Origin: an uncultured cyanobacterium
GTDB lineage: Bacteria > Cyanobacteriota > Cyanobacteriia > Cyanobacteriales > Nostocaceae
NCBI GenBank assembly: GCA_963706595.1
Contig: OY970166.1
Span: forward strand, 1,888,001-1,952,000
Length of the DNA stretch: 64,000 nucleotides
Reading direction: 5' to 3'
Positions 1 through 64,000 of the stretch are shown in pieces. Made by a program: the position numbers and the translations under genes. Each line of letters opens with the position of its first letter. Positions within the stretch are counted from its first letter, which is position 1. A model generated the notes under the pieces. It saw only the letters and a list, made by a program, of their open reading frames with translations, was not told where the DNA came from and did no database searches.

Positions 1-379
1 CTACTGCATGAAAAAAGAACTTCAACCCAGCACAATGAAGTCGGGAATTGAATATATGATGTGGCTGGCGGACTGGTATAAAGAAAATTCTGCTGGTAGA
101 GGGATAGGATTTTTCCAAATTGGTGGGGGAATTGCGGGAGATTTCCCCATTTGCGTTGTCCCGATGCTTTATCAAGATTTGGAAATGACTGATATTCCAT
201 TCTGGTCTTATTTCTGCCAAATTTCCGATTCCACTACCAGTTATGGTTCTTATTCTGGAGCAGTACCCAATGAGAAAATCACTTGGGGTAAGTTAGATAA
301 AAACACACCACGTTTTGTTGTAGAGTCTGATGCCAGTATAGTTGCTCCTTTAATGTTTGCCTATATTTTGGAACAATGA
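1..379 (+). CDS. Deoxyhypusine synthase-like (homospermidine synthase-type) protein, C-terminal part; gene begins upstream of the window
   Basis: FQIGGGIAGDF, SYGSYSGAVPNEKITWGK (catalytic Lys motif) and VESDASIVAPL motifs; frame is open to the window edge. Confidence 0.8.
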   Translation, partial: YCMKKELQPSTMKSGIEYMMWLADWYKENSAGRGIGFFQIGGGIAGDFPICVVPMLYQDLEMTDIPFWSYFCQISDSTTSYGSYSGAVPNEKITWGKLDKNTPRFVVESDASIVAPLMFAYILEQ

Positions 380-639
380 TTTAGAAATTACGCACTGTAC
401 AAATTTCTTATTTGGTAAATTAACGAAAATGGGTGATTTCAGGCTTTGATCAATTATCCCTTGATGGTTTAATGCCTGAAATCCATACCCCCTATTTGTT
501 TCTTGGATCTGGAGGGAAGAAAAGTGGGAATATATAGTTAAGTCCCATTCAAGTGAGGTACAAGCAGTAATAATTAAACGCAGATGGACGCAGATAAACG
601 CAGATAATTGTGTACTTTATTAGATTAATAAATGCTATA

Positions 640-741
640 TATAGCAGTCCTAAATCATTTCTGAACCTCTTGACTTCTTCACTTGGCGACCTTGGCGGCT
701 TGGCGGTTCGATAAATTCAGAAATCAAATAGGAGTCCTATA
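640..741. mobile_element. 102-bp MITE-like element with imperfect TATAG..TCC.A terminal inverted repeats; inverted near-identical copy at 49634-49735
   Basis: Ends TATAGCAGTCCTAAATCATT / AATCAAATAGGAGTCCTATA; internal CTTGGCG repeats; reverse complement seen at 49634-49735 and a partial copy at about 36864-36914. Confidence 0.7.
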
Positions 742-763
742 GTTAATTTCCAAGATAATATTC

Positions 764-991
764 ATGCCCAGAAAAATTAGAGAGTTGAAAGCTCAGATTG
801 CGCTTCAAGGATTCATATACTTACCCAAGCGTGGCAAGGGCAGCCATGAGCGTTGGCGACATCCTCTGCTGAGAAAAACACTGACAATCCCCGGCAAGGA
901 TGGAGATGATGTCCCACTCTACCTAGAAAAACAACTAGACAAATTACTCACTGAACTAGAAATGTTAAAAGAGGAGGACGAAAATTCATGA
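764..991 (+). CDS. hicA: HicA family toxin (mRNA interferase)
   Basis: 75 aa, RGKGSHERWRHP motif, overlaps the hicB start (ATGA). Confidence 0.9.
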   Translation: MPRKIRELKAQIALQGFIYLPKRGKGSHERWRHPLLRKTLTIPGKDGDDVPLYLEKQLDKLLTELEMLKEEDENS

Positions 992-1206
992 GTCGATATA
1001 GCATGATTATTCAATGGTCTGATGAAGATCAGCTTTTTCTGGTGACAATTCCAGAGTTTTCTGATTTAGTTGTGATGCCTTGTACTCACGGAAAAACTCG
1101 TGAAGAAGCAATTCACAACGGTGAAGAAGTTATTGAAATGTACTTAGAAGCTTGGCAAGCAGAAGGTGAGCCTATCCCTGAACCCATAACGCTTCAAGTT
1201 GCCTGA
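988..1206 (+). CDS. hicB: HicB family antitoxin (short form, no DNA-binding domain)
   Basis: YSMIIQWSDED..VTIPEF..THGKTREEAIHNGEE motif. Confidence 0.9.
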   Translation: MSRYSMIIQWSDEDQLFLVTIPEFSDLVVMPCTHGKTREEAIHNGEEVIEMYLEAWQAEGEPIPEPITLQVA

Positions 1207-1274
1207 TAATCTTCAGTAAGTGGGTGAATTGCAATTGATGTTCCACTACAAGCAATTATCTAGAGAAGTGACAA

Positions 1275-1739
1275 ATGATTATTAATCATGAAAATGTCCC
1301 CAGTCGGACAACTTCAACTTACCCCGATAAATTTAAACCTATGGTGTTCGGGAGAGTCAAACAGGCGTTAGGAAATGCGGCCGGATTGCAGAATTTTGGT
1401 GTAAATTTAGTTACTCTAGCACCGGGAAGTTGTTCTGCTTTGCGACATTGGCACACCCAACAAGACGAGTTTATTTACATTATAGAAGGTGAAGTGACCC
1501 TAGTTACTAACGCCGGAGCGCAAATTCTCACACCGGGAATGATGGCAGGTTTTCCAGCAGGTGAGGAAGATGGACATCAATTAGTAAATCGCTCCAATGT
1601 AGAGGTCGTTTATTTAGAAATAGGCGATCGCACTCCAGACGATGAGGTTTACTATCCAGACAATGACTTAATTGCTAAACGCGGTGCTGATGGACAGAGC
1701 ATATTCACACACAAAGACGGTACTTTATATGAAAATTAA
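1275..1739 (+). CDS. Cupin domain protein
   Basis: HWHTQQDEFIYIIEGE and GHQLVN cupin motifs. Confidence 0.85.
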   Translation: MIINHENVPSRTTSTYPDKFKPMVFGRVKQALGNAAGLQNFGVNLVTLAPGSCSALRHWHTQQDEFIYIIEGEVTLVTNAGAQILTPGMMAGFPAGEEDGHQLVNRSNVEVVYLEIGDRTPDDEVYYPDNDLIAKRGADGQSIFTHKDGTLYEN

Positions 1740-1790
1740 CAATGATCAGCCATCAAAGTTTGAGACTGATCACTGTTAACTGTTAACTGA

Positions 1791-2993
1791 TTATGCTTCG
1801 TCTAAAGCGGCAATTCCAGGTAAGGTTTTACCTTCTAGCAACTCTAAACTAGCACCACCACCAGTGGAGATGTGGCTCATTTGGTCAGCTAAACCAACCT
1901 TTTCCACAGCCGCCACTGAGTCACCACCACCAATGATCGTGGTTGTACCAGTTTTACTAATTTCCGCCAGAGTATGCGCGATCGCCTCTGTACCTGCGGC
2001 AAATTTATCAAACTCAAACACACCCATTGGGCCGTTCCAAATCACGGTTTTACAATCAGCCAAAGCTTCTTGGAACACTTTAATCGAATCGGGTCCAATA
2101 TCTAAACCCATGCCATCAGCAGGAATATTGTCAATGCTGACAGTAGTAGCATTGGCATCGGGAGCAAACTTATCGGCTGAAACGATATCCGTAGGAAGCA
2201 GTAAAGCCACGCCACGTTCCTTGGCCTTAGCTTCCAAAGTCTTGGCTAGTTCTAGTTTGTCTTCTTCCACCAAAGACTTACCAACACTCAAACCACGGGC
2301 TTTGTAGAATGTAAAAATCATCCCACCACCAATGATCAGCTTGTCGCACTTCTCTAGCAAAGTTTCAATTACACCAATTTTGCTGGAAACTTTGGAACCG
2401 CCAATAATCGCTACCAAAGGACGTTGGGGACTTTCAATCGCGCTTTGCAGATACTGCAATTCCTTCTCGATCAAATATCCACCTACGGAAGGACTCAAAT
2501 AATGAGTTACACCTTCAGTAGAAGCGTGGGCGCGGTGTGCAGTCCCAAAAGCATCATTGACATAAAAATCAGCATTGGCTGCCAGTTTCTTGGCAAATTC
2601 TGGGTCGTTTTTCTCTTCTTCTTTGTAAAAACGGACATTTTCTAACAGCAGAACTTGTCCATTTTGTAAAGCCCCAACTTGGGCAGCAACTGCATCGCCG
2701 ATGCAATCATCAGTTTTGACAACTTCTTGACCAAGCAATTCTGAGAGACGTTTAGCAACGGGGGTCAAACGCAACTTATCATCTACACCCTTGGGACGAC
2801 CAAAATGGCTAGCTAAAATTACTTTAGCTCCTTTTTGCATCAAATCTTTGATGGTGGGCAGTGCAGCGCGAATGCGAGTATCGTCTGTGATGTTTCCTTT
2901 GTCATCCAGAGGCACGTTAAAGTCAACTCGGACTAAGGCACGTTTACCGGAGATATCAGCAGCAGACAAATTTGCTAAAGTTTTTTTGGACAT
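1791..2993 (-). CDS. pgk: Phosphoglycerate kinase
   Basis: [48 protein letters not shown]. Confidence 0.99.
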
Positions 2994-3082
2994 AGATAGA
3001 CTCTCCTGATTGCCTTTTTGTTATTGTTTTGAAAGTAGAACCATCAAGATTTTACCGGAGTCAGGGGTGCTAGGAGAGAGAT

Positions 3083-3490
3083 ATGTTCAAAACAGTACTA
3101 TTTCCCATTGATCAAAGCCGAGAAGCACGGGAAGCTGCGGACGTTGTTACCAACGTTGTGCAAAAATATGGCAGTCGCTTAGTGCTGCTGTCTGTGGTGG
3201 AAGAACCACCCGCAGATGCACCAAGTCCAGATCCAATGGTGTCGTCAGAAGTTGTCTCCAAATTGCTGGAAAATGCCCAAGCCTTGTTTTCTGGGCAAGG
3301 AATTACCGCCGAGATTCTGGAAAGACAGGGTAAACCAGCCTTTACTATCTGTGATGTGGCTGATGACATTGGGGCAGATTTAATTATCATGGGCTGTAGA
3401 GGGTTAGGTTTGACTGAAGAGGGCGCAAGTGATAGTGTGACAACCCGTGTAATTAATCTTTCACCTTGTCCAGTGCTGATTGTGCCTTAA
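3083..3490 (+). CDS. Universal stress protein (UspA family)
   Basis: 135 aa, ADLIIMGCRG..SVTTRVINLSPCPVLIVP. Confidence 0.92.
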   Translation: MFKTVLFPIDQSREAREAADVVTNVVQKYGSRLVLLSVVEEPPADAPSPDPMVSSEVVSKLLENAQALFSGQGITAEILERQGKPAFTICDVADDIGADLIIMGCRGLGLTEEGASDSVTTRVINLSPCPVLIVP

Positions 3491-3636
3491 ATCAGTGAAC
3501 AGTCAACAGTCAACAGTTATCAGGCGGTAGGGGCTGGTTTACATATCCCTCTTGAGATGAATAAACCTGCCCTTATGGGGATTTCGACTCACCAGTAACG
3601 CTTACCAGCAATTGCTGTGGTGTTTCAGCAGGGATT

Positions 3637-3664
3637 TAACTGATAACTGATAACTGATAACTGA
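3637..3664. repeat. STRR-type heptamer tandem repeat (AACTGAT)
   Basis: About 4 copies visible; related AACAGTC repeats at about 3498-3518. Confidence 0.75.
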
Positions 3665-4148
3665 TTCGTAACATCCGTCCATCTTCACTGGTGACGCAGT
3701 TCGGTTATCCGGCTACTTGTAAGCAACTGAGGAGGGTGTTTTAGCGTCACTATAGATATAGTTAGTGAGGTGGAAGAAATTTATTTTTTTTAAACAAAAC
3801 GGTTTTACATTATAATTGTAAGATTTGTCTGAGATACTTTACTATCCGGTTGATTTGTCTTAATATAGAATAAGTGGAACTCATATCGACTTCATATTTT
3901 ACGGTTGCAGGTTGCGACTGAGGATAAAAAGAATTTTCGCAAATAACTAAGAGTGCTTCTAAGAGATTCAAAAATTTAGGGAAGGTAGAGGAACCTATAT
4001 CAGGGATGCATCTTCATCTTCCATAGGCGGTGTATGAATTGACTTCTTTTGGTAGCGCCCTATGTTCCGTGATATGTGTACTACCTTTCCAGACCAGATT
4101 TAGTTATTAAAGATCCGTCGTGTTTACGGAGTAGAGGACAACGCACCA

Positions 4149-5132
4149 ATGGCTATTGTTAACACCAAAACTGAAAACCACAATACCAAGTTCACGGCTG
4201 ATATGGTGAGAACCTATCTGCGGGAAATTGGTCGTGTACCACTGCTAACTCGAGATGAAGAGATTATTTTTGGGAAGCAGGTACAACAGATGATGACGCT
4301 TCTGGATGCTAAACAGGTTTTGGCAAAGGAGCTAGATCATGAACCAAGTTTACCAGAATGGGCTGCCCATGTTAACCTGCCGGAAGCAGAGGTGACACAG
4401 ACTGTGGCTCAAGGTAAACGAGCCAAGCAAAAGATGATTGAAGCGAACTTGCGCTTGGTGGTGGCGATCGCGAAGAAATACCAAAAGCGCAACATGGAGT
4501 TTTTGGATTTGATCCAGGAAGGAACTCTAGGTTTAGAACGGGGTGTTGAGAAGTTTGATCCCACCAGGGGTTATAAGTTTTCCACCTATGCTTACTGGTG
4601 GATTCGCCAAGCGATTACCCGCGCGATCGCACAACAAGGACGCACCATTCGTTTACCAATTCATATCACCGAAAAACTGAACAAAATCAAAAAAGTACAG
4701 CGAGAACTGGCGCAAAAATTTGGGCGATCGCCGACACCTACGGAAATTGCTCACGAGCTAGAACTAGAGCCGATGCAGATTCGCGAGTATCTCAACATGG
4801 CTCGTCAACCAGTTTCCTTGGATGTGAAAGTCGGCGATAACCAAGATACGGAATTGCAAGAAATGCTCGAAGATGAAGGTCCATCTCCAGAGTATTACAC
4901 CACCCAAGAATTTTTGCGTCAAGACCTGAATAACTTGTTGGCAGAACTCACTCCTCAACAACGTCAAGTCTTAGCTCTGCGCTTTGGTTTAGAAGATGGG
5001 AACGAAATGTCTTTAGCCAAAGTGGGTGAACGCTTAAATCTTAGCCGTGAGCGCGTCCGCCAGCTAGAACATCAGGCTCTTGCTCATTTGCGCCGTCGTC
5101 GCGCCAATGTTAAAGAGTACGTTGCTAGCTAA
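4149..5132 (+). CDS. sigB: Group 2 RpoD-like sigma factor (SigB-type)
   Basis: DMVRTYLREIGRVPLL, ANLRLVVAIAKKY, DLIQEGTLGL, KFSTYAYWWIRQAITRAI, region 4 SRERVRQLE; exact paralog name uncertain. Confidence 0.85.
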   Translation: MAIVNTKTENHNTKFTADMVRTYLREIGRVPLLTRDEEIIFGKQVQQMMTLLDAKQVLAKELDHEPSLPEWAAHVNLPEAEVTQTVAQGKRAKQKMIEANLRLVVAIAKKYQKRNMEFLDLIQEGTLGLERGVEKFDPTRGYKFSTYAYWWIRQAITRAIAQQGRTIRLPIHITEKLNKIKKVQRELAQKFGRSPTPTEIAHELELEPMQIREYLNMARQPVSLDVKVGDNQDTELQEMLEDEGPSPEYYTTQEFLRQDLNNLLAELTPQQRQVLALRFGLEDGNEMSLAKVGERLNLSRERVRQLEHQALAHLRRRRANVKEYVAS

Positions 5133-5154
5133 AAGCAGATCGCTTTCGGTGACG

Positions 5155-5184
5155 CGCCTCCTGAACTCAGGGGGCGATTTTTTA
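5155..5184 (+). terminator. Putative intrinsic terminator after the sigma factor gene
   Basis: CGCCTCCTGA-act-CAGGGGGCG stem followed by a T tract. Confidence 0.55.
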
Positions 5185-5213
5185 TGGAATTTCCCCAAAA
5201 TATCGGCACTCAA

Positions 5214-5299
5214 TACCTTTCGGTTAAGGGATGTAGAGACGTTCCATGGAACGTCTCTACAAGGGTTTTCGGCTCACGAATTTGCTTAACCGAACAGTA
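5214..5299. repeat. Short TIR element carrying the 30-bp palindrome TGTAGAGACGTTCCATGGAACGTCTCTACA (GTAG REP-like)
   Basis: Ends TACCTTTCGGTTAAG / CTTAACCGAACAGTA; palindrome at 5232-5261. Confidence 0.65.
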
Positions 5300-5421
5300 A
5301 ACCAGCTAATACATGGGGATAGAGCAAATCTCAAGCCAGATAATTAACATAAATTCATTAAGCCAATTACCGACAAATGTTAGTATATATAATCATGTCT
5401 GGAATTTTTGGCAACTAGTCT

Positions 5422-6660
5422 ATGCAGTTGGTCGAACGGCATATAATTCAACGAAATCATCCCCACTATCAAGAGATTGATCAGTTATGTTTTGCTGCTA
5501 AAAACCTCTACAATTATGCTAACTTCCACATCCGCCAAAGTTTTATCCTGACTCAAAAATATCTAGACTACAATCGTTTAGCTAAACAATTAAAATCTAC
5601 AGAACCATATCAAGCTTTACCCGCCAAAGTCGCCCAACAAGTATTATTAGGATTACATCGCAACTGGTTAAGCTTTTTTGCAGCAATTCAAGTATATACA
5701 GCAGATAAAAGCAAGTTTTTAGGCAGACCAAAATTACCCAAATATAAACACAAAGACAAGGGCAGACATTTATTAGTTTACACAGCCCAGTCTGTGAGTA
5801 AACCCAAAATGAAAGCTGGTGTAATTCATCTGTCAAAAACACAAATTGATATTCCAACAAAAGTAGAGTATGTACATCTAAATCAGGTGAGAATTGTCCC
5901 AAAACTTGACCATTATGTGCTAGAAGCTGTGTATGAAAAAGAGGAATTAGATCATGATTTAGACTCTAATGCTATAGCCGCGATTGATTTAGGCATAGAT
6001 AACCTAGCTACCTTAACATCTAACCAGCCTGGGTTTTTACCAGTTCTGGTTTCGGGGAGAATTATCAAATCCATTAATCGTTATTACAATCACAGAAAAG
6101 CTAAATTACAATCTTTACTACCAAGTCATCAAAAGACATCTAAACAACTGCAAAGTTTAACTAAAAAACGGAATTTTCGAGTTGATGATTATCTACATAA
6201 AGCCAGTCGGTTAGTTATTGACCATTTAGTGAAGCAGGGGGTTGGGACTTTAGTAATTGGTCAAAATCCCCTGTGGAAGCAAAATGCTAATTTGGGTAAA
6301 CGAAATAATCAAAACTTTGTTTGTATTCCGCATAATCGATTCGTACAGCAGTTGATTTATAAAGCGAAATTAGTGGGGATAAAGGTATTGGTTTCTGAGG
6401 AGTCTTACACCAGTGTGGCTTCTTTTTTAGACCAAGATATTATTCCTACCTATGGAAAAGCTGATGCGAAAGAAGTTAAATTTAGTGGCCGAAGAATCAG
6501 AACTAAGCTTTATAAAGCAGGTAATGGTAAACTGATTCACGCTGATGTCAATGGTAGTTTGAATATCTTACGTAAAGTAGTCCCGACAGCATTTAGTCTA
6601 GGGATAGGGGGCGTTGTAGTTCGCCCTGTCGGGATTATTCCCGGCAAACAAATGGCATGA
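5422..6660 (+). mobile_element. tnpB: TnpB RNA-guided endonuclease (IS200/IS605/IS607 superfamily), no adjacent tnpA
   Basis: NLYN N-terminal motif, PKLPKYK, RuvC-I AIDLGIDNLA, SEESYTS, RuvC-III HADVNGSLNIL. Confidence 0.92.
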
Positions 6661-6785
6661 AATATTTGTCTATGCTTTTTGGAACTATAAATCAAACCTT
6701 TGAGGGAACCTTGAACAATAGGTATGTGGTTATGGTTTAAGTAAGCTGCGTAAATAACAGTTAATTTTTTGACAGGAGAAATCGG

Positions 6786-7586
6786 GTGCTTAACAACATT
6801 ACTAACTTCTTGGCTGCGCGTCAGTTGAGACTTCCCATTCTGGGCTTACTTCTGACACTGGGCGTTGTGAGTGAACAAACTAAACCAGTCTTGAGTAACC
6901 AAATACAGACAGCATCTGGGGCGATGGAAGTAGATGCTAATTTTGCCGAATCAAGTCATCAAGCGCCTATTGTATCTCGCCTCAGACAAATTCGAGAACA
7001 AAGGAATTTAATTCGGACAATTGTGACTGAGACTCAAAATAGAAAAAATTATCAACAGTCGCAACTTGACACTTCAAATACTGACAACAGTCAACTTCAA
7101 CAGCGTTATAGATTTGTATCTTCTGCCAAATTATTGAATAATATCAGAACCACACCTGAAGCTACCTCCCTATTTACTCGCACGCCGGGATCTACAAGAG
7201 TAAATTTCCCCACACAAGATGGGACTTATCTCTATGGCGAATCGCCACAAGCTCACCAGATTGGGCAAGCGTATATACTATTTGAGCAGCGTCAAGGTAA
7301 AATCACTGGGGCGTTGTATATGCCTCAATCGGAGTTTAGTTGTTTTCAAGGTGCTATGGAGCAATCGGGACAATTGGCGATGACAGTTACTAGTTCTCCT
7401 GGTGAAGTTGGTGTGAATCAAATAGCTACAGCTAATCAATTCCAAATACCTAACTACAGTGATGACCAGATGAGCAGTTATGCTTACTCTGTAGGACTGC
7501 AAGACTATCATCAGCTTAACTCTATCAGCGCTAACGACCAACGCATTTTGCAGATGTGTAAAGAAGTTTACAGTGACGCTAATTAA
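6786..7586 (+). CDS. Conserved cyanobacterial hypothetical protein, probably exported
   Basis: N-terminal hydrophobic segment; C-terminal DGTYLYGESP..YMPQSEFSCF domain. Confidence 0.65.
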   Translation: MLNNITNFLAARQLRLPILGLLLTLGVVSEQTKPVLSNQIQTASGAMEVDANFAESSHQAPIVSRLRQIREQRNLIRTIVTETQNRKNYQQSQLDTSNTDNSQLQQRYRFVSSAKLLNNIRTTPEATSLFTRTPGSTRVNFPTQDGTYLYGESPQAHQIGQAYILFEQRQGKITGALYMPQSEFSCFQGAMEQSGQLAMTVTSSPGEVGVNQIATANQFQIPNYSDDQMSSYAYSVGLQDYHQLNSISANDQRILQMCKEVYSDAN

Positions 7587-8274
7587 AACTCAATTCCTGG
7601 TTGCGCCTTCACACCTTGATCCCGGAAAGGATGTTTGATGAGAGTCATTTCGGTGACTAAATCTGCTCGTTCGATTAAAGCTGCTGGTGCGCCTCGCCCT
7701 GTGAGAATTACGTGCTTATTGGGTGGTTTTTGTGCCAAACCTGCTAAAACTTCGTCTATTTGTAAATAGGCCATTTTCAGGGCGATATTGATTTCATCCA
7801 ACAGGTACCTAGCTGGAAGTCTGGATTGCGGATATATTCTAAGGATTTTTCCCAAGCGGCGCTGGCTTTATCGAGGTCGCGATCGCGGTCTTGAGTTTCC
7901 CAGGTAAAGCCTTCGCCCATAGCGTGAAATTCGATCTGGTCTTCCCAAAAGCTGAAAACTTGTTTTTCTGATGGTTCCCAAGCACCTTTGATGAATTGGA
8001 CAATGGCTACTTTATAACCATGACCAAGCGATCGCAACACCATTCCCAAGGCCGCAGTAGTTTTACCCTTACCGTTACCAGTATTGACGATAATTAACCC
8101 TTTTTCCGGTACAGCCTGGGCTATCCGCCGATCCTGTACTTCTTTACGCCGCTGCATCTTTTTGCGGTACTGTTCATCAGTTAAGTCAGTTAGGGTTGAG
8201 GACATCACTTCGTCTATTAAGCGTTCAATTTCTCTATCTGAGTCTAACCCGAATGGTGTATCACTTTTCATCAA
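7583..8274 (-). CDS. cobO: Cob(I)alamin adenosyltransferase, split by a frameshift near 7800-7812 (probable sequencing error)
   Basis: VNTGNGKGKTTAALG, QFIKG, MGEGFTW in one frame; LLDEINIAL..LTGRGAP..ADLVTEM..KHPF..GIEF in the other. Confidence 0.9.
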
Positions 8275-8375
8275 CCTTACCTGAAAAATAACTGCTGCAA
8301 TCAGTAGAATATGGATTGTTCAAACGCACTGGGCGCAGAAGCGCACCAGAGTTAGTGTTGAGAATACGAGATTTA

Positions 8376-8488
8376 TGGCGTTGCTAAAACCAACTATGAA
8401 TTTAAATGTAGAGACGTTCAATGGAACGTCTCTACAATGGTTTTGACATGATCACAAAGCGTGTTCATACTTCAAATCAGCAACGCCA
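8376..8488. repeat. Short TIR element carrying the same GTAG palindrome
   Basis: Ends TGGCGTTGCT / AGCAACGCCA; palindrome at 8407-8436. Confidence 0.65.
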
Positions 8489-8959
8489 GATTTATTTAGG
8501 TAGTTTACTCAGGGCTTTTGATTGTCTTTCGCTTCTTAAACATACAAGAAAATTCATGGTTTCATAACTTGACTGTAACTAGAGGAATCCGATTTGCTAG
8601 CAAAAATTCGGGATGTGCAAAATTCCAAAATTATCGTTTTTGACCAATAACTTAGAAATGCGATGTTAACTTCCAATGATATGGCTTTGAGATCAGCAAA
8701 AATGTTGAATATCTACATTTTTGGCGAATTGTATTAACTGAATATTTGGAGATTGCTGGATTGAGAAGCCGAAGTTTTGACGGTGCGTTGCGCTACGCGA
8801 CAACACACCCTACATTAAAAGTTATTAATATAGCTTGAAATATTAGTGCCGACTTACTTACTAAAAGCCAGGGTTTTAAGAATATTTTTCTAGCATTCAT
8901 CAGGTCTGCTAAGGAAACTTCAATATTCCGGCGATGGGATTTCATAATTGTTGCAGACA

Positions 8960-9052
8960 TATAGGAATCCGATTTGATTATTGAAAAAATCTAAGTATAT
9001 GTAGGGTGTGTTATGGCTTTAGCCTAACGCACCGTCTTCTGGGTCTTGGTGC
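8960..9052. repeat. Truncated MITE-like repeat with a GTAG REP hairpin
   Basis: TATAGGAATCCGATTTGATT end and GTAGGGTGTGTTATGGCTTTAGCCTAACGCACC hairpin shared with 29924-30304 and 24540-24677. Confidence 0.65.
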
Positions 9053-9461
9053 CTGTACTCTCCTCGATCACACGCCCCAGTAAAATTACTATTGTGAAAT
9101 GAGTATAATTCTGGTTGGTTGTGGATAATGTATCCAGGATTATTCCCTACGGGTAATGTCAGAATTGCTTGAAATCTAGATAACATTAGATTCGGCGTGT
9201 TTATCATTCAGGAGAGTTATTCCTGATCATTCTTAGAGAAATTTTTGCCATAATTTTCTCAACATCCATTAATTACCTGAAAATTCCTGTACATCTCTTG
9301 TGGGGCGGGCATCTTGCCTGCCCTAATTATATAAATTACCAGAAAAGCTTCAGTATTTTAGTGAGAATTATGGTTTAATAGTTGCAAGTAATTCTTATTA
9401 AAATCAGCAATTGCTGACAATTAAGCACACCGTTGTCAAATTGCCAGCACCTAATCACCCT

Positions 9462-10442
9462 ATGACTCTTATCCTCTCCCAATCCGCTTACAATGAACTC
9501 GTCTATGAAAGTGAGGAGAATCAACCCACACCTGATACCTCTGATGAATTTGATGTAACTTATCAGTATCCAGTGAAACTTGGTAACGGTTACACTCGGT
9601 ATATCGATTTACGAACAGGATTAGATTTACATATTGGCAACTATCAATTGCATGATGAGATAATTACAAAATCCTCTGATAGAAAACATCAGATTGAGTA
9701 CACTTTCGACCTTTTAGGGATAAAGGCTGGAAGCTATGGCTTTTTTGGTAGCGGTTTAGCACCAGGGGAAAGTATAGAATGTTCACCAGTTCAACCGATC
9801 GCCTGGGTGAGTGTTCATGTAGAACCTGACTTATTTTGCCAATGGTTTGGCCATAAGGGAGAATTACCAGCAAATTTGCAACCATTAATCCGTAAATCAG
9901 ATCAAAAATATTATGAACGTTACGGTAAGACCACCTCTGCAATGCAAATGGCACTACAACAACTGTTAGGCTGTCCGTATCAGGGAAACACAAAGCGGGT
10001 GTATCTGGAAAGCAAAGTTTGGGAATTGATGGCGCTTCAGGTTGACCAATTCCTGGAAACTCAGACTGTGGAGACAACCAGCAAAATTTTAAATGCAGAA
10101 GACATTGAGCGGATTCATTACGCCAGTGAAATTTTATTGACGCGGTTAGATCAGCCACCTTCGTTGATGGAGTTGGCGCGGATGGTGGGAATTAATGACA
10201 ATAAATTGAAGGTGGGATTTAAGCAGGTGTTTGAGACAACAGTGTTTGGCTACCTGCATGATTGTCGCATGGAGCGATCGCGCCAAATGTTAGCAGCCGG
10301 TAGATTAACGGTAACTGAAGCCGCAAAAGCCGTAGGATTTGCCAACCGAGGTTATTTTGCTGCGTCATTCCGCCGTAAATTTGGCGTAAATCCGGGAATT
10401 TATCTCAACGCAAAACGACAAAAAATCAAAAACTCCGGCTAG
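9462..10442 (+). CDS. AraC family transcriptional regulator (PchR-like, siderophore-responsive)
   Basis: C-terminal PPSLMELAR..LKVGFKQVFETTVFGYL..GFANRGYFAASFRRKFG; directly upstream of a TonB receptor; start could be 9411. Confidence 0.92.
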   Translation: MTLILSQSAYNELVYESEENQPTPDTSDEFDVTYQYPVKLGNGYTRYIDLRTGLDLHIGNYQLHDEIITKSSDRKHQIEYTFDLLGIKAGSYGFFGSGLAPGESIECSPVQPIAWVSVHVEPDLFCQWFGHKGELPANLQPLIRKSDQKYYERYGKTTSAMQMALQQLLGCPYQGNTKRVYLESKVWELMALQVDQFLETQTVETTSKILNAEDIERIHYASEILLTRLDQPPSLMELARMVGINDNKLKVGFKQVFETTVFGYLHDCRMERSRQMLAAGRLTVTEAAKAVGFANRGYFAASFRRKFGVNPGIYLNAKRQKIKNSG

Positions 10443-10554
10443 CGATACCTCCGGTCAGCAAAGCTAACGCAAAAACTCCGTCTAGCGATACCTCCGGTCA
10501 GCAAAGCTAACGCAAAAACTCCGTCTAGCGATCGCAAAAACTCCGGCTAGTGAT
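10427..10554 (+). promoter_or_regulatory. Array of four CAAAAACTCCG(G/T)CTAG(C/T)GAT direct repeats (candidate AraC operator) with two 21-nt insertions
   Basis: Copies start at 10427, 10470, 10513 and 10535 (spacing 43, 43, 22). Confidence 0.6.
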
Positions 10555-10595
10555 CATAGTATTCACCCATACCTGATAAATTTCCTGTAATCTAC

Positions 10596-10614
10596 TTGAT
10601 AGTAATTATTAACT
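10596..10614 (+). promoter_or_regulatory. Possible Fur box upstream of the TonB receptor
   Basis: TTGATAGTAATTATTAA, an AT-rich imperfect inverted repeat in front of iron-uptake genes. Confidence 0.35.
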
Positions 10615-10697
10615 AATGGCATGGGTATAGGTTGGTACTGAGATTAATTTCCCAGTCCCTAAGTCCCCATTCCCTGATTTATGTGGTGAAGAGAGTG

Positions 10698-13265
10698 ATG
10701 TTAAATCAAGTGCAGAAACTAGCTTGGATGACCGGTTTGGCTTTGGTGTGGGCAAATTTACCAGTTTTGGCTGAAGCTCACCAAAAACCGATAGGTAAAA
10801 CCTCTCAATTAAGCAACATCGAACAATTAAATATTCAGCAGTTACTGGCTCAGTCTCTGATTCAAGTAACAGGTGTCAACTTACAAGCAACAGACACAGG
10901 CTTAGAGGTAATTTTAGTCACTAATCAATCAGATCAACTGCAACTTACCAATCAGAGTGAGGGGAATAATTATATTGTTGACATTCCTAATGCTCAATTA
11001 AGCTTACCTAATGGTGATGTTGTCAGTCAAGAAAACCCCACTGCGGGAATCACTGAAGTTACAGTTAGCAATTTGAATGCGAACACAATTCGCATCAGTG
11101 TAACAGGTGAAACCGATGCGCCCCAAGTCCAGTTATTTGATAGTGACGAGGGTTTGATTTTTGGTGTTATTTCCACCGTGTCTACTACTCAAACACCAGA
11201 GACACAACCAACACCAGCAGAAGAACAAGCAACTACTGAAACTCAAGAACCGATTGAATTATTAGTCACAGGTGAGCAAAATAGATACCGTGTACCCAGT
11301 GCTTCCACTGGAACTAGAACTGATACTCTGATCCGAGACATTCCTCAGACTATTCAAGTAGTTCCTGAACAAGTGATCAAAGATCAAAGAGTCACCCGTT
11401 TAAGAGATGCGCTGCTGAATGTTGGCGGTGTGCTTCAAGATGGTGGGTTTGCTGGTACAGCAGACCAAATTGGTATTCGGGGATTTTTTGGTGATGGTAC
11501 TTTTGGTGGAAGTATTTTAGTTGATGGTTTCAAAGATGGACGAGGTGGTATTAGAGAGACTGCAAACGTTGAACGGATAGAAGTTCTCAAAGGGCCAGCT
11601 TCTGTTTTATATGGTGGCGTTCAACCAGGGGGCGTAATTAATTTAGTTACAAAGCAGCCTCTAAGAGATCCCTACTATAATGCTGAATTGTCAGTGGGTA
11701 GTTTCTCCACATTCCGCCCTAGTATTGATATCTCAGGTCCACTAAATTCTGATAAAACTCTGCTCTATAGGCTCAATTCTGTTTACGAAACTTCCGATGG
11801 TTTCCGTGATTTTAATCAAGATGTTCAAAGATTCTTTATTTCACCCACTTTAAAATGGGAAATTGGCAAAGCAACTAACTTAACGGTTCAATTTGACTAT
11901 CTCAACGATGAGCGTCCATTTGATCGGGGATTTTTAGCCTTTGGTGAGGGTATTATTGACACTCCTCTAGAGCGTTTTTTTGGTGAACCAGATGATGTCA
12001 GAAAAGTTGAAGAAATAGGCTTGAGCTATCGTTTAGAGCATAACTTTAACGATAATTGGAAAATCCGTAATGCTTTCCGATATCAAAGTTCAGATGATTT
12101 TGATTATCGTGCTGAACCTGTGAGATTAGACGAAACAACAGGCATTCTCACACGGAACTTTAGATCCAATGATGACTATAGCGAAAATTATACTTTACAA
12201 ACTGATGTAGTTGGTAAGTTTGCGACAGGTTCAATTAATCATACTCTTTTGTTTGGTGTTGACTTAGCTAGAGCTACATCAGGAGGAACTCAGAAGCGAT
12301 TACCAGGAGGAATTACACCAGATATTGATGTATTCAATCCAGTTTACAACGCCATACCCAGACCTGGTTTAGACGAATTAACCAACGTTGTGCGTAATAA
12401 CCAGGATAGCAACGATGGTTTAGGAATTTTCTTGCAAGACCAAATAGCGTTTGCAGATAATTTCAAATTGCTTGTGGGTGGACGTTTTGATATTGTCGAT
12501 CAAAACAGTAAAAATTTACGGGATGGTTCTGAATCTGGTCGCTACGATTCCGCTTTCACTCCCAGATTGGGTATTGTTTATCAACCTATTGAACCTATTT
12601 CTCTTTATGCTAGTTACAGCCAATCATTTCAACCAAATTTTGGTACAAGAGTAGATGGTTCATTTCTAGAATCTGAGCGGGGAAATCAATACGAAGTAGG
12701 AGTAAAAGGTGAATTTTTGGATGGTAGATTAGCAGCTACTTTGGCAGCTTATAGTATTACAAAATCAAACATTGCTACAACTGATCTTGCTAATCCAGAC
12801 TTTCTTCTTCCTATAGGTGAACAACGCAACCAAGGTATTGAACTCAATGTGGCTGGAGAAATTAGTCCTGGTTGGAATGTGATCGCATCTTATTCCTATA
12901 TTGATGCCGAGATTACTAAAGATAATGATGGTTTGGCGGAGAATCGTCCACCCAATGTCCCATTTAATACAGCTAGTTTGTGGACAACTTACGAATTGCA
13001 ACAAGGTGATTTGCAAGGTTTAGGTTTTGGTGTAGGGTTGTTTTATATAGGCGATCGCCAAGGTGACTTCAGCAATACCTATATCATCCCCAGTTATCTG
13101 AGAACAGACGCAGCAATTTACTATCAACGTGATAATTGGCGGGCTGGGATTAATATCCAAAATCTGTTTAATCAAAAGTATTTCCAAGGAGCAAATTTTG
13201 GGAGAGTAGCCATAGAACCGGGCGCACCATTAACAGTTATTGGTAGTTTTTCTGTGACATTTTAA
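10698..13265 (+). CDS. TonB-dependent siderophore receptor with N-terminal AMIN domain
   Basis: Signal peptide, AMIN-like region, plug (DIPQTIQVV, ERIEVLKGPASVLYG..PGGVINLVTKQP), C-terminal Phe; start could be 10632. Confidence 0.95.
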   Translation: MLNQVQKLAWMTGLALVWANLPVLAEAHQKPIGKTSQLSNIEQLNIQQLLAQSLIQVTGVNLQATDTGLEVILVTNQSDQLQLTNQSEGNNYIVDIPNAQLSLPNGDVVSQENPTAGITEVTVSNLNANTIRISVTGETDAPQVQLFDSDEGLIFGVISTVSTTQTPETQPTPAEEQATTETQEPIELLVTGEQNRYRVPSASTGTRTDTLIRDIPQTIQVVPEQVIKDQRVTRLRDALLNVGGVLQDGGFAGTADQIGIRGFFGDGTFGGSILVDGFKDGRGGIRETANVERIEVLKGPASVLYGGVQPGGVINLVTKQPLRDPYYNAELSVGSFSTFRPSIDISGPLNSDKTLLYRLNSVYETSDGFRDFNQDVQRFFISPTLKWEIGKATNLTVQFDYLNDERPFDRGFLAFGEGIIDTPLERFFGEPDDVRKVEEIGLSYRLEHNFNDNWKIRNAFRYQSSDDFDYRAEPVRLDETTGILTRNFRSNDDYSENYTLQTDVVGKFATGSINHTLLFGVDLARATSGGTQKRLPGGITPDIDVFNPVYNAIPRPGLDELTNVVRNNQDSNDGLGIFLQDQIAFADNFKLLVGGRFDIVDQNSKNLRDGSESGRYDSAFTPRLGIVYQPIEPISLYASYSQSFQPNFGTRVDGSFLESERGNQYEVGVKGEFLDGRLAATLAAYSITKSNIATTDLANPDFLLPIGEQRNQGIELNVAGEISPGWNVIASYSYIDAEITKDNDGLAENRPPNVPFNTASLWTTYELQQGDLQGLGFGVGLFYIGDRQGDFSNTYIIPSYLRTDAAIYYQRDNWRAGINIQNLFNQKYFQGANFGRVAIEPGAPLTVIGSFSVTF

Positions 13266-13296
13266 ATAACTCAGGTTTGGGGTAGAAGTAACCATC

Positions 13297-14301
13297 ATGA
13301 ATGACAGTTATATCAAATTCAAACGCTTAACTCGCTGGTGGGGATTTGGGATTGTACTATTTTGTACTCTACTCCTATCTGTCGCTTGTCATCATGGTGG
13401 TTCTCTACCTGTGAATGAACAAATAACAAACACAGCTTGTCGTGATGTTGAACACGCTGCGGGAATTACCTGTGTTCCCGAAAAGTTTGAGCGACTGGTG
13501 ACTTTAGATGATGCTGAAAATGCGATCGCACTAGGAATTAAACCTGTTGGTGCTGTGATCTCTGATTTTTCATTATATTGGCAAGATCAGCTAACGGGAG
13601 TCCAAAACATTGGTAAGATTGGCGAACCTAACTTAGAAAGTATTCTCGCACTCAAACCAGATTTAATTGCGGGTTTTGAAGATCAAAAAGATATTTATCC
13701 TCTCACTTCAAAAATTGCTCCCACAGTTTTGTTTGAATTTGGACACAGTGGTAAATGGAAAGAGGTATTTACAAATATTAGTGTAGCGTTAGGTAAGAAA
13801 GAGGTTGGACAACAAGTAATGGAAAATTATTACCAACGTCTCAAAGAATTTCAGCAGCAAATGGGTAATAATTTATCAAAACTTAAAGTTTCTGTAGTGC
13901 GCGTCTATCCAGATAAAATAAACCTTTATCTACTTGATTCCTTCTGCGGAATAGTTTTACAAGATGCTGGATTGTCTCGTCCTGAATCACAAAATTATAC
14001 TGCTTCAGAGTCCGTAAAATTATTTGGTAATCCGATTCAAGTATCTATCGGTAAGGAATTAATCGAAAAAGCCGATGGTGATGTGATATTTATTTGGACG
14101 GCTGAAAATAGCACCAAAAAAGGCAATCAAACAGCGCAAAAGAATTTAGAGCAACTCAAATCAAATCCCCTGTGGCAAAATTTAAAAGCTGTGCAAGAAA
14201 ATAAAGTTTATGTAGTTCCAAGTTACTGGATTGGTAGTGGTATGTTAGCTGCAAACGCAATTATTGATGATTTATTTAAATATTTAATTAATCAATCATA
14301 A
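13297..14301 (+). CDS. Iron-siderophore ABC transporter periplasmic binding lipoprotein (FhuD/FecB-like)
   Basis: Lipobox SVAC, LGIKPVG, PNLESILALKPDLI, LKAVQENKVY. Confidence 0.92.
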   Translation: MNDSYIKFKRLTRWWGFGIVLFCTLLLSVACHHGGSLPVNEQITNTACRDVEHAAGITCVPEKFERLVTLDDAENAIALGIKPVGAVISDFSLYWQDQLTGVQNIGKIGEPNLESILALKPDLIAGFEDQKDIYPLTSKIAPTVLFEFGHSGKWKEVFTNISVALGKKEVGQQVMENYYQRLKEFQQQMGNNLSKLKVSVVRVYPDKINLYLLDSFCGIVLQDAGLSRPESQNYTASESVKLFGNPIQVSIGKELIEKADGDVIFIWTAENSTKKGNQTAQKNLEQLKSNPLWQNLKAVQENKVYVVPSYWIGSGMLAANAIIDDLFKYLINQS

Positions 14302-14376
14302 GTTTCATAAACAAATATTTTATTTCTGCTAATTTAGGGTTAAATATTTTGTTTATTGAGTTTTTATCAATTAACT

Positions 14377-14769
14377 ATGACAATTCATACCTTATTTGTT
14401 TGTAAATCTTGCAGTGCTGTTCTCTCTCACGAAGAAGCAGACGATCGCGCTGAAGGAAATCAACTATTGCTGAAGCTTCTGGAAGTGCAAAAAAATAATT
14501 CTGCTTACAGCACTCTCAATATTCAGTCTGTGGGATGTTTGTGGACTTGCGTGAAAAAATATTCTTGTGCTGCGACGTTGGTTTGTCCGCAAAAATATAC
14601 ATATCATTTTGTGGATTTGACAGAGGAAAGCATCACTGATTTGTTTCAATTCAGCCAGCTTTATCAAACGAGCGAAGACGGATATGTTTTACCTCCCAAG
14701 CTACCTGGAACATTGCGATCGCATCTTTTAGTCCGCATCCCTCCTACACCTGTGGCGTTACTTCAGTAG
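14377..14769 (+). CDS. DUF1636-like putative metal-binding protein
   Basis: LFVCKSC, SVGCLWTC, C-terminal LVRIPP. Confidence 0.7.
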   Translation: MTIHTLFVCKSCSAVLSHEEADDRAEGNQLLLKLLEVQKNNSAYSTLNIQSVGCLWTCVKKYSCAATLVCPQKYTYHFVDLTEESITDLFQFSQLYQTSEDGYVLPPKLPGTLRSHLLVRIPPTPVALLQ

Positions 14770-14799
14770 ACAGTGTGACAGTGGAGCAATACCCTTTGA

Positions 14800-14878
14800 T
14801 AAGGCTTAGAAGCAGAAAGAATTTTGGCAAGACTTTAAACAATTCGACCAGGAACGGACTATGAGCTACATTACCATA
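14800..14878 (+). pseudogene. Short remnant of an Rpn/DUF4351-family gene
   Basis: Reads EFWQDFKQFDQERTMSYIT, matching QFWDEFKQFEQERTMRYVT in 39314-40282. Confidence 0.6.
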
Positions 14879-14982
14879 TGATTCTATCACAATACATAAA
14901 GACTGAAGAATTTATACAATATTCTCCAGTCTTCCTAGTTGATATTACTCTACTCTATGAGCTGCTATCCACGAATTTTGAC

Positions 14983-15533
14983 TTAGACAGTGGTAATGTC
15001 TATTTCTTTTTCTGCTAGTAAGTCATCTATTTTGGCAGTGTACTTCTTTGTGAGTTTTTGCAGTTTATCTTGTTGGTCTTTGGATTCATCTTCAGAGATT
15101 TCTGAAGCTTTTTCCTCCTTGCGAATGGAGTCTTGGACATCGCGCCGGATATTGCGAATAGCTACGCGTCCTTCTTCAGCATACCTTCTAGCCATGTGGA
15201 CGAATTCTTTCCGGCGCTCGCTTGTCAATGGTGGTATATTTAGCCGAATCACAGCACCGTTGTTACTGGGTGTTAAACCTAAGTCAGACAGGGAAATTGC
15301 TTTCTCTACTAGCTTTAAGCATGCCTTTATCGAAAGGCTGAACCCAGATGCTTCTGGCATCTGGCGTGGTAATGTTTGCCAGTGACTTTTAAAGGTGTGG
15401 GTGAACCGTAGTAGTCCACCGAGACCTTATCTAGTAAACTCGCATTGGCGCGGCCAGTGCGAATAGTGTTAAAAGCTCGTTGAGTTGCCTCAACGGTCTT
15501 TTGCATTGTACTCTCAGCTTCAGATAATTTCAC
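14983..15533 (-). CDS. frr: Ribosome recycling factor; two +1 A insertions (near 15388 and 15315), probably sequencing errors
   Basis: [25 protein letters not shown] and [21 protein letters not shown]; removing one A from each run restores [32 protein letters not shown]; directly downstream of pyrH. Confidence 0.93.
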
Positions 15534-16248
15534 ATGAACCTCCCACAAGGGTACCGATTTTTTCTCCCAATACAGCACGGCGGACGTTACCTCGCACCGT
15601 TAAATCAAAAACCAGGATTGGGATATTATTTTCTTTACACAAGGCGATCGCTGTACTATCCATAACGCGCAAATCTTTCGCTAAAACGTGCGCGTAGGTG
15701 AGACTGGTGTAACGCTTGGCCTCTGGATAAATATGGGGGTCAGCATCATATATTCCGTCTACCTTAGTGGCTTTAAAAATCACCTCGGCATCAATTTCTG
15801 CGGCTCTTAAGGCTGCTGCGGTGTCAGTCGTAAAGAAGGGATTTCCTGAACCTGCACCAAAAATTACCACCCGCCCTTTTTCTAGGTGGCGGATAGCGCG
15901 ACGACGGATATACGGTTCCGCTAATTCTTGCATAGCGATCGCGGTTTGTACCCGCGTCTGTACCCCAATTCGCTCTAAGCAATCTTGTAGCGTCATGGCA
16001 TTCATTACCGTGGCAATCATCCCTATGTAGTCAGCAGCTGCCCTGTCCATCCCCGCCGACGCAGCTTTAACGCCACGAAAAATATTCCCACCGCCGACGA
16101 CGATGGCGATTTGAACGCCGGTGGCTACCACCTCTGCTACTTCCTCGGCTATTTCCTTGACCACTTCTGGATCAATACCATAGCCCATGTTGCCCATTAA
16201 GGCTTCACCGCTTAGTTTAAGTAAAACCCGCCGGTAATTCGTTCCCAT
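15520..16248 (-). CDS. pyrH: UMP kinase
   Basis: [34 protein letters not shown]. Confidence 0.98.
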
Positions 16249-16318
16249 GAAGTTACGCTTTATCAAAAAAGTTGCAATTGCCTCCAATTTAAGATAGCAG
16301 CACAGCGACTATATGTGT

Positions 16319-16873
16319 CTAGTTTCGCCAAATCAATGAAGTCCCTGTTGGTTCCGTTTCTGCTAGGTTAATTGCTTGACCATTAAATAAAGATGCGATC
16401 GCATTTCTCAGATAATCTTCTCTGGGAGATGATGGCTCTTGAGGATAATTATCAATTTGTCCTTTGTACTGCACTATACCATTTTTATCGACCAGAAAAG
16501 CCATTGGCGTTTTATTAGCGCCAAAACTCCGAGTCACGTCTTGGGTTGAATCCCATAAATAAGGAAAATTCAACTGATGATTTTGGGCAAAAGTTTTCAT
16601 CTGATCAAAACTTTCTGTCGGGTGTTGTGTAGCACTGCTACCATTCATGCCAATGAGCGTGAAGCCCTGTAAAGCAAATTCTGCTTGAATATTTTTTAAT
16701 TTTTCTAGATATAAGTTTACATAAGGACAGTGGTTGCACATCGCAATCACACCAACTGCACGAAACTTCTCTAAATAACGGCTAAGATGGTGTACTTGAT
16801 TGTCAATTCCTGGAAGCTCAAAATCTGGTGCATAGCTACCAACAGGTGTGTCAATTGTTTCTAGTCTATTCAT
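16319..16873 (-). CDS. Thioredoxin-like (AhpC/TSA, redoxin) family protein
   Basis: APDFELPG, CNHCPYV, LNFPYLWD, YKGQID. Confidence 0.88.
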   Translation of the reverse strand: MNRLETIDTPVGSYAPDFELPGIDNQVHHLSRYLEKFRAVGVIAMCNHCPYVNLYLEKLKNIQAEFALQGFTLIGMNGSSATQHPTESFDQMKTFAQNHQLNFPYLWDSTQDVTRSFGANKTPMAFLVDKNGIVQYKGQIDNYPQEPSSPREDYLRNAIASLFNGQAINLAETEPTGTSLIWRN

Positions 16874-17355
16874 CTTTTATAGCCGCAAAGAACTAATAAC
16901 AAAAAAGTTTATGTGAAAATTAGGATGACTTTTTTGGGTGCAAACCTATTTTTAGCCAATCCTTGATATCCCATGATCTTACAGACCAATGTGGCTACCG
17001 TAAATTGTGAAAGTACAGAATTTACTAACAATACTAATCTTAGTAAACTATACGAAATCACATCCTAACATTTTTTTGAAAAAACAGAGGCTTTAACTCT
17101 CTCACCCTATCCAGGTACGGAAACGGCAAGATGAGGAAATGTGAAGTATCATAGAACTAATATCAAAATTCCCAAAAAGCAGCACACAAATCAACTGTGT
17201 GGGGGGTATTGGCTGTTAATAGGCAACAGTCAACAGTTCATAAGTGAGATTTTACAAAAGATTTAGGACTGCTATTTGTCAGGATTATAAATTTTTAGTA
17301 AAGCCACAAATGTATTTTTTCTTGGTACTCATATTAATATCTTCATAAAGTTCCG

Positions 17356-18288
17356 ATGACAACTTCCACAAACACATTGACGAACAGCAAAACTTGGACT
17401 TGGCAAGGTTTCCCCATCTCCTATCAGACTCAAGGAACTCATGGACCCGCAGTTGTTCTTGTACATGGCTTTGGAGCCTCATGGTGGCACTGGCGCAAAA
17501 ATATCCCCGTGCTAGCAGAAAATTGCCGTGTTTATGCCATTGATTTGATTGGCTTTGGCGGTTCAGCTAAACCTCAACCGGGAGGAGAAATTAACTACAC
17601 CCTAGAAACATGGGGAGAGCAGTTAGCCGACTTTTGCCGGGAGGTAGTGGGTGAACCTGCCTTTTTAGTAGGAAATTCCATTGGCTGTATTGTGGTATTA
17701 CAAGCAGCAGTCAGCAACCCAGATGTAGCTTTAGGTGTAGCTCTACTTAACTGTTCATTACGATTGTTGCACGATCGCAAACGAGAAACACTACCTTGGT
17801 CTCGTCGTTTCGGCGCACCAATTCTGCAACGGATATTATCAATCAAACCAGTGGGACAGTTTTTTTTCAATCAAGTTGCTAAACCTAAAACAGTCCGCAA
17901 GATTTTGCTGCAAGCCTACGCAAATGCAGAGATAGTCACAGACGAATTAGTTGATATTCTCACTGCGCCAGCAAAAGACCCAGGGGCTGTAGCGGTGTTT
18001 CTGGCTTTTACTTCATATTCTACAGGACCTCTAGCAGAAGACCTTTTGCCTCTGTTACCTTGTCCTGCCATTATCTTATGGGGAACAGCCGACCCCTGGG
18101 AACCAGTAGACTTAGGTAGAGAACTAGCCAACTATCCACAAGTGCTAAAATTCATCCCCTTGGAAGGGGTGGGACATTGCCCCCAAGATGAAGCACCTGA
18201 GTTAGTCAATCCGATTTTACTCGATTGGGTTACTGAAGACGCAGAGGTGAAGGGGGCTTTTCCGCAAAGTCGCTATTTCTCTAATTAG
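17356..18288 (+). CDS. Alpha/beta hydrolase
   Basis: LVHGFGAS, GNSIG nucleophile elbow, GHCPQDE. Confidence 0.92.
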   Translation: MTTSTNTLTNSKTWTWQGFPISYQTQGTHGPAVVLVHGFGASWWHWRKNIPVLAENCRVYAIDLIGFGGSAKPQPGGEINYTLETWGEQLADFCREVVGEPAFLVGNSIGCIVVLQAAVSNPDVALGVALLNCSLRLLHDRKRETLPWSRRFGAPILQRILSIKPVGQFFFNQVAKPKTVRKILLQAYANAEIVTDELVDILTAPAKDPGAVAVFLAFTSYSTGPLAEDLLPLLPCPAIILWGTADPWEPVDLGRELANYPQVLKFIPLEGVGHCPQDEAPELVNPILLDWVTEDAEVKGAFPQSRYFSN

Positions 18289-18308
18289 CAATGAATAAGT
18301 CGTAGACA

Positions 18309-18407
18309 AAAAAGAAGCCTCCACAGGCTTCGATAAAACCTGCGGGGACGGGCTTCTGAATTGTGTGAACTGCCTACACCTACCTGACAGGTAAGTGTAG
18401 GCTTCTG
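18309..18407. terminator. Hairpins between convergent genes
   Basis: AAAAAAGAAGCC-tccaca-GGCTTC and GCCTACAC.TACCTG-a-CAGGTA.GTGTAGGC stems. Confidence 0.5.
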
Positions 18408-18415
18408 GCGCATAA

Positions 18416-18661
18416 TTAGAACCAGCGACCGGGACCCCAGCCACCGAAGCCACCGCGACTCCAGCCACCGAAACCGGGACCCCAGCCACCGCGACCAGGA
18501 CCGAAGCCGCCGCGACCAGGACCCCAGCCACCGAAGCCACCGGGACCCCAGCCACCGCGACCGGGACCCCAGCCACCAAAACCGTAGCCACCAGAAACAA
18601 GCTGCTGTTCCTCTGCTGATAAATCCATCAACAAATCAGATTTCAGGTTTTGAACTGACAT
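18416..18661 (-). CDS. Double-glycine leader peptide with a Gly/Trp/Pro/Arg repeat core
   Basis: Leader DLLMDLSAEEQQLVSGG; GAGG RBS before the ATG at 18661; core of GG(W/F)GPG(R) repeats. Confidence 0.85.
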   Translation of the reverse strand: MSVQNLKSDLLMDLSAEEQQLVSGGYGFGGWGPGRGGWGPGGFGGWGPGRGGFGPGRGGWGPGFGGWSRGGFGGWGPGRWF

Positions 18662-19169
18662 AATTTTCACCTCAAATTCGTCAATAGGTGGTACGAACAC
18701 ACGTAAAAAAACATGGGAGTGTTGTACCTATGCTTTTATTTCTATACGTATTTTCTAGTGATTAAATTGCCCTATAGTTATAAATAAATTCCCAGTAAAT
18801 ATATCCTTTGACACAGGCAAAAATTAGTTTTCACTGAAATATCAGTTTTTCTGAACCTTACGAAAAAATTATATTTATGAATTTCAACTAATTTAATTTC
18901 ATTTTTGCTTTTTATCCTGCTATTTTGAGGAGTTTCTTTCAATCTAAATACAAAAATATTCTGATGGAATTAGAAATAATCTTTATAACTTCAGAAAGAG
19001 GAAGACAATAAATCTGAGAGGATGTTTGCTCAAACATAAAATATATTAAAAAACCTCTCTCCTCATAGGAGAAAGGGTTTAGATATCCCAGTTTTTTTTA
19101 GGAAGATAGGATAAGTCAGGTTGCGAGGAATTTGATATTTATTACTAAGAAATTACCCACTCAGCGCTA

Positions 19170-19406
19170 TTAGAAACCGCCAAAAGGATTGGCAGGAGGT
19201 CCACCAAAAGGACTGCCCCCACCGCCACCACTAGTTTGTCCAGTAATGAAGCCAAGAATTGTAACTGGGAAACTCTGACCGCGCGAATCAGTGAGATTAC
19301 CAGTAACGATAATATCAGGACGACGTGCTTGACCCCCAGATATAAGTTCTTGTGATTCTGCGGATAAATCCACAAATAAATCAGGTTCAATTGTTTTGTG
19401 CGACAT
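19170..19406 (-). CDS. Double-glycine leader peptide
   Basis: Leader DLFVDLSAESQELISGG; GAGG RBS. Confidence 0.85.
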   Translation of the reverse strand: MSHKTIEPDLFVDLSAESQELISGGQARRPDIIVTGNLTDSRGQSFPVTILGFITGQTSGGGGGSPFGGPPANPFGGF

Positions 19407-19568
19407 AATTTTTGCCTCAAATTATTACATAAATTTTAGGTAGCACCCATGCCAGAAAATTTTCTGGTTGGGTGCAAAATCATGGTTCAAATTTTACGTT
19501 TGACCGTAAAAAACCTGCTGATTAGACAAGACTATTGGCGAAGTAGAAATCATGCTAATACTTAGTCT

Positions 19569-19820
19569 TTATTTAATGACTTCAAGAGTACCAGTCAAGC
19601 GGATTGGAACACTAATCACACGTTTCCTACGGCCGCCACGCTCCCTAGTTGGAGATCCAAATTCTGGCTCGTCAAATTCTGAATCGCCAAATTCTGGTCT
19701 TGAACCGCCAAATTCTGGTTCTGAATCGCCAAATCGCATATTTTGTCCGCCTGCTAAAAGCTCTTGTTGTTCTGCGGATAACTCTTCAAACAAATCTGTT
19801 TTGGTGATTTGGGATAACAT
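19569..19820 (-). CDS. Double-glycine leader peptide with acidic (P)EFG repeats and a basic tail
   Basis: Leader DLFEELSAEQQELLAGG; GAGG RBS. Confidence 0.85.
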   Translation of the reverse strand: MLSQITKTDLFEELSAEQQELLAGGQNMRFGDSEPEFGGSRPEFGDSEFDEPEFGSPTRERGGRRKRVISVPIRLTGTLEVIK

Positions 19821-20087
19821 ACTTTTGTACCTCACTTACTTAATATAGGTGTGGAATCACCTATGTTTTTATTATTAACTATTAGCGAATTTATTAAATT
19901 ATGCGGAGGTTAGAAACTTAGAAATTAATTTTACTTCTTTAGACTCAGGAAAATAATTTTTCTGGAGTTTCTTATATTTTTATATATTAGGAATAAAACT
20001 TAGAAACCCGACTTCTTTTAGACCTCCAGAAGGTTGCTTACTGGAGGTTAGAAGACGGGGGATTGAGCATTTTTGTCCGATGCTTAT

Positions 20088-20405
20088 TTATGAAAATAAT
20101 CCACTTATAGCTTTGGCTATGAAATCGTTTATGCTATTAGTATTAAAACTAAAACTAGGTAATCTGAACGTTGTAGATGATGCCATAGTAATCTGTGATA
20201 AAGTGTATTTAGTACTTTGAGAACCAGATTCATCATCGGCAAGATTTAAATTATTATTTGCCTCAGTTTCAATGTCAGTTTTCTGAAAGAAAAAATTACT
20301 GGTTCCGAGTATACCGTCGCTTTGCCCACCAGCTATATTTTCTTGTTCTTCTTCAGTCAAAGTCTGGAAAAGAAATGAATTTTTTGATATATGATTTTCC
20401 CACAT
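20088..20405 (-). CDS. Double-glycine leader peptide (Ser/Thr/Asn-rich core)
   Basis: Leader FLFQTLTEEEQENIAGG; immediately downstream of the peptidase transporter. Confidence 0.82.
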   Translation of the reverse strand: MWENHISKNSFLFQTLTEEEQENIAGGQSDGILGTSNFFFQKTDIETEANNNLNLADDESGSQSTKYTLSQITMASSTTFRLPSFSFNTNSINDFIAKAISGLFS

Positions 20406-20435
20406 GATATTACTTGCTCACACCAGGATAAATTG

Positions 20436-22604
20436 TCAGAGTGATAAAAACTTTTGATGTTCTCCTTTTTCTGCCATAAAAGTCTCTGGAGTTCCTTGTA
20501 AATGGACTTCACCTTTTTCTAACATCACAATCCAATCGGCTCGCTTGACAACGCTGGGGCGATGGGTAATTAAAATCGTAGTTTTGCCTTTGCGGGATGC
20601 TAGAATGGCATCTAAAACGCTAGCTTCACTCACTGGGTCGAGTCCGGCTGTGGCTTCATCTAAAATGAGGACAGGTGGATTAGTCATAATTCCTCTAGCG
20701 ATCGCTAATCTTTGTCTTTGTCCACCAGAGAGATTCGCCCCAAATTCACCCAACACAGTTTGATACTTACTGGGAAGTTGACTGATAAAGCTATCTGCAT
20801 CCGCAATCTCGCAAGCTTTGACAATTTCCTCAAAAGAAATATAGGGCGTTCCTAAACGGAAATTCTCTAAAATCGAGCGACTCCAAAAATGAGGTTCTTG
20901 GGGGACATAAACTATTTGTTGTCGGAGACAATCCAGGGCGATGTCATCGAGGTTAAACGAGCCAATGCGGATATTACCGGAATTTGGCTGATATAAACCT
21001 GCTAAGAGTTTGGCTAAGGTACTTTTACCACAACCAGATTTACCAATCAAGGCGATCGCTTGACCACCGGGTAACTTGAGAGAAAAATCTTCTAACAAGT
21101 CAACTCTACCAGGATGGTGAAATGTCAGATGAGAACAATGAATATCTGCACCGCCGGAAATTTGCGCCACAGGCTTTTGACTACCTCCCACCACCTCCGG
21201 TGTCGCATCAATCACTTCTAAAAGCCGAGAAACTGCTGTTTGAGAGCGAAAATATTCATCGACTAAACCCACTAAGGAATTAATTAAACTCAGAACATTC
21301 ACCTGTAGCACATTAAAAGCCAACATTTGCCCGATACTTAATTCTCCCTGAATCACCAAGATACTTCCTAACCCCAATAAAGCTACAGCACCAATACTCG
21401 AAAGCAGTCGAGAAAGAGTATTGTTAATAATTCCGATTTGTACAGTGCTAAACGTTAGATTAGCTAGACGACCAAAACGACTTTGAAATTCTTCCCAAAA
21501 TTGGGGCGCAGCATTTGTGGTTTTCAGTACCTGTGCGCCCTTAAATGTTTCTACCAACACCCCTTGATTTTCTGCCCCTAACACTAAAAGATTGCGAGTT
21601 TTTTGTTGGAGGATAGGTAAAAAAGGCAGAGTAGATAAAGTCATTAAAGCACTAATTACCAGAACTGCTAATGTGAGTTTCCAACTATAAAACAGCATTA
21701 AGCAGAAAGAAATTACTGCAATGAAAAATTTACTTGGTAAAAGCACGACTATCTGTGATACCAACTGGTTAATATGATTGATATCTCGTAATCGGCTAGT
21801 GATTTCACCACTCCGGCGGGCTTCGTAGTAATTTAAAGGTAACTGGAGCATTTTCCGCCCAAATTCCAAAACAAGCCCTAATTGCAGTCGTTGACCAAAG
21901 TGAGCAATCATTGTTGATTGCAGTAATTGTAAAGTGCTGCTAAATACAGTCATAACTACAACTGCGGCGACGACAACAGTTAGTAGTTGGACATCTCCGC
22001 GCACTAAAACATCATCTGTGAGAATTTGGATAAGTATTGGAGAACCCAAAGCCAGTACACCCAAAGCAATATTCAGCATTAAAACCTGAGTCAGCAAACC
22101 ACGATAAGGCAAAATCCGCTTTAAAAAGCGTCCAAAGCCACCCATTGGTTTGTCTTCGGGCTGATCAGAAAAGCGGTCTGGATCTGGCTCCAGTAAGAGC
22201 ATCACGCCATTCCAAGCGGCTGTTAACTCTTTGCGGTCAACATAACGAATACCCACAGAGGGGTCAGCAATTACATATTTTTTGCCTTGTTGGTTATATA
22301 AAACTACCCAGTGATAACCATGCCAATGGATAATGGCTGGTAACTGTACTTCTTTGATTCTGTCGATAATTTCTGGCGAAGCTTTAACGGCTCTAGCATT
22401 AAAACCCAAATTTTCGGAGCCACGTTTTAGACCTAACAACGTAGTTCCTAGTTGTCCAGTTCCTACAGATTCTCGACTGCGATTAATGCTTAAAAATCGA
22501 CCGTAATGTTTGCTAATTGTTGCCAAACAAGCTGCTCCACAATCTTCTTCGCTTAATTGTGAAACGCACGGATAGTTTTTCTGAAGTTTGATTAAACCAA
22601 ACAT
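20436..22604 (-). CDS. C39 peptidase-containing ABC transporter (bacteriocin-type processing/export)
   Basis: QLSEEDCGAACL (catalytic Cys), HWVV, DP; transmembrane domain; GKSGCGKS, LSGGQRQR, LILDEAT. Confidence 0.96.
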   Translation of the reverse strand: MFGLIKLQKNYPCVSQLSEEDCGAACLATISKHYGRFLSINRSRESVGTGQLGTTLLGLKRGSENLGFNARAVKASPEIIDRIKEVQLPAIIHWHGYHWVVLYNQQGKKYVIADPSVGIRYVDRKELTAAWNGVMLLLEPDPDRFSDQPEDKPMGGFGRFLKRILPYRGLLTQVLMLNIALGVLALGSPILIQILTDDVLVRGDVQLLTVVVAAVVVMTVFSSTLQLLQSTMIAHFGQRLQLGLVLEFGRKMLQLPLNYYEARRSGEITSRLRDINHINQLVSQIVVLLPSKFFIAVISFCLMLFYSWKLTLAVLVISALMTLSTLPFLPILQQKTRNLLVLGAENQGVLVETFKGAQVLKTTNAAPQFWEEFQSRFGRLANLTFSTVQIGIINNTLSRLLSSIGAVALLGLGSILVIQGELSIGQMLAFNVLQVNVLSLINSLVGLVDEYFRSQTAVSRLLEVIDATPEVVGGSQKPVAQISGGADIHCSHLTFHHPGRVDLLEDFSLKLPGGQAIALIGKSGCGKSTLAKLLAGLYQPNSGNIRIGSFNLDDIALDCLRQQIVYVPQEPHFWSRSILENFRLGTPYISFEEIVKACEIADADSFISQLPSKYQTVLGEFGANLSGGQRQRLAIARGIMTNPPVLILDEATAGLDPVSEASVLDAILASRKGKTTILITHRPSVVKRADWIVMLEKGEVHLQGTPETFMAEKGEHQKFLSL

Positions 22605-22609
22605 AATTT

Positions 22610-22640
22610 AATTCGTAATTCGTAATTCGTAATTCGTAAT
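22610..22640. repeat. STRR heptamer tandem repeat (AATTCGT) x4
   Basis: Directly visible. Confidence 0.8.
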
Positions 22641-22667
22641 GCCCCTTTTCTACGCAATATAGACTTG

Positions 22668-24185
22668 TTAGAAATCTGTGATTAATCTGGCTTTGCGGAG
22701 AATGAAATTAAGTACGGTTTCTTGTCGGGAAATAATATCAGCGCGACCTTTCATTCCTGGTTGTAGCTGACATTGATGATTGTCTGTACCTACATAAGTG
22801 GTTTCGGCTTCTATGGTGGTTTCGTAGCCGACTGTCTGGGTAGCCCCTGGAACACCTGGCTCGGTGCTGTTATTTCCCATTGGGAGGGCATCTGGGGCAA
22901 CATTTTTGACTGTCCCGTGGAGAGTACCGTAGTTGGGATAAGGACAAGCTGAAACCTGCATCTGCACTTTTTGCCCAGGTTTTACTTTGTCGATGTCTTG
23001 AGGCTGGACAAATGCTTTGATCACCATTGGAGTGTTGACGGGCGCAATTTGAGCAATAGCTTGACTTGGTTGTACTACCTGACCAGGATGACGCAGATTT
23101 AATTGCAACAGTGTACCTGTGATTGGCGCTCGAATTACAGTTTGATTCAGGTCAATTCCTACCTGTTGTAGTTCTTTGCGCGATCGCATAGCTTGTTTTT
23201 CCAGTTCTAGACGCTGTTGAAGGAGGGTTTCTCGTTCTCTGTTCAAAGCGGCTAAGGTAGATTTACCACTGGCTTGTTCTTGTTTAATTCGTTCTGAGGC
23301 TATGGTGATAGCTGCGTTATGAGGATTGATATTATTTTGAGCTTTTTCGAGTTTGATTTGGGCAATTTTTAAGGCTTGTTCTTTTTCTGAGAGCAAATCT
23401 TTAGCGTTAGCTTTGGCTTGTTCTAGCTTGGCTTGGGCTGATTTTACTTCCTGTTGTTTTTCCTCCAATAAATTGCGCGAAATTGCTCCGGATGCGACTA
23501 CTGATTGTAAGCGATCGCGTTGCTTTTTTGCTAAATTTAAAGCTAGTTCGGCTTCTTGTACGGTTGCAGTTAATAAGTTATTTTGTTGTAGGCGATCGCG
23601 TTGTAATTTCGCTAAATTCCAAGTAGCTTCGGCTTCGGTCAAATCAGCCATAGTTGTCATTTGCTGGTCTTCATAGTTGCGCTGACTCGCACTGAGTTCG
23701 GCTTGTGCGGCGATTATTGTGCGGTTAAGTAAGGTTCTTTGAGCCGCAATCTGAGTGGCAATATCAGCAATTTGAGCATCAATTTGGCGCAGTTGTAATT
23801 GACTCTGTTCAATACTATTTTCTAGTTGGCTTTTTTGATTTTGCAACCGTGAATCATCAATGTAAGCAATGGGTTCTCCTTGTTTGACTACCTGATTTTC
23901 TTGCACATCTATTTTCTGCACTGTGCCAATTACGGCAGATTGAACTATTCCTAGTTCTCCTTCTGGTCGAATAGTCGCCGGAACTTTGACTGTGACATTA
24001 TAACTAAAAACAGATGTGAGACCAGCCGCCGCCATAAATGTCATTAGCAGAACTCCAGCGCCGATGTTTGTCCATTTACTGATGCGGGGAAGAAACTCGT
24101 GAGGTTCAACTAAACTGAGTTCTTCTGGTGTCGGTTCATTAAACCGATTCCAAAAATTGTTGTCTTGTTGGGGAAAGGAGTTCAC
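22668..24185 (-). CDS. HlyD family membrane fusion protein
   Basis: N-terminal transmembrane segment, V..GTVQKIDV.ENQVVKQG, long coiled coil, IRAPITG, PYPNYGTLHG, LQPGM. Confidence 0.94.
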   Translation of the reverse strand: MNSFPQQDNNFWNRFNEPTPEELSLVEPHEFLPRISKWTNIGAGVLLMTFMAAAGLTSVFSYNVTVKVPATIRPEGELGIVQSAVIGTVQKIDVQENQVVKQGEPIAYIDDSRLQNQKSQLENSIEQSQLQLRQIDAQIADIATQIAAQRTLLNRTIIAAQAELSASQRNYEDQQMTTMADLTEAEATWNLAKLQRDRLQQNNLLTATVQEAELALNLAKKQRDRLQSVVASGAISRNLLEEKQQEVKSAQAKLEQAKANAKDLLSEKEQALKIAQIKLEKAQNNINPHNAAITIASERIKQEQASGKSTLAALNRERETLLQQRLELEKQAMRSRKELQQVGIDLNQTVIRAPITGTLLQLNLRHPGQVVQPSQAIAQIAPVNTPMVIKAFVQPQDIDKVKPGQKVQMQVSACPYPNYGTLHGTVKNVAPDALPMGNNSTEPGVPGATQTVGYETTIEAETTYVGTDNHQCQLQPGMKGRADIISRQETVLNFILRKARLITDF

Positions 24186-24539
24186 TGTACTCTACCTTGG
24201 GTTTGATTGGGAGGGTTTGATTGGGATAAATTAATTGGGTTGCTAACTACATCTTGGGCAAATATTGGGAAAAAAAAGTAAAACGGTAACAGAAGATGCT
24301 AACGGCAGCTAACATCTGGTTTATGATGTTGTATAATTAGGAATGGGGATAAAGAAAGGAGTACACTATGTACGCCAATATCCTTTCTCAAGTATCTAAC
24401 GTGGATAACGCTTAGAAACAACAGAGGAGAATGCTCAAACTTTCTCAAAGTCCTCACTTACGTTGAGCGAGTCATAACTATCTCCTCTCCCCCCTTTTCT
24501 CGGCATTATTTAACAGGTTGACGTTGAAAACAACAGAAA

Positions 24540-24677
24540 AAGTATATGTAGGGCGTGTTACGGCTTTAGCCTAACGCACCGTCTTCTGTGGTCTTGGTGC
24601 GTTACACTTCGTGATAACACACCCTACTGGCTACTGGCGTGACTACGTACATTTCATAAATCAAATATGAGTCCTAT
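24540..24677. repeat. REPIN-like inverted pair of GTAG hairpins within a MITE-like right end
   Basis: GTAGGGCGTGTTACGG..AACGCACC and GGTGCGTTAC..AACACACCCTAC, ending AAATCAAATATGAGTCCTATA. Confidence 0.6.
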
Positions 24678-24684
24678 AGCAAAA

Positions 24685-24972
24685 TCAACTGTTGAATTGA
24701 TTCAATACTTCAAAGTTGGCAAGAGCCGGAAATTCTGTAGGTTCACTAGATAAAAAACTTGTGGCGTTAGAATTTACATCAGCAAGCTGAGTATTTGATG
24801 CCGAAGAGTTTCCTTCTAGACCAGAATCACTTGATTTTGTAGTATTTGCAGTTCCTTGAGCGAAACTATTGTCTTTGAGTTGATAGTTAACACCACCAAC
24901 CAGTAATTCCTGCTGTTTATCGGATAATTCTAATTCTGCAAACCAATCGGATGTGATGATTTGATGTGACAT
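24685..24972 (-). CDS. Double-glycine leader peptide (CTB-family bacteriocin-like)
   Basis: Leader WFAELELSDKQQELLVGG; core resembles those at 25418 and 26100. Confidence 0.82.
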   Translation of the reverse strand: MSHQIITSDWFAELELSDKQQELLVGGVNYQLKDNSFAQGTANTTKSSDSGLEGNSSASNTQLADVNSNATSFLSSEPTEFPALANFEVLNQFNS

Positions 24973-25417
24973 AATTATTCGCCTCACTGACAATCAACTC
25001 CAATCTAATTTGGCATGATTGTTAGTCTCACTTACATAATCCTCAAAAAAAGGATTCCAGAAACTGACCTGTGGATGCAGTTTATCCTGAGTATTCGGCT
25101 CAATAATCAAGTTGTGTAAACATTAATCACACACAGAAAGCTCCGGAATCCGTTACAGCACTTCCCGGTGTTATGAGGTACAAAAACCCCACCCCCAACC
25201 CCCTCCCCGCAAGCGATGAGGGGGCTACGATGTACCTTATATAATTGGAAATCGCTGTATTACTGCAATTTTGAGTAACCAGATAATCAACACTTCTGGG
25301 AATCATCAATTATTCAAGTTAGCAATTGCAGATGTCTTTAGTAGTTTGTCAAAGTATTTTTCAGAGTTCGATTACCCATTAATTTCAATTTGACAAACTA
25401 CGAGAGCGGATTGGATA

Positions 25418-25713
25418 TTATTGTCCGTTACCACCGCCACCGTTAAGGACTGGTGCAGCGCCCAAAGCCTCAACGTCAGGAACTGATTCCGCACCCAATC
25501 CCATCAAGTCTTGCGCCGCAGTGTTAATGGCTGTAACGTCACCTGTGGAGTGGCAGTACTACCATCTGGACCTGAATTGGCTGTACCTTGTAAATTTGCT
25601 ATTCTGTTAGCGAAATTGCTCCCAGCTAGCTCAAAGTCAGCCCCGCCAGCTACGAGTTCTTGCTGCTCGTCGGATAATGCAAGACACAATTGTGATACGA
25701 TATTCTCTGTCAT
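25418..25713 (-). CDS. Double-glycine leader peptide, paralog of 26100-26426, with a 1-bp deletion near 25550
   Basis: Leader LSDEQQELVAGG|ADFELAGSNF; GTGGAGTGGCA versus GTGGAGTTGGCA in the paralog; homologous frame continues to TAA at 25418-25420. Confidence 0.8.
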
Positions 25714-26099
25714 GATTGTTAGCCTCATTGACGTAATTCTTAAACAAAAGATTCCAGATACTCACTTGTTGATCAGCCAAAATAAACTGGCAAGAAAATT
25801 CTGGAATTAAAGCCTACTTTCCACGCTTGAGAACAGGAAACCCAGATTGCTTCATTAGTTCAGCGCCACCATATTTCCTGAAGAAACTCACCAGGGCGAT
25901 CTCTGCAATAGTTGAGTTATTCGAGATCACAATTGTAGTTTTTGGGTAAGGTCAGGAAGACACAATTACACTGCTGATTCGGAGAATAACCCCCATGCAC
26001 CATTTGCTACTGTGATGGATGAAATAATGCTTTAATGTGACAGATCAGCTTTCCGGGTCAACTGTAGAAATGGTTTAGTGGTTTGGCTGGTTGAGTTGA

Positions 26100-26426
26100 T
26101 TAACCTTCGCCTTCACCACCACCACCACCACCACCATTACCACCGCCACCGTTAAGGACTGGTGCAGCGCCCAAAGCGTCAATTGAAGGAACTTCTGCTG
26201 CACCTAATCCCATTAAGTCTTGTGCCGCAGTATTGATAGCGGTAACGTCACCTGTGGAGTTGGCACTACTACCATCTGGACCGGCATTACTTGTGCCTTG
26301 TAAATTGGCACGTCTTTGAGAGAAGTTGCTACCAGCTAGTTCAAAGTCAGCACCGCCAGCTACAAGTTCTTGTTGATCATCAGATAAAGTAACAAACAAT
26401 TCTGATGTAAATATTTGATGTGACAT
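26100..26426 (-). CDS. Double-glycine leader peptide (CTB-family bacteriocin-like) with poly-Gly tail
   Basis: Leader LFVTLSDDQQELVAGG|ADFELAGSNF; GAGG RBS. Confidence 0.85.
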   Translation of the reverse strand: MSHQIFTSELFVTLSDDQQELVAGGADFELAGSNFSQRRANLQGTSNAGPDGSSANSTGDVTAINTAAQDLMGLGAAEVPSIDALGAAPVLNGGGGNGGGGGGGEGEG

Positions 26427-26719
26427 GATTGTTAGCCTCACTTACGTACATAGGTTGTGACTACCTAAGACCTTAACTATAAGCACTGTTTGTGAGGAAT
26501 TCATAAATCCAGAGGTAGAAATCAATCTTGTATATTTACTCCTGAAAGTAGATATAAAGTCTGATTTTTTTACAGCCAAATTCATACTTTGAGAAAATAA
26601 ATAGACAATATTCCAGGTTTTGCGGCTATGTCATCTAATAATCGAGTTTTCAATTATCTGCTGAGTTTATCCCTTCACAGTAATTTATAAAAACTACAGT
26701 TATTAAAAATACAACGTAT

Positions 26720-26931
26720 TAGACATCTGGTGACAAATAATGTAGAGACGTTCCGTGGAACGTCTCTACAAAGGTTCTGTGATCACGCATATTTTATATA
26801 GTAATCCGTTTTGATTTTTGAACTTACTTGCGTAGGGGGGAGTGGGGAGTGGGGAGTGGGGAGTGGGAAAAAGCCATTTTGAGTTGTACTGAGTTTTTTC
26901 AAAAATCAAATAGGAGTCCTATAGATGTCTA
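26720..26931. mobile_element. Nested MITE-like elements: TAGACATCTGGTGA-ended element with GTAG palindrome, interrupted by a TATAG-ended element (26797-26923) carrying GGGGAGT STRRs
   Basis: An uninterrupted outer element is present at 47926-48019. Confidence 0.65.
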
Positions 26932-26983
26932 TGTCACCATTTGTGAGATGGACACTGTTGAGCTTTTGAAAAATCCCTGGTTT

Positions 26984-27697
26984 TTAGAGAGAATGGTGCA
27001 AGAATATGTTAATTAACCAAAATGCCAGTCCTGCACTGCCTAAAGGCACTGTTAAATTATCAATACCTAAAAATGAAATGGCTTCTAAACTGGTAGCTGC
27101 TAAAGCGATCGCCAAAGATACTACCCAAGTTTGCCAAAGGTTTCCTTCTACACTCAGTAATATTCCACTACTGATGATAAAACTGACTAAAGCCATTGTC
27201 AAGGAGCCTTCCCAACTTTTTTGCGCTCCCCAAACTTGATACTTGTGTTGACCAAAACGCTGTCCAATCAATGCGGCTAACCCATCGCCCCAAGCCATCA
27301 CCATGATGCCGATGGCGGCATATTGGGGCTGTTCTATGTGCCAAAACCAAGCCACTAAAATGCCCATGCTGACAGCATAAAAGAAGGTTCCCAAACTTTG
27401 CCTACCAACGCTATTAATACCGGGAAGCAGGGGAAATCGGTATGATAGTAAAGTGATGGCACTGGCGACAATGGAAGCTGTAATGCCTAAACTGGCGGGA
27501 ACATCGAGCCACCAAGCCAGCATGATTACATTCCCAGTGCCAATGTGAACTATTTTCCTGACTATTTCTGGTTCGCCCTGAGCAAAGCGATATACTACCC
27601 AAGCGATGAGGAGAATGAGTGACACCCAAACTGTAACTACGGTAATTTGTAGCCACAAAGGTGGAGTGGAGGTGAAATCGATAGCTGGAGATAACAA
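26984..27697 (-). CDS. Phytol/polyprenol kinase (cytidylyltransferase-like membrane family)
   Basis: RKIVHIGTG, WGDGLAALIG, KSWEGS, GIDNLTVP. Confidence 0.88.
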   Translation of the reverse strand: MLSPAIDFTSTPPLWLQITVVTVWVSLILLIAWVVYRFAQGEPEIVRKIVHIGTGNVIMLAWWLDVPASLGITASIVASAITLLSYRFPLLPGINSVGRQSLGTFFYAVSMGILVAWFWHIEQPQYAAIGIMVMAWGDGLAALIGQRFGQHKYQVWGAQKSWEGSLTMALVSFIISSGILLSVEGNLWQTWVVSLAIALAATSLEAISFLGIDNLTVPLGSAGLAFWLINIFLHHSL

Positions 27698-27760
27698 AGA
27701 AACTACAAGATAGGAATTTTTTACATTTATTACTAATTTATAAGATTTTAGGCGATCGCG

Positions 27761-28048
27761 ATGAAACTATTATTCATTTGGTTGATTAAAGGTTACAGAA
27801 TGTTTATTTCGCCCCTGTTTCCCCCGACTTGTCGCTTTCAACCAACTTGTTCAATGTATGCTATTGAAGCCATTGAGCGATTTGGGATTTGGCGCGGTGG
27901 CTGGATGGCGACTCGGCGGATTTTGCGTTGTCATCCCTTCCATCCTGGTGGATATGATCCAGTTCCAGAGGCGACAAAGCATTGCTGCGATCATCATCTG
28001 CCAAATTCCGGGAAACAGACCACAGAAGACCATCACCAAGGCTCGTAG
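27761..28048 (+). CDS. yidD: Membrane protein insertion efficiency factor
   Basis: [32 protein letters not shown]. Confidence 0.95.
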
Positions 28049-28111
28049 TGAGGACTTTAGTCCTCTCCATACTCATTATTGATATTGAAAAAGTATATTC
28101 ATATACTTTCA

Positions 28112-28690
28112 CTATCCCTTATCTCTAGGTAAAATCATTTTAAATCCTCCTTTATTGAGATTCGCAAAATAAAGTTCCACCTCAATATCGGGATAGCGAT
28201 CGCGAATTGACCAATAAGCGCGATGCAAATAATCTGTATGTACTTGCAATTCTTGCTCTGGATCTTTACTTAAATTAGGGTCAATCATGGTTGCATAAGC
28301 CCCACAATCTTGGTGATCAATCACAATCACCTTCTTAATCTGATGTAGTCGATAAGATATATCTAGCTGATCCCAAAATGCTTCCGCATCAGATGGGTGA
28401 GGGAATCCGGCTACAGCTAAAGAAGCACCGGCTAAAGCTGTCCAATCATACTCCCCATCAAATTGTTTTTTCCTTAAAAAGTAGCGCTCTGCGGTCAAAA
28501 ACCGAAAGTCAATACAACTGAGAACTAAAGCTTTAGCTTGACGAATTTCGGCTTGAGCAGGTGCTGCTGATTGCAGGATAGTAAAAGCTACTGCTCCGGG
28601 AAGCAGAGATTTGAGAAAATGACGACGATTAGCCAAGGGATGGCAACAAAGACATTCACCAGTCTGCGATTGATTGATAGGTTTGTTCAT
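28112..28690 (-). CDS. Beta-carbonic anhydrase-like protein with twin-arginine signal peptide
   Basis: NRRHFLK..AQA signal; CIDFR and HQDCG Zn-ligand motifs. Confidence 0.78.
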   Translation of the reverse strand: MNKPINQSQTGECLCCHPLANRRHFLKSLLPGAVAFTILQSAAPAQAEIRQAKALVLSCIDFRFLTAERYFLRKKQFDGEYDWTALAGASLAVAGFPHPSDAEAFWDQLDISYRLHQIKKVIVIDHQDCGAYATMIDPNLSKDPEQELQVHTDYLHRAYWSIRDRYPDIEVELYFANLNKGGFKMILPRDKG

Positions 28691-28790
28691 CTTTTATTAA
28701 TAGAGTTTGTGCTGAAAGCTTCACCCTATAACTTTAATACCAACAAGGTGTGATTACCCTGTTGTTGTAGAACTTTTGCTCATTTGCTCT

Positions 28791-28967
28791 TAGAGGGTGT
28801 TTGAAAAGTTTTGGGCGAATATAATTCGCTACTACACAGGCCAAGTCCACCTCCGTGGACTAATGAAAAATTAAGGTTTTTAACCCGCGTAGGCGGGTTT
28901 TGTCTGTATAGCCGCGACTTCTAGTCGCCAGGGCTAATAATAAATTAGACTTTTCAAACAACCTCTT
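28791..28967. repeat. MITE-like element with AGAGG.TGTTTGAAAAGT terminal inverted repeats
   Basis: AGAGGGTGTTTGAAAAGT / ACTTTTCAAACAACCTCT; internal REP-like hairpins. Confidence 0.6.
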
Positions 28968-29221
28968 ACTGTTTGATTAGCAGCGTCGCATCTAGGGCTT
29001 GCAGCCCCACTTCTAGAATCGGCTGTGGAAATGCGCCTAATCTAATACCAATTATTTGTGAGGCTGCATATTATTTCGACCCCACCCCTAACCCCTCCCC
29101 GCAAGCGAGGAGGGGAACTGGATTTCTGATTAAATTCTATTTATGCAGCTTTATATTAAATTGGTATAACCTAGTAAATATTATAATAGATATAAACATT
29201 ATCTAAAAGTAAGAAGTAATA

Positions 29222-29536
29222 ATGACAACTCAAGCAGAAATAATCAATCAATTAAAAGCTCTTGAAGCACTTTCTCAACAAGGAGGATATAGTGATATCT
29301 TGGCTTCATCACTCAGAAAGATTATCAATCAAGAAAGAGAAAATATTCAACAGCAAATTAAAGAATTAGAAAATGACTTACAAGCATTTGAACAACAGTA
29401 TCAATTATCATCGGCAGATTTTTATCAACAATTTAAAACAGGTCAATTAGGAGATGAAGCAGATTTTGTGGAATGGAGTGCTTTTTATCAAATGTGGTCT
29501 GATTTAGAAGCTCGTTTAATGTTACTGCAATCTTAA
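29222..29536 (+). CDS. Putative antitoxin (TumA-like)
   Basis: LQAFEQQYQLSSADFYQQFKTGQLGDEADFVEW motif; coupled to the next gene. Confidence 0.65.
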   Translation: MTTQAEIINQLKALEALSQQGGYSDILASSLRKIINQERENIQQQIKELENDLQAFEQQYQLSSADFYQQFKTGQLGDEADFVEWSAFYQMWSDLEARLMLLQS

Positions 29537-29941
29537 TTGAATATGATAGTTCAGGATTATCTGACAGAAATAAAAGCTAAATTAATTACCAGTTCGATAA
29601 TTGATAAAATTTCTATTGTTAAAGAAAGAGCATTATCCGATCAAGGTTATTTTCGCGCAAGATTGAATTTAACGAATGGTGATTTTTTAGAAGTGGTGGA
29701 ATTTTTTAAAGTCAAGGGAGATCAATGTATTACAGAAACCTATCGTTATCAATGGATGGATGGTAATAGAACCCAGTTAAGAAAAAGATGGGATAATGTA
29801 GAGCATTTTCCTAATTTACCAAATTTTCCTCATTATGTCCATATTGAGGAAGAATCTTATGTTTATGCAAGTGTTTGTAGGAATATTTTAGAAATAATTG
29901 ATTTAATTAGTCAACAAATTACATATAGGAATCCGATTTGA
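29537..29941 (+). CDS. DUF6516/TumE-like putative toxin
   Basis: YRYQWMD..RWDNVEHFPNLPNFPHYVH motif. Confidence 0.7.
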   Translation: MNMIVQDYLTEIKAKLITSSIIDKISIVKERALSDQGYFRARLNLTNGDFLEVVEFFKVKGDQCITETYRYQWMDGNRTQLRKRWDNVEHFPNLPNFPHYVHIEEESYVYASVCRNILEIIDLISQQITYRNPI

Positions 29942-30304
29942 TTATTGAAAAAATCTAAGTATATGTAGTGGCGTGACAAGGCTAAAATGTTGCAATAGAT
30001 TTTTGAGAAAATTGGGATAAATCAATGTTTTCTGCTTTTTACCTAATGCACTATTTTAAGCTTGTCACGCCAGTAGGGTGTGTTATGGCTTTAGCCTAAC
30101 GCACCGTCTTCTGGGTCTTGGTGCGTTACTACTGGATTGACAAGCTTAAAATAGTGCATGAGACGTAGGTTGGGTAGAGGAACGAAACCCAACGCAACCA
30201 AAGATGTTGGGTTTCCTAACGTCAACCCAACCTACAATTTTTTGCCACATTTTAAGCTTGTCATGCTACTACGTGTGTTTCATAAATCAAAGATGAGTCC
30301 TATA
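29924..30304. mobile_element. Composite MITE: TATAG-ended element with two nested TIR elements (29966-30075 and about 30130-30271)
   Basis: Inner TAGTGGCGTGACAAG / CTTGTCACGCCAGTA with TA duplication relative to the empty site at about 8995-9010. Confidence 0.65.
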
Positions 30305-30442
30305 GGAAGTCTTAAAGTTCTAAACCTCACATTATTCATTTCGGCGATTTTCTTCAAGAAGTTGGGAATATCTGGTATCAACAGCAAAAATGCCATGTCT
30401 GGAGTTGACAAGGCTAGAGTTTAATAATATTAAATTATAGAT

Positions 30443-31021
30443 TTATGCTTTAACTGCGGATACTTGTTTGCGTTTGCGAAGTGAAGTGACACCAAAAGCA
30501 CCCAAGCCCAAGATACCCATGAGAGTAGTGGGTTCGGGAACAGAAGCTACTGAAGCTGATGTAAAAGTAAGAGTGGAACTATCTAAATCTCGAACTCCAC
30601 TAGCTCCCAAATTAGCTGCATTCAAAGCATCAAGGAAACTACTACCTCCTACAAAGCTGCTGTTTAGTGATAAAGCCGTACCGCCATTAATCAAACCAAA
30701 AAATGCAGTACCAGCTAGATTAATTTGCCCACCAACTACGGAAAATACGTTTTCAAGACTACCTGATGATAAATCGTTTATTGGTGCAGTCAACCCTAGA
30801 CCACCAGGAAGAGAGGTTATGATCACACTGGTGGCAGCAAATGTTCCATCACCATCTGCTAATTCAATAGTTCCTTCGACATTACCATTAACTGCGCCAT
30901 TCTCATTGGAAAAACTAAAATTAAAAATAGCCGCTTGTGCTGTTCCTGCAAAACCCAGAGCGATTACTGCTGCTCCGGCGGTAGCCATTGATAACTTTTT
31001 CAATACATTTACGGTAGTCAT
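30443..31021 (-). CDS. PEP-CTERM surface protein
   Basis: Signal peptide ending AQA; C-terminal VPEPTT-transmembrane-RKRK. Confidence 0.9.
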   Translation of the reverse strand: MTTVNVLKKLSMATAGAAVIALGFAGTAQAAIFNFSFSNENGAVNGNVEGTIELADGDGTFAATSVIITSLPGGLGLTAPINDLSSGSLENVFSVVGGQINLAGTAFFGLINGGTALSLNSSFVGGSSFLDALNAANLGASGVRDLDSSTLTFTSASVASVPEPTTLMGILGLGAFGVTSLRKRKQVSAVKA

Positions 31022-31282
31022 AAGTATTTTTTCCTGAAAAACGAGTTTTTTTGTTGCTTTCGATACGACTGATCATAATACGGCTGTTTAACGCCTGTAA
31101 AGCGGTTTTTAGCAACTTTACAGAAACTTTACTGTGATCAAAAGCTACTATTTTCGGGGGGGTAGCGTTAAATATTTATATTGTCAGGTTTTCAAATGGA
31201 TAAAGTAGTGTATTTAACTGATACCAATATATAAAGTTATTATGCTGCACTTCAGTATACTGATAAAAGTCATGTAATAAAT

Positions 31283-32680
31283 TCACCCAAAACAAGTCCC
31301 TGATTCACCAGAAATTACACCTTTTGACTCTAATACAGCTGCAACTCGTAAAATTAAAGCTTCATTGTAGGGTGCGGCGATGATTTGCACACCCAAAGGT
31401 AAACTATCAGGAAGCTGAACTGGGACTGATAAGACGGGTAAGCCAATGAAGGATAATGGTTGTGTGAATAATCCCAAATGAGGACGCACTAGAATTTCTT
31501 CACCATCTAAAATCATGGTTTTTTGACCAATTAGCGGTGCAGAAATCGGTGTAGTGGGGGCGAGAATTATATCTACATTTTGCCAGATTTCCCGCAGGCG
31601 ATCGCGATACCAACTTCTAAACCTTTGTGCTTGTATGTACCAAGCACTCGGTATTAATGCCCCAGCCAAAAAGCGATCGCGTGTAGCGGGATCAAAATCT
31701 TGGGGACGGGACTTTAATTGCTCTAAATGCAGATTTGCCCCTTCACTAGCGGTAATTACAAAGGCGGCTGCACGGGCGCGGTGGGCTTCGGGTATATTTA
31801 CATAGTCAGTTACATTTAAAGCTTGGGCTACTTTTTGGACTGCGGCTAAGGCTTCTGGTGACGCACCTTGAGTAAAATAATCAGATGCGATCGCTATTCT
31901 AATTTGAGAAATATCTTGATATAATTGTGGTACAGATAATTCGGGAGAGCGTTTTGTACAAACCGGGTCACGCTCATCTTCACCTTGCAGCAGATCAAAA
32001 GCGATCGCAATATCCTCTACCGAACGGGCAAAAGTGCCAACATGGTCAAGACTGCTAGAAAATAAAGCCACCCCAGCCCTAGACAAGCGCCCATAAGTCG
32101 GTTTAAAGCCCAACACGCCACATAAAGCCGCCGGAACCCGAATTGAACCATTCGTATCAGAACCCAGCGTCAGGGGGACTAAACCCGCCGCTACAGCCGC
32201 AGCCGAACCACCAGAGGAACCACCAGCTATGCGTTGTAAATCGTGGGGGTTGTGAGTAGCACCATAATGGAAATTTTCTGTAACAAAGCCATAGGCGTAC
32301 TCATCCATATTTAAAGCCCCAACCAGCACCGCACCTGCTTGTTTTAACTTGGTGACTGCGGTTGCATCTTCGCTAGCTGGGGGATTTTCGGCATTGATTT
32401 TCGACCCGGCTAAAGTTGTTAAACCAGCGATATCATAGAGATTTTTCACCGCAAAAGGCACACCAGCCAACATACCGGGATTTTTACCTTGGGTAATTTC
32501 CCGGTCAATTTTGGCTGCATCTATCAAAGCAGTTTCCGCAGTTATCGCCGTAAAACAATTGAGTTGAGGATTCTGCGCCGCAATTTTTGCTAAAGCCGCC
32601 TGGGTAACTTCCACCGCGCTAACTGCGCCTGTACGCACAGCCGCAGCAATTGACACAGCGTTAGTTAAATCAATATTCAT
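31283..32680 (-). CDS. AtzE-family amidase (amidase signature)
   Basis: GVPFAVKNL, GGSSGGSAAAVAAG, GSDTNGSIRVPAALCG. Confidence 0.9.
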   Translation of the reverse strand: MNIDLTNAVSIAAAVRTGAVSAVEVTQAALAKIAAQNPQLNCFTAITAETALIDAAKIDREITQGKNPGMLAGVPFAVKNLYDIAGLTTLAGSKINAENPPASEDATAVTKLKQAGAVLVGALNMDEYAYGFVTENFHYGATHNPHDLQRIAGGSSGGSAAAVAAGLVPLTLGSDTNGSIRVPAALCGVLGFKPTYGRLSRAGVALFSSSLDHVGTFARSVEDIAIAFDLLQGEDERDPVCTKRSPELSVPQLYQDISQIRIAIASDYFTQGASPEALAAVQKVAQALNVTDYVNIPEAHRARAAAFVITASEGANLHLEQLKSRPQDFDPATRDRFLAGALIPSAWYIQAQRFRSWYRDRLREIWQNVDIILAPTTPISAPLIGQKTMILDGEEILVRPHLGLFTQPLSFIGLPVLSVPVQLPDSLPLGVQIIAAPYNEALILRVAAVLESKGVISGESGTCFG

Positions 32681-32724
32681 GTTTATTTAGAAATATCGCC
32701 ATAGAAATCACCCAATCTGAATAT

Positions 32725-33585
32725 TTAAGAATATATTCCTTGAGCAAAATCTTGTTTAAATTCCTCCAGCTTTTCGTTCATTTGTTGAGTTAGATTTTCT
32801 ACACGTGTATCACTACTTAAAGTCGGCTTTACACTCTTGGTCATTTGAAGTAATTCTGTTTTAGAGTTTTGTTTTCTTAACCAATTGCGGGTTAAACGAA
32901 CTGGATATAAGATATCTCTTTTTTGCGGAGGTTCATATAAGCGTTTTAGATATGATGGTTGATATTTGACATCTATAGATTGACACCAATCTTGCCACTT
33001 AAATTGCAGAATCGTAGGGTTAGTAATGATTGGAACCCAGGGTACACGCAGTGCATCAGCAATAATCGCACCATGCATAGCCTCTGCAAGTAAAACTTCT
33101 GTTTCGCTAATACATGATAAAACTTTTTCTATTGACCAGCGTGGATCAATATATCCAAATCCCAGACTTTCGCAGACTAAACTCCAATTTTCTCCAGCTA
33201 GCTCATAATGAGGCATATAAGAAAATTTGTATACTTTCTTATGGTGATAATTATCAAATAAGTTTCTAATTAGTACAGCGCCATCTGTGACTGCTAATTT
33301 CTCTGAAACACCTAAAGCTTGGGCTGATAGCGGACCACGAAGACAATAAATTTTATAGGAATCATCTAGTTGTGGCAATGCTTTGCCATAACCTACGCCT
33401 GTCCCAAATATCACTCTCACGCGAGAATTTTTTGTTTTAATCGGTAATCCATCATTAATCAGAGTACCTATGGCAACAAAGCTAGTTGTTGCGTCATTAT
33501 CTATTACACCTGGGATTAACTTTTCCCATAGCCAAGGATTAAGTTTATCACCAAAATTATTTTCTCGGTAGTAAAAAAGCTTCAT
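32725..33585 (-). CDS. Polysaccharide pyruvyl transferase (ExoV-like)
   Basis: NFGDKLN, LRGPLS, DGAVL, MPHY, AEAMHGAIIADALRVPW, FKWQDW. Confidence 0.85.
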   Translation of the reverse strand: MKLFYYRENNFGDKLNPWLWEKLIPGVIDNDATTSFVAIGTLINDGLPIKTKNSRVRVIFGTGVGYGKALPQLDDSYKIYCLRGPLSAQALGVSEKLAVTDGAVLIRNLFDNYHHKKVYKFSYMPHYELAGENWSLVCESLGFGYIDPRWSIEKVLSCISETEVLLAEAMHGAIIADALRVPWVPIITNPTILQFKWQDWCQSIDVKYQPSYLKRLYEPPQKRDILYPVRLTRNWLRKQNSKTELLQMTKSVKPTLSSDTRVENLTQQMNEKLEEFKQDFAQGIYS

Positions 33586-33628
33586 ATTTTTTGCAATTAC
33601 GTTAACACCAAAATTTTCATCTCAGATT

Positions 33629-34465
33629 CTAAAAGCCCAAATCCTGCTTGACAAAAGTTCTTAATCTGAATAATCGATAAAGAAACACCGATTTTGCTAT
33701 CAATTTATCAATTACCTTTCTCCAGATGGGAAGTTCTGGATATTCAATTTTTTTGTGGATGTCGAAGTAAATCTGCTTTTCCTTCAGGTTTGATTGCCCT
33801 TTTTTGATTCTCACTTTTTCGATGTTGTCTTTGAAAAATGGGAATCTGTCTTCAGAGTCAAATCTGACGTTCAACCCTGATAAACTAGCTGCTAATCCCA
33901 TGACGTTACCTTCTGCACCATAAATTCCTTGCATCTCAAAAAAATAAGAAATTGTCTGCCAAAGCTTTAAAAACTCAGCCTCGGCTCCATCTTGTTTCTT
34001 CACAACAAACATAAATTCATGAAACCATAGTGTTTGCTGAAGGTTTATATTGAGTTTCGTTGCTACTTGATTAATGACTGGAAGCGCTTTTCTTTCACTA
34101 CTGCTTGCGTTGTGTTGAAGAATATTGCAGCCAGTTCTGGCGGTGATTCCAGGTAGCCACTTCATTTTTTCTGGTACAGCACCCAGGATTCGCATATCAG
34201 AATCTAAATATACACAGGTGTCAAACAATGTCAGGGCTTTTTCAAGTACACAACGCTTATCATGATATCCTTGGACGCTTTGCAATCGATGTTTGACAGC
34301 AATAACGTGAGCATATTCCTCAAAATCAGTAGGCTGATCTGTCAGAACTATAAAGGAAGTTGCAGGTGAATGTTGCTGAATATCACTCGCTAGCATCCGT
34401 GCATGGGTACGATAGCGATTTCCTACTGCTAAAGTGCAGAAGCAAAATTTCTCCGATATATTCAT
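33629..34465 (-). CDS. Hypothetical protein, glycosyltransferase-like
   Basis: FIVLTD, YHDKR, VYLDSD (DxD). Confidence 0.55.
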   Translation of the reverse strand: MNISEKFCFCTLAVGNRYRTHARMLASDIQQHSPATSFIVLTDQPTDFEEYAHVIAVKHRLQSVQGYHDKRCVLEKALTLFDTCVYLDSDMRILGAVPEKMKWLPGITARTGCNILQHNASSSERKALPVINQVATKLNINLQQTLWFHEFMFVVKKQDGAEAEFLKLWQTISYFFEMQGIYGAEGNVMGLAASLSGLNVRFDSEDRFPFFKDNIEKVRIKKGQSNLKEKQIYFDIHKKIEYPELPIWRKVIDKLIAKSVFLYRLFRLRTFVKQDLGF

Positions 34466-34526
34466 CTTAAAGGCTATCAACTATATGGCGTTTTCTAGTC
34501 TGCTGATGTCAGGATTTATCTGTATG

Positions 34527-34739
34527 TATAGGAATCCGGTTTGATTTATGAAAAAATTAAGTATTGTAGTGGCGTGGCCAGATGGAAATGATCCATTAGT
34601 AAAATTCCCTATGATCGGCATTTATCGGCTTTCATAGGCAGTTTTTTACCTCTAAAATCAGGCTATATTATCAGTCCACTACGTGTCTGCAAGCGCAAAG
34701 CGCAGGCTACGCCAACAAAAATCAGAGAGTAGTCCTATA
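34527..34739. mobile_element. TATAG-ended MITE-like element with a nested insert
   Basis: TATAGGAATCCGGTTTGATT left end and AGTCCTATA right end. Confidence 0.55.
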
Positions 34740-34843
34740 TCTGTTGTGGAACAATTCTTGTAGTACCTTATTCAACTGGAAATCCCTATATCAGCATTGA
34801 TCTGGATAGTTTTTTCTGTTTAATAAGAATATGCTAATTGGAC

Positions 34844-35032
34844 TTATGGCTCAAATACTTGTGCAGCTTCAATTTTTTCCGGTAAGGGAAACTCATTAAT
34901 AACTTGTGCGATCGCTTGAATTTTTTCAAAATTTGCCAACACACCATTTCGATATTCATCTGTTAGCTGTAAATTCAACAATAAAGACATTTGATCAACA
35001 TAGGTATCCACATCAAACTTTTGATTTTTCAT
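34844..35032 (-). CDS. DUF4089 / AtzG-like small amidase partner
   Basis: YVDQM..L.L..EYRNGVLANF..EFPLPE.IEAA.VFEP. Confidence 0.75.
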   Translation of the reverse strand: MKNQKFDVDTYVDQMSLLLNLQLTDEYRNGVLANFEKIQAIAQVINEFPLPEKIEAAQVFEP

Positions 35033-35308
35033 GTTTACTATTCTGCGTTTTCTGCTTTTTTTTGAAGTAAACCACCCGTTAAGCAATTCTTGAGATTATT
35101 GCATCAGCTAAAAAACTTGCTTAATTCATAAGAAGGCAAGTTTCCATAATTTTAATCTCTGATGGCGAAAAAAAGCTGCTATTTTGCGTAAGTTTACGCA
35201 ACTTTTATGCAAACTTCATATTAGCTTCAATATATATTCTGTTTATTTCAATGCTAGCTAAGTAGGATTACGGTTATTTTATCTCTGACCGTAAACTTTA
35301 GCGGTTAG

Positions 35309-36832
35309 TTAAATCCTCATCAAAGCCCCAGGGCCAAGAGGTAAACCCAAAACAAACCAGATAATTAACAGCATAGACCACCCCAACAAAAAGGCGATCG
35401 CATAAGGTAACATCATCGCTATCAACGTCCCCATGCCTAAATTCTTATCATATTTCTGCCCAAAAGCCACCACCAAAGGAAAATAAGGCATCAACGGCGT
35501 AATAATATTAGTTGTAGAATCCCCAATGCGGTATGCAGCTTGGGTTAACTCTGGAGAATAACCCATTAACATAAACATTGGCACAAACACAGGAGCCATA
35601 ATAGCCCACTTTGCCGAAGCCGAACCCACAAATAAATTCAGCAGCATACTAACTAAAATAAATAATATTAATAATGGTGCGCCTGTAATCCCTGTAGACT
35701 TGAGAAACTCCGCCCCATTAATCGACATAATCGCGCCCAAATTACTCCAGCTAAAATAGGCAATAAATTGAGCCGCAATAAATGCTAAAACGATATAATA
35801 TCCCATAGCACTCATCGAATTGCTCAAAGCCTTAGCCACATCTTTGTCATTTTGAATAGTTCCGGCAACCTTACCATAAAAAATTCCCGGAATCAAAAAA
35901 GCTAAGGCAATGATAAACACAATGCTATCCAAAAAAGGTGACGGAATGATAGTAAAGTTTTCTGGATGTCGTAAAATTCCTTGTGGTGGTAAAACCATGA
36001 TTAGCAAAAAGCCGATAAATGCTAATAAAGCATAACCAGCCCATCGTAAACCTTTATTTTCAGATGCGCTGAGTTGTTCCATCTGAAAATCTACTTCTCC
36101 GACATAATTACCCAATCTTGGTTCAACAATTTTTTCAGTGACAAACCAGCCAATTGCAGTAATTAAAAAGGTCGAAACTGCCATAAAATAATAATTGGCA
36201 GTGGCATTTACTTGATAACTAGGATTGATTAATTCCACTGCACTTTGGGTTAATCCAGCCAGCAACGGGTCAAGGGAACTAATCAGTAAATTTGCACTAA
36301 AACCACCCGAAACGCCAGCAAACGCCGCAGCTAGACCAGCTAAAGGATGTCGTCGAAAAGCTAAAAAGATAATTGCGCCCAAAGGTACAAGTACCACATA
36401 ACCCGCATCAGCAGCGAGGTTAGCCATGATTCCCGCAAATACTACTACGGGACAGATAAATTTACTGGGGGCAATTAATACTATTTTGCGTAATACTGCT
36501 GACAGTAAACCACTGTATTCGGCAACTCCTACGCCTAACATAGCCACCAGCACAGCACCCAAAGGGGGAAAATCGGTAAAGTTTTTGACAGCAGAGGTGA
36601 AAATACGGCGGATACCTTCAGGGGTGAGTAAGGATACCGCAACGATAGTTTCACCGTTTCCGGGGTGGACGACAGAGAGGTTGAGAGCTTGCGCGATCGC
36701 ACTAACAACAATTACCATTAAAGATAATAGGAAAAATATTGTCAGTGGGTCAGGGAGTTTATTCCCCACAAATTCAATGAAAGTTAAAGCATTTCCCAAC
36801 CAAGCAAATTTTTGACTCTTTTGAGGATTCAT
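35309..36832 (-). CDS. AbgT family transporter
   Basis: IEFVGNKLPDP, AFAGVSGGFSAN, GSASAKW, YRIGDSTTNIITPLMPYF. Confidence 0.92.
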   Translation of the reverse strand: MNPQKSQKFAWLGNALTFIEFVGNKLPDPLTIFFLLSLMVIVVSAIAQALNLSVVHPGNGETIVAVSLLTPEGIRRIFTSAVKNFTDFPPLGAVLVAMLGVGVAEYSGLLSAVLRKIVLIAPSKFICPVVVFAGIMANLAADAGYVVLVPLGAIIFLAFRRHPLAGLAAAFAGVSGGFSANLLISSLDPLLAGLTQSAVELINPSYQVNATANYYFMAVSTFLITAIGWFVTEKIVEPRLGNYVGEVDFQMEQLSASENKGLRWAGYALLAFIGFLLIMVLPPQGILRHPENFTIIPSPFLDSIVFIIALAFLIPGIFYGKVAGTIQNDKDVAKALSNSMSAMGYYIVLAFIAAQFIAYFSWSNLGAIMSINGAEFLKSTGITGAPLLILFILVSMLLNLFVGSASAKWAIMAPVFVPMFMLMGYSPELTQAAYRIGDSTTNIITPLMPYFPLVVAFGQKYDKNLGMGTLIAMMLPYAIAFLLGWSMLLIIWFVLGLPLGPGALMRI

Positions 36833-36912
36833 TAGACATTGACCGAATTTAAATATGAGTTTCCTTCTTCACTTGGCGAACTTGGCGACTTGGCGGTTCG
36901 ATAATAGGATTC

Positions 36913-38779
36913 CTACAGTGACCGTAATTGTCTAGCGCGTACCCGTTCAGCACTACCAGTAGGAATGGAAGCAATTAATCTTTGGGTATATTCTTCCTTG
37001 GGTTCTAGATAAATACTCTCAGCTGTTCCTTGTTCGACAATTTGACCACGATTCATAACTAAGATGCGATCGCTCATAAATTTGACTACACTTAAATCAT
37101 GAGAAATAAAAATATAAGTCAGTTGAAATTCCTCTTGCAATTCCTTCAGCAGATTTAACACCTGCGCCTGTACAGACACATCCAAAGCCGAAACCGACTC
37201 ATCGCAGATAATAAACTTAGGATTTAAAGCCAAAGTCCGCGCAATACAAACCCGTTGGCGTTGACCACCAGAAAACTGATGCGGATAGCGGTGTATTGCA
37301 TCTGCATCCAAACCTACTCTTTCTAAAAGTTCAACTACACGTTCTCGACGTTTTCCCTTTGTTTTCCCCACAGAGTGAATTAACAACGGTTCCATAACTG
37401 CATCCCCAATTTTCATCCGGGGGTCGAGAGAACTAAAAGGATTTTGGAAAACAATTTGCATTTCTCGCCGCAATTTCTGCAACGCTTCACCTTTGAGAGT
37501 AGTGATATTTTGACCCTCGAAAATAATCTCCCCACCCATCGGTTCAATTAAGCGCAGCAAACTTCTACCCAAAGTAGTTTTACCACAACCAGATTCTCCC
37601 ACCAAACCCAATGTTTCCCCTGGTTTGACATCAAAAGAAACATGATTAACCGCCATGTTATAGCGTTTTGTTCGACCAAATACGCCCCTGATCGGAAAAC
37701 CCACCTGGAGGTCACGAATTTCTAATAAAGGTGATTTATTGTTGAGGTTTGTCCCATCTTTGAGACATTTCCTCAAGGCTGATTTCTGGGGGATGTGGGG
37801 GTTCTTGCGCCTGAATTATTTCTTTACCATTTGGCGTTTCTTCCACAGTCATATAGTCAGAAACGGTCAGCAATTTATGAGGACGGCGGTTGAGTGTGGG
37901 GCGACAAGCTACCAAACCCTTAGTATATGGATGTTGAGGACTGTGAAAAATTTGTTCTGCTGTACCGTATTCGACAATTTGACCTTTGTACATTACCGCT
38001 ACTTGGTCAGCAATTTCCGAAATTAGTCCCAAATCGTGGGTAACAAAAATCATCGCCATATCACGACTTTGCTGCAATTCTGCCAACAAGTCTAGAATAG
38101 TTGCTTGGACAGTCACATCTAAAGCCGTAGTTGGTTCATCAGCAATTAACAGCAAAGGATTACAAGAAATAGCCATTGCAATCATCACCCGTTGTAGCTG
38201 ACCTCCAGAAAGTTGATGCGGGTAACGTTCGAGGATAGCTTCTTTGTGTTGCTTGACTAATTTAGCCAACTTTAATCCATCTGGATGTTGTGAAGTTTCC
38301 AGACACTGCTGTTGTATGATATCATCACTAGGTAAAAGTTTGACTTCTTGTAAGAGTGCGATCGCAATGCGTTTGGCTTCAGTTTCCGAAACATTCTGAT
38401 GCTGCATAATGGCTTCAGTTAACTGAAACCCAATCGTAAAAACCGGATTTAGCGAACTCATTGGTTCTTGAAAAATCATGGCGATATCACCGCCTCGGTG
38501 TAGCTGCATTTGTGCAGTCGGTAATTCTACCAAATTAATCGGTTTAGCATCAGGCTGAGAACGAAACCAAACCTCACCCCCGCTAATCTTACCGGGACTT
38601 TGCAGCAAACCCATTACAGCCAACGATGTCACCGACTTACCACTACCTGATTCCCCCACAATACCTAGAGTTTGACCGCGATTAATCTCAAAGGATATAT
38701 CATCCACAGCTTTGACACAGCTACCATCACTGGAAAATTCAACTTGTAGATTACGAACCTCTAGGACAGTTTCACTCAT
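36913..38779 (-). CDS. Dipeptide/oligopeptide ABC transporter ATP-binding protein with two ABC domains, split by a frameshift near 37755
   Basis: [16 protein letters not shown] and [16 protein letters not shown] halves in overlapping ORFs; removing one G from GGG joins them. Confidence 0.85.
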
Positions 38780-38919
38780 AGGAATCAGGTGATAAATATT
38801 TAGGGAAAATTACTTGAATTTTAGCAATAGTTTGGATGTGCGATCGCCTTTTGTGGGAATTGAGCGATCGTTAAACTCAGAATTTGTACCCAATCTTATC
38901 ATCAAAACCTTAGAAAGGC

Positions 38920-39237
38920 AGGAAACCGGCAAATCTAGTCCCCTCCCCTTTGCAAGGTCCGGGTTAGGGTGGGGTAATTCGAGGTTGTAGTAATTCGATA
39001 ACTTGTGTGTACACAATAGACAAGGGAATGGGGAAAATTCAAAGCCTCTCCCCTTGTAGGCTACTGTGTACACACATCTTGGCAATCAAGCATAGACCCT
39101 GAATTTACCCCCCTTAATCCCCCCTTGGAAAGGGGGGAAACCGGAAAATCTAGTTCCCTCCCCTTTACAAGGGGAGGGTTAGGGTGGGGTAATTCGAGGA
39201 CTGGGAATGATTCAATCACTTGTGTGTACACGGTAGC
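38920..39237. repeat. Cluster of REP-like hairpins and a TACTGTGTACACAC-ended element
   Basis: Duplicated segment 38921-38984 / 39136-39199; TIR at about 39061 and 39237. Confidence 0.55.
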
Positions 39238-39313
39238 ATTCCCTTGTAGGGAAGGGGGCTAGGGGGTTAGGTTCCGCGTTGGTTTTTCTAGATACCGTGA
39301 AAAGTGAATACGG

Positions 39314-40282
39314 TTAATTTGTTTCCAACCAGTTGAGTAAATCTGACATACTTGTGAAATCTAGTAAAGCTTCGCCAAGGGTTTCTAATTGATTTCCCGA
39401 AAGTGATTGGATGCGCTGTTGTATTTCTGGGGATAGTTCACCTACTCGTCTTTTGAGTAGTTTTAAAATAATCGCCTGTTCGCCTTCTTGCCGTCCTTCT
39501 TGTTTTCCCTCTTCTCTTCCTCGTTCGTAGCCTATGCGCTCACCTGTGGTGACATATCTCATAGTCCTCTCCTGCTCAAATTGTTTAAATTCGTCCCAGA
39601 ATTGATTCTCTAATGCTTTTGGTAAAATCATAACCCAATCGATGAATCGATAGAGGTTACGAATATCTTGCTCTTGTAAGCCTATGTCGTATAATCGGCG
39701 AATTAGGCGGAATTTCCAGATTTTGCGTTCTGCTGGTGATGAGCGCGTCTGTTGGGTTTTCAAATGCGCCATGACTACTGTCGCAAAGGGATTATTGCTA
39801 TTTTCTAACTCTTCCCAACGGTTTTCGTAATCTAAAAGTTTGACGCTACCAAATTCAAAGTCTAAGCGGGTGTTGGGATAATTGTAACTGTAGTTGCTGG
39901 GTCGCCATTCTCGGTTGGTGTCGCACAGTATCGCCAAGCTGATTGCTGGTTGGTCAAAGCGGTCAAAGATGCGAAAGTTATAAGTAAACATTCGCTTACC
40001 GAAATTATCTTCTTTTTGCGCCTGAATTTCTACATGAATTAATAACCACAGTTCTTGTCCTCCGATTTGCCAAACTTTTACTAATTGGTCAGCATATCGT
40101 TTACCTTGTTCGGCTTCACGGGCGATTTGTTGAAACTCTTTGTTGAGAAATTGGTAGGGACGTTCCCAGTCAATTAATGCTGCTGTTTCGGGGAAAAAGA
40201 ATTGCATGGCTTGGGGAAAATATGCTTCCAGAATTTCTTTCCAGGGGCTATCGAAATCGGCGCGTTCGTTAACGTTGGTCAT
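39314..40282 (-). CDS. Rpn-family PD-(D/E)XK nuclease-like protein with C-terminal DUF4351 domain
   Basis: DSPWKE, YADQLVKV, LIHVEIQ, RMFTYNFRIFD, EG repeats, LETLGEALLDF..DL.NWL. Confidence 0.85.
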   Translation of the reverse strand: MTNVNERADFDSPWKEILEAYFPQAMQFFFPETAALIDWERPYQFLNKEFQQIAREAEQGKRYADQLVKVWQIGGQELWLLIHVEIQAQKEDNFGKRMFTYNFRIFDRFDQPAISLAILCDTNREWRPSNYSYNYPNTRLDFEFGSVKLLDYENRWEELENSNNPFATVVMAHLKTQQTRSSPAERKIWKFRLIRRLYDIGLQEQDIRNLYRFIDWVMILPKALENQFWDEFKQFEQERTMRYVTTGERIGYERGREEGKQEGRQEGEQAIILKLLKRRVGELSPEIQQRIQSLSGNQLETLGEALLDFTSMSDLLNWLETN

Positions 40283-40675
40283 GAATTGATGGCGGAGGAT
40301 TTTTTATGGTTGTTGGGGCGGGTTTATTAAGTAAGTCGTTGTAAATAATTAAAGGTTTGTAGTCGGGACTTTAGTCCTGAATTAAGGGCTAAAGCCCTTA
40401 CTACGAGCTAAAAGGCAATAAAGGGAAAAATCTTCACCGGGACAGTTAAAGCTGTTTTGGGATGAGTTGAATATTGATAATGAGGAAATTCAACAAGTTG
40501 CGTCTAAGTTTGTAAAAGCGAATTGTTATAACCCTAATCCTATTTCAACGGAGGATGTACTATAAATATCTGTGCCGGATTGAGAAAACAGAGTGCCAGG
40601 TATCCGAAAGCCACGAACCCGTAAGGATTCGTGGTAAGTTACGTGTTTATAAAACTTAAAAATTATTTGTAACCT

Positions 40676-42067
40676 TTAGATGTTACACTTTACAAGTCTC
40701 GACGCGAAAGAAGAGATAACATATCCCTCGTAACCAATACTACCCTCCAAAATATTACCATACTCTATAGGTAGGTGGGCTTCAGGTGCTTTTAGATCAA
40801 ATGTAATATCTTTGTACTTCAACCAGTCTCCTCCTTTTCTCCATCCCACTTTGTCCCCAAAAGCGTCCCAGATTTTCTCGTCGTACTCTCTTGTTCCACC
40901 CAAACTTTGATAAATGCGCTTTTGGACAGAAAACCCAAATCGCCCATTACTATATTTTACCCACAACTGGTCAATAGTGCGGAGGTCTTCACAGGGAAAA
41001 TTATCAATATCTTCTTCATCTAACCAACCGTCTTCTTCCCGCTTCGCTACCGTTACTACTAGTAGTGCTGTTTCCTCATCTGCTTCTTTCCACTTCCCAG
41101 AAGCGAGTAAGTCACGCAGCTTTTTATAGTCCATCCCTACGGCTGATTTTAATCCCCCCTCCTCGCTTGCGGGGTTAGGGGGTGGGGTGATTCTCTCCTG
41201 CTGGCGCTGAGGGGTTGGTACTGGAGTGAAAACTAAACCCAAATTTTTGCGAAACTGCAACACCGTTGGGGTACGTTCTTCGGGTTCTAACGCCATCCCC
41301 TGTAAAATGGCATCATTCACCTTCTGACTAATACGGGAATTATAACTGCGTGGTTCTGGTAAAGGTTCATCATCATACTTACGATTTAGCGCAGGTACTG
41401 GGAATAGTTCGCCCTCTTTTTTGAGTCCGTCCGCAGTCAGCAGATAATATAAGGTTGCGGCTAAAGCGTAAACATCGGTATGGGAACCAAAGTTACCTTT
41501 GCGTCTATATTGTTCTATGGGTGCATAACCTTCTGTGCGTGAGTTAGTCATGCTTTGGGTAGCAATACTCCGAGTTAAACCAAAGTCAATTAACACCGCT
41601 TCTTGTTGATTTTTTCGTAAGAGGATATTTTGCGGTTTGATATCTCGGTGTAAGTGTCCCTTTTGATGAATATATTCTAAAGCCTGTCCAATTTGGTCTA
41701 TATATAATAGTGCTTCTGTTTCTAATAGTTGTCCTTTTTTCTGGACATATTCAAATAAAGTTACGCCATCTATATATTCCATCACCATGCCAAAAAGTTC
41801 ACCTTCTTGGATGACTTCATTAACTTTGAGTATATGGCGATGGTCAAAGCCTTTAATTGTCAAGGCTTCGTTAATAAATTTTACCTGTTCTTCGGCAAAG
41901 TCGTCTTTGACTTGCATTTGCTGATTCAGGGTTTTGATGGCGTATAATTTCCCTGTGTTGGTTTCTTGGGCTTTGTAGGTAATGCCAAAACCTCCGCAAC
42001 CCAAGGGTTTACCCTGAATGATAAATCTACCTTTGTTTATTGGTTGGTCGGGTTGCCAAATTATCAT
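40676..42067 (-). CDS. Ser/Thr protein kinase with C-terminal GUN4-like domain
   Basis: LGCGGFGITY, HRDIKPQN, DFG, GYAPIEQ; WKEADEET..IDQLWVKYSNGRFGFSVQ. Confidence 0.92.
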   Translation of the reverse strand: MIIWQPDQPINKGRFIIQGKPLGCGGFGITYKAQETNTGKLYAIKTLNQQMQVKDDFAEEQVKFINEALTIKGFDHRHILKVNEVIQEGELFGMVMEYIDGVTLFEYVQKKGQLLETEALLYIDQIGQALEYIHQKGHLHRDIKPQNILLRKNQQEAVLIDFGLTRSIATQSMTNSRTEGYAPIEQYRRKGNFGSHTDVYALAATLYYLLTADGLKKEGELFPVPALNRKYDDEPLPEPRSYNSRISQKVNDAILQGMALEPEERTPTVLQFRKNLGLVFTPVPTPQRQQERITPPPNPASEEGGLKSAVGMDYKKLRDLLASGKWKEADEETALLVVTVAKREEDGWLDEEDIDNFPCEDLRTIDQLWVKYSNGRFGFSVQKRIYQSLGGTREYDEKIWDAFGDKVGWRKGGDWLKYKDITFDLKAPEAHLPIEYGNILEGSIGYEGYVISSFASRLVKCNI

Positions 42068-42387
42068 GGATTTGTCAAGATATATACTCTGTCCTGTGGC
42101 GATGTCTACCTGGGAATCAGGGTGTGGTTTTGTATAAATTATAGTATAAACGATTAATTAAGAACCCCACCCCCAACCCCTCCCCGCAAGCGAGGAGGGG
42201 AGTTAAGAGATGCGTTGGGTGATGATCAGTTTTATACAAATGTGGGTAAGATGCTTACTCCACTCCCCCGACAGACCAGATCCCCGACTTCTTCAAGAAG
42301 TCGGGGATCTATATAGCGTAAAGCCTCCAGCTTAAACAAGGTTTTTTTTCTCCCCTGCTCCCTGCTCCCTGCTCCCTTGCCTCTTTT

Positions 42388-43914
42388 CTAAGCGCCTACG
42401 GATTCTTTGGCTGCATAAAGCACTTCGGCGTTAATCTCTTTGAAGCCTCTCTCACGGGCAAATTTCTCGGTGTTGCGTTTGACTTTACCTCGCACAAATC
42501 CGGGAATTTTGTTGAGTTCGGCTTGTCCGTCTTTCGACCAGTTGAGGTCTGAGTCGGCTGAGATTCCTTTGGTAATTACTTCTTTGGTGTCGTGTCCACC
42601 GAAGATTTCTAAGAGGTGATCTTCCATTCCCAAGGTGAAGGAGTTGTATATCAAGTCTGTGATCTGATTTGTTCCTTCGTAACCTAAAAATGGTTTGTAT
42701 CCTATGGGGAAGTTCTGGACGTGTATGGGTGATGCTATGACTCCACAAGGAATGTCTAAGCGTTTTCCTACGTGGCGTTCCATTTGTGTACCGAATATGG
42801 CTGAGGGTTCCACACGGGCGATCGCATCTCCAATTTCTCCGTGATCGTCGGTAATCAGCACTTCGTCACAATATTCGCTCACCTGTTCGCGGAACCAGTC
42901 TGCATCATATTTACAGTAGGTTCCCGCCCAAACTACGTGTATCCCCATTTCTCTCGCCAAAATCTTGGTCATGGCCGCAGCGTGGGTATTGTCGCCAAAG
43001 ACTACGGCTTTTTTACCAGTCAAGTTTTGACAGTCAATAGAACGGGAGAACCACACAGCTTGAGATACATTCATGGTTTGTTCGGTGATGAATGCTTCGT
43101 AATCAGCTTCAGCGCCTTGGGCGTTAATTACCTGCTGAATTTTACGGATACATCTGGCAGTTTCTACTACACCCATTGGGGTAATATCTACACAAGGTGT
43201 ACCGAATTGTTCTTCTAAGTAAGCAGCAGTGGCTAAACCCAGTTCTCGGTAAGGAACTAAGTTAAACCAAGCTTGGGGTAATTTTTTCAAGTCATGAACC
43301 GAAGCACCTTCAGGAATCATCGTATTGATTTCAATTCCTAAGTCAGCCATTAGCCGCTTGAGTTCGGTGCAGTCGTGGTTGTTATGAAAACCCAGGGTAG
43401 AATTACCTATAATGTTAACAGAAGGTTTTGCCGTTTTGCCTTCTGGTAATTCGCCCCGCTTCCGGGCTTTTTCGATGTAATACTGCACAATTTGGTGCAA
43501 TGTGCGGTCTGCGGCTTGCAGTTCGTTGAAGCGGTAGTGGTTGACATCTGCTAACATGACATCCCCTTTGGCTTCTAGCTGCGCCCGTTCTACAAAGTTG
43601 TGTAAATCTTCTTGGAGAATGCTAGATGTGCAGGTGGGAGTTAACACAATTAAATCGGGGTGTTCTTCACCATCTTTGCGGACTATGTTATCTACTACTT
43701 TTTCTTGAGAACCCCTGGCTAAAACGTTGCGGTCAACTACACTGGTGGTTACAGGGGTAAAGTTTTTCTCCCGTGATAACATGGAGCGCATGACGTTGAA
43801 GTAGTCATCGCCTAGTGGGGCGTGCATAATCGCATGGACGTTTTTAAATGAACTCGCGACTCGCAGTGTGCCGATGTGGGCTGGCCCTGCATACATCCAG
43901 TAAGCTAATTTCAT
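42388..43914 (-). CDS. chlB: Light-independent protochlorophyllide reductase subunit B
   Basis: [30 protein letters not shown]-terminal PCP-red domain [15 protein letters not shown]. Confidence 0.98.
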
Positions 43915-44217
43915 GAATGTGTTCTCCCTTTGCAACTGAAATAACTATAAGTGCTTGATTATGAAATCGCTTCTGATTGTCTCAAATGTTGGAGTCGCAA
44001 TGAAAGGGGAGTTTTTGTTGATGGGGTTGGTAATTAATCGCTGAAACTGAGTGGGTGATTGGGGTTTAGCTTCTGGTTTTAACAATATTCATGTTGTTTA
44101 ATTAAATAACTCTTAATGATTGGACAAGTATTTTTATCAATTTTTGTTGATTGTTAAATTAATGCTAAGAATATTTTGCACCGCAGAGGCGCAGAGTACA
44201 CAGAGGAGAGAATACAT

Positions 44218-44955
44218 CTAGACTGTGGTGGGATTGCAGACTACTTCTTTAATTAATCGTCCGTCTTCCATCTGAATGATCCGGTCTGCTATGTCTAATA
44301 TGCGGTTGTCGTGTGTCACCATTAAGATGGCGCAGTTCTGTTCTCTGGCTAGTTGTTGCATGAGGTTGACTACATCTCGTCCCGTTGTACTGTCTAAAGC
44401 GGCGGTGGGTTCATCTGCTAGGACTAATTTGGGATGACTGACTAAAGCCCGCGCGATCGCCACTCGTTGTTTTTGTCCTCCGGAAAGATCCGATGGATAG
44501 TAATCTACTCGATTCCCCAATTTTACAGCGTTGAGCATCGCTTCTGCTTTCCGGTGTGCTTCTTTTGAGGAGATGTTTGTATGTAACTCTAGTGACATTT
44601 GGACGTTTTGTCGGGCTGTTAAAAAATCTAATAAATTATGAGCTTGAAAAATATAGCCAATATGACGACGTACTTTGACTAATTCTTCATTACTAGCTCC
44701 ATAAAGTTCTTTTCCTAAAAACTTGAGACTTCCATCTTGAATCGAACGTAAACCTCCAATTAAGGTCAGTAAGGTGGTTTTTCCTGAACCTGAAGGTCCT
44801 GTCATAATGACAATTTCTCCAGGTTGAATGGCTAAATTAATATTAAACAAAATCTGGAGCCTTAAGGCATTTTTTCCCAAGTATTGGTTCAGGTTTTCTA
44901 TTTTGACAATATATTGTTTTTGAATCTGCCGAGAGCCAAATTTATCTGTGTCCAT
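44218..44955 (-). CDS. devA: DevA-family ABC exporter ATPase
   Basis: MTGPSGSGKTTLLTLIGGLRS, IGYIFQAHNLL, LSGGQKQRVAIARALV, HDNRILD. Confidence 0.88.
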   Translation of the reverse strand: MDTDKFGSRQIQKQYIVKIENLNQYLGKNALRLQILFNINLAIQPGEIVIMTGPSGSGKTTLLTLIGGLRSIQDGSLKFLGKELYGASNEELVKVRRHIGYIFQAHNLLDFLTARQNVQMSLELHTNISSKEAHRKAEAMLNAVKLGNRVDYYPSDLSGGQKQRVAIARALVSHPKLVLADEPTAALDSTTGRDVVNLMQQLAREQNCAILMVTHDNRILDIADRIIQMEDGRLIKEVVCNPTTV

Positions 44956-44990
44956 CTGTGTTCATCTTTTTCTATGGGCGGTTAATACTT

Positions 44991-45403
44991 TCGGGGATGA
45001 AACCTCACCCCAACCCTCTCCTTAGTAAGGAGAGGGAGCAGGAATATATTTTAATTAACTAAGTTAAAAAATATCGGCTGGGTCTACATTTCGCAGCTTA
45101 TTTGTAGATAAGAATCCAGATACTAAAATCGGGAATGAAACCTCACCCCAACCCTCTCCTTAGTAAGGAGAGAGAGCAGGAATATATTTTAATTAACTAA
45201 GTTAAAATATATCGGCTGGGTCTACATTTCGCAGCTTATTTGTAGATAGAAATCCAGATACTAAAATCGGGGATGAAACCTCACCCCAACCCTCTCCTTA
45301 GTAAGGAGAGGGAGCAGGAATATATTTTAATTAACTAAGTTAAAATATATCGGCTGGGTCTACATTTCGCAGCTTATTTGTAGATAGAAATCCAGATACT
45401 AAA
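44991..45403. repeat. Three 138-bp tandem copies of the devC 3' end plus a REP-like hairpin
   Basis: Units start at 44991, 45129 and 45267; each holds CCCTCTCCTTAGTAAGGAGAG(G/A)G and the codons for LVSGFLSTNKLRNVDPADIF*. Confidence 0.9.
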
Positions 45404-46512
45404 CACATAATCATGGCTAGGCAAAATACAAATATTGCTCTTTCTGAATTCATCATTACAGGTAATTGAGTCGCGTTCTTGGCAATATCATATAAACCTA
45501 AAGATATGGCAAAACCTGGAACATAACCTAAAGATGCTAAAAGTATAGCTTGTTGGAAAACTATACTCAAAAGATATTTGTTTTTAAATCCCATCGCTTT
45601 GAGTGTGGCATATTCAGCTAAGTGATTAGAAATGTTACTATAGAGAATTTGATAAACGACTATCACACCGACAACAAAACCCATAGTCACCATGAAGTTA
45701 AACACAAACCCAATGGGTGTTCTCAGAGTCCAATAGTCTTTTTCTAATTTGATAAAATCTTCACGAGCAATGAGTTTGACATCTTGAGGTAACTTGGTTG
45801 CTAAATTTGCCAAAACTTTTTCCGGGTTAGCACCGGGTTTGAGCTTAATTAAACCTATATCTATATCTTGTACAGAACGCTCTTGGAATATCCTCAGAAA
45901 AGTTGAGATGCTCACTATTAAATTTCCATCGACTCCGAAGGAAGGACCTAAGCTAAATAAGCCGCCAATTTTGACTTTGTAACCAACTAAGCCAATATAG
46001 CTAAATATTTCAGCCACTACAGTTTTTCCCTGCTCAAAATTTTCAGCCACGGGTCCAAATTCTGGGCGAGATGCACTGTCAAATAAAACCTGATCAGGAA
46101 GTCGGATTAAGTGGAGATTTTGCTGAACGTTTGGTAGATTTATAATCGATGTTATTGGATTAAATCCCAATACATATATAGGGTATTTAAAACCAGTTTG
46201 GGGATTCTTTAGTTTAGCAAATTGTACATATAAAGGACTAACTGATTCTACATCTTCAGAGCCTAAAATCTGGTATAAACGCTGACGAGGAAAGCTTTGG
46301 TTAGATGTCAGAGATTGATATTGAATACTAATTAAAAATAGGTTTCCATCGAGATTCTTATGCAACTGTGTAGCACTTGCATAGAGTGCATCCTGAAAAC
46401 CAATTTGCAGAAACATCAGCACGGATACAAAAGCAATTCCAGCTAAGGCGACAATAAAGCGAGCTTTTTGTTTAACTAATTGTAGCCAAGCTAGAGGTAT
46501 GTTGAGAATCAT
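45340..46512 (-). CDS. devC: DevC-family ABC exporter permease
   Basis: IPLAWLQL, GIAF..LMFLQIGF, SFGVDGNLI, YQILYS, EYATLKAMG, DPADIF. Confidence 0.9.
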   Translation of the reverse strand: MILNIPLAWLQLVKQKARFIVALAGIAFVSVLMFLQIGFQDALYASATQLHKNLDGNLFLISIQYQSLTSNQSFPRQRLYQILGSEDVESVSPLYVQFAKLKNPQTGFKYPIYVLGFNPITSIINLPNVQQNLHLIRLPDQVLFDSASRPEFGPVAENFEQGKTVVAEIFSYIGLVGYKVKIGGLFSLGPSFGVDGNLIVSISTFLRIFQERSVQDIDIGLIKLKPGANPEKVLANLATKLPQDVKLIAREDFIKLEKDYWTLRTPIGFVFNFMVTMGFVVGVIVVYQILYSNISNHLAEYATLKAMGFKNKYLLSIVFQQAILLASLGYVPGFAISLGLYDIAKNATQLPVMMNSERAIFVFCLAMIMCLVSGFLSTNKLRNVDPADIF

Positions 46513-46599
46513 CTAGCTAACCTCAAATGTAAGTAGGCGGGTGTGAATAAAGCCGTCGTCATTTGTCTTTTATCATCGGGAAGGGTTTGAGGCGTTTAT

Positions 46600-47799
46600 T
46601 TATATGTCAATGAGTACCTGCACTTGTAAGTCGGTTAGAGTCGTAACTGGTTGGTCTTTAGGTAGCTGATCGAGGCGGATTTTGACATCAACTACTTTGT
46701 TATCTGTATTCACTTGGGGATTGAGATCAAAAATATTTTGTCTACTAACTTGCAAACCAATATCTGTAACTTTTCCGCGTAATTCTCCGCTAAAAGCATT
46801 GCTAGTAATCATGGCTGACTGTCCTAGACGTACTTTTTGAATATCGGTTTCATAGACTTCTGCAACGACATACATTTGTTGTGTGCGTCCTAACTCTGCT
46901 ATCCCGGCGCTGGTGATAATTTCTCCGGGGCGAGTGTTAATTTTCAGCACTTGGCCGTCGATAGGCGATCGCACTGAACTTAAATCCCAGTCAGCTTGGG
47001 CTTGTCTGACAGAGGCGATCGCACTCTCAACGTCAGTTTGTGCGGCTTGAATATCAGTAGGACGAACTTCCGCAATACTCTGGAGTCTAGCTTCAGCTTC
47101 ATTTAACTGCTTTTGCAGAGTTTCTACAGTCCGCTTCAGAGCCGCTTGAGCTTCATTTAGCTGCTGTCTGACAGTATCAACTCGCAACTGTTTGCTCTCT
47201 GCATTGGAAGCGGAAACCGCACCTTCATCATATAACTGTCGATATCGTCGATTTTCACTCTCAGCATTCCGCAACTCAGCTTCTAAACGAGCAATTGTGG
47301 CTTCTTGCGCCGAAACTTCTCCTCTCAATTGAGCTTCTAAACGAGCAATTGTAGCTGCTTGTGCAGAGATGTCTCCGGCTTTTGCTCCCGCTTTTACTTG
47401 GTTAACACCCGCTTGAGCAACTAAAACCTGTTTTTGGGCTTTTTCTAAAGCTGCAAGTCGAGTATAATAATTGTCTAAAATTGCCACCACTTCCCCTTGA
47501 GTCACCCAGTCCCCTTGATTAACCAAGAGTTTTGCCACCCGCACCCCCGTTTGGGAATTAGCAGCAGATAACCGAATCACTTCGCCTTGAGGCTCTAAAC
47601 GTCCTAAAGCAGCAACAGCAGTGATAGCAGGGGAACTGCTGGGTGTAATTAAAGTTTCCACTGTCGAAGTTGAACGATTGCGGGAAAAACTGTAGAAGGA
47701 AATTGTCCCAGTCGCTACAGCTATAGAAATTGCCAAAATTATTGACAACTGACTTACAGGTTTTGTGAATAACTGTCTTTGTTTGGGTACCATAATCAC
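46600..47799 (-). CDS. devB: DevB-family membrane fusion protein
   Basis: VAALGRLEPQGEVIRLS, VRSPIDGQVLKINTRPGE, MYVVAEVYETDI. Confidence 0.9.
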   Translation of the reverse strand: MIMVPKQRQLFTKPVSQLSIILAISIAVATGTISFYSFSRNRSTSTVETLITPSSSPAITAVAALGRLEPQGEVIRLSAANSQTGVRVAKLLVNQGDWVTQGEVVAILDNYYTRLAALEKAQKQVLVAQAGVNQVKAGAKAGDISAQAATIARLEAQLRGEVSAQEATIARLEAELRNAESENRRYRQLYDEGAVSASNAESKQLRVDTVRQQLNEAQAALKRTVETLQKQLNEAEARLQSIAEVRPTDIQAAQTDVESAIASVRQAQADWDLSSVRSPIDGQVLKINTRPGEIITSAGIAELGRTQQMYVVAEVYETDIQKVRLGQSAMITSNAFSGELRGKVTDIGLQVSRQNIFDLNPQVNTDNKVVDVKIRLDQLPKDQPVTTLTDLQVQVLIDI

Positions 47800-47925
47800 T
47801 TTTTTCTCAGTTAAAGATATGGAAAGAAATCCGGTTTGATTTATGAAAAAATTAAATATTGTAGGGTGCGTAAGGATAAAATCCGTAACGCACCATGATT
47901 AACGACTTTGTGCCGTACTCTCCCG

Positions 47926-48019
47926 TAGACATCTGGTGAAAAAGAATGTAGAGACGTTTCATGGAACCTCTCTACAACGGTTCTGTGATCACGCATATTT
48001 TATTTTCACCTGATGTCTA
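47926..48019. repeat. TIR element carrying the GTAG palindrome
   Basis: TAGACATCTGGTGAAAA / TTTTCACCTGATGTCTA; degenerate palindrome at 47947-47976. Confidence 0.65.
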
Positions 48020-48027
48020 ATAACTAC

Positions 48028-48351
48028 TTACTTGTTGAGGACTACCTCTTTTTTATTTTTCATAATTGCTAAGTATTCACGACGTGTTCCGTCTATTCGG
48101 TAATGGTCACAGATTTGGCAGAGTTTCAAAATATCCAATCGGCTGAATAGTTTTTGATGCTCAATGTTGTTATCAGTCCTCCATCGCCAAAAAGTTGTCC
48201 GGTCAATACGGCGATTACTCTCAGGCCATCTGCGTCGGGATAAGAAATCTACTATTTCTTGTTCATAAAACGAGTAGCCTTTAGGCAATTTTAACAGTTC
48301 TTCTCTTAACTCAACTAGCGGAATGAGTGGATCTAACTCAGATAGTCTCAT
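48028..48351 (-). CDS. Small protein, possible MerR/Xis-like helix-turn-helix
   Basis: 107 aa; IDRTTFWRWR..FSRLDILKL pattern resembles MerR-type HTH/wing (inference). Confidence 0.5.
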   Translation of the reverse strand: MRLSELDPLIPLVELREELLKLPKGYSFYEQEIVDFLSRRRWPESNRRIDRTTFWRWRTDNNIEHQKLFSRLDILKLCQICDHYRIDGTRREYLAIMKNKKEVVLNK

Positions 48352-49304
48352 GCCAGCAATCCTTTATAGTTTCGTGTCAGTCTAATTATGTAGAATGCTT
48401 GATGCAACACGGCTTCATTTTATGTAAGTGTATTTTCATCCTGAGTGAATTTCCATGAATAGAGGAATAAGATAATCAAGCAAGTTTATGTTTCTGTATT
48501 TCTCTTTTGGGAAAATTCACAGTATTTCATGAGATTTTCTATAACTTAGAATAAACAGGTTGATACTCAATTGCAACCCATACGCAACAAATTTGATGAT
48601 AAAAAATTGGCAAAATGGCAGAGAATATTTATGTGCATAAGTTATGCCAAACAACAATTATTCCCTAGATTTTTTCACCTGAAGAATGGATGTGTAATTA
48701 ATTAGTCAGGTGTTTAAAACCAGAAATAAAATTATTAGCAACTAAATTTACATTCCCTCACAAAAAAATCATTATTAAGTAGACTGACTTGATTGAATAT
48801 ACAATATTTCCAGTGATTTCAGGTGAAGATATTCGCCCTTGATAGGCACTGCAATGTTCCCTACGACAGATGTCGGGCAAATAAATTCAAACTGCTGTAT
48901 AGGGTATGCGATTCGCCAGCCTCAGACTTCTTAGCGATAAATTTTGTAGTCATTCGCTCACCAAGTGCTAATGTCTATACAAGCCTTGTCAGCTTTTTAA
49001 CTTAGTCCTGAATTTTAAAATTCTGCTTTCAAATCAAATCAATCTTTAGACAGATGGAAAAACTAGTGAGATAAATCAATTGAGTAATACTTGATTTTTT
49101 TCACAGCGTAAATATGCTACTTTATACAACAATTAGCCTGGGGAAATTAACGAGAATTTCGTTAAAAACGAAGATAATAAATGCGATTTATGCAATTTGT
49201 ATGCAATTTAGATCAATATAAATTTACTGTATGACATAATAAAAATTCAGATTGTAAATAACTATTTAACTAATAGTTATAGCCCTCCACATAACAGAGA
49301 TAAA

Positions 49305-49586
49305 ATGAGATTACAGCGATTCATGCTCTCATTACCAAGTTTTGATAATCAGAGGCTAATGTTTCATGCAGCTCGCCAGACTCTTCGGAAAGCGGAGATG
49401 GCACGCCTGGCAGTGCATGAATGGCTCAATCAGCACGATTTTGAGCTAGAGGAGTGGAAAAATAAAACCGCTTCTGAGCTAGAAATTAGTATTAGTGAGC
49501 TAGAGCAAAAATTATTAGCTGCTAATCAGCAACAGGTAATGAAAAGAAAGAAAGGTGATCATGCTGATTCAGAAACTAATTATTGA
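49305..49586 (+). CDS. Small hypothetical protein, possible ribbon-helix-helix-like regulator
   Basis: RFMLSLP..AEMARLAVHEWL pattern; basic C-terminus. Confidence 0.4.
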   Translation: MRLQRFMLSLPSFDNQRLMFHAARQTLRKAEMARLAVHEWLNQHDFELEEWKNKTASELEISISELEQKLLAANQQQVMKRKKGDHADSETNY

Positions 49587-49633
49587 GGAAGTTATCGAGT
49601 CCGATGTATAACCATGTAACTAATCACAAGTGA

Positions 49634-49735
49634 TATAGCCATCCTATTTGATTTATGAATTTATCGAACCGCCAAGTCGCCAAGGTCGCCAAGTGAAGAA
49701 GTAAAGAGGTTCAGAAATAATTTAGGACTGCTATA
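49634..49735. mobile_element. Inverted copy of the MITE-like element at 640-741
   Basis: Near-identical reverse complement, 102 bp. Confidence 0.7.
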
Positions 49736-50048
49736 TGTCCAAATTATTGCGCGCCGTTCACATCTTTTTGATTTATATCGAGTTGCATATAAGTTGCAAT
49801 CGAGAATCACCCAGTCTAATATGATTGCAATTGGTAAATTAATAGGATGATGTGCATGAGGAACAGGTTCGACATCAAACTATCCCAGCTAAAGTTGTAA
49901 AATAAGTTATGTGGCAACTTTACATATATCCGTAATTTATTGGTCAAAAGTAACCTTGACCTATGAGATGATTGCCAATTATCGGATTAACAGAATAACC
50001 ACTCTCAACACATCTATATTTCACAAGTAAAATAGTTAAGTTGAAGTC

Positions 50049-53000
50049 ATGGCTGCTTCTAAAATTGAAGCTGAATTAGAGCAATTGCAAGATCAGATCA
50101 GCAATTGTGAAAAATCTCTGCTGAAGCTTATACAGGGAAAAAAAATTATGGTGACAAACGTACCGCTAAACACTAGCGAAATAAATAGACAACTGCGACA
50201 TACCCAGATTGCTATTGTTGGCATGGCTTCTATCTTTCCCCAAGCCAAAAACTTACAGGAATATTGGGAAAATATAATTCAGAAAGTTGATTGTATTACG
50301 GATGTTCCACCTTCTCGTTGGAACATAGATGATTATTACGACGCGAACCCCAGAACACCTGACAAAACTTACTGTAAACGGGGTGGATTTATCCCAGATG
50401 TCGATTTCAATCCGATGGAATTTGGTTTACCACCCAATATTTTAGAAGTTACAGATATTTCCCAGTTGTTAGGTTTGCTGGTTGCTAAATCTGCCATCGA
50501 AGATGCTGGCTATGGTGAATCTCGGCAATTTAATCGCGAACGCACTGGTGTAGTGTTGGGTGTTGCTGTCGGTAGACAATTGGCTTTACCACTCAGTTCC
50601 AGAATGCAGTATCCCGTTTGGGAAAAAGTTCTTAAAAGCAGTGGCTTATCTGATGAAGATACCCAAAGCATAGTTGAGAAAATCAAAAGCGCTTATGTGC
50701 AGTGGAATGAGAACGCCTTCCCAGGGATGTTAGCTAATGTCATTACTGGACGAATTGCTAACCGCCTAGATTTAGGGGGAATGAATTGTGTAGTCGATGC
50801 TGCTTGTGCCAGTTCTTTGGGGGCGCTGAAAATCGCTATTAGTGAACTAGTTGAACATCGCTCTGACATGATGCTGACTGGCGGAGTTGACACAGATAAC
50901 ACCATCATGGCTTATATGTGTTTCAGTAAAACCCCTGCTGTTTCCCCCAGTGAGAATGTGAAACCATTCGATGCTGGTTCTGATGGGATGATGCTGGGCG
51001 AAGGTGTGGGAATGTTGGTACTGAAGCGCTTGGAAGATGCCGAGCGAGACAATGACCGGATCTATGCAGTAATTAAAGGTATTGGCAGTTCTAGCGATGG
51101 TCGCTATAAAAGCATTTATGCACCTCGTCCAGAAGGTCAAATTAAAGCTATACATCGCGCTTATGAAGATGCCGACTGTGCGCCTGCAAGTGTGGGTTTA
51201 ATTGAAGCCCACGGTACTGGAACTCTCGCTGGAGATCCCACAGAATTCACATCTATTAAAGCAGTTTTTGGGGAAAATAACCCCAAACAACAATATATTG
51301 CGCTAGGAAGTGTCAAATCACAGATTGGACATACAAAAGCGGCGGCGGGTGCGGCGAGTTTAATTAAAACTGCTTTGGCTCTGCATCATAAAGTATTGCC
51401 ACCCACAATTAACATTACTCAACCTCACCCTAAACTCAATATTGAAAGTTCTCCGTTTTATTTAAACACGGAAACCAGACCTTGGATTGCTACCGATGAC
51501 CAACCCAGAAGGGCTGGAGTCAGTGCTTTTGGCTTTGGTGGGACTAACTATCATGTTGTTTTGGAAGAATACAAACACGAACACAACCAGCCCTATCGCC
51601 TACATAATACTTTCCAGTCGGTATTGATATCAGCTAAAACACCCGCAGAGTTGTTATCGCGCTGTGAAGAAATCCAAAATCAACTAAAATCTGATGCGGG
51701 AGAACGGCATTATGCAGAACTAATTGCGGCTGCTAAAGCTTTAGAAATACCAATCGCAGATGCTAGAGTCGGGTTTGTGGCTAATTCTCTAACTCAAGCT
51801 GGTGAGTTGTTACAAAAATCTATTGACTTGCTGAAAAACAAGTTAGAAGCGGAATCTTGGGAACATCCCCAAGGGATTTATTACCGTAAAACTGGTATCA
51901 GTAAACAGCAGAAGGTTGTAGCGCTGTTTTCTGGTCAAGGCTCGCAATACTTAGAAATGGGTCGGGAATTGGTAATTAACTTTCCCTGCTTACGCCAGAC
52001 TTATGCAGAGATGGACAGGCTTTTATGCCAAGATGGTTTACAGCCTGTTTCGGAAGTTGTATTTCCGAATCCTGTGTTTAATCCAGAATCAAAAGCCGCC
52101 CAGATGTCAGCTTTGCAATTGACAGAATATGCACAGCCAGCAATTGGGGCTTTTAGTGCGGGTCTGTATAAGATTCTCCAACAAGCGGGCTTTAAAGCAG
52201 ATATGGTCGCCGGACATAGTTTCGGAGAGCTTACGGCTTTATGGGTTGCGGGAGTTTTGAGTGAGGAGGATTATTACTTCTTGGTGAAGGCTAGGGGTCA
52301 AGCTATGGCTACACCTCAAGACTCCAAGTTGGATAATGGAACTATGTTGGCGGTGAAAGGAGATGTGAGTCAGGTTAAAGCACTGATTCAAGATTTCCCT
52401 CTGGTTAATATTGCTAATTTGAATTCCCATCAACAAATGGTGCTGGCGGGGACAAAGGCGGAAATTGCTAAAGTTGAAGAGTTGCTGACGGCGAAAGGGT
52501 TCCATACGGTATTGCTGAAAGTTTCCGCAGCTTTTCATACCTCTTTGGTGGCTTATGCTCTGAAACCTTTTGCTCAGGCTATTGAAAGGGTGAGTTTGCA
52601 GCCGCCACAAATACCGGTGTATACCAATTTTACTGGGACTCCTTACCCCAATCAGCCAAAATTTATTCAGAATATTCTTCAAGAACATCTGGGAAATCAG
52701 GTGTTGTTTGAAGAGGAAATTGAAAACATTTATGCTGAAGGCGGTTATTGCTTTGTGGAATTTGGTCCACGCAATACTCTGACTAATTTAGTTAAGGAGA
52801 TTCTGGGCGCGAGATCCCATATAGCTGTAGCGTTAAATACTCATCCTCAAAAAGATAGCGATCGCACTCTCCGAGAAGCTGTTGTACAATTACGTGTCGC
52901 TGGTTTACCTCTGCTCAACCTAGACCCTTATCAACAGTCTCGCCCCATTCCCGCAGAACCTCAAACTAAAGTCTTGAATGTGCGCTTAAATAGCACCAAT

Positions 53001-56000
53001 TATGTCTCGGACAAGACGAAGCAGTTATTTGAAAAGGCTCTACAAAATGGGCATCAAGCAAAATTGCCCGTTAGCAATGGTAATCACTCCACAATATCAA
53101 ACCTTTTCACTGCCGAAACCTTGCAGGAAGAAGCTATACCTACAAAGAACATAGCAGTCAATGGTCAAGCTAAATCACCTACAGAAAAAGTAGCAGTCAA
53201 TGGTCGAACTAAATCACCTACAGAAAAAGTAGCAGTCAATGGTCGAACTAAATCTATGAAAAACGGGAAATCAGACAAGCAGGATATCAAGTATATACCA
53301 ACCAATCCCGACGCATCTGTGGATTACCAGAGAGCCATAGATAACTTAGAATACACCCTGATTGAATTCAATCGCCATCAACGTCAGATTTTGCAGGTTC
53401 ATGAACAGTCTTTGAAGCATCAGACAGAATATACCAAAACCTTCTTCGGGCTGATGCAACAACAGCAAATCTTGTGGGGAAATGGTAGATTCATTCAGCA
53501 ACAACCGCAAACCCAGCAACTTGCTATCTCCAGTTCCGAGCGTAGCATCATGCGGTTCCACCAACATCAAGCTGACAGCCTCCGCATTCATCAGCAGTAC
53601 CTGAACCATCAGCAAGAATATACTAATAACTTCTTCCAATTAGTTCAGCAACATCAACTGCCAACTAGCGATTATACCACAGAACACAGTTTGATTCCGT
53701 CGTTCCAATATCAAGATAGTTCTACTATTCCTACATACCCAGAATATCAGCCGATTCCAGTAAAAACCCCATCGGCTGTGGCGAATAAACCTGAGCCAGT
53801 TTCCACTAATGGTAATGGTAACGGCACACATCATCAAGCAACAACAGTTCTAGATATCATTGCGCCCCAGGAGAATCTAACTGCAACTACAACCATAGTA
53901 GCTGCACCACCAATAGAGCCAGTAGAGATTGATGCGGCTACCCTCAGTCAAACCCTGCTGACTATTGTTAGTGATAAGACAGGCTACCCCAGCGAAATGT
54001 TAGAGATGTCAATGGACATTGAAGCTGATTTGGGGATTGATTCCATCAAACGGGTGGAGATTTTAGGAGCATTATTAGAAATATATCCCGATTTACCTCA
54101 GCCGAATCCAGAGGAACTAGCACAGCTACGCACCCTCGCTGAAATAGCTGAGTATATCAGAACTTTAGCGCCACAAAACTCAGTCACGTCTGCAACCATC
54201 AATGAGGTATTAGAAACAGCAGAAAAAGTTGAAGAAGAAGAACAAGTTGAAGAAACAGTAATATCTCCCTCACCTTCTGCAATTCCAGATAATCTCAGCC
54301 AAATACTGCTCACCATCGTCAGTGATAAAACAGGCTACCCCAGCGAAATGTTAGAGATGTCGATGGATATTGAAGCTGATTTGGGGATTGATTCCATCAA
54401 ACGGGTGGAGATTTTAGGAGCATTATTAGAGCTATACCCCGATTTACCCCAGCCAAATCCTGAAGAAGTAGCTCCACTGCGTACTCTGGAAGAAATTGTT
54501 GATTATATAGAACAAACGGCGGAAATGTTCGCAAAAGGAATGCTATCCACACAGGAGGAAGCAGGGGTGCAGGGGGAAGAAGCAGGAGGGGTGCAGGGTG
54601 CAGGGAGCAGGGGGGAAGGAGTAGAAGAAGCAGGGGTGCAGGGTGCAGGGTGCAGGGGGGAAGGAGTCGAAGAAGCAGGGGTGCAGGGTGCAGGGTGCAG
54701 GGGGGAAGGAGTCGAAGAAGCAGGGGTGCAGGGTGCAGGGTGCAGGGGGGAAGGAGTAGGGAGTAGTTATTCTTCTGAGAGCCACTCGCTAATTCGCCGC
54801 AGCCCTGTTAAACTGAAATTTCTGCCTGAACCTGATGTTTTAGATTTTACTTTACCTGCACAGCATATTGCTTTGCTCACTGATGACGGTTCCCTGACTA
54901 CTACAAAGTTAGCTGAGGCTTTAAGCAAGCGGGGCTGGAAAACCGTTGTTTTAAGTTTCCCTCAAACTCTGATTGGTAAACAATCGCCTTTACCTGACAG
55001 TATAAATCGGGTAGTGCTATCAGATTTGAGCGAGGAACATTTGCAACAACAGTTAGGTGCGATCGCCTCTGAATATGGTAAAGTAGCTGCATTTATTCAT
55101 CTCAATCCCCCAAATCTGCAAAATAGCAGTAATCATATCTGCTATCTGGAAACAGAAAAATCTATTCTGCGTCACGTCTTTCTCACCGCTAAATACCTCA
55201 AAGAATCTTTGAATCAAGCAGCCGAGTTAGGACGCAGTTGTTTCTTGACTGTGGCGCGTCTGGATGGCGAATTCGGACTAGGACAAAAAACTAACTTTGG
55301 CGCAATTAGTAGCGGTTTATTCGGACTCACCAAAACTGTCAACCAGGAATGGGAACCTGTATTTTGCCGAGCCTTAGATATCAGTCCTGATTTAGATGCT
55401 CAAACTTCAGTAGAGCATATCCTGGCTGAACTTCACGACCATAATCGCTTGGTTGTGGAAGTGGGATATACTGCACAAGGACGCAAAACCTTAATCTGCG
55501 AACCAAAATCAGATGATATTTTTGCCAACTCAATACCTCATCCCCAATCTCAAGTATTTCTCGTCAGTGGTGGTGCAAAGGGGATAACGGCTAAATGTGT
55601 GATTGAATTAGCACAGCGTTATCAATGCAGATTTATTCTCCTGGGGCGTTCTGCGGCTGAACCGGAACCTGTATGGGCGGAAGGTTATGTTGGCGAAGCG
55701 GAATTGAAAAAGCGAATTATGGAGGATTTCATCGCTAAAGGAGATAAACCTACACCTGTAATGGTGCAGAAAAAGTTTCAAACTATTGCATCCAGACGGG
55801 AAATAGCCGCTACCTTAGAAGCCATTGCACAGGCGGGTGGACAAGCCGAATACTTGAGTGTGGATGTCACCGATGCCATGATGCTTTCTGAAAAAGTTGC
55901 TAGTGCTGTGGAGCGTTTGGGGCCAGTTACAGGTATTATTCATGCAGCCGGGAATCTTGCTGATAAACGGATTGAGAAGAAAACACTCCAAGATTTTGAA

Positions 56001-57239
56001 ACGGTTTATGCTGCTAAGGTTAAAGGTTTAGAAAACCTGCTACGGTGTATACCAGCTAGTGAATTGCAATATTTAGTTCTGTTTTCCTCGGTGGTGGGAT
56101 TTTATGGCAATGTGGGACAATCTGATTATGCGATCGCTAATGAAATTCTCAACAAATCAGCCCATCTGTTCAAACGCAACCATCCGAATTGTCATGTAGT
56201 CGCCATTAACTGGGGTCCTTGGGATAGTGGAATGGTATCTCCAGAATTAAAAAAAGCTTTTGCTGAACGCAATATCGAGACAATTCCCCTAGAAACTGGC
56301 GCACAGATGTTAGTTTCGGAACTGGAACAAAAAAATCAGCCAACTACACAAGTAGTAATTGGTAGTCCCCTGGTTTACACCCCAGGAGCATTAAACCCAG
56401 AGTTAAAAAGCTTTCGCATCCAGAGGAAATTAACATTAGCCGCAAACCCATTTTTACATGACCATGTAATTGCAGGTAAACCAGTTCTTCCCGCCACTTG
56501 TGCCTTTTCCTGGATTGCTAATAGCTGTGAACAACTCTATCCCGGTTACAAATTCTTTAGTTGCCAAAACTTCAAGGTTTTGAAGGGAATTATCTTTGAT
56601 GGTCAGCAAGCAAATCAATACACGTTAGATTTAGTAGAAATTTCTAAATCTGATGATCATGAAATCGAATTTCAGGCTAAAGTATGGAGTAAGAATGCCG
56701 ATAAAATCCGTTATAATTTCAGTGCTAATATCAAATTGCGAAAACAAATTCCAGTAGCTCCCACTTATGACTTATTTAACCCGGAGCGCACAAACCCCGA
56801 TATCAGCACATCATTCTATCAAAACGGGGCATCAAGTTTATTTCATGGTTCAGCTTTCCAGGGCGTAGAAAGTGTTTTAAATATTAGTCCTGAGACCATA
56901 ACTATAGATTGCCTAGTGCCTCAAGTAGAAGCAACAAAACAAGGACAATTTCTAGTTCAAACATTCAACCCTTACATTGTTGATGTTCAGATTCATGCTC
57001 TGTGGATTTGGTCTCAATATTATCACCAAGTAGGTTGTTTACCTTCAGAAATCAATAACTTTGAGCAGTTTGCAGAACTCCCCTTTGGTGAAAAACTGTA
57101 CATCTCTTGCGAAGTTAAATCAAGGACAAACTCGGCAATGGTTGTTAATGTGATCACACACGATGCTCAAGGAAAAATATATACCCGAATGATGGACGCT
57201 AGAGGCATTGTTTTACCCCAACAATTAGAAAAAATTTAA
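50049..57239 (+). CDS. Iterative type I PKS, HglE/PfaA-like: KS-AT-ACP-ACP-KR-DH
   Basis: KS DAACASS/EAHGTGT/GHTKAAAG; AT GHSFGE, AAFH; two LGIDSIKRVEI ACPs; KR VSGGAKGIT..YAIANE; DH FLHDHVIAGKPVLP; start could be 50148. Confidence 0.92.
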   Translation: MAASKIEAELEQLQDQISNCEKSLLKLIQGKKIMVTNVPLNTSEINRQLRHTQIAIVGMASIFPQAKNLQEYWENIIQKVDCITDVPPSRWNIDDYYDANPRTPDKTYCKRGGFIPDVDFNPMEFGLPPNILEVTDISQLLGLLVAKSAIEDAGYGESRQFNRERTGVVLGVAVGRQLALPLSSRMQYPVWEKVLKSSGLSDEDTQSIVEKIKSAYVQWNENAFPGMLANVITGRIANRLDLGGMNCVVDAACASSLGALKIAISELVEHRSDMMLTGGVDTDNTIMAYMCFSKTPAVSPSENVKPFDAGSDGMMLGEGVGMLVLKRLEDAERDNDRIYAVIKGIGSSSDGRYKSIYAPRPEGQIKAIHRAYEDADCAPASVGLIEAHGTGTLAGDPTEFTSIKAVFGENNPKQQYIALGSVKSQIGHTKAAAGAASLIKTALALHHKVLPPTINITQPHPKLNIESSPFYLNTETRPWIATDDQPRRAGVSAFGFGGTNYHVVLEEYKHEHNQPYRLHNTFQSVLISAKTPAELLSRCEEIQNQLKSDAGERHYAELIAAAKALEIPIADARVGFVANSLTQAGELLQKSIDLLKNKLEAESWEHPQGIYYRKTGISKQQKVVALFSGQGSQYLEMGRELVINFPCLRQTYAEMDRLLCQDGLQPVSEVVFPNPVFNPESKAAQMSALQLTEYAQPAIGAFSAGLYKILQQAGFKADMVAGHSFGELTALWVAGVLSEEDYYFLVKARGQAMATPQDSKLDNGTMLAVKGDVSQVKALIQDFPLVNIANLNSHQQMVLAGTKAEIAKVEELLTAKGFHTVLLKVSAAFHTSLVAYALKPFAQAIERVSLQPPQIPVYTNFTGTPYPNQPKFIQNILQEHLGNQVLFEEEIENIYAEGGYCFVEFGPRNTLTNLVKEILGARSHIAVALNTHPQKDSDRTLREAVVQLRVAGLPLLNLDPYQQSRPIPAEPQTKVLNVRLNSTNYVSDKTKQLFEKALQNGHQAKLPVSNGNHSTISNLFTAETLQEEAIPTKNIAVNGQAKSPTEKVAVNGRTKSPTEKVAVNGRTKSMKNGKSDKQDIKYIPTNPDASVDYQRAIDNLEYTLIEFNRHQRQILQVHEQSLKHQTEYTKTFFGLMQQQQILWGNGRFIQQQPQTQQLAISSSERSIMRFHQHQADSLRIHQQYLNHQQEYTNNFFQLVQQHQLPTSDYTTEHSLIPSFQYQDSSTIPTYPEYQPIPVKTPSAVANKPEPVSTNGNGNGTHHQATTVLDIIAPQENLTATTTIVAAPPIEPVEIDAATLSQTLLTIVSDKTGYPSEMLEMSMDIEADLGIDSIKRVEILGALLEIYPDLPQPNPEELAQLRTLAEIAEYIRTLAPQNSVTSATINEVLETAEKVEEEEQVEETVISPSPSAIPDNLSQILLTIVSDKTGYPSEMLEMSMDIEADLGIDSIKRVEILGALLELYPDLPQPNPEEVAPLRTLEEIVDYIEQTAEMFAKGMLSTQEEAGVQGEEAGGVQGAGSRGEGVEEAGVQGAGCRGEGVEEAGVQGAGCRGEGVEEAGVQGAGCRGEGVGSSYSSESHSLIRRSPVKLKFLPEPDVLDFTLPAQHIALLTDDGSLTTTKLAEALSKRGWKTVVLSFPQTLIGKQSPLPDSINRVVLSDLSEEHLQQQLGAIASEYGKVAAFIHLNPPNLQNSSNHICYLETEKSILRHVFLTAKYLKESLNQAAELGRSCFLTVARLDGEFGLGQKTNFGAISSGLFGLTKTVNQEWEPVFCRALDISPDLDAQTSVEHILAELHDHNRLVVEVGYTAQGRKTLICEPKSDDIFANSIPHPQSQVFLVSGGAKGITAKCVIELAQRYQCRFILLGRSAAEPEPVWAEGYVGEAELKKRIMEDFIAKGDKPTPVMVQKKFQTIASRREIAATLEAIAQAGGQAEYLSVDVTDAMMLSEKVASAVERLGPVTGIIHAAGNLADKRIEKKTLQDFETVYAAKVKGLENLLRCIPASELQYLVLFSSVVGFYGNVGQSDYAIANEILNKSAHLFKRNHPNCHVVAINWGPWDSGMVSPELKKAFAERNIETIPLETGAQMLVSELEQKNQPTTQVVIGSPLVYTPGALNPELKSFRIQRKLTLAANPFLHDHVIAGKPVLPATCAFSWIANSCEQLYPGYKFFSCQNFKVLKGIIFDGQQANQYTLDLVEISKSDDHEIEFQAKVWSKNADKIRYNFSANIKLRKQIPVAPTYDLFNPERTNPDISTSFYQNGASSLFHGSAFQGVESVLNISPETITIDCLVPQVEATKQGQFLVQTFNPYIVDVQIHALWIWSQYYHQVGCLPSEINNFEQFAELPFGEKLYISCEVKSRTNSAMVVNVITHDAQGKIYTRMMDARGIVLPQQLEKI
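54555..54760 (+). repeat. In-frame 45-bp repeats built from GGGTGCA heptamers within the PKS linker
   Basis: GAAGGA recurs at 54615, 54660, 54705 and 54750; encodes GVEEAGVQGAGCRGE repeats. Confidence 0.85.
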
Positions 57240-57416
57240 TCCGAAGTTTCTATGAAGACTAAGGCATTAAGACTCAGCCGATAGCTGCTATAGCCAGAAA
57301 ATGCGCCGAAATATATGACAACCACAAGCAGAAATTCGGCGCACGTCTTCATCATCAAAGGGGATTAAAAGACATTTACACATAATGTTTTACATTACAG
57401 TTTTAGGAGTTGGGCG

Positions 57417-60400
57417 ATGAAAAAAATAACACAAAATCAAATACCTAAAATAGCGATTGTGGGGATGGACTGCTATTTAGGTGGTGGCTGCCAAGGCTTA
57501 GATACTTTTGAACAGAGCATTTATGAAGGAACACAACATTTTATTCCCCTGCCTGAACAGCGATGGCAAGGAATAGAAAAGCCAGAAGAATTACTGAGTA
57601 AATATGGTTTTGACAGTGGTGAAGCACCATTAGGAGCATACATTCAAGATTGCCAAATTTTCCCAGAAGCAGGGGATAAATTTCATCCTCAAGAACTTTT
57701 GATGCTTCAGGTCGCTGATAATGCTTTAAAAGATGCGGGTATTCGTCCAGGGTCAAAGGTTGCAGTCGTAATCGTTAGTGCCAAAGAACTGGCGCTTTCT
57801 CAAAATACACAACTTGCATCCTCAGACATCGAGAATCGGCTAGCTAATGATATTTCTCAACAGTGGAAATTTACTGGAGCCGCATTTACATTAACGGCTG
57901 CACAAAGCTCTGTTTTTAAAGCCTTAGAAATGGCACAAAAGCTACTTGTTAATCAAGAAGTAGATGCTGTTTTAGTGGGTGCAGTAGAGCTAGCTGGGGA
58001 TAGTGCGAGTGTTTTACTCCGCAATCAAACAACCGCCATCAACACAGGCGTGAATACTCTCAGTTACGATGAAAATGCTAATGGCTGGATGGTAGGTGAA
58101 GGTGCAGCGGCCATTGTTTTAAAGCGCCATGAAACCGCCAAACAAGATCAGAACCGCATCTATGCAGTCATTGACGCGCTCAGTCTTGTAGAAAATGCCA
58201 AATCTCAAATCCACTCAATTCCTACTGCCATAGATGCAGAAACGATAACGCAAGCTTGTCAACAAGCTTTTCAGTTGGCAGATATCAAACCCACAGACAT
58301 CGGCTATTTAGAAGTTATTGGCAGTGGGATTCCATCACAAGATGAGTCGGAAATTCGGGGTTTGCTGCAAGCTTATGGGACTTCTGAAGCAAATCTTAGT
58401 TGTGCGCTGGGTAGTGCCAAAGCAAATGTCGGTCATACTTATGCGGTATCGGGGTTAGTTAGTATAGTCAAAACAGCACTTTGTCTATATCGCAGCTATA
58501 TTCCCGTGGTTCCCCAGTGGTCTGGCCCAAAATGCCAGAGATTTGGCAAAATAGCCCCTTTTATGTGGCGGCGGAATCCAAACCCTGGTTTTCAGATACC
58601 AGAATAGCTGCTGTTAACGGTATGGAGGTAGATGGGAGTTATGCACATTTAATTTTGTCAGAGGAAGTAGGTCAGCCAACGCATAGTAACAGGTATTTAG
58701 AACAAATTCCTGATTATTTGTTTGCGATCGCAGCTGATGATCAAGCCAGTTTATTAGAGCAGATCCAGATTCTACAACACACTATCACTGATTGCCCCTC
58801 TCTTAAAGCTGCTGCCAGTGAAACTTTTACAACTTTTCAAAAGCATCCAAATCCAACTTACACACTGTCTATTCTCGGACGCAATCAAGAGGAATTAAAC
58901 CGGGAAATTCAGCGCTCTTTCCAAGGTGTTAATATTGCCTTTGAAACAGGTAAAGACTGGCAAACTCCTGTAGGCAGCTATTTCACAACCAAACCACTAG
59001 GCAAAGATAATGATATCGCGTTTGTTTACTCTGGTTCTTTCAATGCTTATGTTGGCATCGCCCGGTATCTCTTCCGCTTCTTCCCCCAAATTTATGATGA
59101 CTTGCTCAATAGAGGCATTTACAACCGGGCTGCTAGTATAGAGAAATTGTTTTATCCTAGAAGCTTAAGAAAAATATCAAAAAGGCAATTAGAAACCATT
59201 GAACAAAAATGGATGGATGATCCAGTAACATTACTTGAATTTGAAATATGCTTCACTGGATTCATGACGGCAATTCTCAAAGATTGTTTTCAAATTAAAC
59301 CCAAAAGTGCATTTGGATATAGTCTGGGCGAAATTAGCATGATGTTTGCTCAGGGTGTTTGGAATAACTTTAACCAAAGTAGTCAAAACTTGTCTTCATC
59401 ATCTTTGTTTAAAAGCAGGCTGGCTGGCCCAAAGATGCCGTCCGCGAGTATTGGAAATTGCCTCAAGAAGATAATATTTCAGACGAAAATCTTTGGAATA
59501 ACTATGTGCTTTTATGTCCAGCATCCCGTGTTAGAGAGGCCATTAAATCAGAAAAACGCGTTTATTTATCTCTCATAAATACACCAGATGAAGTTATAAT
59601 TGCTGGTGAACCACAAGCCTGTGAGAGAGTCATTGAAAACCTCCAATGTGTTGCCTTTCCCACTGCTCTCAAGCACGTAGTTCATTGTCAGCCAATGTGT
59701 TCTGAGTATGATGAACTCGCCAAAATCAACACTTCACCTGTTGAAAAAGTCGAAAATACTGTTTTCTATTCCGCCGCAGAATACAAACCTATTCCTCTTG
59801 ATAGTAATTCTATTGGTAACAACATTGCCCAAACTCTATGTCAAGAGCTTGATTTCCCTCGGCTAGTTAACAGTGTCTACAATGATGGTGCTAAAATCTT
59901 TATTGAAGTAGGAGTTGGCGGTAACTGTTCACGATGGATTAGTAAAACACTCCAGGACAAAGAACACGTCGCAGTTTCTCTGAATAGAAGAGGCATAGAT
60001 GAGCATATTTCTATTATCAGAGTATTAGCAAAGCTGTTGAGTCATCGAGTTGAAATGGATTTATCGCCACTGTATGCTCTATCGCAAGAAAGTTCCAGCC
60101 AAAATCAATTAGGAATGGAAACTATCTCGTTGGGTAGTAATAAAGTTGAAGACATATTTCTCAGCGAGAATAACCAGACAAAATTCCCAGAAGCATTTTC
60201 TAGCTCATCAGATAATTCTTCTGCTCAAAACTATGAATTATTGCAAGTTAGTGAATTTGCCAAACCCACATATTCTGGGGATAAAAATTTGATGGTAATT
60301 GAGCCAAAGAGTCTTATGAATAACTTAATCACCGATACTTTACCAGAAAGTTTAAGTTTAGAACAAAGTCATAAAGCTTCTAGTGTTTTGGTGTGCGATC

Positions 60401-60693
60401 GCGCTATTTTACCGGAAGAAGAATTACTAGATGATCCTGTTTTGCTCACAGAAGCAGAAGATCATAAAAGCTTATTACCTGATGATTATGTAGCTGATAG
60501 CTTTGTTACCAAAAATCCAGAACCTAATTTACGTAGTCCTCACTATCAAAAGCTGTTTCATAACGCTTCCCAAATGACCGAAACTCACTCTATTCTACTA
60601 GAGTTTAGACAACAATCACTACATCAAATCAGCGCCACAATACATCAACAACTAGAGTTGTACCAAAAATTGTTTGAAGAATCAAGTCATTGA
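57417..60693 (+). CDS. HglC/PfaB-like chain-length-factor-acyltransferase protein, split by two -1 frameshifts (about 58530 and 59431), probably sequencing errors
   Basis: KS-like fold lacking the catalytic Cys (TAAQSSV), GEGAAAIVLK, GSAKANVGH; AT GYSLGE, FIEVG; adding one A after GGCCCAAA at both sites gives one ORF. Confidence 0.85.
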
Positions 60694-60862
60694 ATTTAGT
60701 ACAGCATTTCATCCATTCGTAACGAGTCAATTTGCTAAACCTCTGCGTAACTCCTCACGCCTTGGCGGTTAAAAAATTCTGATTATAGGCAATCGTGTAT
60801 TCAGTATATCTGCACTGTGATTTATCCCCAGATTACAGAAAAATTAAAAAGCTAAAAACCTG

Positions 60863-62524
60863 ATGCTAACAAATAATCTCCTCAACCATAAACGCGGTAA
60901 TTCACTTTTAAAACTTTCCCATTCCTTTGTCAGTCCTAATCAAGTTTGGCAAGGTGCTTTAAATACTATATCTTTTGATGGCAATGGCATCAAAGCCAAA
61001 CTACTAAACCTAGCTAAACCTTGTTATATTATCAGAGTTGAAGATAAAATTGGTGTAACTAATGAAGGAGAATCGCTGCATTCCCAGAATGGAAAAATAG
61101 GACAAGAACTGTTAATGTCTGTTCCAGCCATGCAGATAAAACAGTTAGGTGATCCAAATTTTCTAGATTTCCATAATGTGAAATATGCCTATGTTACTGG
61201 TGCAATGGCTCACGGTATTGCTTCTGAAGAATTAGTAATTGCTCTGGGCAAGGAGAAAATTTTAAGTTCATTTGGTGCTGGAGGTTTATCTCCAGCCCGT
61301 GTGGAAGCAGCCATCAATCGTATTCAGCAAGCCCTACCCCAAGGCCCTTACGCTTTTAACTTACTCCACAGTCCCAGTGACCCGGCTGTGGAACGGGGTG
61401 TGATTGATTTGTATCTCAAATATCAAGTCAGAACAATAGAAGCATCCGCTTTCTTAGATTTGAGTGAAAACATCGTTTACTACCGGGTTGCCGGACTAAG
61501 TTTGAATGCAGCCAATGAAATCGAAATCAAAAATAAAGTCATTGCCAAAATTTCTCGGCGAGAAGTGGCGACCAAATTTTTAGAACCAGCACCTTACAAA
61601 ATTCTCAAAAAATTAGTCCAGCAAGGTCTTATCAGTGAATTACAGGCAACTTTAGCCGCCAAAATTCCCATGGCTGATGATATTACCGTAGAAGCAGATT
61701 CTGGTGGTCACACAGATAATCGTCCTTTGGTTTGTCTGTTACCATCCATTTTGGAATTAAGAGATCAAATTCAGGGCCAATATGGTTATGAAAAACCAGT
61801 CAGAATCGGAGTAGCCGGAGGAATTGCCACTCCACAATCAGCCTTAGCTGCCTTTATGATGGGCGCTGCTTATGTTGTGACTGGTTCAATTAACCAATCC
61901 TGTATTGAAGCTGGAACTTCGGAATATACCAAACAATTACTAGCTCAGGCAGAAATGGCTGATGTGATGATGGCTCCAGCCGCAGATATGTTTGAAATGG
62001 GGGTAAAACTGCAAGTTCTTAAAAGAGGAACTCTCTTTCCTCTGAGAGCGCAAAAACTATTTGACTTATACAAAAACTATGATTCAATTGAAGATATACC
62101 TCTTGCCGAAAGAGAAAAACTAGAGAAACAAGTTTTCAAAACTAATCTAGATGCGATTTGGCAGGAAACAGTTAATTACTTATCTCAACGTAATCCCGAT
62201 AAACTGCACAAAGCAGCCAAGAATCCTAAGCTGAAAATGGCTTTAATTTTTCGCTGGTATTTAGGATTATCTTCTCGTTGGTCTAACTCTGGTGAAAAAG
62301 GGCGGGAAATTGATTATCAAATCTGGTGTGGTCCGGCAATGGGTAGCTTCAATAACTGGACAAAAGGTTCTTATTTGGCAGAGATAAATAATCGTCGAGT
62401 CGTTGATATTGCTAATCAAATTATGACTGGCACGGTATTTTTATACCGAATGCAAGTTTTAAAAATCCAGGGATTAGAAATGCCAACTTACTACAGCACA
62501 TATCACCCAGTTCGTTTTAACTAA
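60863..62524 (+). CDS. pfaD: PfaD/HglA-family enoyl reductase
   Basis: GAMAHGIAS, EASAFL, AKISRREVA, EADSGGHTDNRPL, APAADMFEMGVKLQVLKRG, YQIWCGPAMG. Confidence 0.93.
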   Translation: MLTNNLLNHKRGNSLLKLSHSFVSPNQVWQGALNTISFDGNGIKAKLLNLAKPCYIIRVEDKIGVTNEGESLHSQNGKIGQELLMSVPAMQIKQLGDPNFLDFHNVKYAYVTGAMAHGIASEELVIALGKEKILSSFGAGGLSPARVEAAINRIQQALPQGPYAFNLLHSPSDPAVERGVIDLYLKYQVRTIEASAFLDLSENIVYYRVAGLSLNAANEIEIKNKVIAKISRREVATKFLEPAPYKILKKLVQQGLISELQATLAAKIPMADDITVEADSGGHTDNRPLVCLLPSILELRDQIQGQYGYEKPVRIGVAGGIATPQSALAAFMMGAAYVVTGSINQSCIEAGTSEYTKQLLAQAEMADVMMAPAADMFEMGVKLQVLKRGTLFPLRAQKLFDLYKNYDSIEDIPLAEREKLEKQVFKTNLDAIWQETVNYLSQRNPDKLHKAAKNPKLKMALIFRWYLGLSSRWSNSGEKGREIDYQIWCGPAMGSFNNWTKGSYLAEINNRRVVDIANQIMTGTVFLYRMQVLKIQGLEMPTYYSTYHPVRFN

Positions 62525-62538
62525 AGGAGCAAAATCAC

Positions 62539-63837
62539 ATGAATAATGTCGAAATTAATAACCGCATTACCAAAATTCAAAATAGACTTTTTGAACAGGC
62601 ACATACTCAGTCATTAGAATTAAAACCTGTCGCTATTGCACTGAGTAAGCAGGGAATTATAGCAGGGAAACTTTACTGTAATCCGGGCATGATTCCCTTA
62701 CCCATGCCATTTTGTGAGTATTTACGTTCTCTAAATACCAGTCAAAAGTCGATTTTATCCGCAGCATTCTTTGCCAACTTTTATAAGTATGTTGCTAATA
62801 GCGAATCTCAAGCTATTCCATCAAACATGAGTGTGTCCGAAAAACTTTTTGCCCCATACTCAGACGAATATATGATTCTTCACCAGGAAACAAATGAAGA
62901 ATTGGATCATATTTGGTCTTTCCGGACTATACATACTATGGTTTGTCGAGAAATAGGAATTCAAAACTCGTTTGAGGAACCTGGCTTTTTTTATGGTACT
63001 TTCCGCCCTGTACCTGAATCCGATTGGCAAAACTTAGATACTAGTTTTAGTTTTGATGTAGACCTCAGCGAAACTTTATCTTATCTGATGAAAGGTAAAA
63101 GTTTTCTGAATCAGCTAGTAGAAAAAATGGAGTTACAAAGTAGGAATTGGCTATATAGAAATTTACGCTTTATCGTTGGAGATGCCGTGAGGATGCTACC
63201 CTCTGAAATAGTGCAAGAAAATGGATTGGGTAGCTTATGGTTACTGTACCGATATATGGCTAATGTCGAGTTAAAACAAGCCGAAAGCTATTTATTCGAC
63301 GACCCAGAAAATTTTGACTATGACCCATTAGCTTTTGAGTTAAATCATGGTCACATCACAGATGAAGCTCGTCATTACACAACATCTTTTGATTTAGGGT
63401 TTGAATTATATCAAAAAGCTCCTCCAGAGGCTCAATATTTCATTCGGTATGCCATGCAAAAAATTGTTGAAGACTACATTAATGCTTCTTTTACCACTTA
63501 CCTGGAGAAATTAGACCTCAATCAGCAGGGAGTCATATTAACTGAAACTAGACTGGGGCTTAATTCATTAACTATGTCTTTACAACATCCTGAATTCATT
63601 AATAAGCAAGTAGATATGAATAAACTCATTAATTCTTGGAGAAATATGAACTTAAGTTGGCGTAAAATCATTGGTTCTTTAGAACAAAAGAGTTGGCGCT
63701 ACAGAGCGCAGCAGATAGCCCGCATCGTTCAAGCACTGGAACTCGAATTAAATCAAGAGCTTTTAGGTAACAAATATCACCGCTATCAGGATGCTTTAGA
63801 ATCTAAAGAAATTAAAAAACTTATTGAAGTAGCCTAA
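62539..63837 (+). CDS. Ferritin-like dimetal-carboxylate enzyme, CylC/AurF-like
   Basis: YVANSE, EELDH (ExxH) and HITDEARH (HxxxExxH); AGGAG RBS 14 bp after the pfaD stop region. Confidence 0.68.
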   Translation: MNNVEINNRITKIQNRLFEQAHTQSLELKPVAIALSKQGIIAGKLYCNPGMIPLPMPFCEYLRSLNTSQKSILSAAFFANFYKYVANSESQAIPSNMSVSEKLFAPYSDEYMILHQETNEELDHIWSFRTIHTMVCREIGIQNSFEEPGFFYGTFRPVPESDWQNLDTSFSFDVDLSETLSYLMKGKSFLNQLVEKMELQSRNWLYRNLRFIVGDAVRMLPSEIVQENGLGSLWLLYRYMANVELKQAESYLFDDPENFDYDPLAFELNHGHITDEARHYTTSFDLGFELYQKAPPEAQYFIRYAMQKIVEDYINASFTTYLEKLDLNQQGVILTETRLGLNSLTMSLQHPEFINKQVDMNKLINSWRNMNLSWRKIIGSLEQKSWRYRAQQIARIVQALELELNQELLGNKYHRYQDALESKEIKKLIEVA

Positions 63838-64000
63838 ACTCCTAAGAAACACATTTTCAAACCCTGACATAGCAAGGATCTGAAGCTTTAAATTCTCATG
63901 TGTTTTTTTTTATTTATTGTGGGCGTTTAATCGCGTTCTTTAGGCGCTCACCTTTTGCACCTATTCATTCTATTTCATGATTTTGAGGAGTTCAAAAATG

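Follow-up and report, generated by a model that had tools for sequence, protein, structure and literature searches.

The hgl-like islands described by Perez Gallego et al. (2025, PMC11804610) consist of five ORFs, namely hgdB, hgdC, a fused hglE-F-G, hglC and hglA. According to the accessible part of that paper, these islands occur widely, are older than heterocysts and seem to have no relation to heterocyst glycolipids (HGs); they are defined there by homologues of HG genes only, with no product given. In the nostochloroside (ngl/pks3) cluster of Nostoc punctiforme ATCC 29133, NglG was modelled on TubC and RhuA templates and put forward, as a hypothesis, as the chain terminator, and was proposed to give nostochlorosides their odd-chain 1,2-diol (Glasser et al. 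2024, PMC10849952). Our searches, with subscription journals mostly outside their coverage, returned the defining paper alone for "hgl-like island" and no relevant match for the Npun_R129x/R1287 locus tags or for aldolase-type chain release; no relevant follow-up on NglG or nostochlorosides was among the 20 of 57 matches listed. The PNAS supplement gave no text match for "hgl-like".

The window, that is, the whole 64-kb stretch of DNA analysed here, holds an island of this type that runs beyond its end into a downstream region on the same contig (L001, G000:C1:1950001-1970000). Its features are as follows, with window positions unless L001 is given.

44218..44955, minus strand: devA/hgdA-like ABC ATPase (TIGR02982, 373 bits; cut-off 296)
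45340..46512, minus strand: devC/hgdC-like permease (TIGR01185, 481 bits; cut-off 290)
46600..47799, minus strand: devB/hgdB-like membrane fusion protein (TIGR02971, 347 bits; cut-off 129)
48028..48351, minus strand: conserved 107-aa ORF between devB and the PKS, no function assigned
49305..49586, plus strand: 93-aa ORF ahead of the PKS, conserved at 83-91% identity in L060, L071, L076 and L077
50049..57239, plus strand: HglE-F-G fusion, a PfaA-like iterative PKS of 2396 aa, KS-AT-ACP-ACP-KR-DH (TIGR02813, 2236 bits)
57417..60693, plus strand: HglC-like chain-length factor with PfaB-like acyltransferase (CLF-AT), in three frames in this assembly
60863..62524, plus strand: HglA/PfaD enoyl reductase (TIGR02814, 666 bits; cut-off 449)
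62539..63837, plus strand: ferritin-like dimetal-carboxylate enzyme, 432 aa, CylC sister clade (EExDH / HxxDEARH), optional cassette gene
63998..64000 and L001 1998-2285, plus strand: 2Fe-2S ferredoxin, start codon at the window end, GAGGAG before the ATG
L001 2415-3803, plus strand, beyond the window: PapA5-like acyltransferase 1
L001 3872-5206, plus strand, beyond the window: PapA5-like acyltransferase 2
L001 5327-5632, plus strand, beyond the window: free ACP with a short C-terminal docking motif
L001 5671-7542, plus strand, beyond the window: NglG-like protein, 623 aa, proposed chain-release enzyme

The DevB-C-A genes, the PKS domain order and PfaD, as named by an earlier sequence-only reading of the window, are all real, with DevA, DevB, DevC and PfaD scoring above their NCBIfam cut-offs, and the 432-aa ORF begins exactly 14 bp past the pfaD stop. 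That reading also recognized the CLF-AT gene but overlooked its spread over three frames. It expected the cluster to continue from the ATG at 63998, which indeed opens the ferredoxin gene, and further genes follow. The two small conserved ORFs between devB and the PKS had been overlooked. The 107-aa ORF has an 84-85% identical counterpart at the same place in the relative loci L049 and L055 and a 73% identical paralogue in the same genome at C1:1661860, and it matched nothing in Pfam or NCBIfam. The PKS motifs DAACASS, EAHGTGT, GHTK, GHSFG and AAFH and the two GIDSIKRVE motifs are all intact, and HHxxxD is present in 57/57 PapA5-like homologues scanned. A convergent Mn-catalase gene comes after the NglG-like gene. 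Promoter and terminator scans stayed at chance level (21 vs 25.9 and 8 vs 5.7, respectively).

The island was taken to be a second, non-canonical one, which holds: the canonical HG island with hglB, hetN and hetI sits at C1:4.257-4.285 Mb, so the present locus is not the only hglE locus of the genome. The two islands are homologous in the PKS (56-62% identity), CLF-AT (48-55%), the enoyl reductase (72%) and DevB/DevC (54-61%), whereas hglD, hglB, hetN and a glycosyltransferase are absent here; the canonical island reads hglE-F-G-D-C-A-B, hetN, hetI. PUFA (Pfa) synthases carry FabA-type dehydratases for cis double bonds; in contrast, PS-DH/PKS_DH_N alone was found in the present PKS. The island type is already published: as far as the accessible text of PMC11804610 goes, the locus shares the five-ORF content (with hglC in three frames), the occurrence as a second island in a heterocystous genome, and the lack of hglD and hglB. 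The ACP/PapA5-like/NglG-like tail and the diiron-ferredoxin cassette are not part of the description in that text.

With the ngl cluster, the locus shares a docking plus aldolase-fold terminator, a dimetal enzyme, and a long-chain lipid without thioesterase or reductase release (PMC10849952). However, palmitate loaded via FAAL-ACP is the starter in ngl, modular PKSs extend it, and homologues of CylK and canonical CylC are present along with SDRs and a glycosyltransferase, whereas the present island is predicted to build its chain de novo and has a free ACP and PapA5-like enzymes but no CylK-like gene. The "nitronate monooxygenase-containing" CylC clusters of Eusebio et al. (2021, n = 3) may be of a related class: our PfaD protein also scores as a nitronate monooxygenase (PF03060), and the genes listed for those clusters, which have no known product, include PKS, ferredoxin, ACP and glycosyltransferase. 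They are reported from LEGE strains only, while the present cassette also occurs in N. punctiforme and A. cylindrica.

We consider the locus to be an hgl-like island for a secondary lipid, one that ends its chain in the NglG manner and carries an optional cassette for diiron tailoring (probability about 0.55). The PKS, CLF-AT and PfaD would assemble malonyl-CoA into a very long and mostly saturated acyl chain, a chemistry assigned because of their likeness to the HglE/Pfa synthases, with the domains being what is observed here. The chain would be handed to the free ACP, whose C-terminal motif may dock on the β-hairpin domain of the NglG-like protein; by analogy with the NglG proposal, the putatively metal-binding aldolase-fold domain would then stand in for the HglB reductase and free the chain. 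Release most likely adds one carbon from a sugar-phosphate-type donor, giving an odd-chain 1-hydroxy-2-ketone or, after reduction, a 1,2-diol. PapA5-like enzymes may put esters on the free hydroxyls, and DevBCA, judged from its family, would export the lipid. In a minority of islands including this one, the ferredoxin-fed diiron enzyme would functionalize an unactivated C-H of the chain. The analogy suggests that the product is an odd-chain lipid with oxygen at both C1 and C2, perhaps carrying esters. The earlier reading had advised looking among the genes past the window for a release reductase and a glycosyl- or sulfotransferase. A release candidate was found, but neither hglB nor a thioesterase is present in the cluster including its continuation; since the cluster also lacks an SDR and a glycosyltransferase, the final head group is hard to predict. 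The product-defining step is most likely the ACP and NglG-like release module, which lies outside the window.

The predicted structure of the NglG-like protein has three parts: a β-hairpin docking domain, a Rossmann-like middle and a class II aldolase fold. Residues 1-56 form a TubC-type docking domain (PF18563; AerJ 8aqq, Z 9.5, rmsd 1.4, 56 aligned), and residues 328-623 the aldolase fold (RhuA 1gt7, Z 13.7, rmsd 3.7, 191 aligned). The aldolase fold is not visible by sequence, since a PDB profile search matched the docking domain alone and hhalign against the genome's own class II aldolase gave a probability of 0.2; a comparison with the Atlas gave no usable match. HFHG and EPDHG are present in 84/84 NglG-like copies, and the invariant His521, His523 and His581 are, from the aldolase motifs, presumably the metal ligands. 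The protein is 73% identical to Npun_R1287 and 59% identical to the protein encoded at NglG's place in a cluster arranged like ngl, which stood in for NglG (B2J018) in this comparison; the KS preceding it has the His-to-Gln change described for NglF.

The docking motif ends 75/81 partner ACPs and 0/14 other ACP-ending ORFs, figures to be read with a pattern that was written after the partners had been seen and with kin and repeated genomes among the 81. L019 has a single 1284-aa protein that fuses an AMP-binding ligase and an ACP to the NglG core without the docking domain, which fits NglG-like action on plain acyl-ACP. In L096, L097, L099 and L101, an ACP and an NglG-like gene lie between hglA and hetN/hetI, the usual place of hglB. 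The ACP and NglG-like protein probably replace the HglB reductase; this replacement is not strict, since 7 of 66 island loci have hglB as well as the NglG-like gene. NglG-like genes occur in 109/250 family genomes, some in other cluster types. By analogy with NglG, the chain would leave as an odd-carbon 1,2-dioxygenated lipid.

The NglG-like domain could instead remove a carbon, with metal-dependent (oxidative) decarboxylation of a β-keto acyl chain giving an odd-chain ketone or hydroxyketone. The other fold neighbours of the domain, the decarboxylase 2z7b, the oxygenases NovR and pyruvic oxime dioxygenase, and TqaM, point this way, as do the β-keto intermediates of an iterative synthase. We nevertheless regard this route as unlikely, given that sugar-phosphate aldolases are the best fold matches and that the L019 fusion has no KS domain. 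The last KS of the 13 modular loci bears on both sides: the catalytic His is kept in 2, while 6 have the transfer-type His-to-Gln change and 5 were unparsed. Less likely still are even-chain HG analogues (C24-type 1,3-diols or wax esters), which the PfaB-like AT or PapA5-like enzymes would release while the NglG-like protein serves another role. PapA5-type enzymes can offload onto alcohols, and the islands that keep hglB would fit such a product. C24 1,3-diol analogues are also tied to related non-canonical islands in the accessible part of PMC11804610. However, of the 66 loci with both PfaD and the NglG-like gene, 18 lack PapA5-like genes, and the docking pair connects the free ACP with the NglG-like protein.

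Another reading is that the locus is decaying in this strain, with a truly broken CLF-AT and an inactive pathway. The CLF-AT gene occupies the frames 57417-58607, 58481-59578 and 59458-60693, and the cassette is lost or truncated in the relatives L059, L060, L061 and L071. If both frameshifts are real, the copy of this strain is broken. However, both breaks are single-base gaps (58526 and 59429) in the same GGCC context relative to a 94.7%-identical relative with one 1102-aa ORF (L005), and CLF-AT is a single ORF in other relatives too. The extra base is present in L005 at both sites and in the RNA contigs X17 and X19 at the first, other genes of the same assembly look split too, and the dimetal gene is under purifying selection (dN/dS 0.14-0.21 vs 5/5 relatives tested). 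The two frameshifts are probably sequencing errors, and decay seems very unlikely.

The dimetal enzyme had been called CylC/AurF-like, and its structure agrees. The AlphaFold model (pLDDT 92) has a ferritin-like, AurF-type fold with CmlI and AurF as the best Foldseek matches (E 4.8e-4 to 2.5e-2), the protein carries the precomputed Pfam assignment PF28091, named CylC-like, and its three highest Atlas clusters are CylC-like. By sequence, nothing significant was found in the PDB, and Pfam gave AurF at E 0.046 only. HxxDExxH is present with His272, Asp275, Glu276 and His279 invariant, Glu249 is conserved, and of the nine residues of the CylC site, eight have counterparts in the enzyme, two Glu outside the motifs by presumed correspondence. 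As in CylC/NocO halogenases (PF28091; PMC12101540, PMC8406957), the gene lies within an ACP-containing lipid cluster. The enzyme differs from them in having EExDH instead of QExxH, 15-18% identity, a fixed ferredoxin partner, and a separate clade sister to CylC (branch 3.3 substitutions per site, bootstrap 100). Glu120 of EExxH is invariant in 49/49 sequences of this clade, while 10/10 CylC-type controls have QExxH. In NocO, Q128A abolishes activity. Gln versus carboxylate at one second-sphere position has been proposed to help set halogenation versus oxygenation (PMC12101540).

The proposal of a chlorinated or oxidized lipid is partly supported, the enzyme being CylC-like but lacking the QExxH of characterized halogenases. 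Because the sister clade has EExxH, chlorination appears about as likely as oxidation: chlorination on the one hand and hydroxylation or desaturation on the other would each fall just short of even odds, and any other chemistry seems very improbable. Ferredoxin adjacency was considered as a sign of oxygenase chemistry and rejected, since QExxH CylC genes in Rieske-type loci (L105, L107, L108) also precede a ferredoxin gene and NocO assays too use ferredoxin. A predicted complex between the dimetal enzyme and the free ACP scored 0.01, which speaks neither for nor against binding.

The dimetal gene was thought to belong with the PKS. It does stand in this PKS context in 14/14 genome loci with close relatives, but many related islands lack it. 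In RNA runs from a ~92%-identical relative, one contig spans pfaD and the dimetal gene in 2/2 runs, in keeping with the suggested co-transcription while short of proof of a single transcript. The ferredoxin gene comes after the dimetal gene in 14/14, 10/10 and 12/12 loci of three locus sets. The dimetal gene occurs in 10/250 family genomes compared with 109/250 for the NglG-like gene, in 0/26 PfaD islands chosen by the NglG-like gene, and is missing in 3/6 same-genus genomes that have the NglG-like gene; the dimetal gene and ferredoxin are an optional cassette. The clade was found in 0/250 other genomes of a phylum-wide sample, and an order-wide sample of 400 gave no strong match; sampling of this kind does not prove absence. 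Some distant members were found with no PKS in sight. In favour of halogenation, like the mapped site residues and the Atlas clusters, is a related Pfa cluster (L110/L078) in which pfaD and ACP-NglG flank two CylC genes of the QExxH type.

N. punctiforme ATCC 29133, which expresses an orthologous cluster (PKS Npun_R1294, dimetal enzyme Npun_R1291, NglG-like Npun_R1287), also makes an orphan halide-dependent lipid, C31H59O2Cl, that is not a product of ngl. This lipid (C30 plus one carbon, two oxygens) could come from such an island, an assignment that we downgraded to quite improbable, since the Rieske-type locus of the same strain competes (AurF-annotated Npun_R4693 and ferredoxin R4692). Upon halide depletion, the transcripts of Npun_R4693 and R4692 shifted by log2 fold changes of -0.94 and -1.03, while that of Npun_R1291 did not shift (-0.02). 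The formula calls for an additional unsaturation and would suit a wax ester or a diketone just as well. For C31H59O2Cl outside its original paper, the search, again with subscription journals mostly outside its coverage, gave no relevant match.

The product of hgl-like islands is called an open question in the accessible part of PMC11804610, and the NglG-like terminator gives a concrete prediction for it. An ACP-docked terminator of this kind points to an uncharacterized type of polyketide chain release, and the EExxH clade is a natural test of the Gln-versus-carboxylate proposal (PMC12101540). The genetically tractable N. punctiforme ATCC 29133, with its expressed cluster, and the strain of the window, whose genome gave no further CylC-like match, are suitable test systems. 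It is a rather unlikely prospect that many hgl-like islands may make undescribed, exported, odd-chain very-long-chain lipids via carbon-adding release by an aldolase fold, and that the EExxH enzymes may be a second family of diiron halogenases leading to chlorolipids.

Every gene that the sequence-only reading had placed in the island was recovered at its coordinates by ORF and family searches, as were the 14-bp spacing between pfaD and the gene for the 432-aa ferritin-like protein (hereafter the dimetal gene, 62539‒63837, + strand) and the GAGGAG-ATG at 63998. The genome is a single contig of 5.57 Mb, in which the window covers C1:1888001-1952000. Since the canonical heterocyst-glycolipid island lies at ~4.257‒4.285 Mb, running from hglE to hglB with hetN, hetI, and devB/devC, the window island is a second, non-canonical hgl-like island, as had been claimed. 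Its gene content is exactly equal to that of the published hgl-like islands, which comprise hgdCB together with hglE-F-G, C, and A as five ORFs (Perez Gallego et al. 2025, PMC11804610). That study reports an additional island in 259 of 494 island-bearing genomes, and its available portion gives no product for the hgl-like islands.

The CLF-AT gene is spread over three frames. Compared with L005, a locus from another genome with 94.7% identical DNA, it lacks one base at each of 58526 and 59429, in the same GGCC context both times, and RNA contigs from another relative carry the extra base at the first gap. The frame breaks are likely, if unproven, sequencing artefacts. Further devB/devC and PKS genes of this genome (G000:C1:4301278-4303969 and 5275893-5279862) also seem split, consistent with indel errors. 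The PKS linker past the second ACP holds a G-rich, in-frame 45-nt tandem repeat of ~4‒5 copies (54550‒54773), and a 19-nt direct repeat (89%; 47829‒47847 and 49641‒49659) in the divergent devB/PKS intergenic region is possibly a shared regulator site.

The cluster had been predicted to run on beyond 63998, and family searches found its continuation there, in this order:

2Fe-2S ferredoxin, the first gene past the window
Two PapA5-like acyltransferases, 3' of the ferredoxin
Free ACP, 3' of the PapA5-like pair
623-aa protein with a TubC-type docking domain, 3' of the free ACP
Mn-catalase gene, after the 623-aa gene and convergent

No hglB-type reductase, thioesterase, SDR, or glycosyltransferase was found in the stretch downstream of the window. 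In Nostoc relatives, ABC and glycosyltransferase genes often come after the cluster.

The 623-aa protein was likened to NglG of the nostochloroside (ngl) cluster by the published description of NglG and by a gene in the comparison locus L095. NglG, with TubC and RhuA as templates, is proposed, untested there, to end the nostochloroside line by turning a C20 chain into a C21 1,2-diol, and several hundred homologues occur in PKS clusters without known termination domains (Glasser et al. 2024, PMC10849952). In L095, the genes follow the ngl order; the one at the NglG position is 59% identical to the NglG-like gene of the window island, and the last KS has the His-to-Gln change described for NglF, a change found in 6 of 13 modular loci (His retained in two, five not parsed). 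In the model of the 623-aa protein (pLDDT 82), a β-hairpin docking domain and a Rossmann-like middle domain accompany a class II aldolase fold that superposes on RhuA with Z 13.7 and rmsd 3.7 over 191 aligned residues. HFHG and EPDHG are present in all 84 copies among the loci scanned, and relatives occur in 109/250 family and 35/400 order genomes. The nearest upstream ACP carries an acidic-hydrophobic C-terminal motif in 75 of 81 cases, which contain kin and repeated genomes, versus 0 of 14 other ACP-ending ORFs, with the pattern drawn up after the data were seen; motif and docking domain fit SLiM-hairpin docking as described in PMC9113145. Strict replacement of hglB by the NglG-like gene is disfavored because 7 of 66 island loci hold both. 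L096, L097, L099, and L101 are canonical-looking hgl islands (hglD-sized KS, hetN-/hetI-like genes) with an ACP and NglG-like pair in hglB's usual place. The ACP-CylC-PKS clusters of L021‒L024, L026, L028, L092, L094, and L100, which end with an NglG-like gene and an SDR, probably specify nostochloroside analogues that differ in chain length.

The assignment of the dimetal protein as a CylC/AurF-like enzyme stood in its CmlI/AurF-like modeled fold and its family (PF28091, CylC-like), but not in the QExxH motif. Dimetal halogenases are defined by QExxH and HxxDExxH; Q128 is essential in NocO, and AurF has Asp at that position (PMC12101540). Glu is invariant there in the dimetal clade (49/49), while the other eight site residues are kept by our own mapping. 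Since this clade also shows 15‒18% identity to CylC-type proteins across a long separating branch, we do not file the protein as a CylC halogenase; it may nonetheless work like one. Its closest named relative is from a Nodularia genome (94%), and nine queries gave no further CylC-like match in the window's genome. In a related Pfa-type synthase cluster (L110, L078), two CylC genes with QExxH occupy the dimetal gene's slot; this cluster also encodes type III PKS-like proteins, methyltransferases, a protein of beta-propeller repeats, and an NglG-like protein. Eusebio et al. 2021 (PMC8406957) list three CylC clusters termed 'nitronate monooxygenase-containing', which also have PKS, ferredoxin, and ACP and may be of the same class as the window cluster.

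Co-conservation of the dimetal gene with the PKS holds in one direction only. Its close relatives are always in island context (14/14 genome loci, 10/10 family hits, one truncated, and 5/5 close metagenome loci), but the reverse does not hold: 10 of 250 family genomes have it, none of the 26 PfaD islands picked via the NglG-like gene does, and the same-genus islands L059‒L061 have lost it, with the ferredoxin lost or kept. Because its position varies (L068, L070) and the dimetal tree places L065/L066 with the window lineage whereas the NglG-like tree does not, the gene seems to be a mobile cassette. In seven distant metagenome loci (29‒49%; three apparently one locus, two < 2 kb), a ferredoxin is present in 7/7 and no PKS was seen. 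One distant dimetal-ferredoxin pair (L090 9995-11355, 30%) is found on a contig of 66% GC, where the neighboring genes encode AMP-binding, P450, carbamoyltransferase, and MBOAT proteins, and L072 carries a 3' dimetal fragment and ferredoxin duplicated ~44 kb from its intact island.

The analysis shows gene content, folds, motifs, and co-occurrence; what follows on chemistry and export we infer. The PKS would synthesize a very-long chain de novo and hand it to the free ACP, which would dock on the NglG-like protein; aldolase-type release would give an odd-chain, 1,2-oxygenated lipid that would be esterified and exported by DevBCA, with chlorination or oxidation as an optional step. The hgl-like island type and NglG are each already published; their combination in one paper was not found in a literature search of limited coverage with some supplements left out, and the available portions of PMC13548996, bioRxiv 10.64898/2026.09.06.749771, PMC9324945, PMC13291983, PMC2821919, and bioRxiv 10.1101/2021.10.27.465970 were not decisive.

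Nostoc punctiforme ATCC 29133 carries an orthologous cluster, with reads present for all of its genes in PMC10849952 Table 8:

Npun_F1299-F1297, devA, C, B
Npun_R1294/R1293, PKS
Npun_R1292, PfaD
Npun_R1291, dimetal orthologue, 69% to the window protein
Npun_R1290, ferredoxin
Npun_R1289, ACP
Npun_R1288, condensation-like
Npun_R1287, TubC_N, 73% to the NglG-like protein

This strain makes a halide-dependent lipid, C31H59O2Cl, even after ngl deletion (PMC10849952). Read as C30 plus one carbon, with two oxygens, the formula would match an island product, but an extra unsaturation is required, and we consider this lipid unlikely to be the product of the Npun_R129x island. The stronger candidate source is a Rieske-type locus (Npun_R4686-R4698) that includes a gene annotated as AurF and whose expression shifts largely as a block upon halide depletion (PMC10849952 Table 8). 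L019 encodes (8807-12661, − strand) a 1284-aa fusion of an AMP-binding ligase, an ACP, and an NglG-like core lacking the docking domain, so that NglG chemistry could be tested with a single minimal protein, and the N. punctiforme cluster provides a tractable orthologue of the window island.
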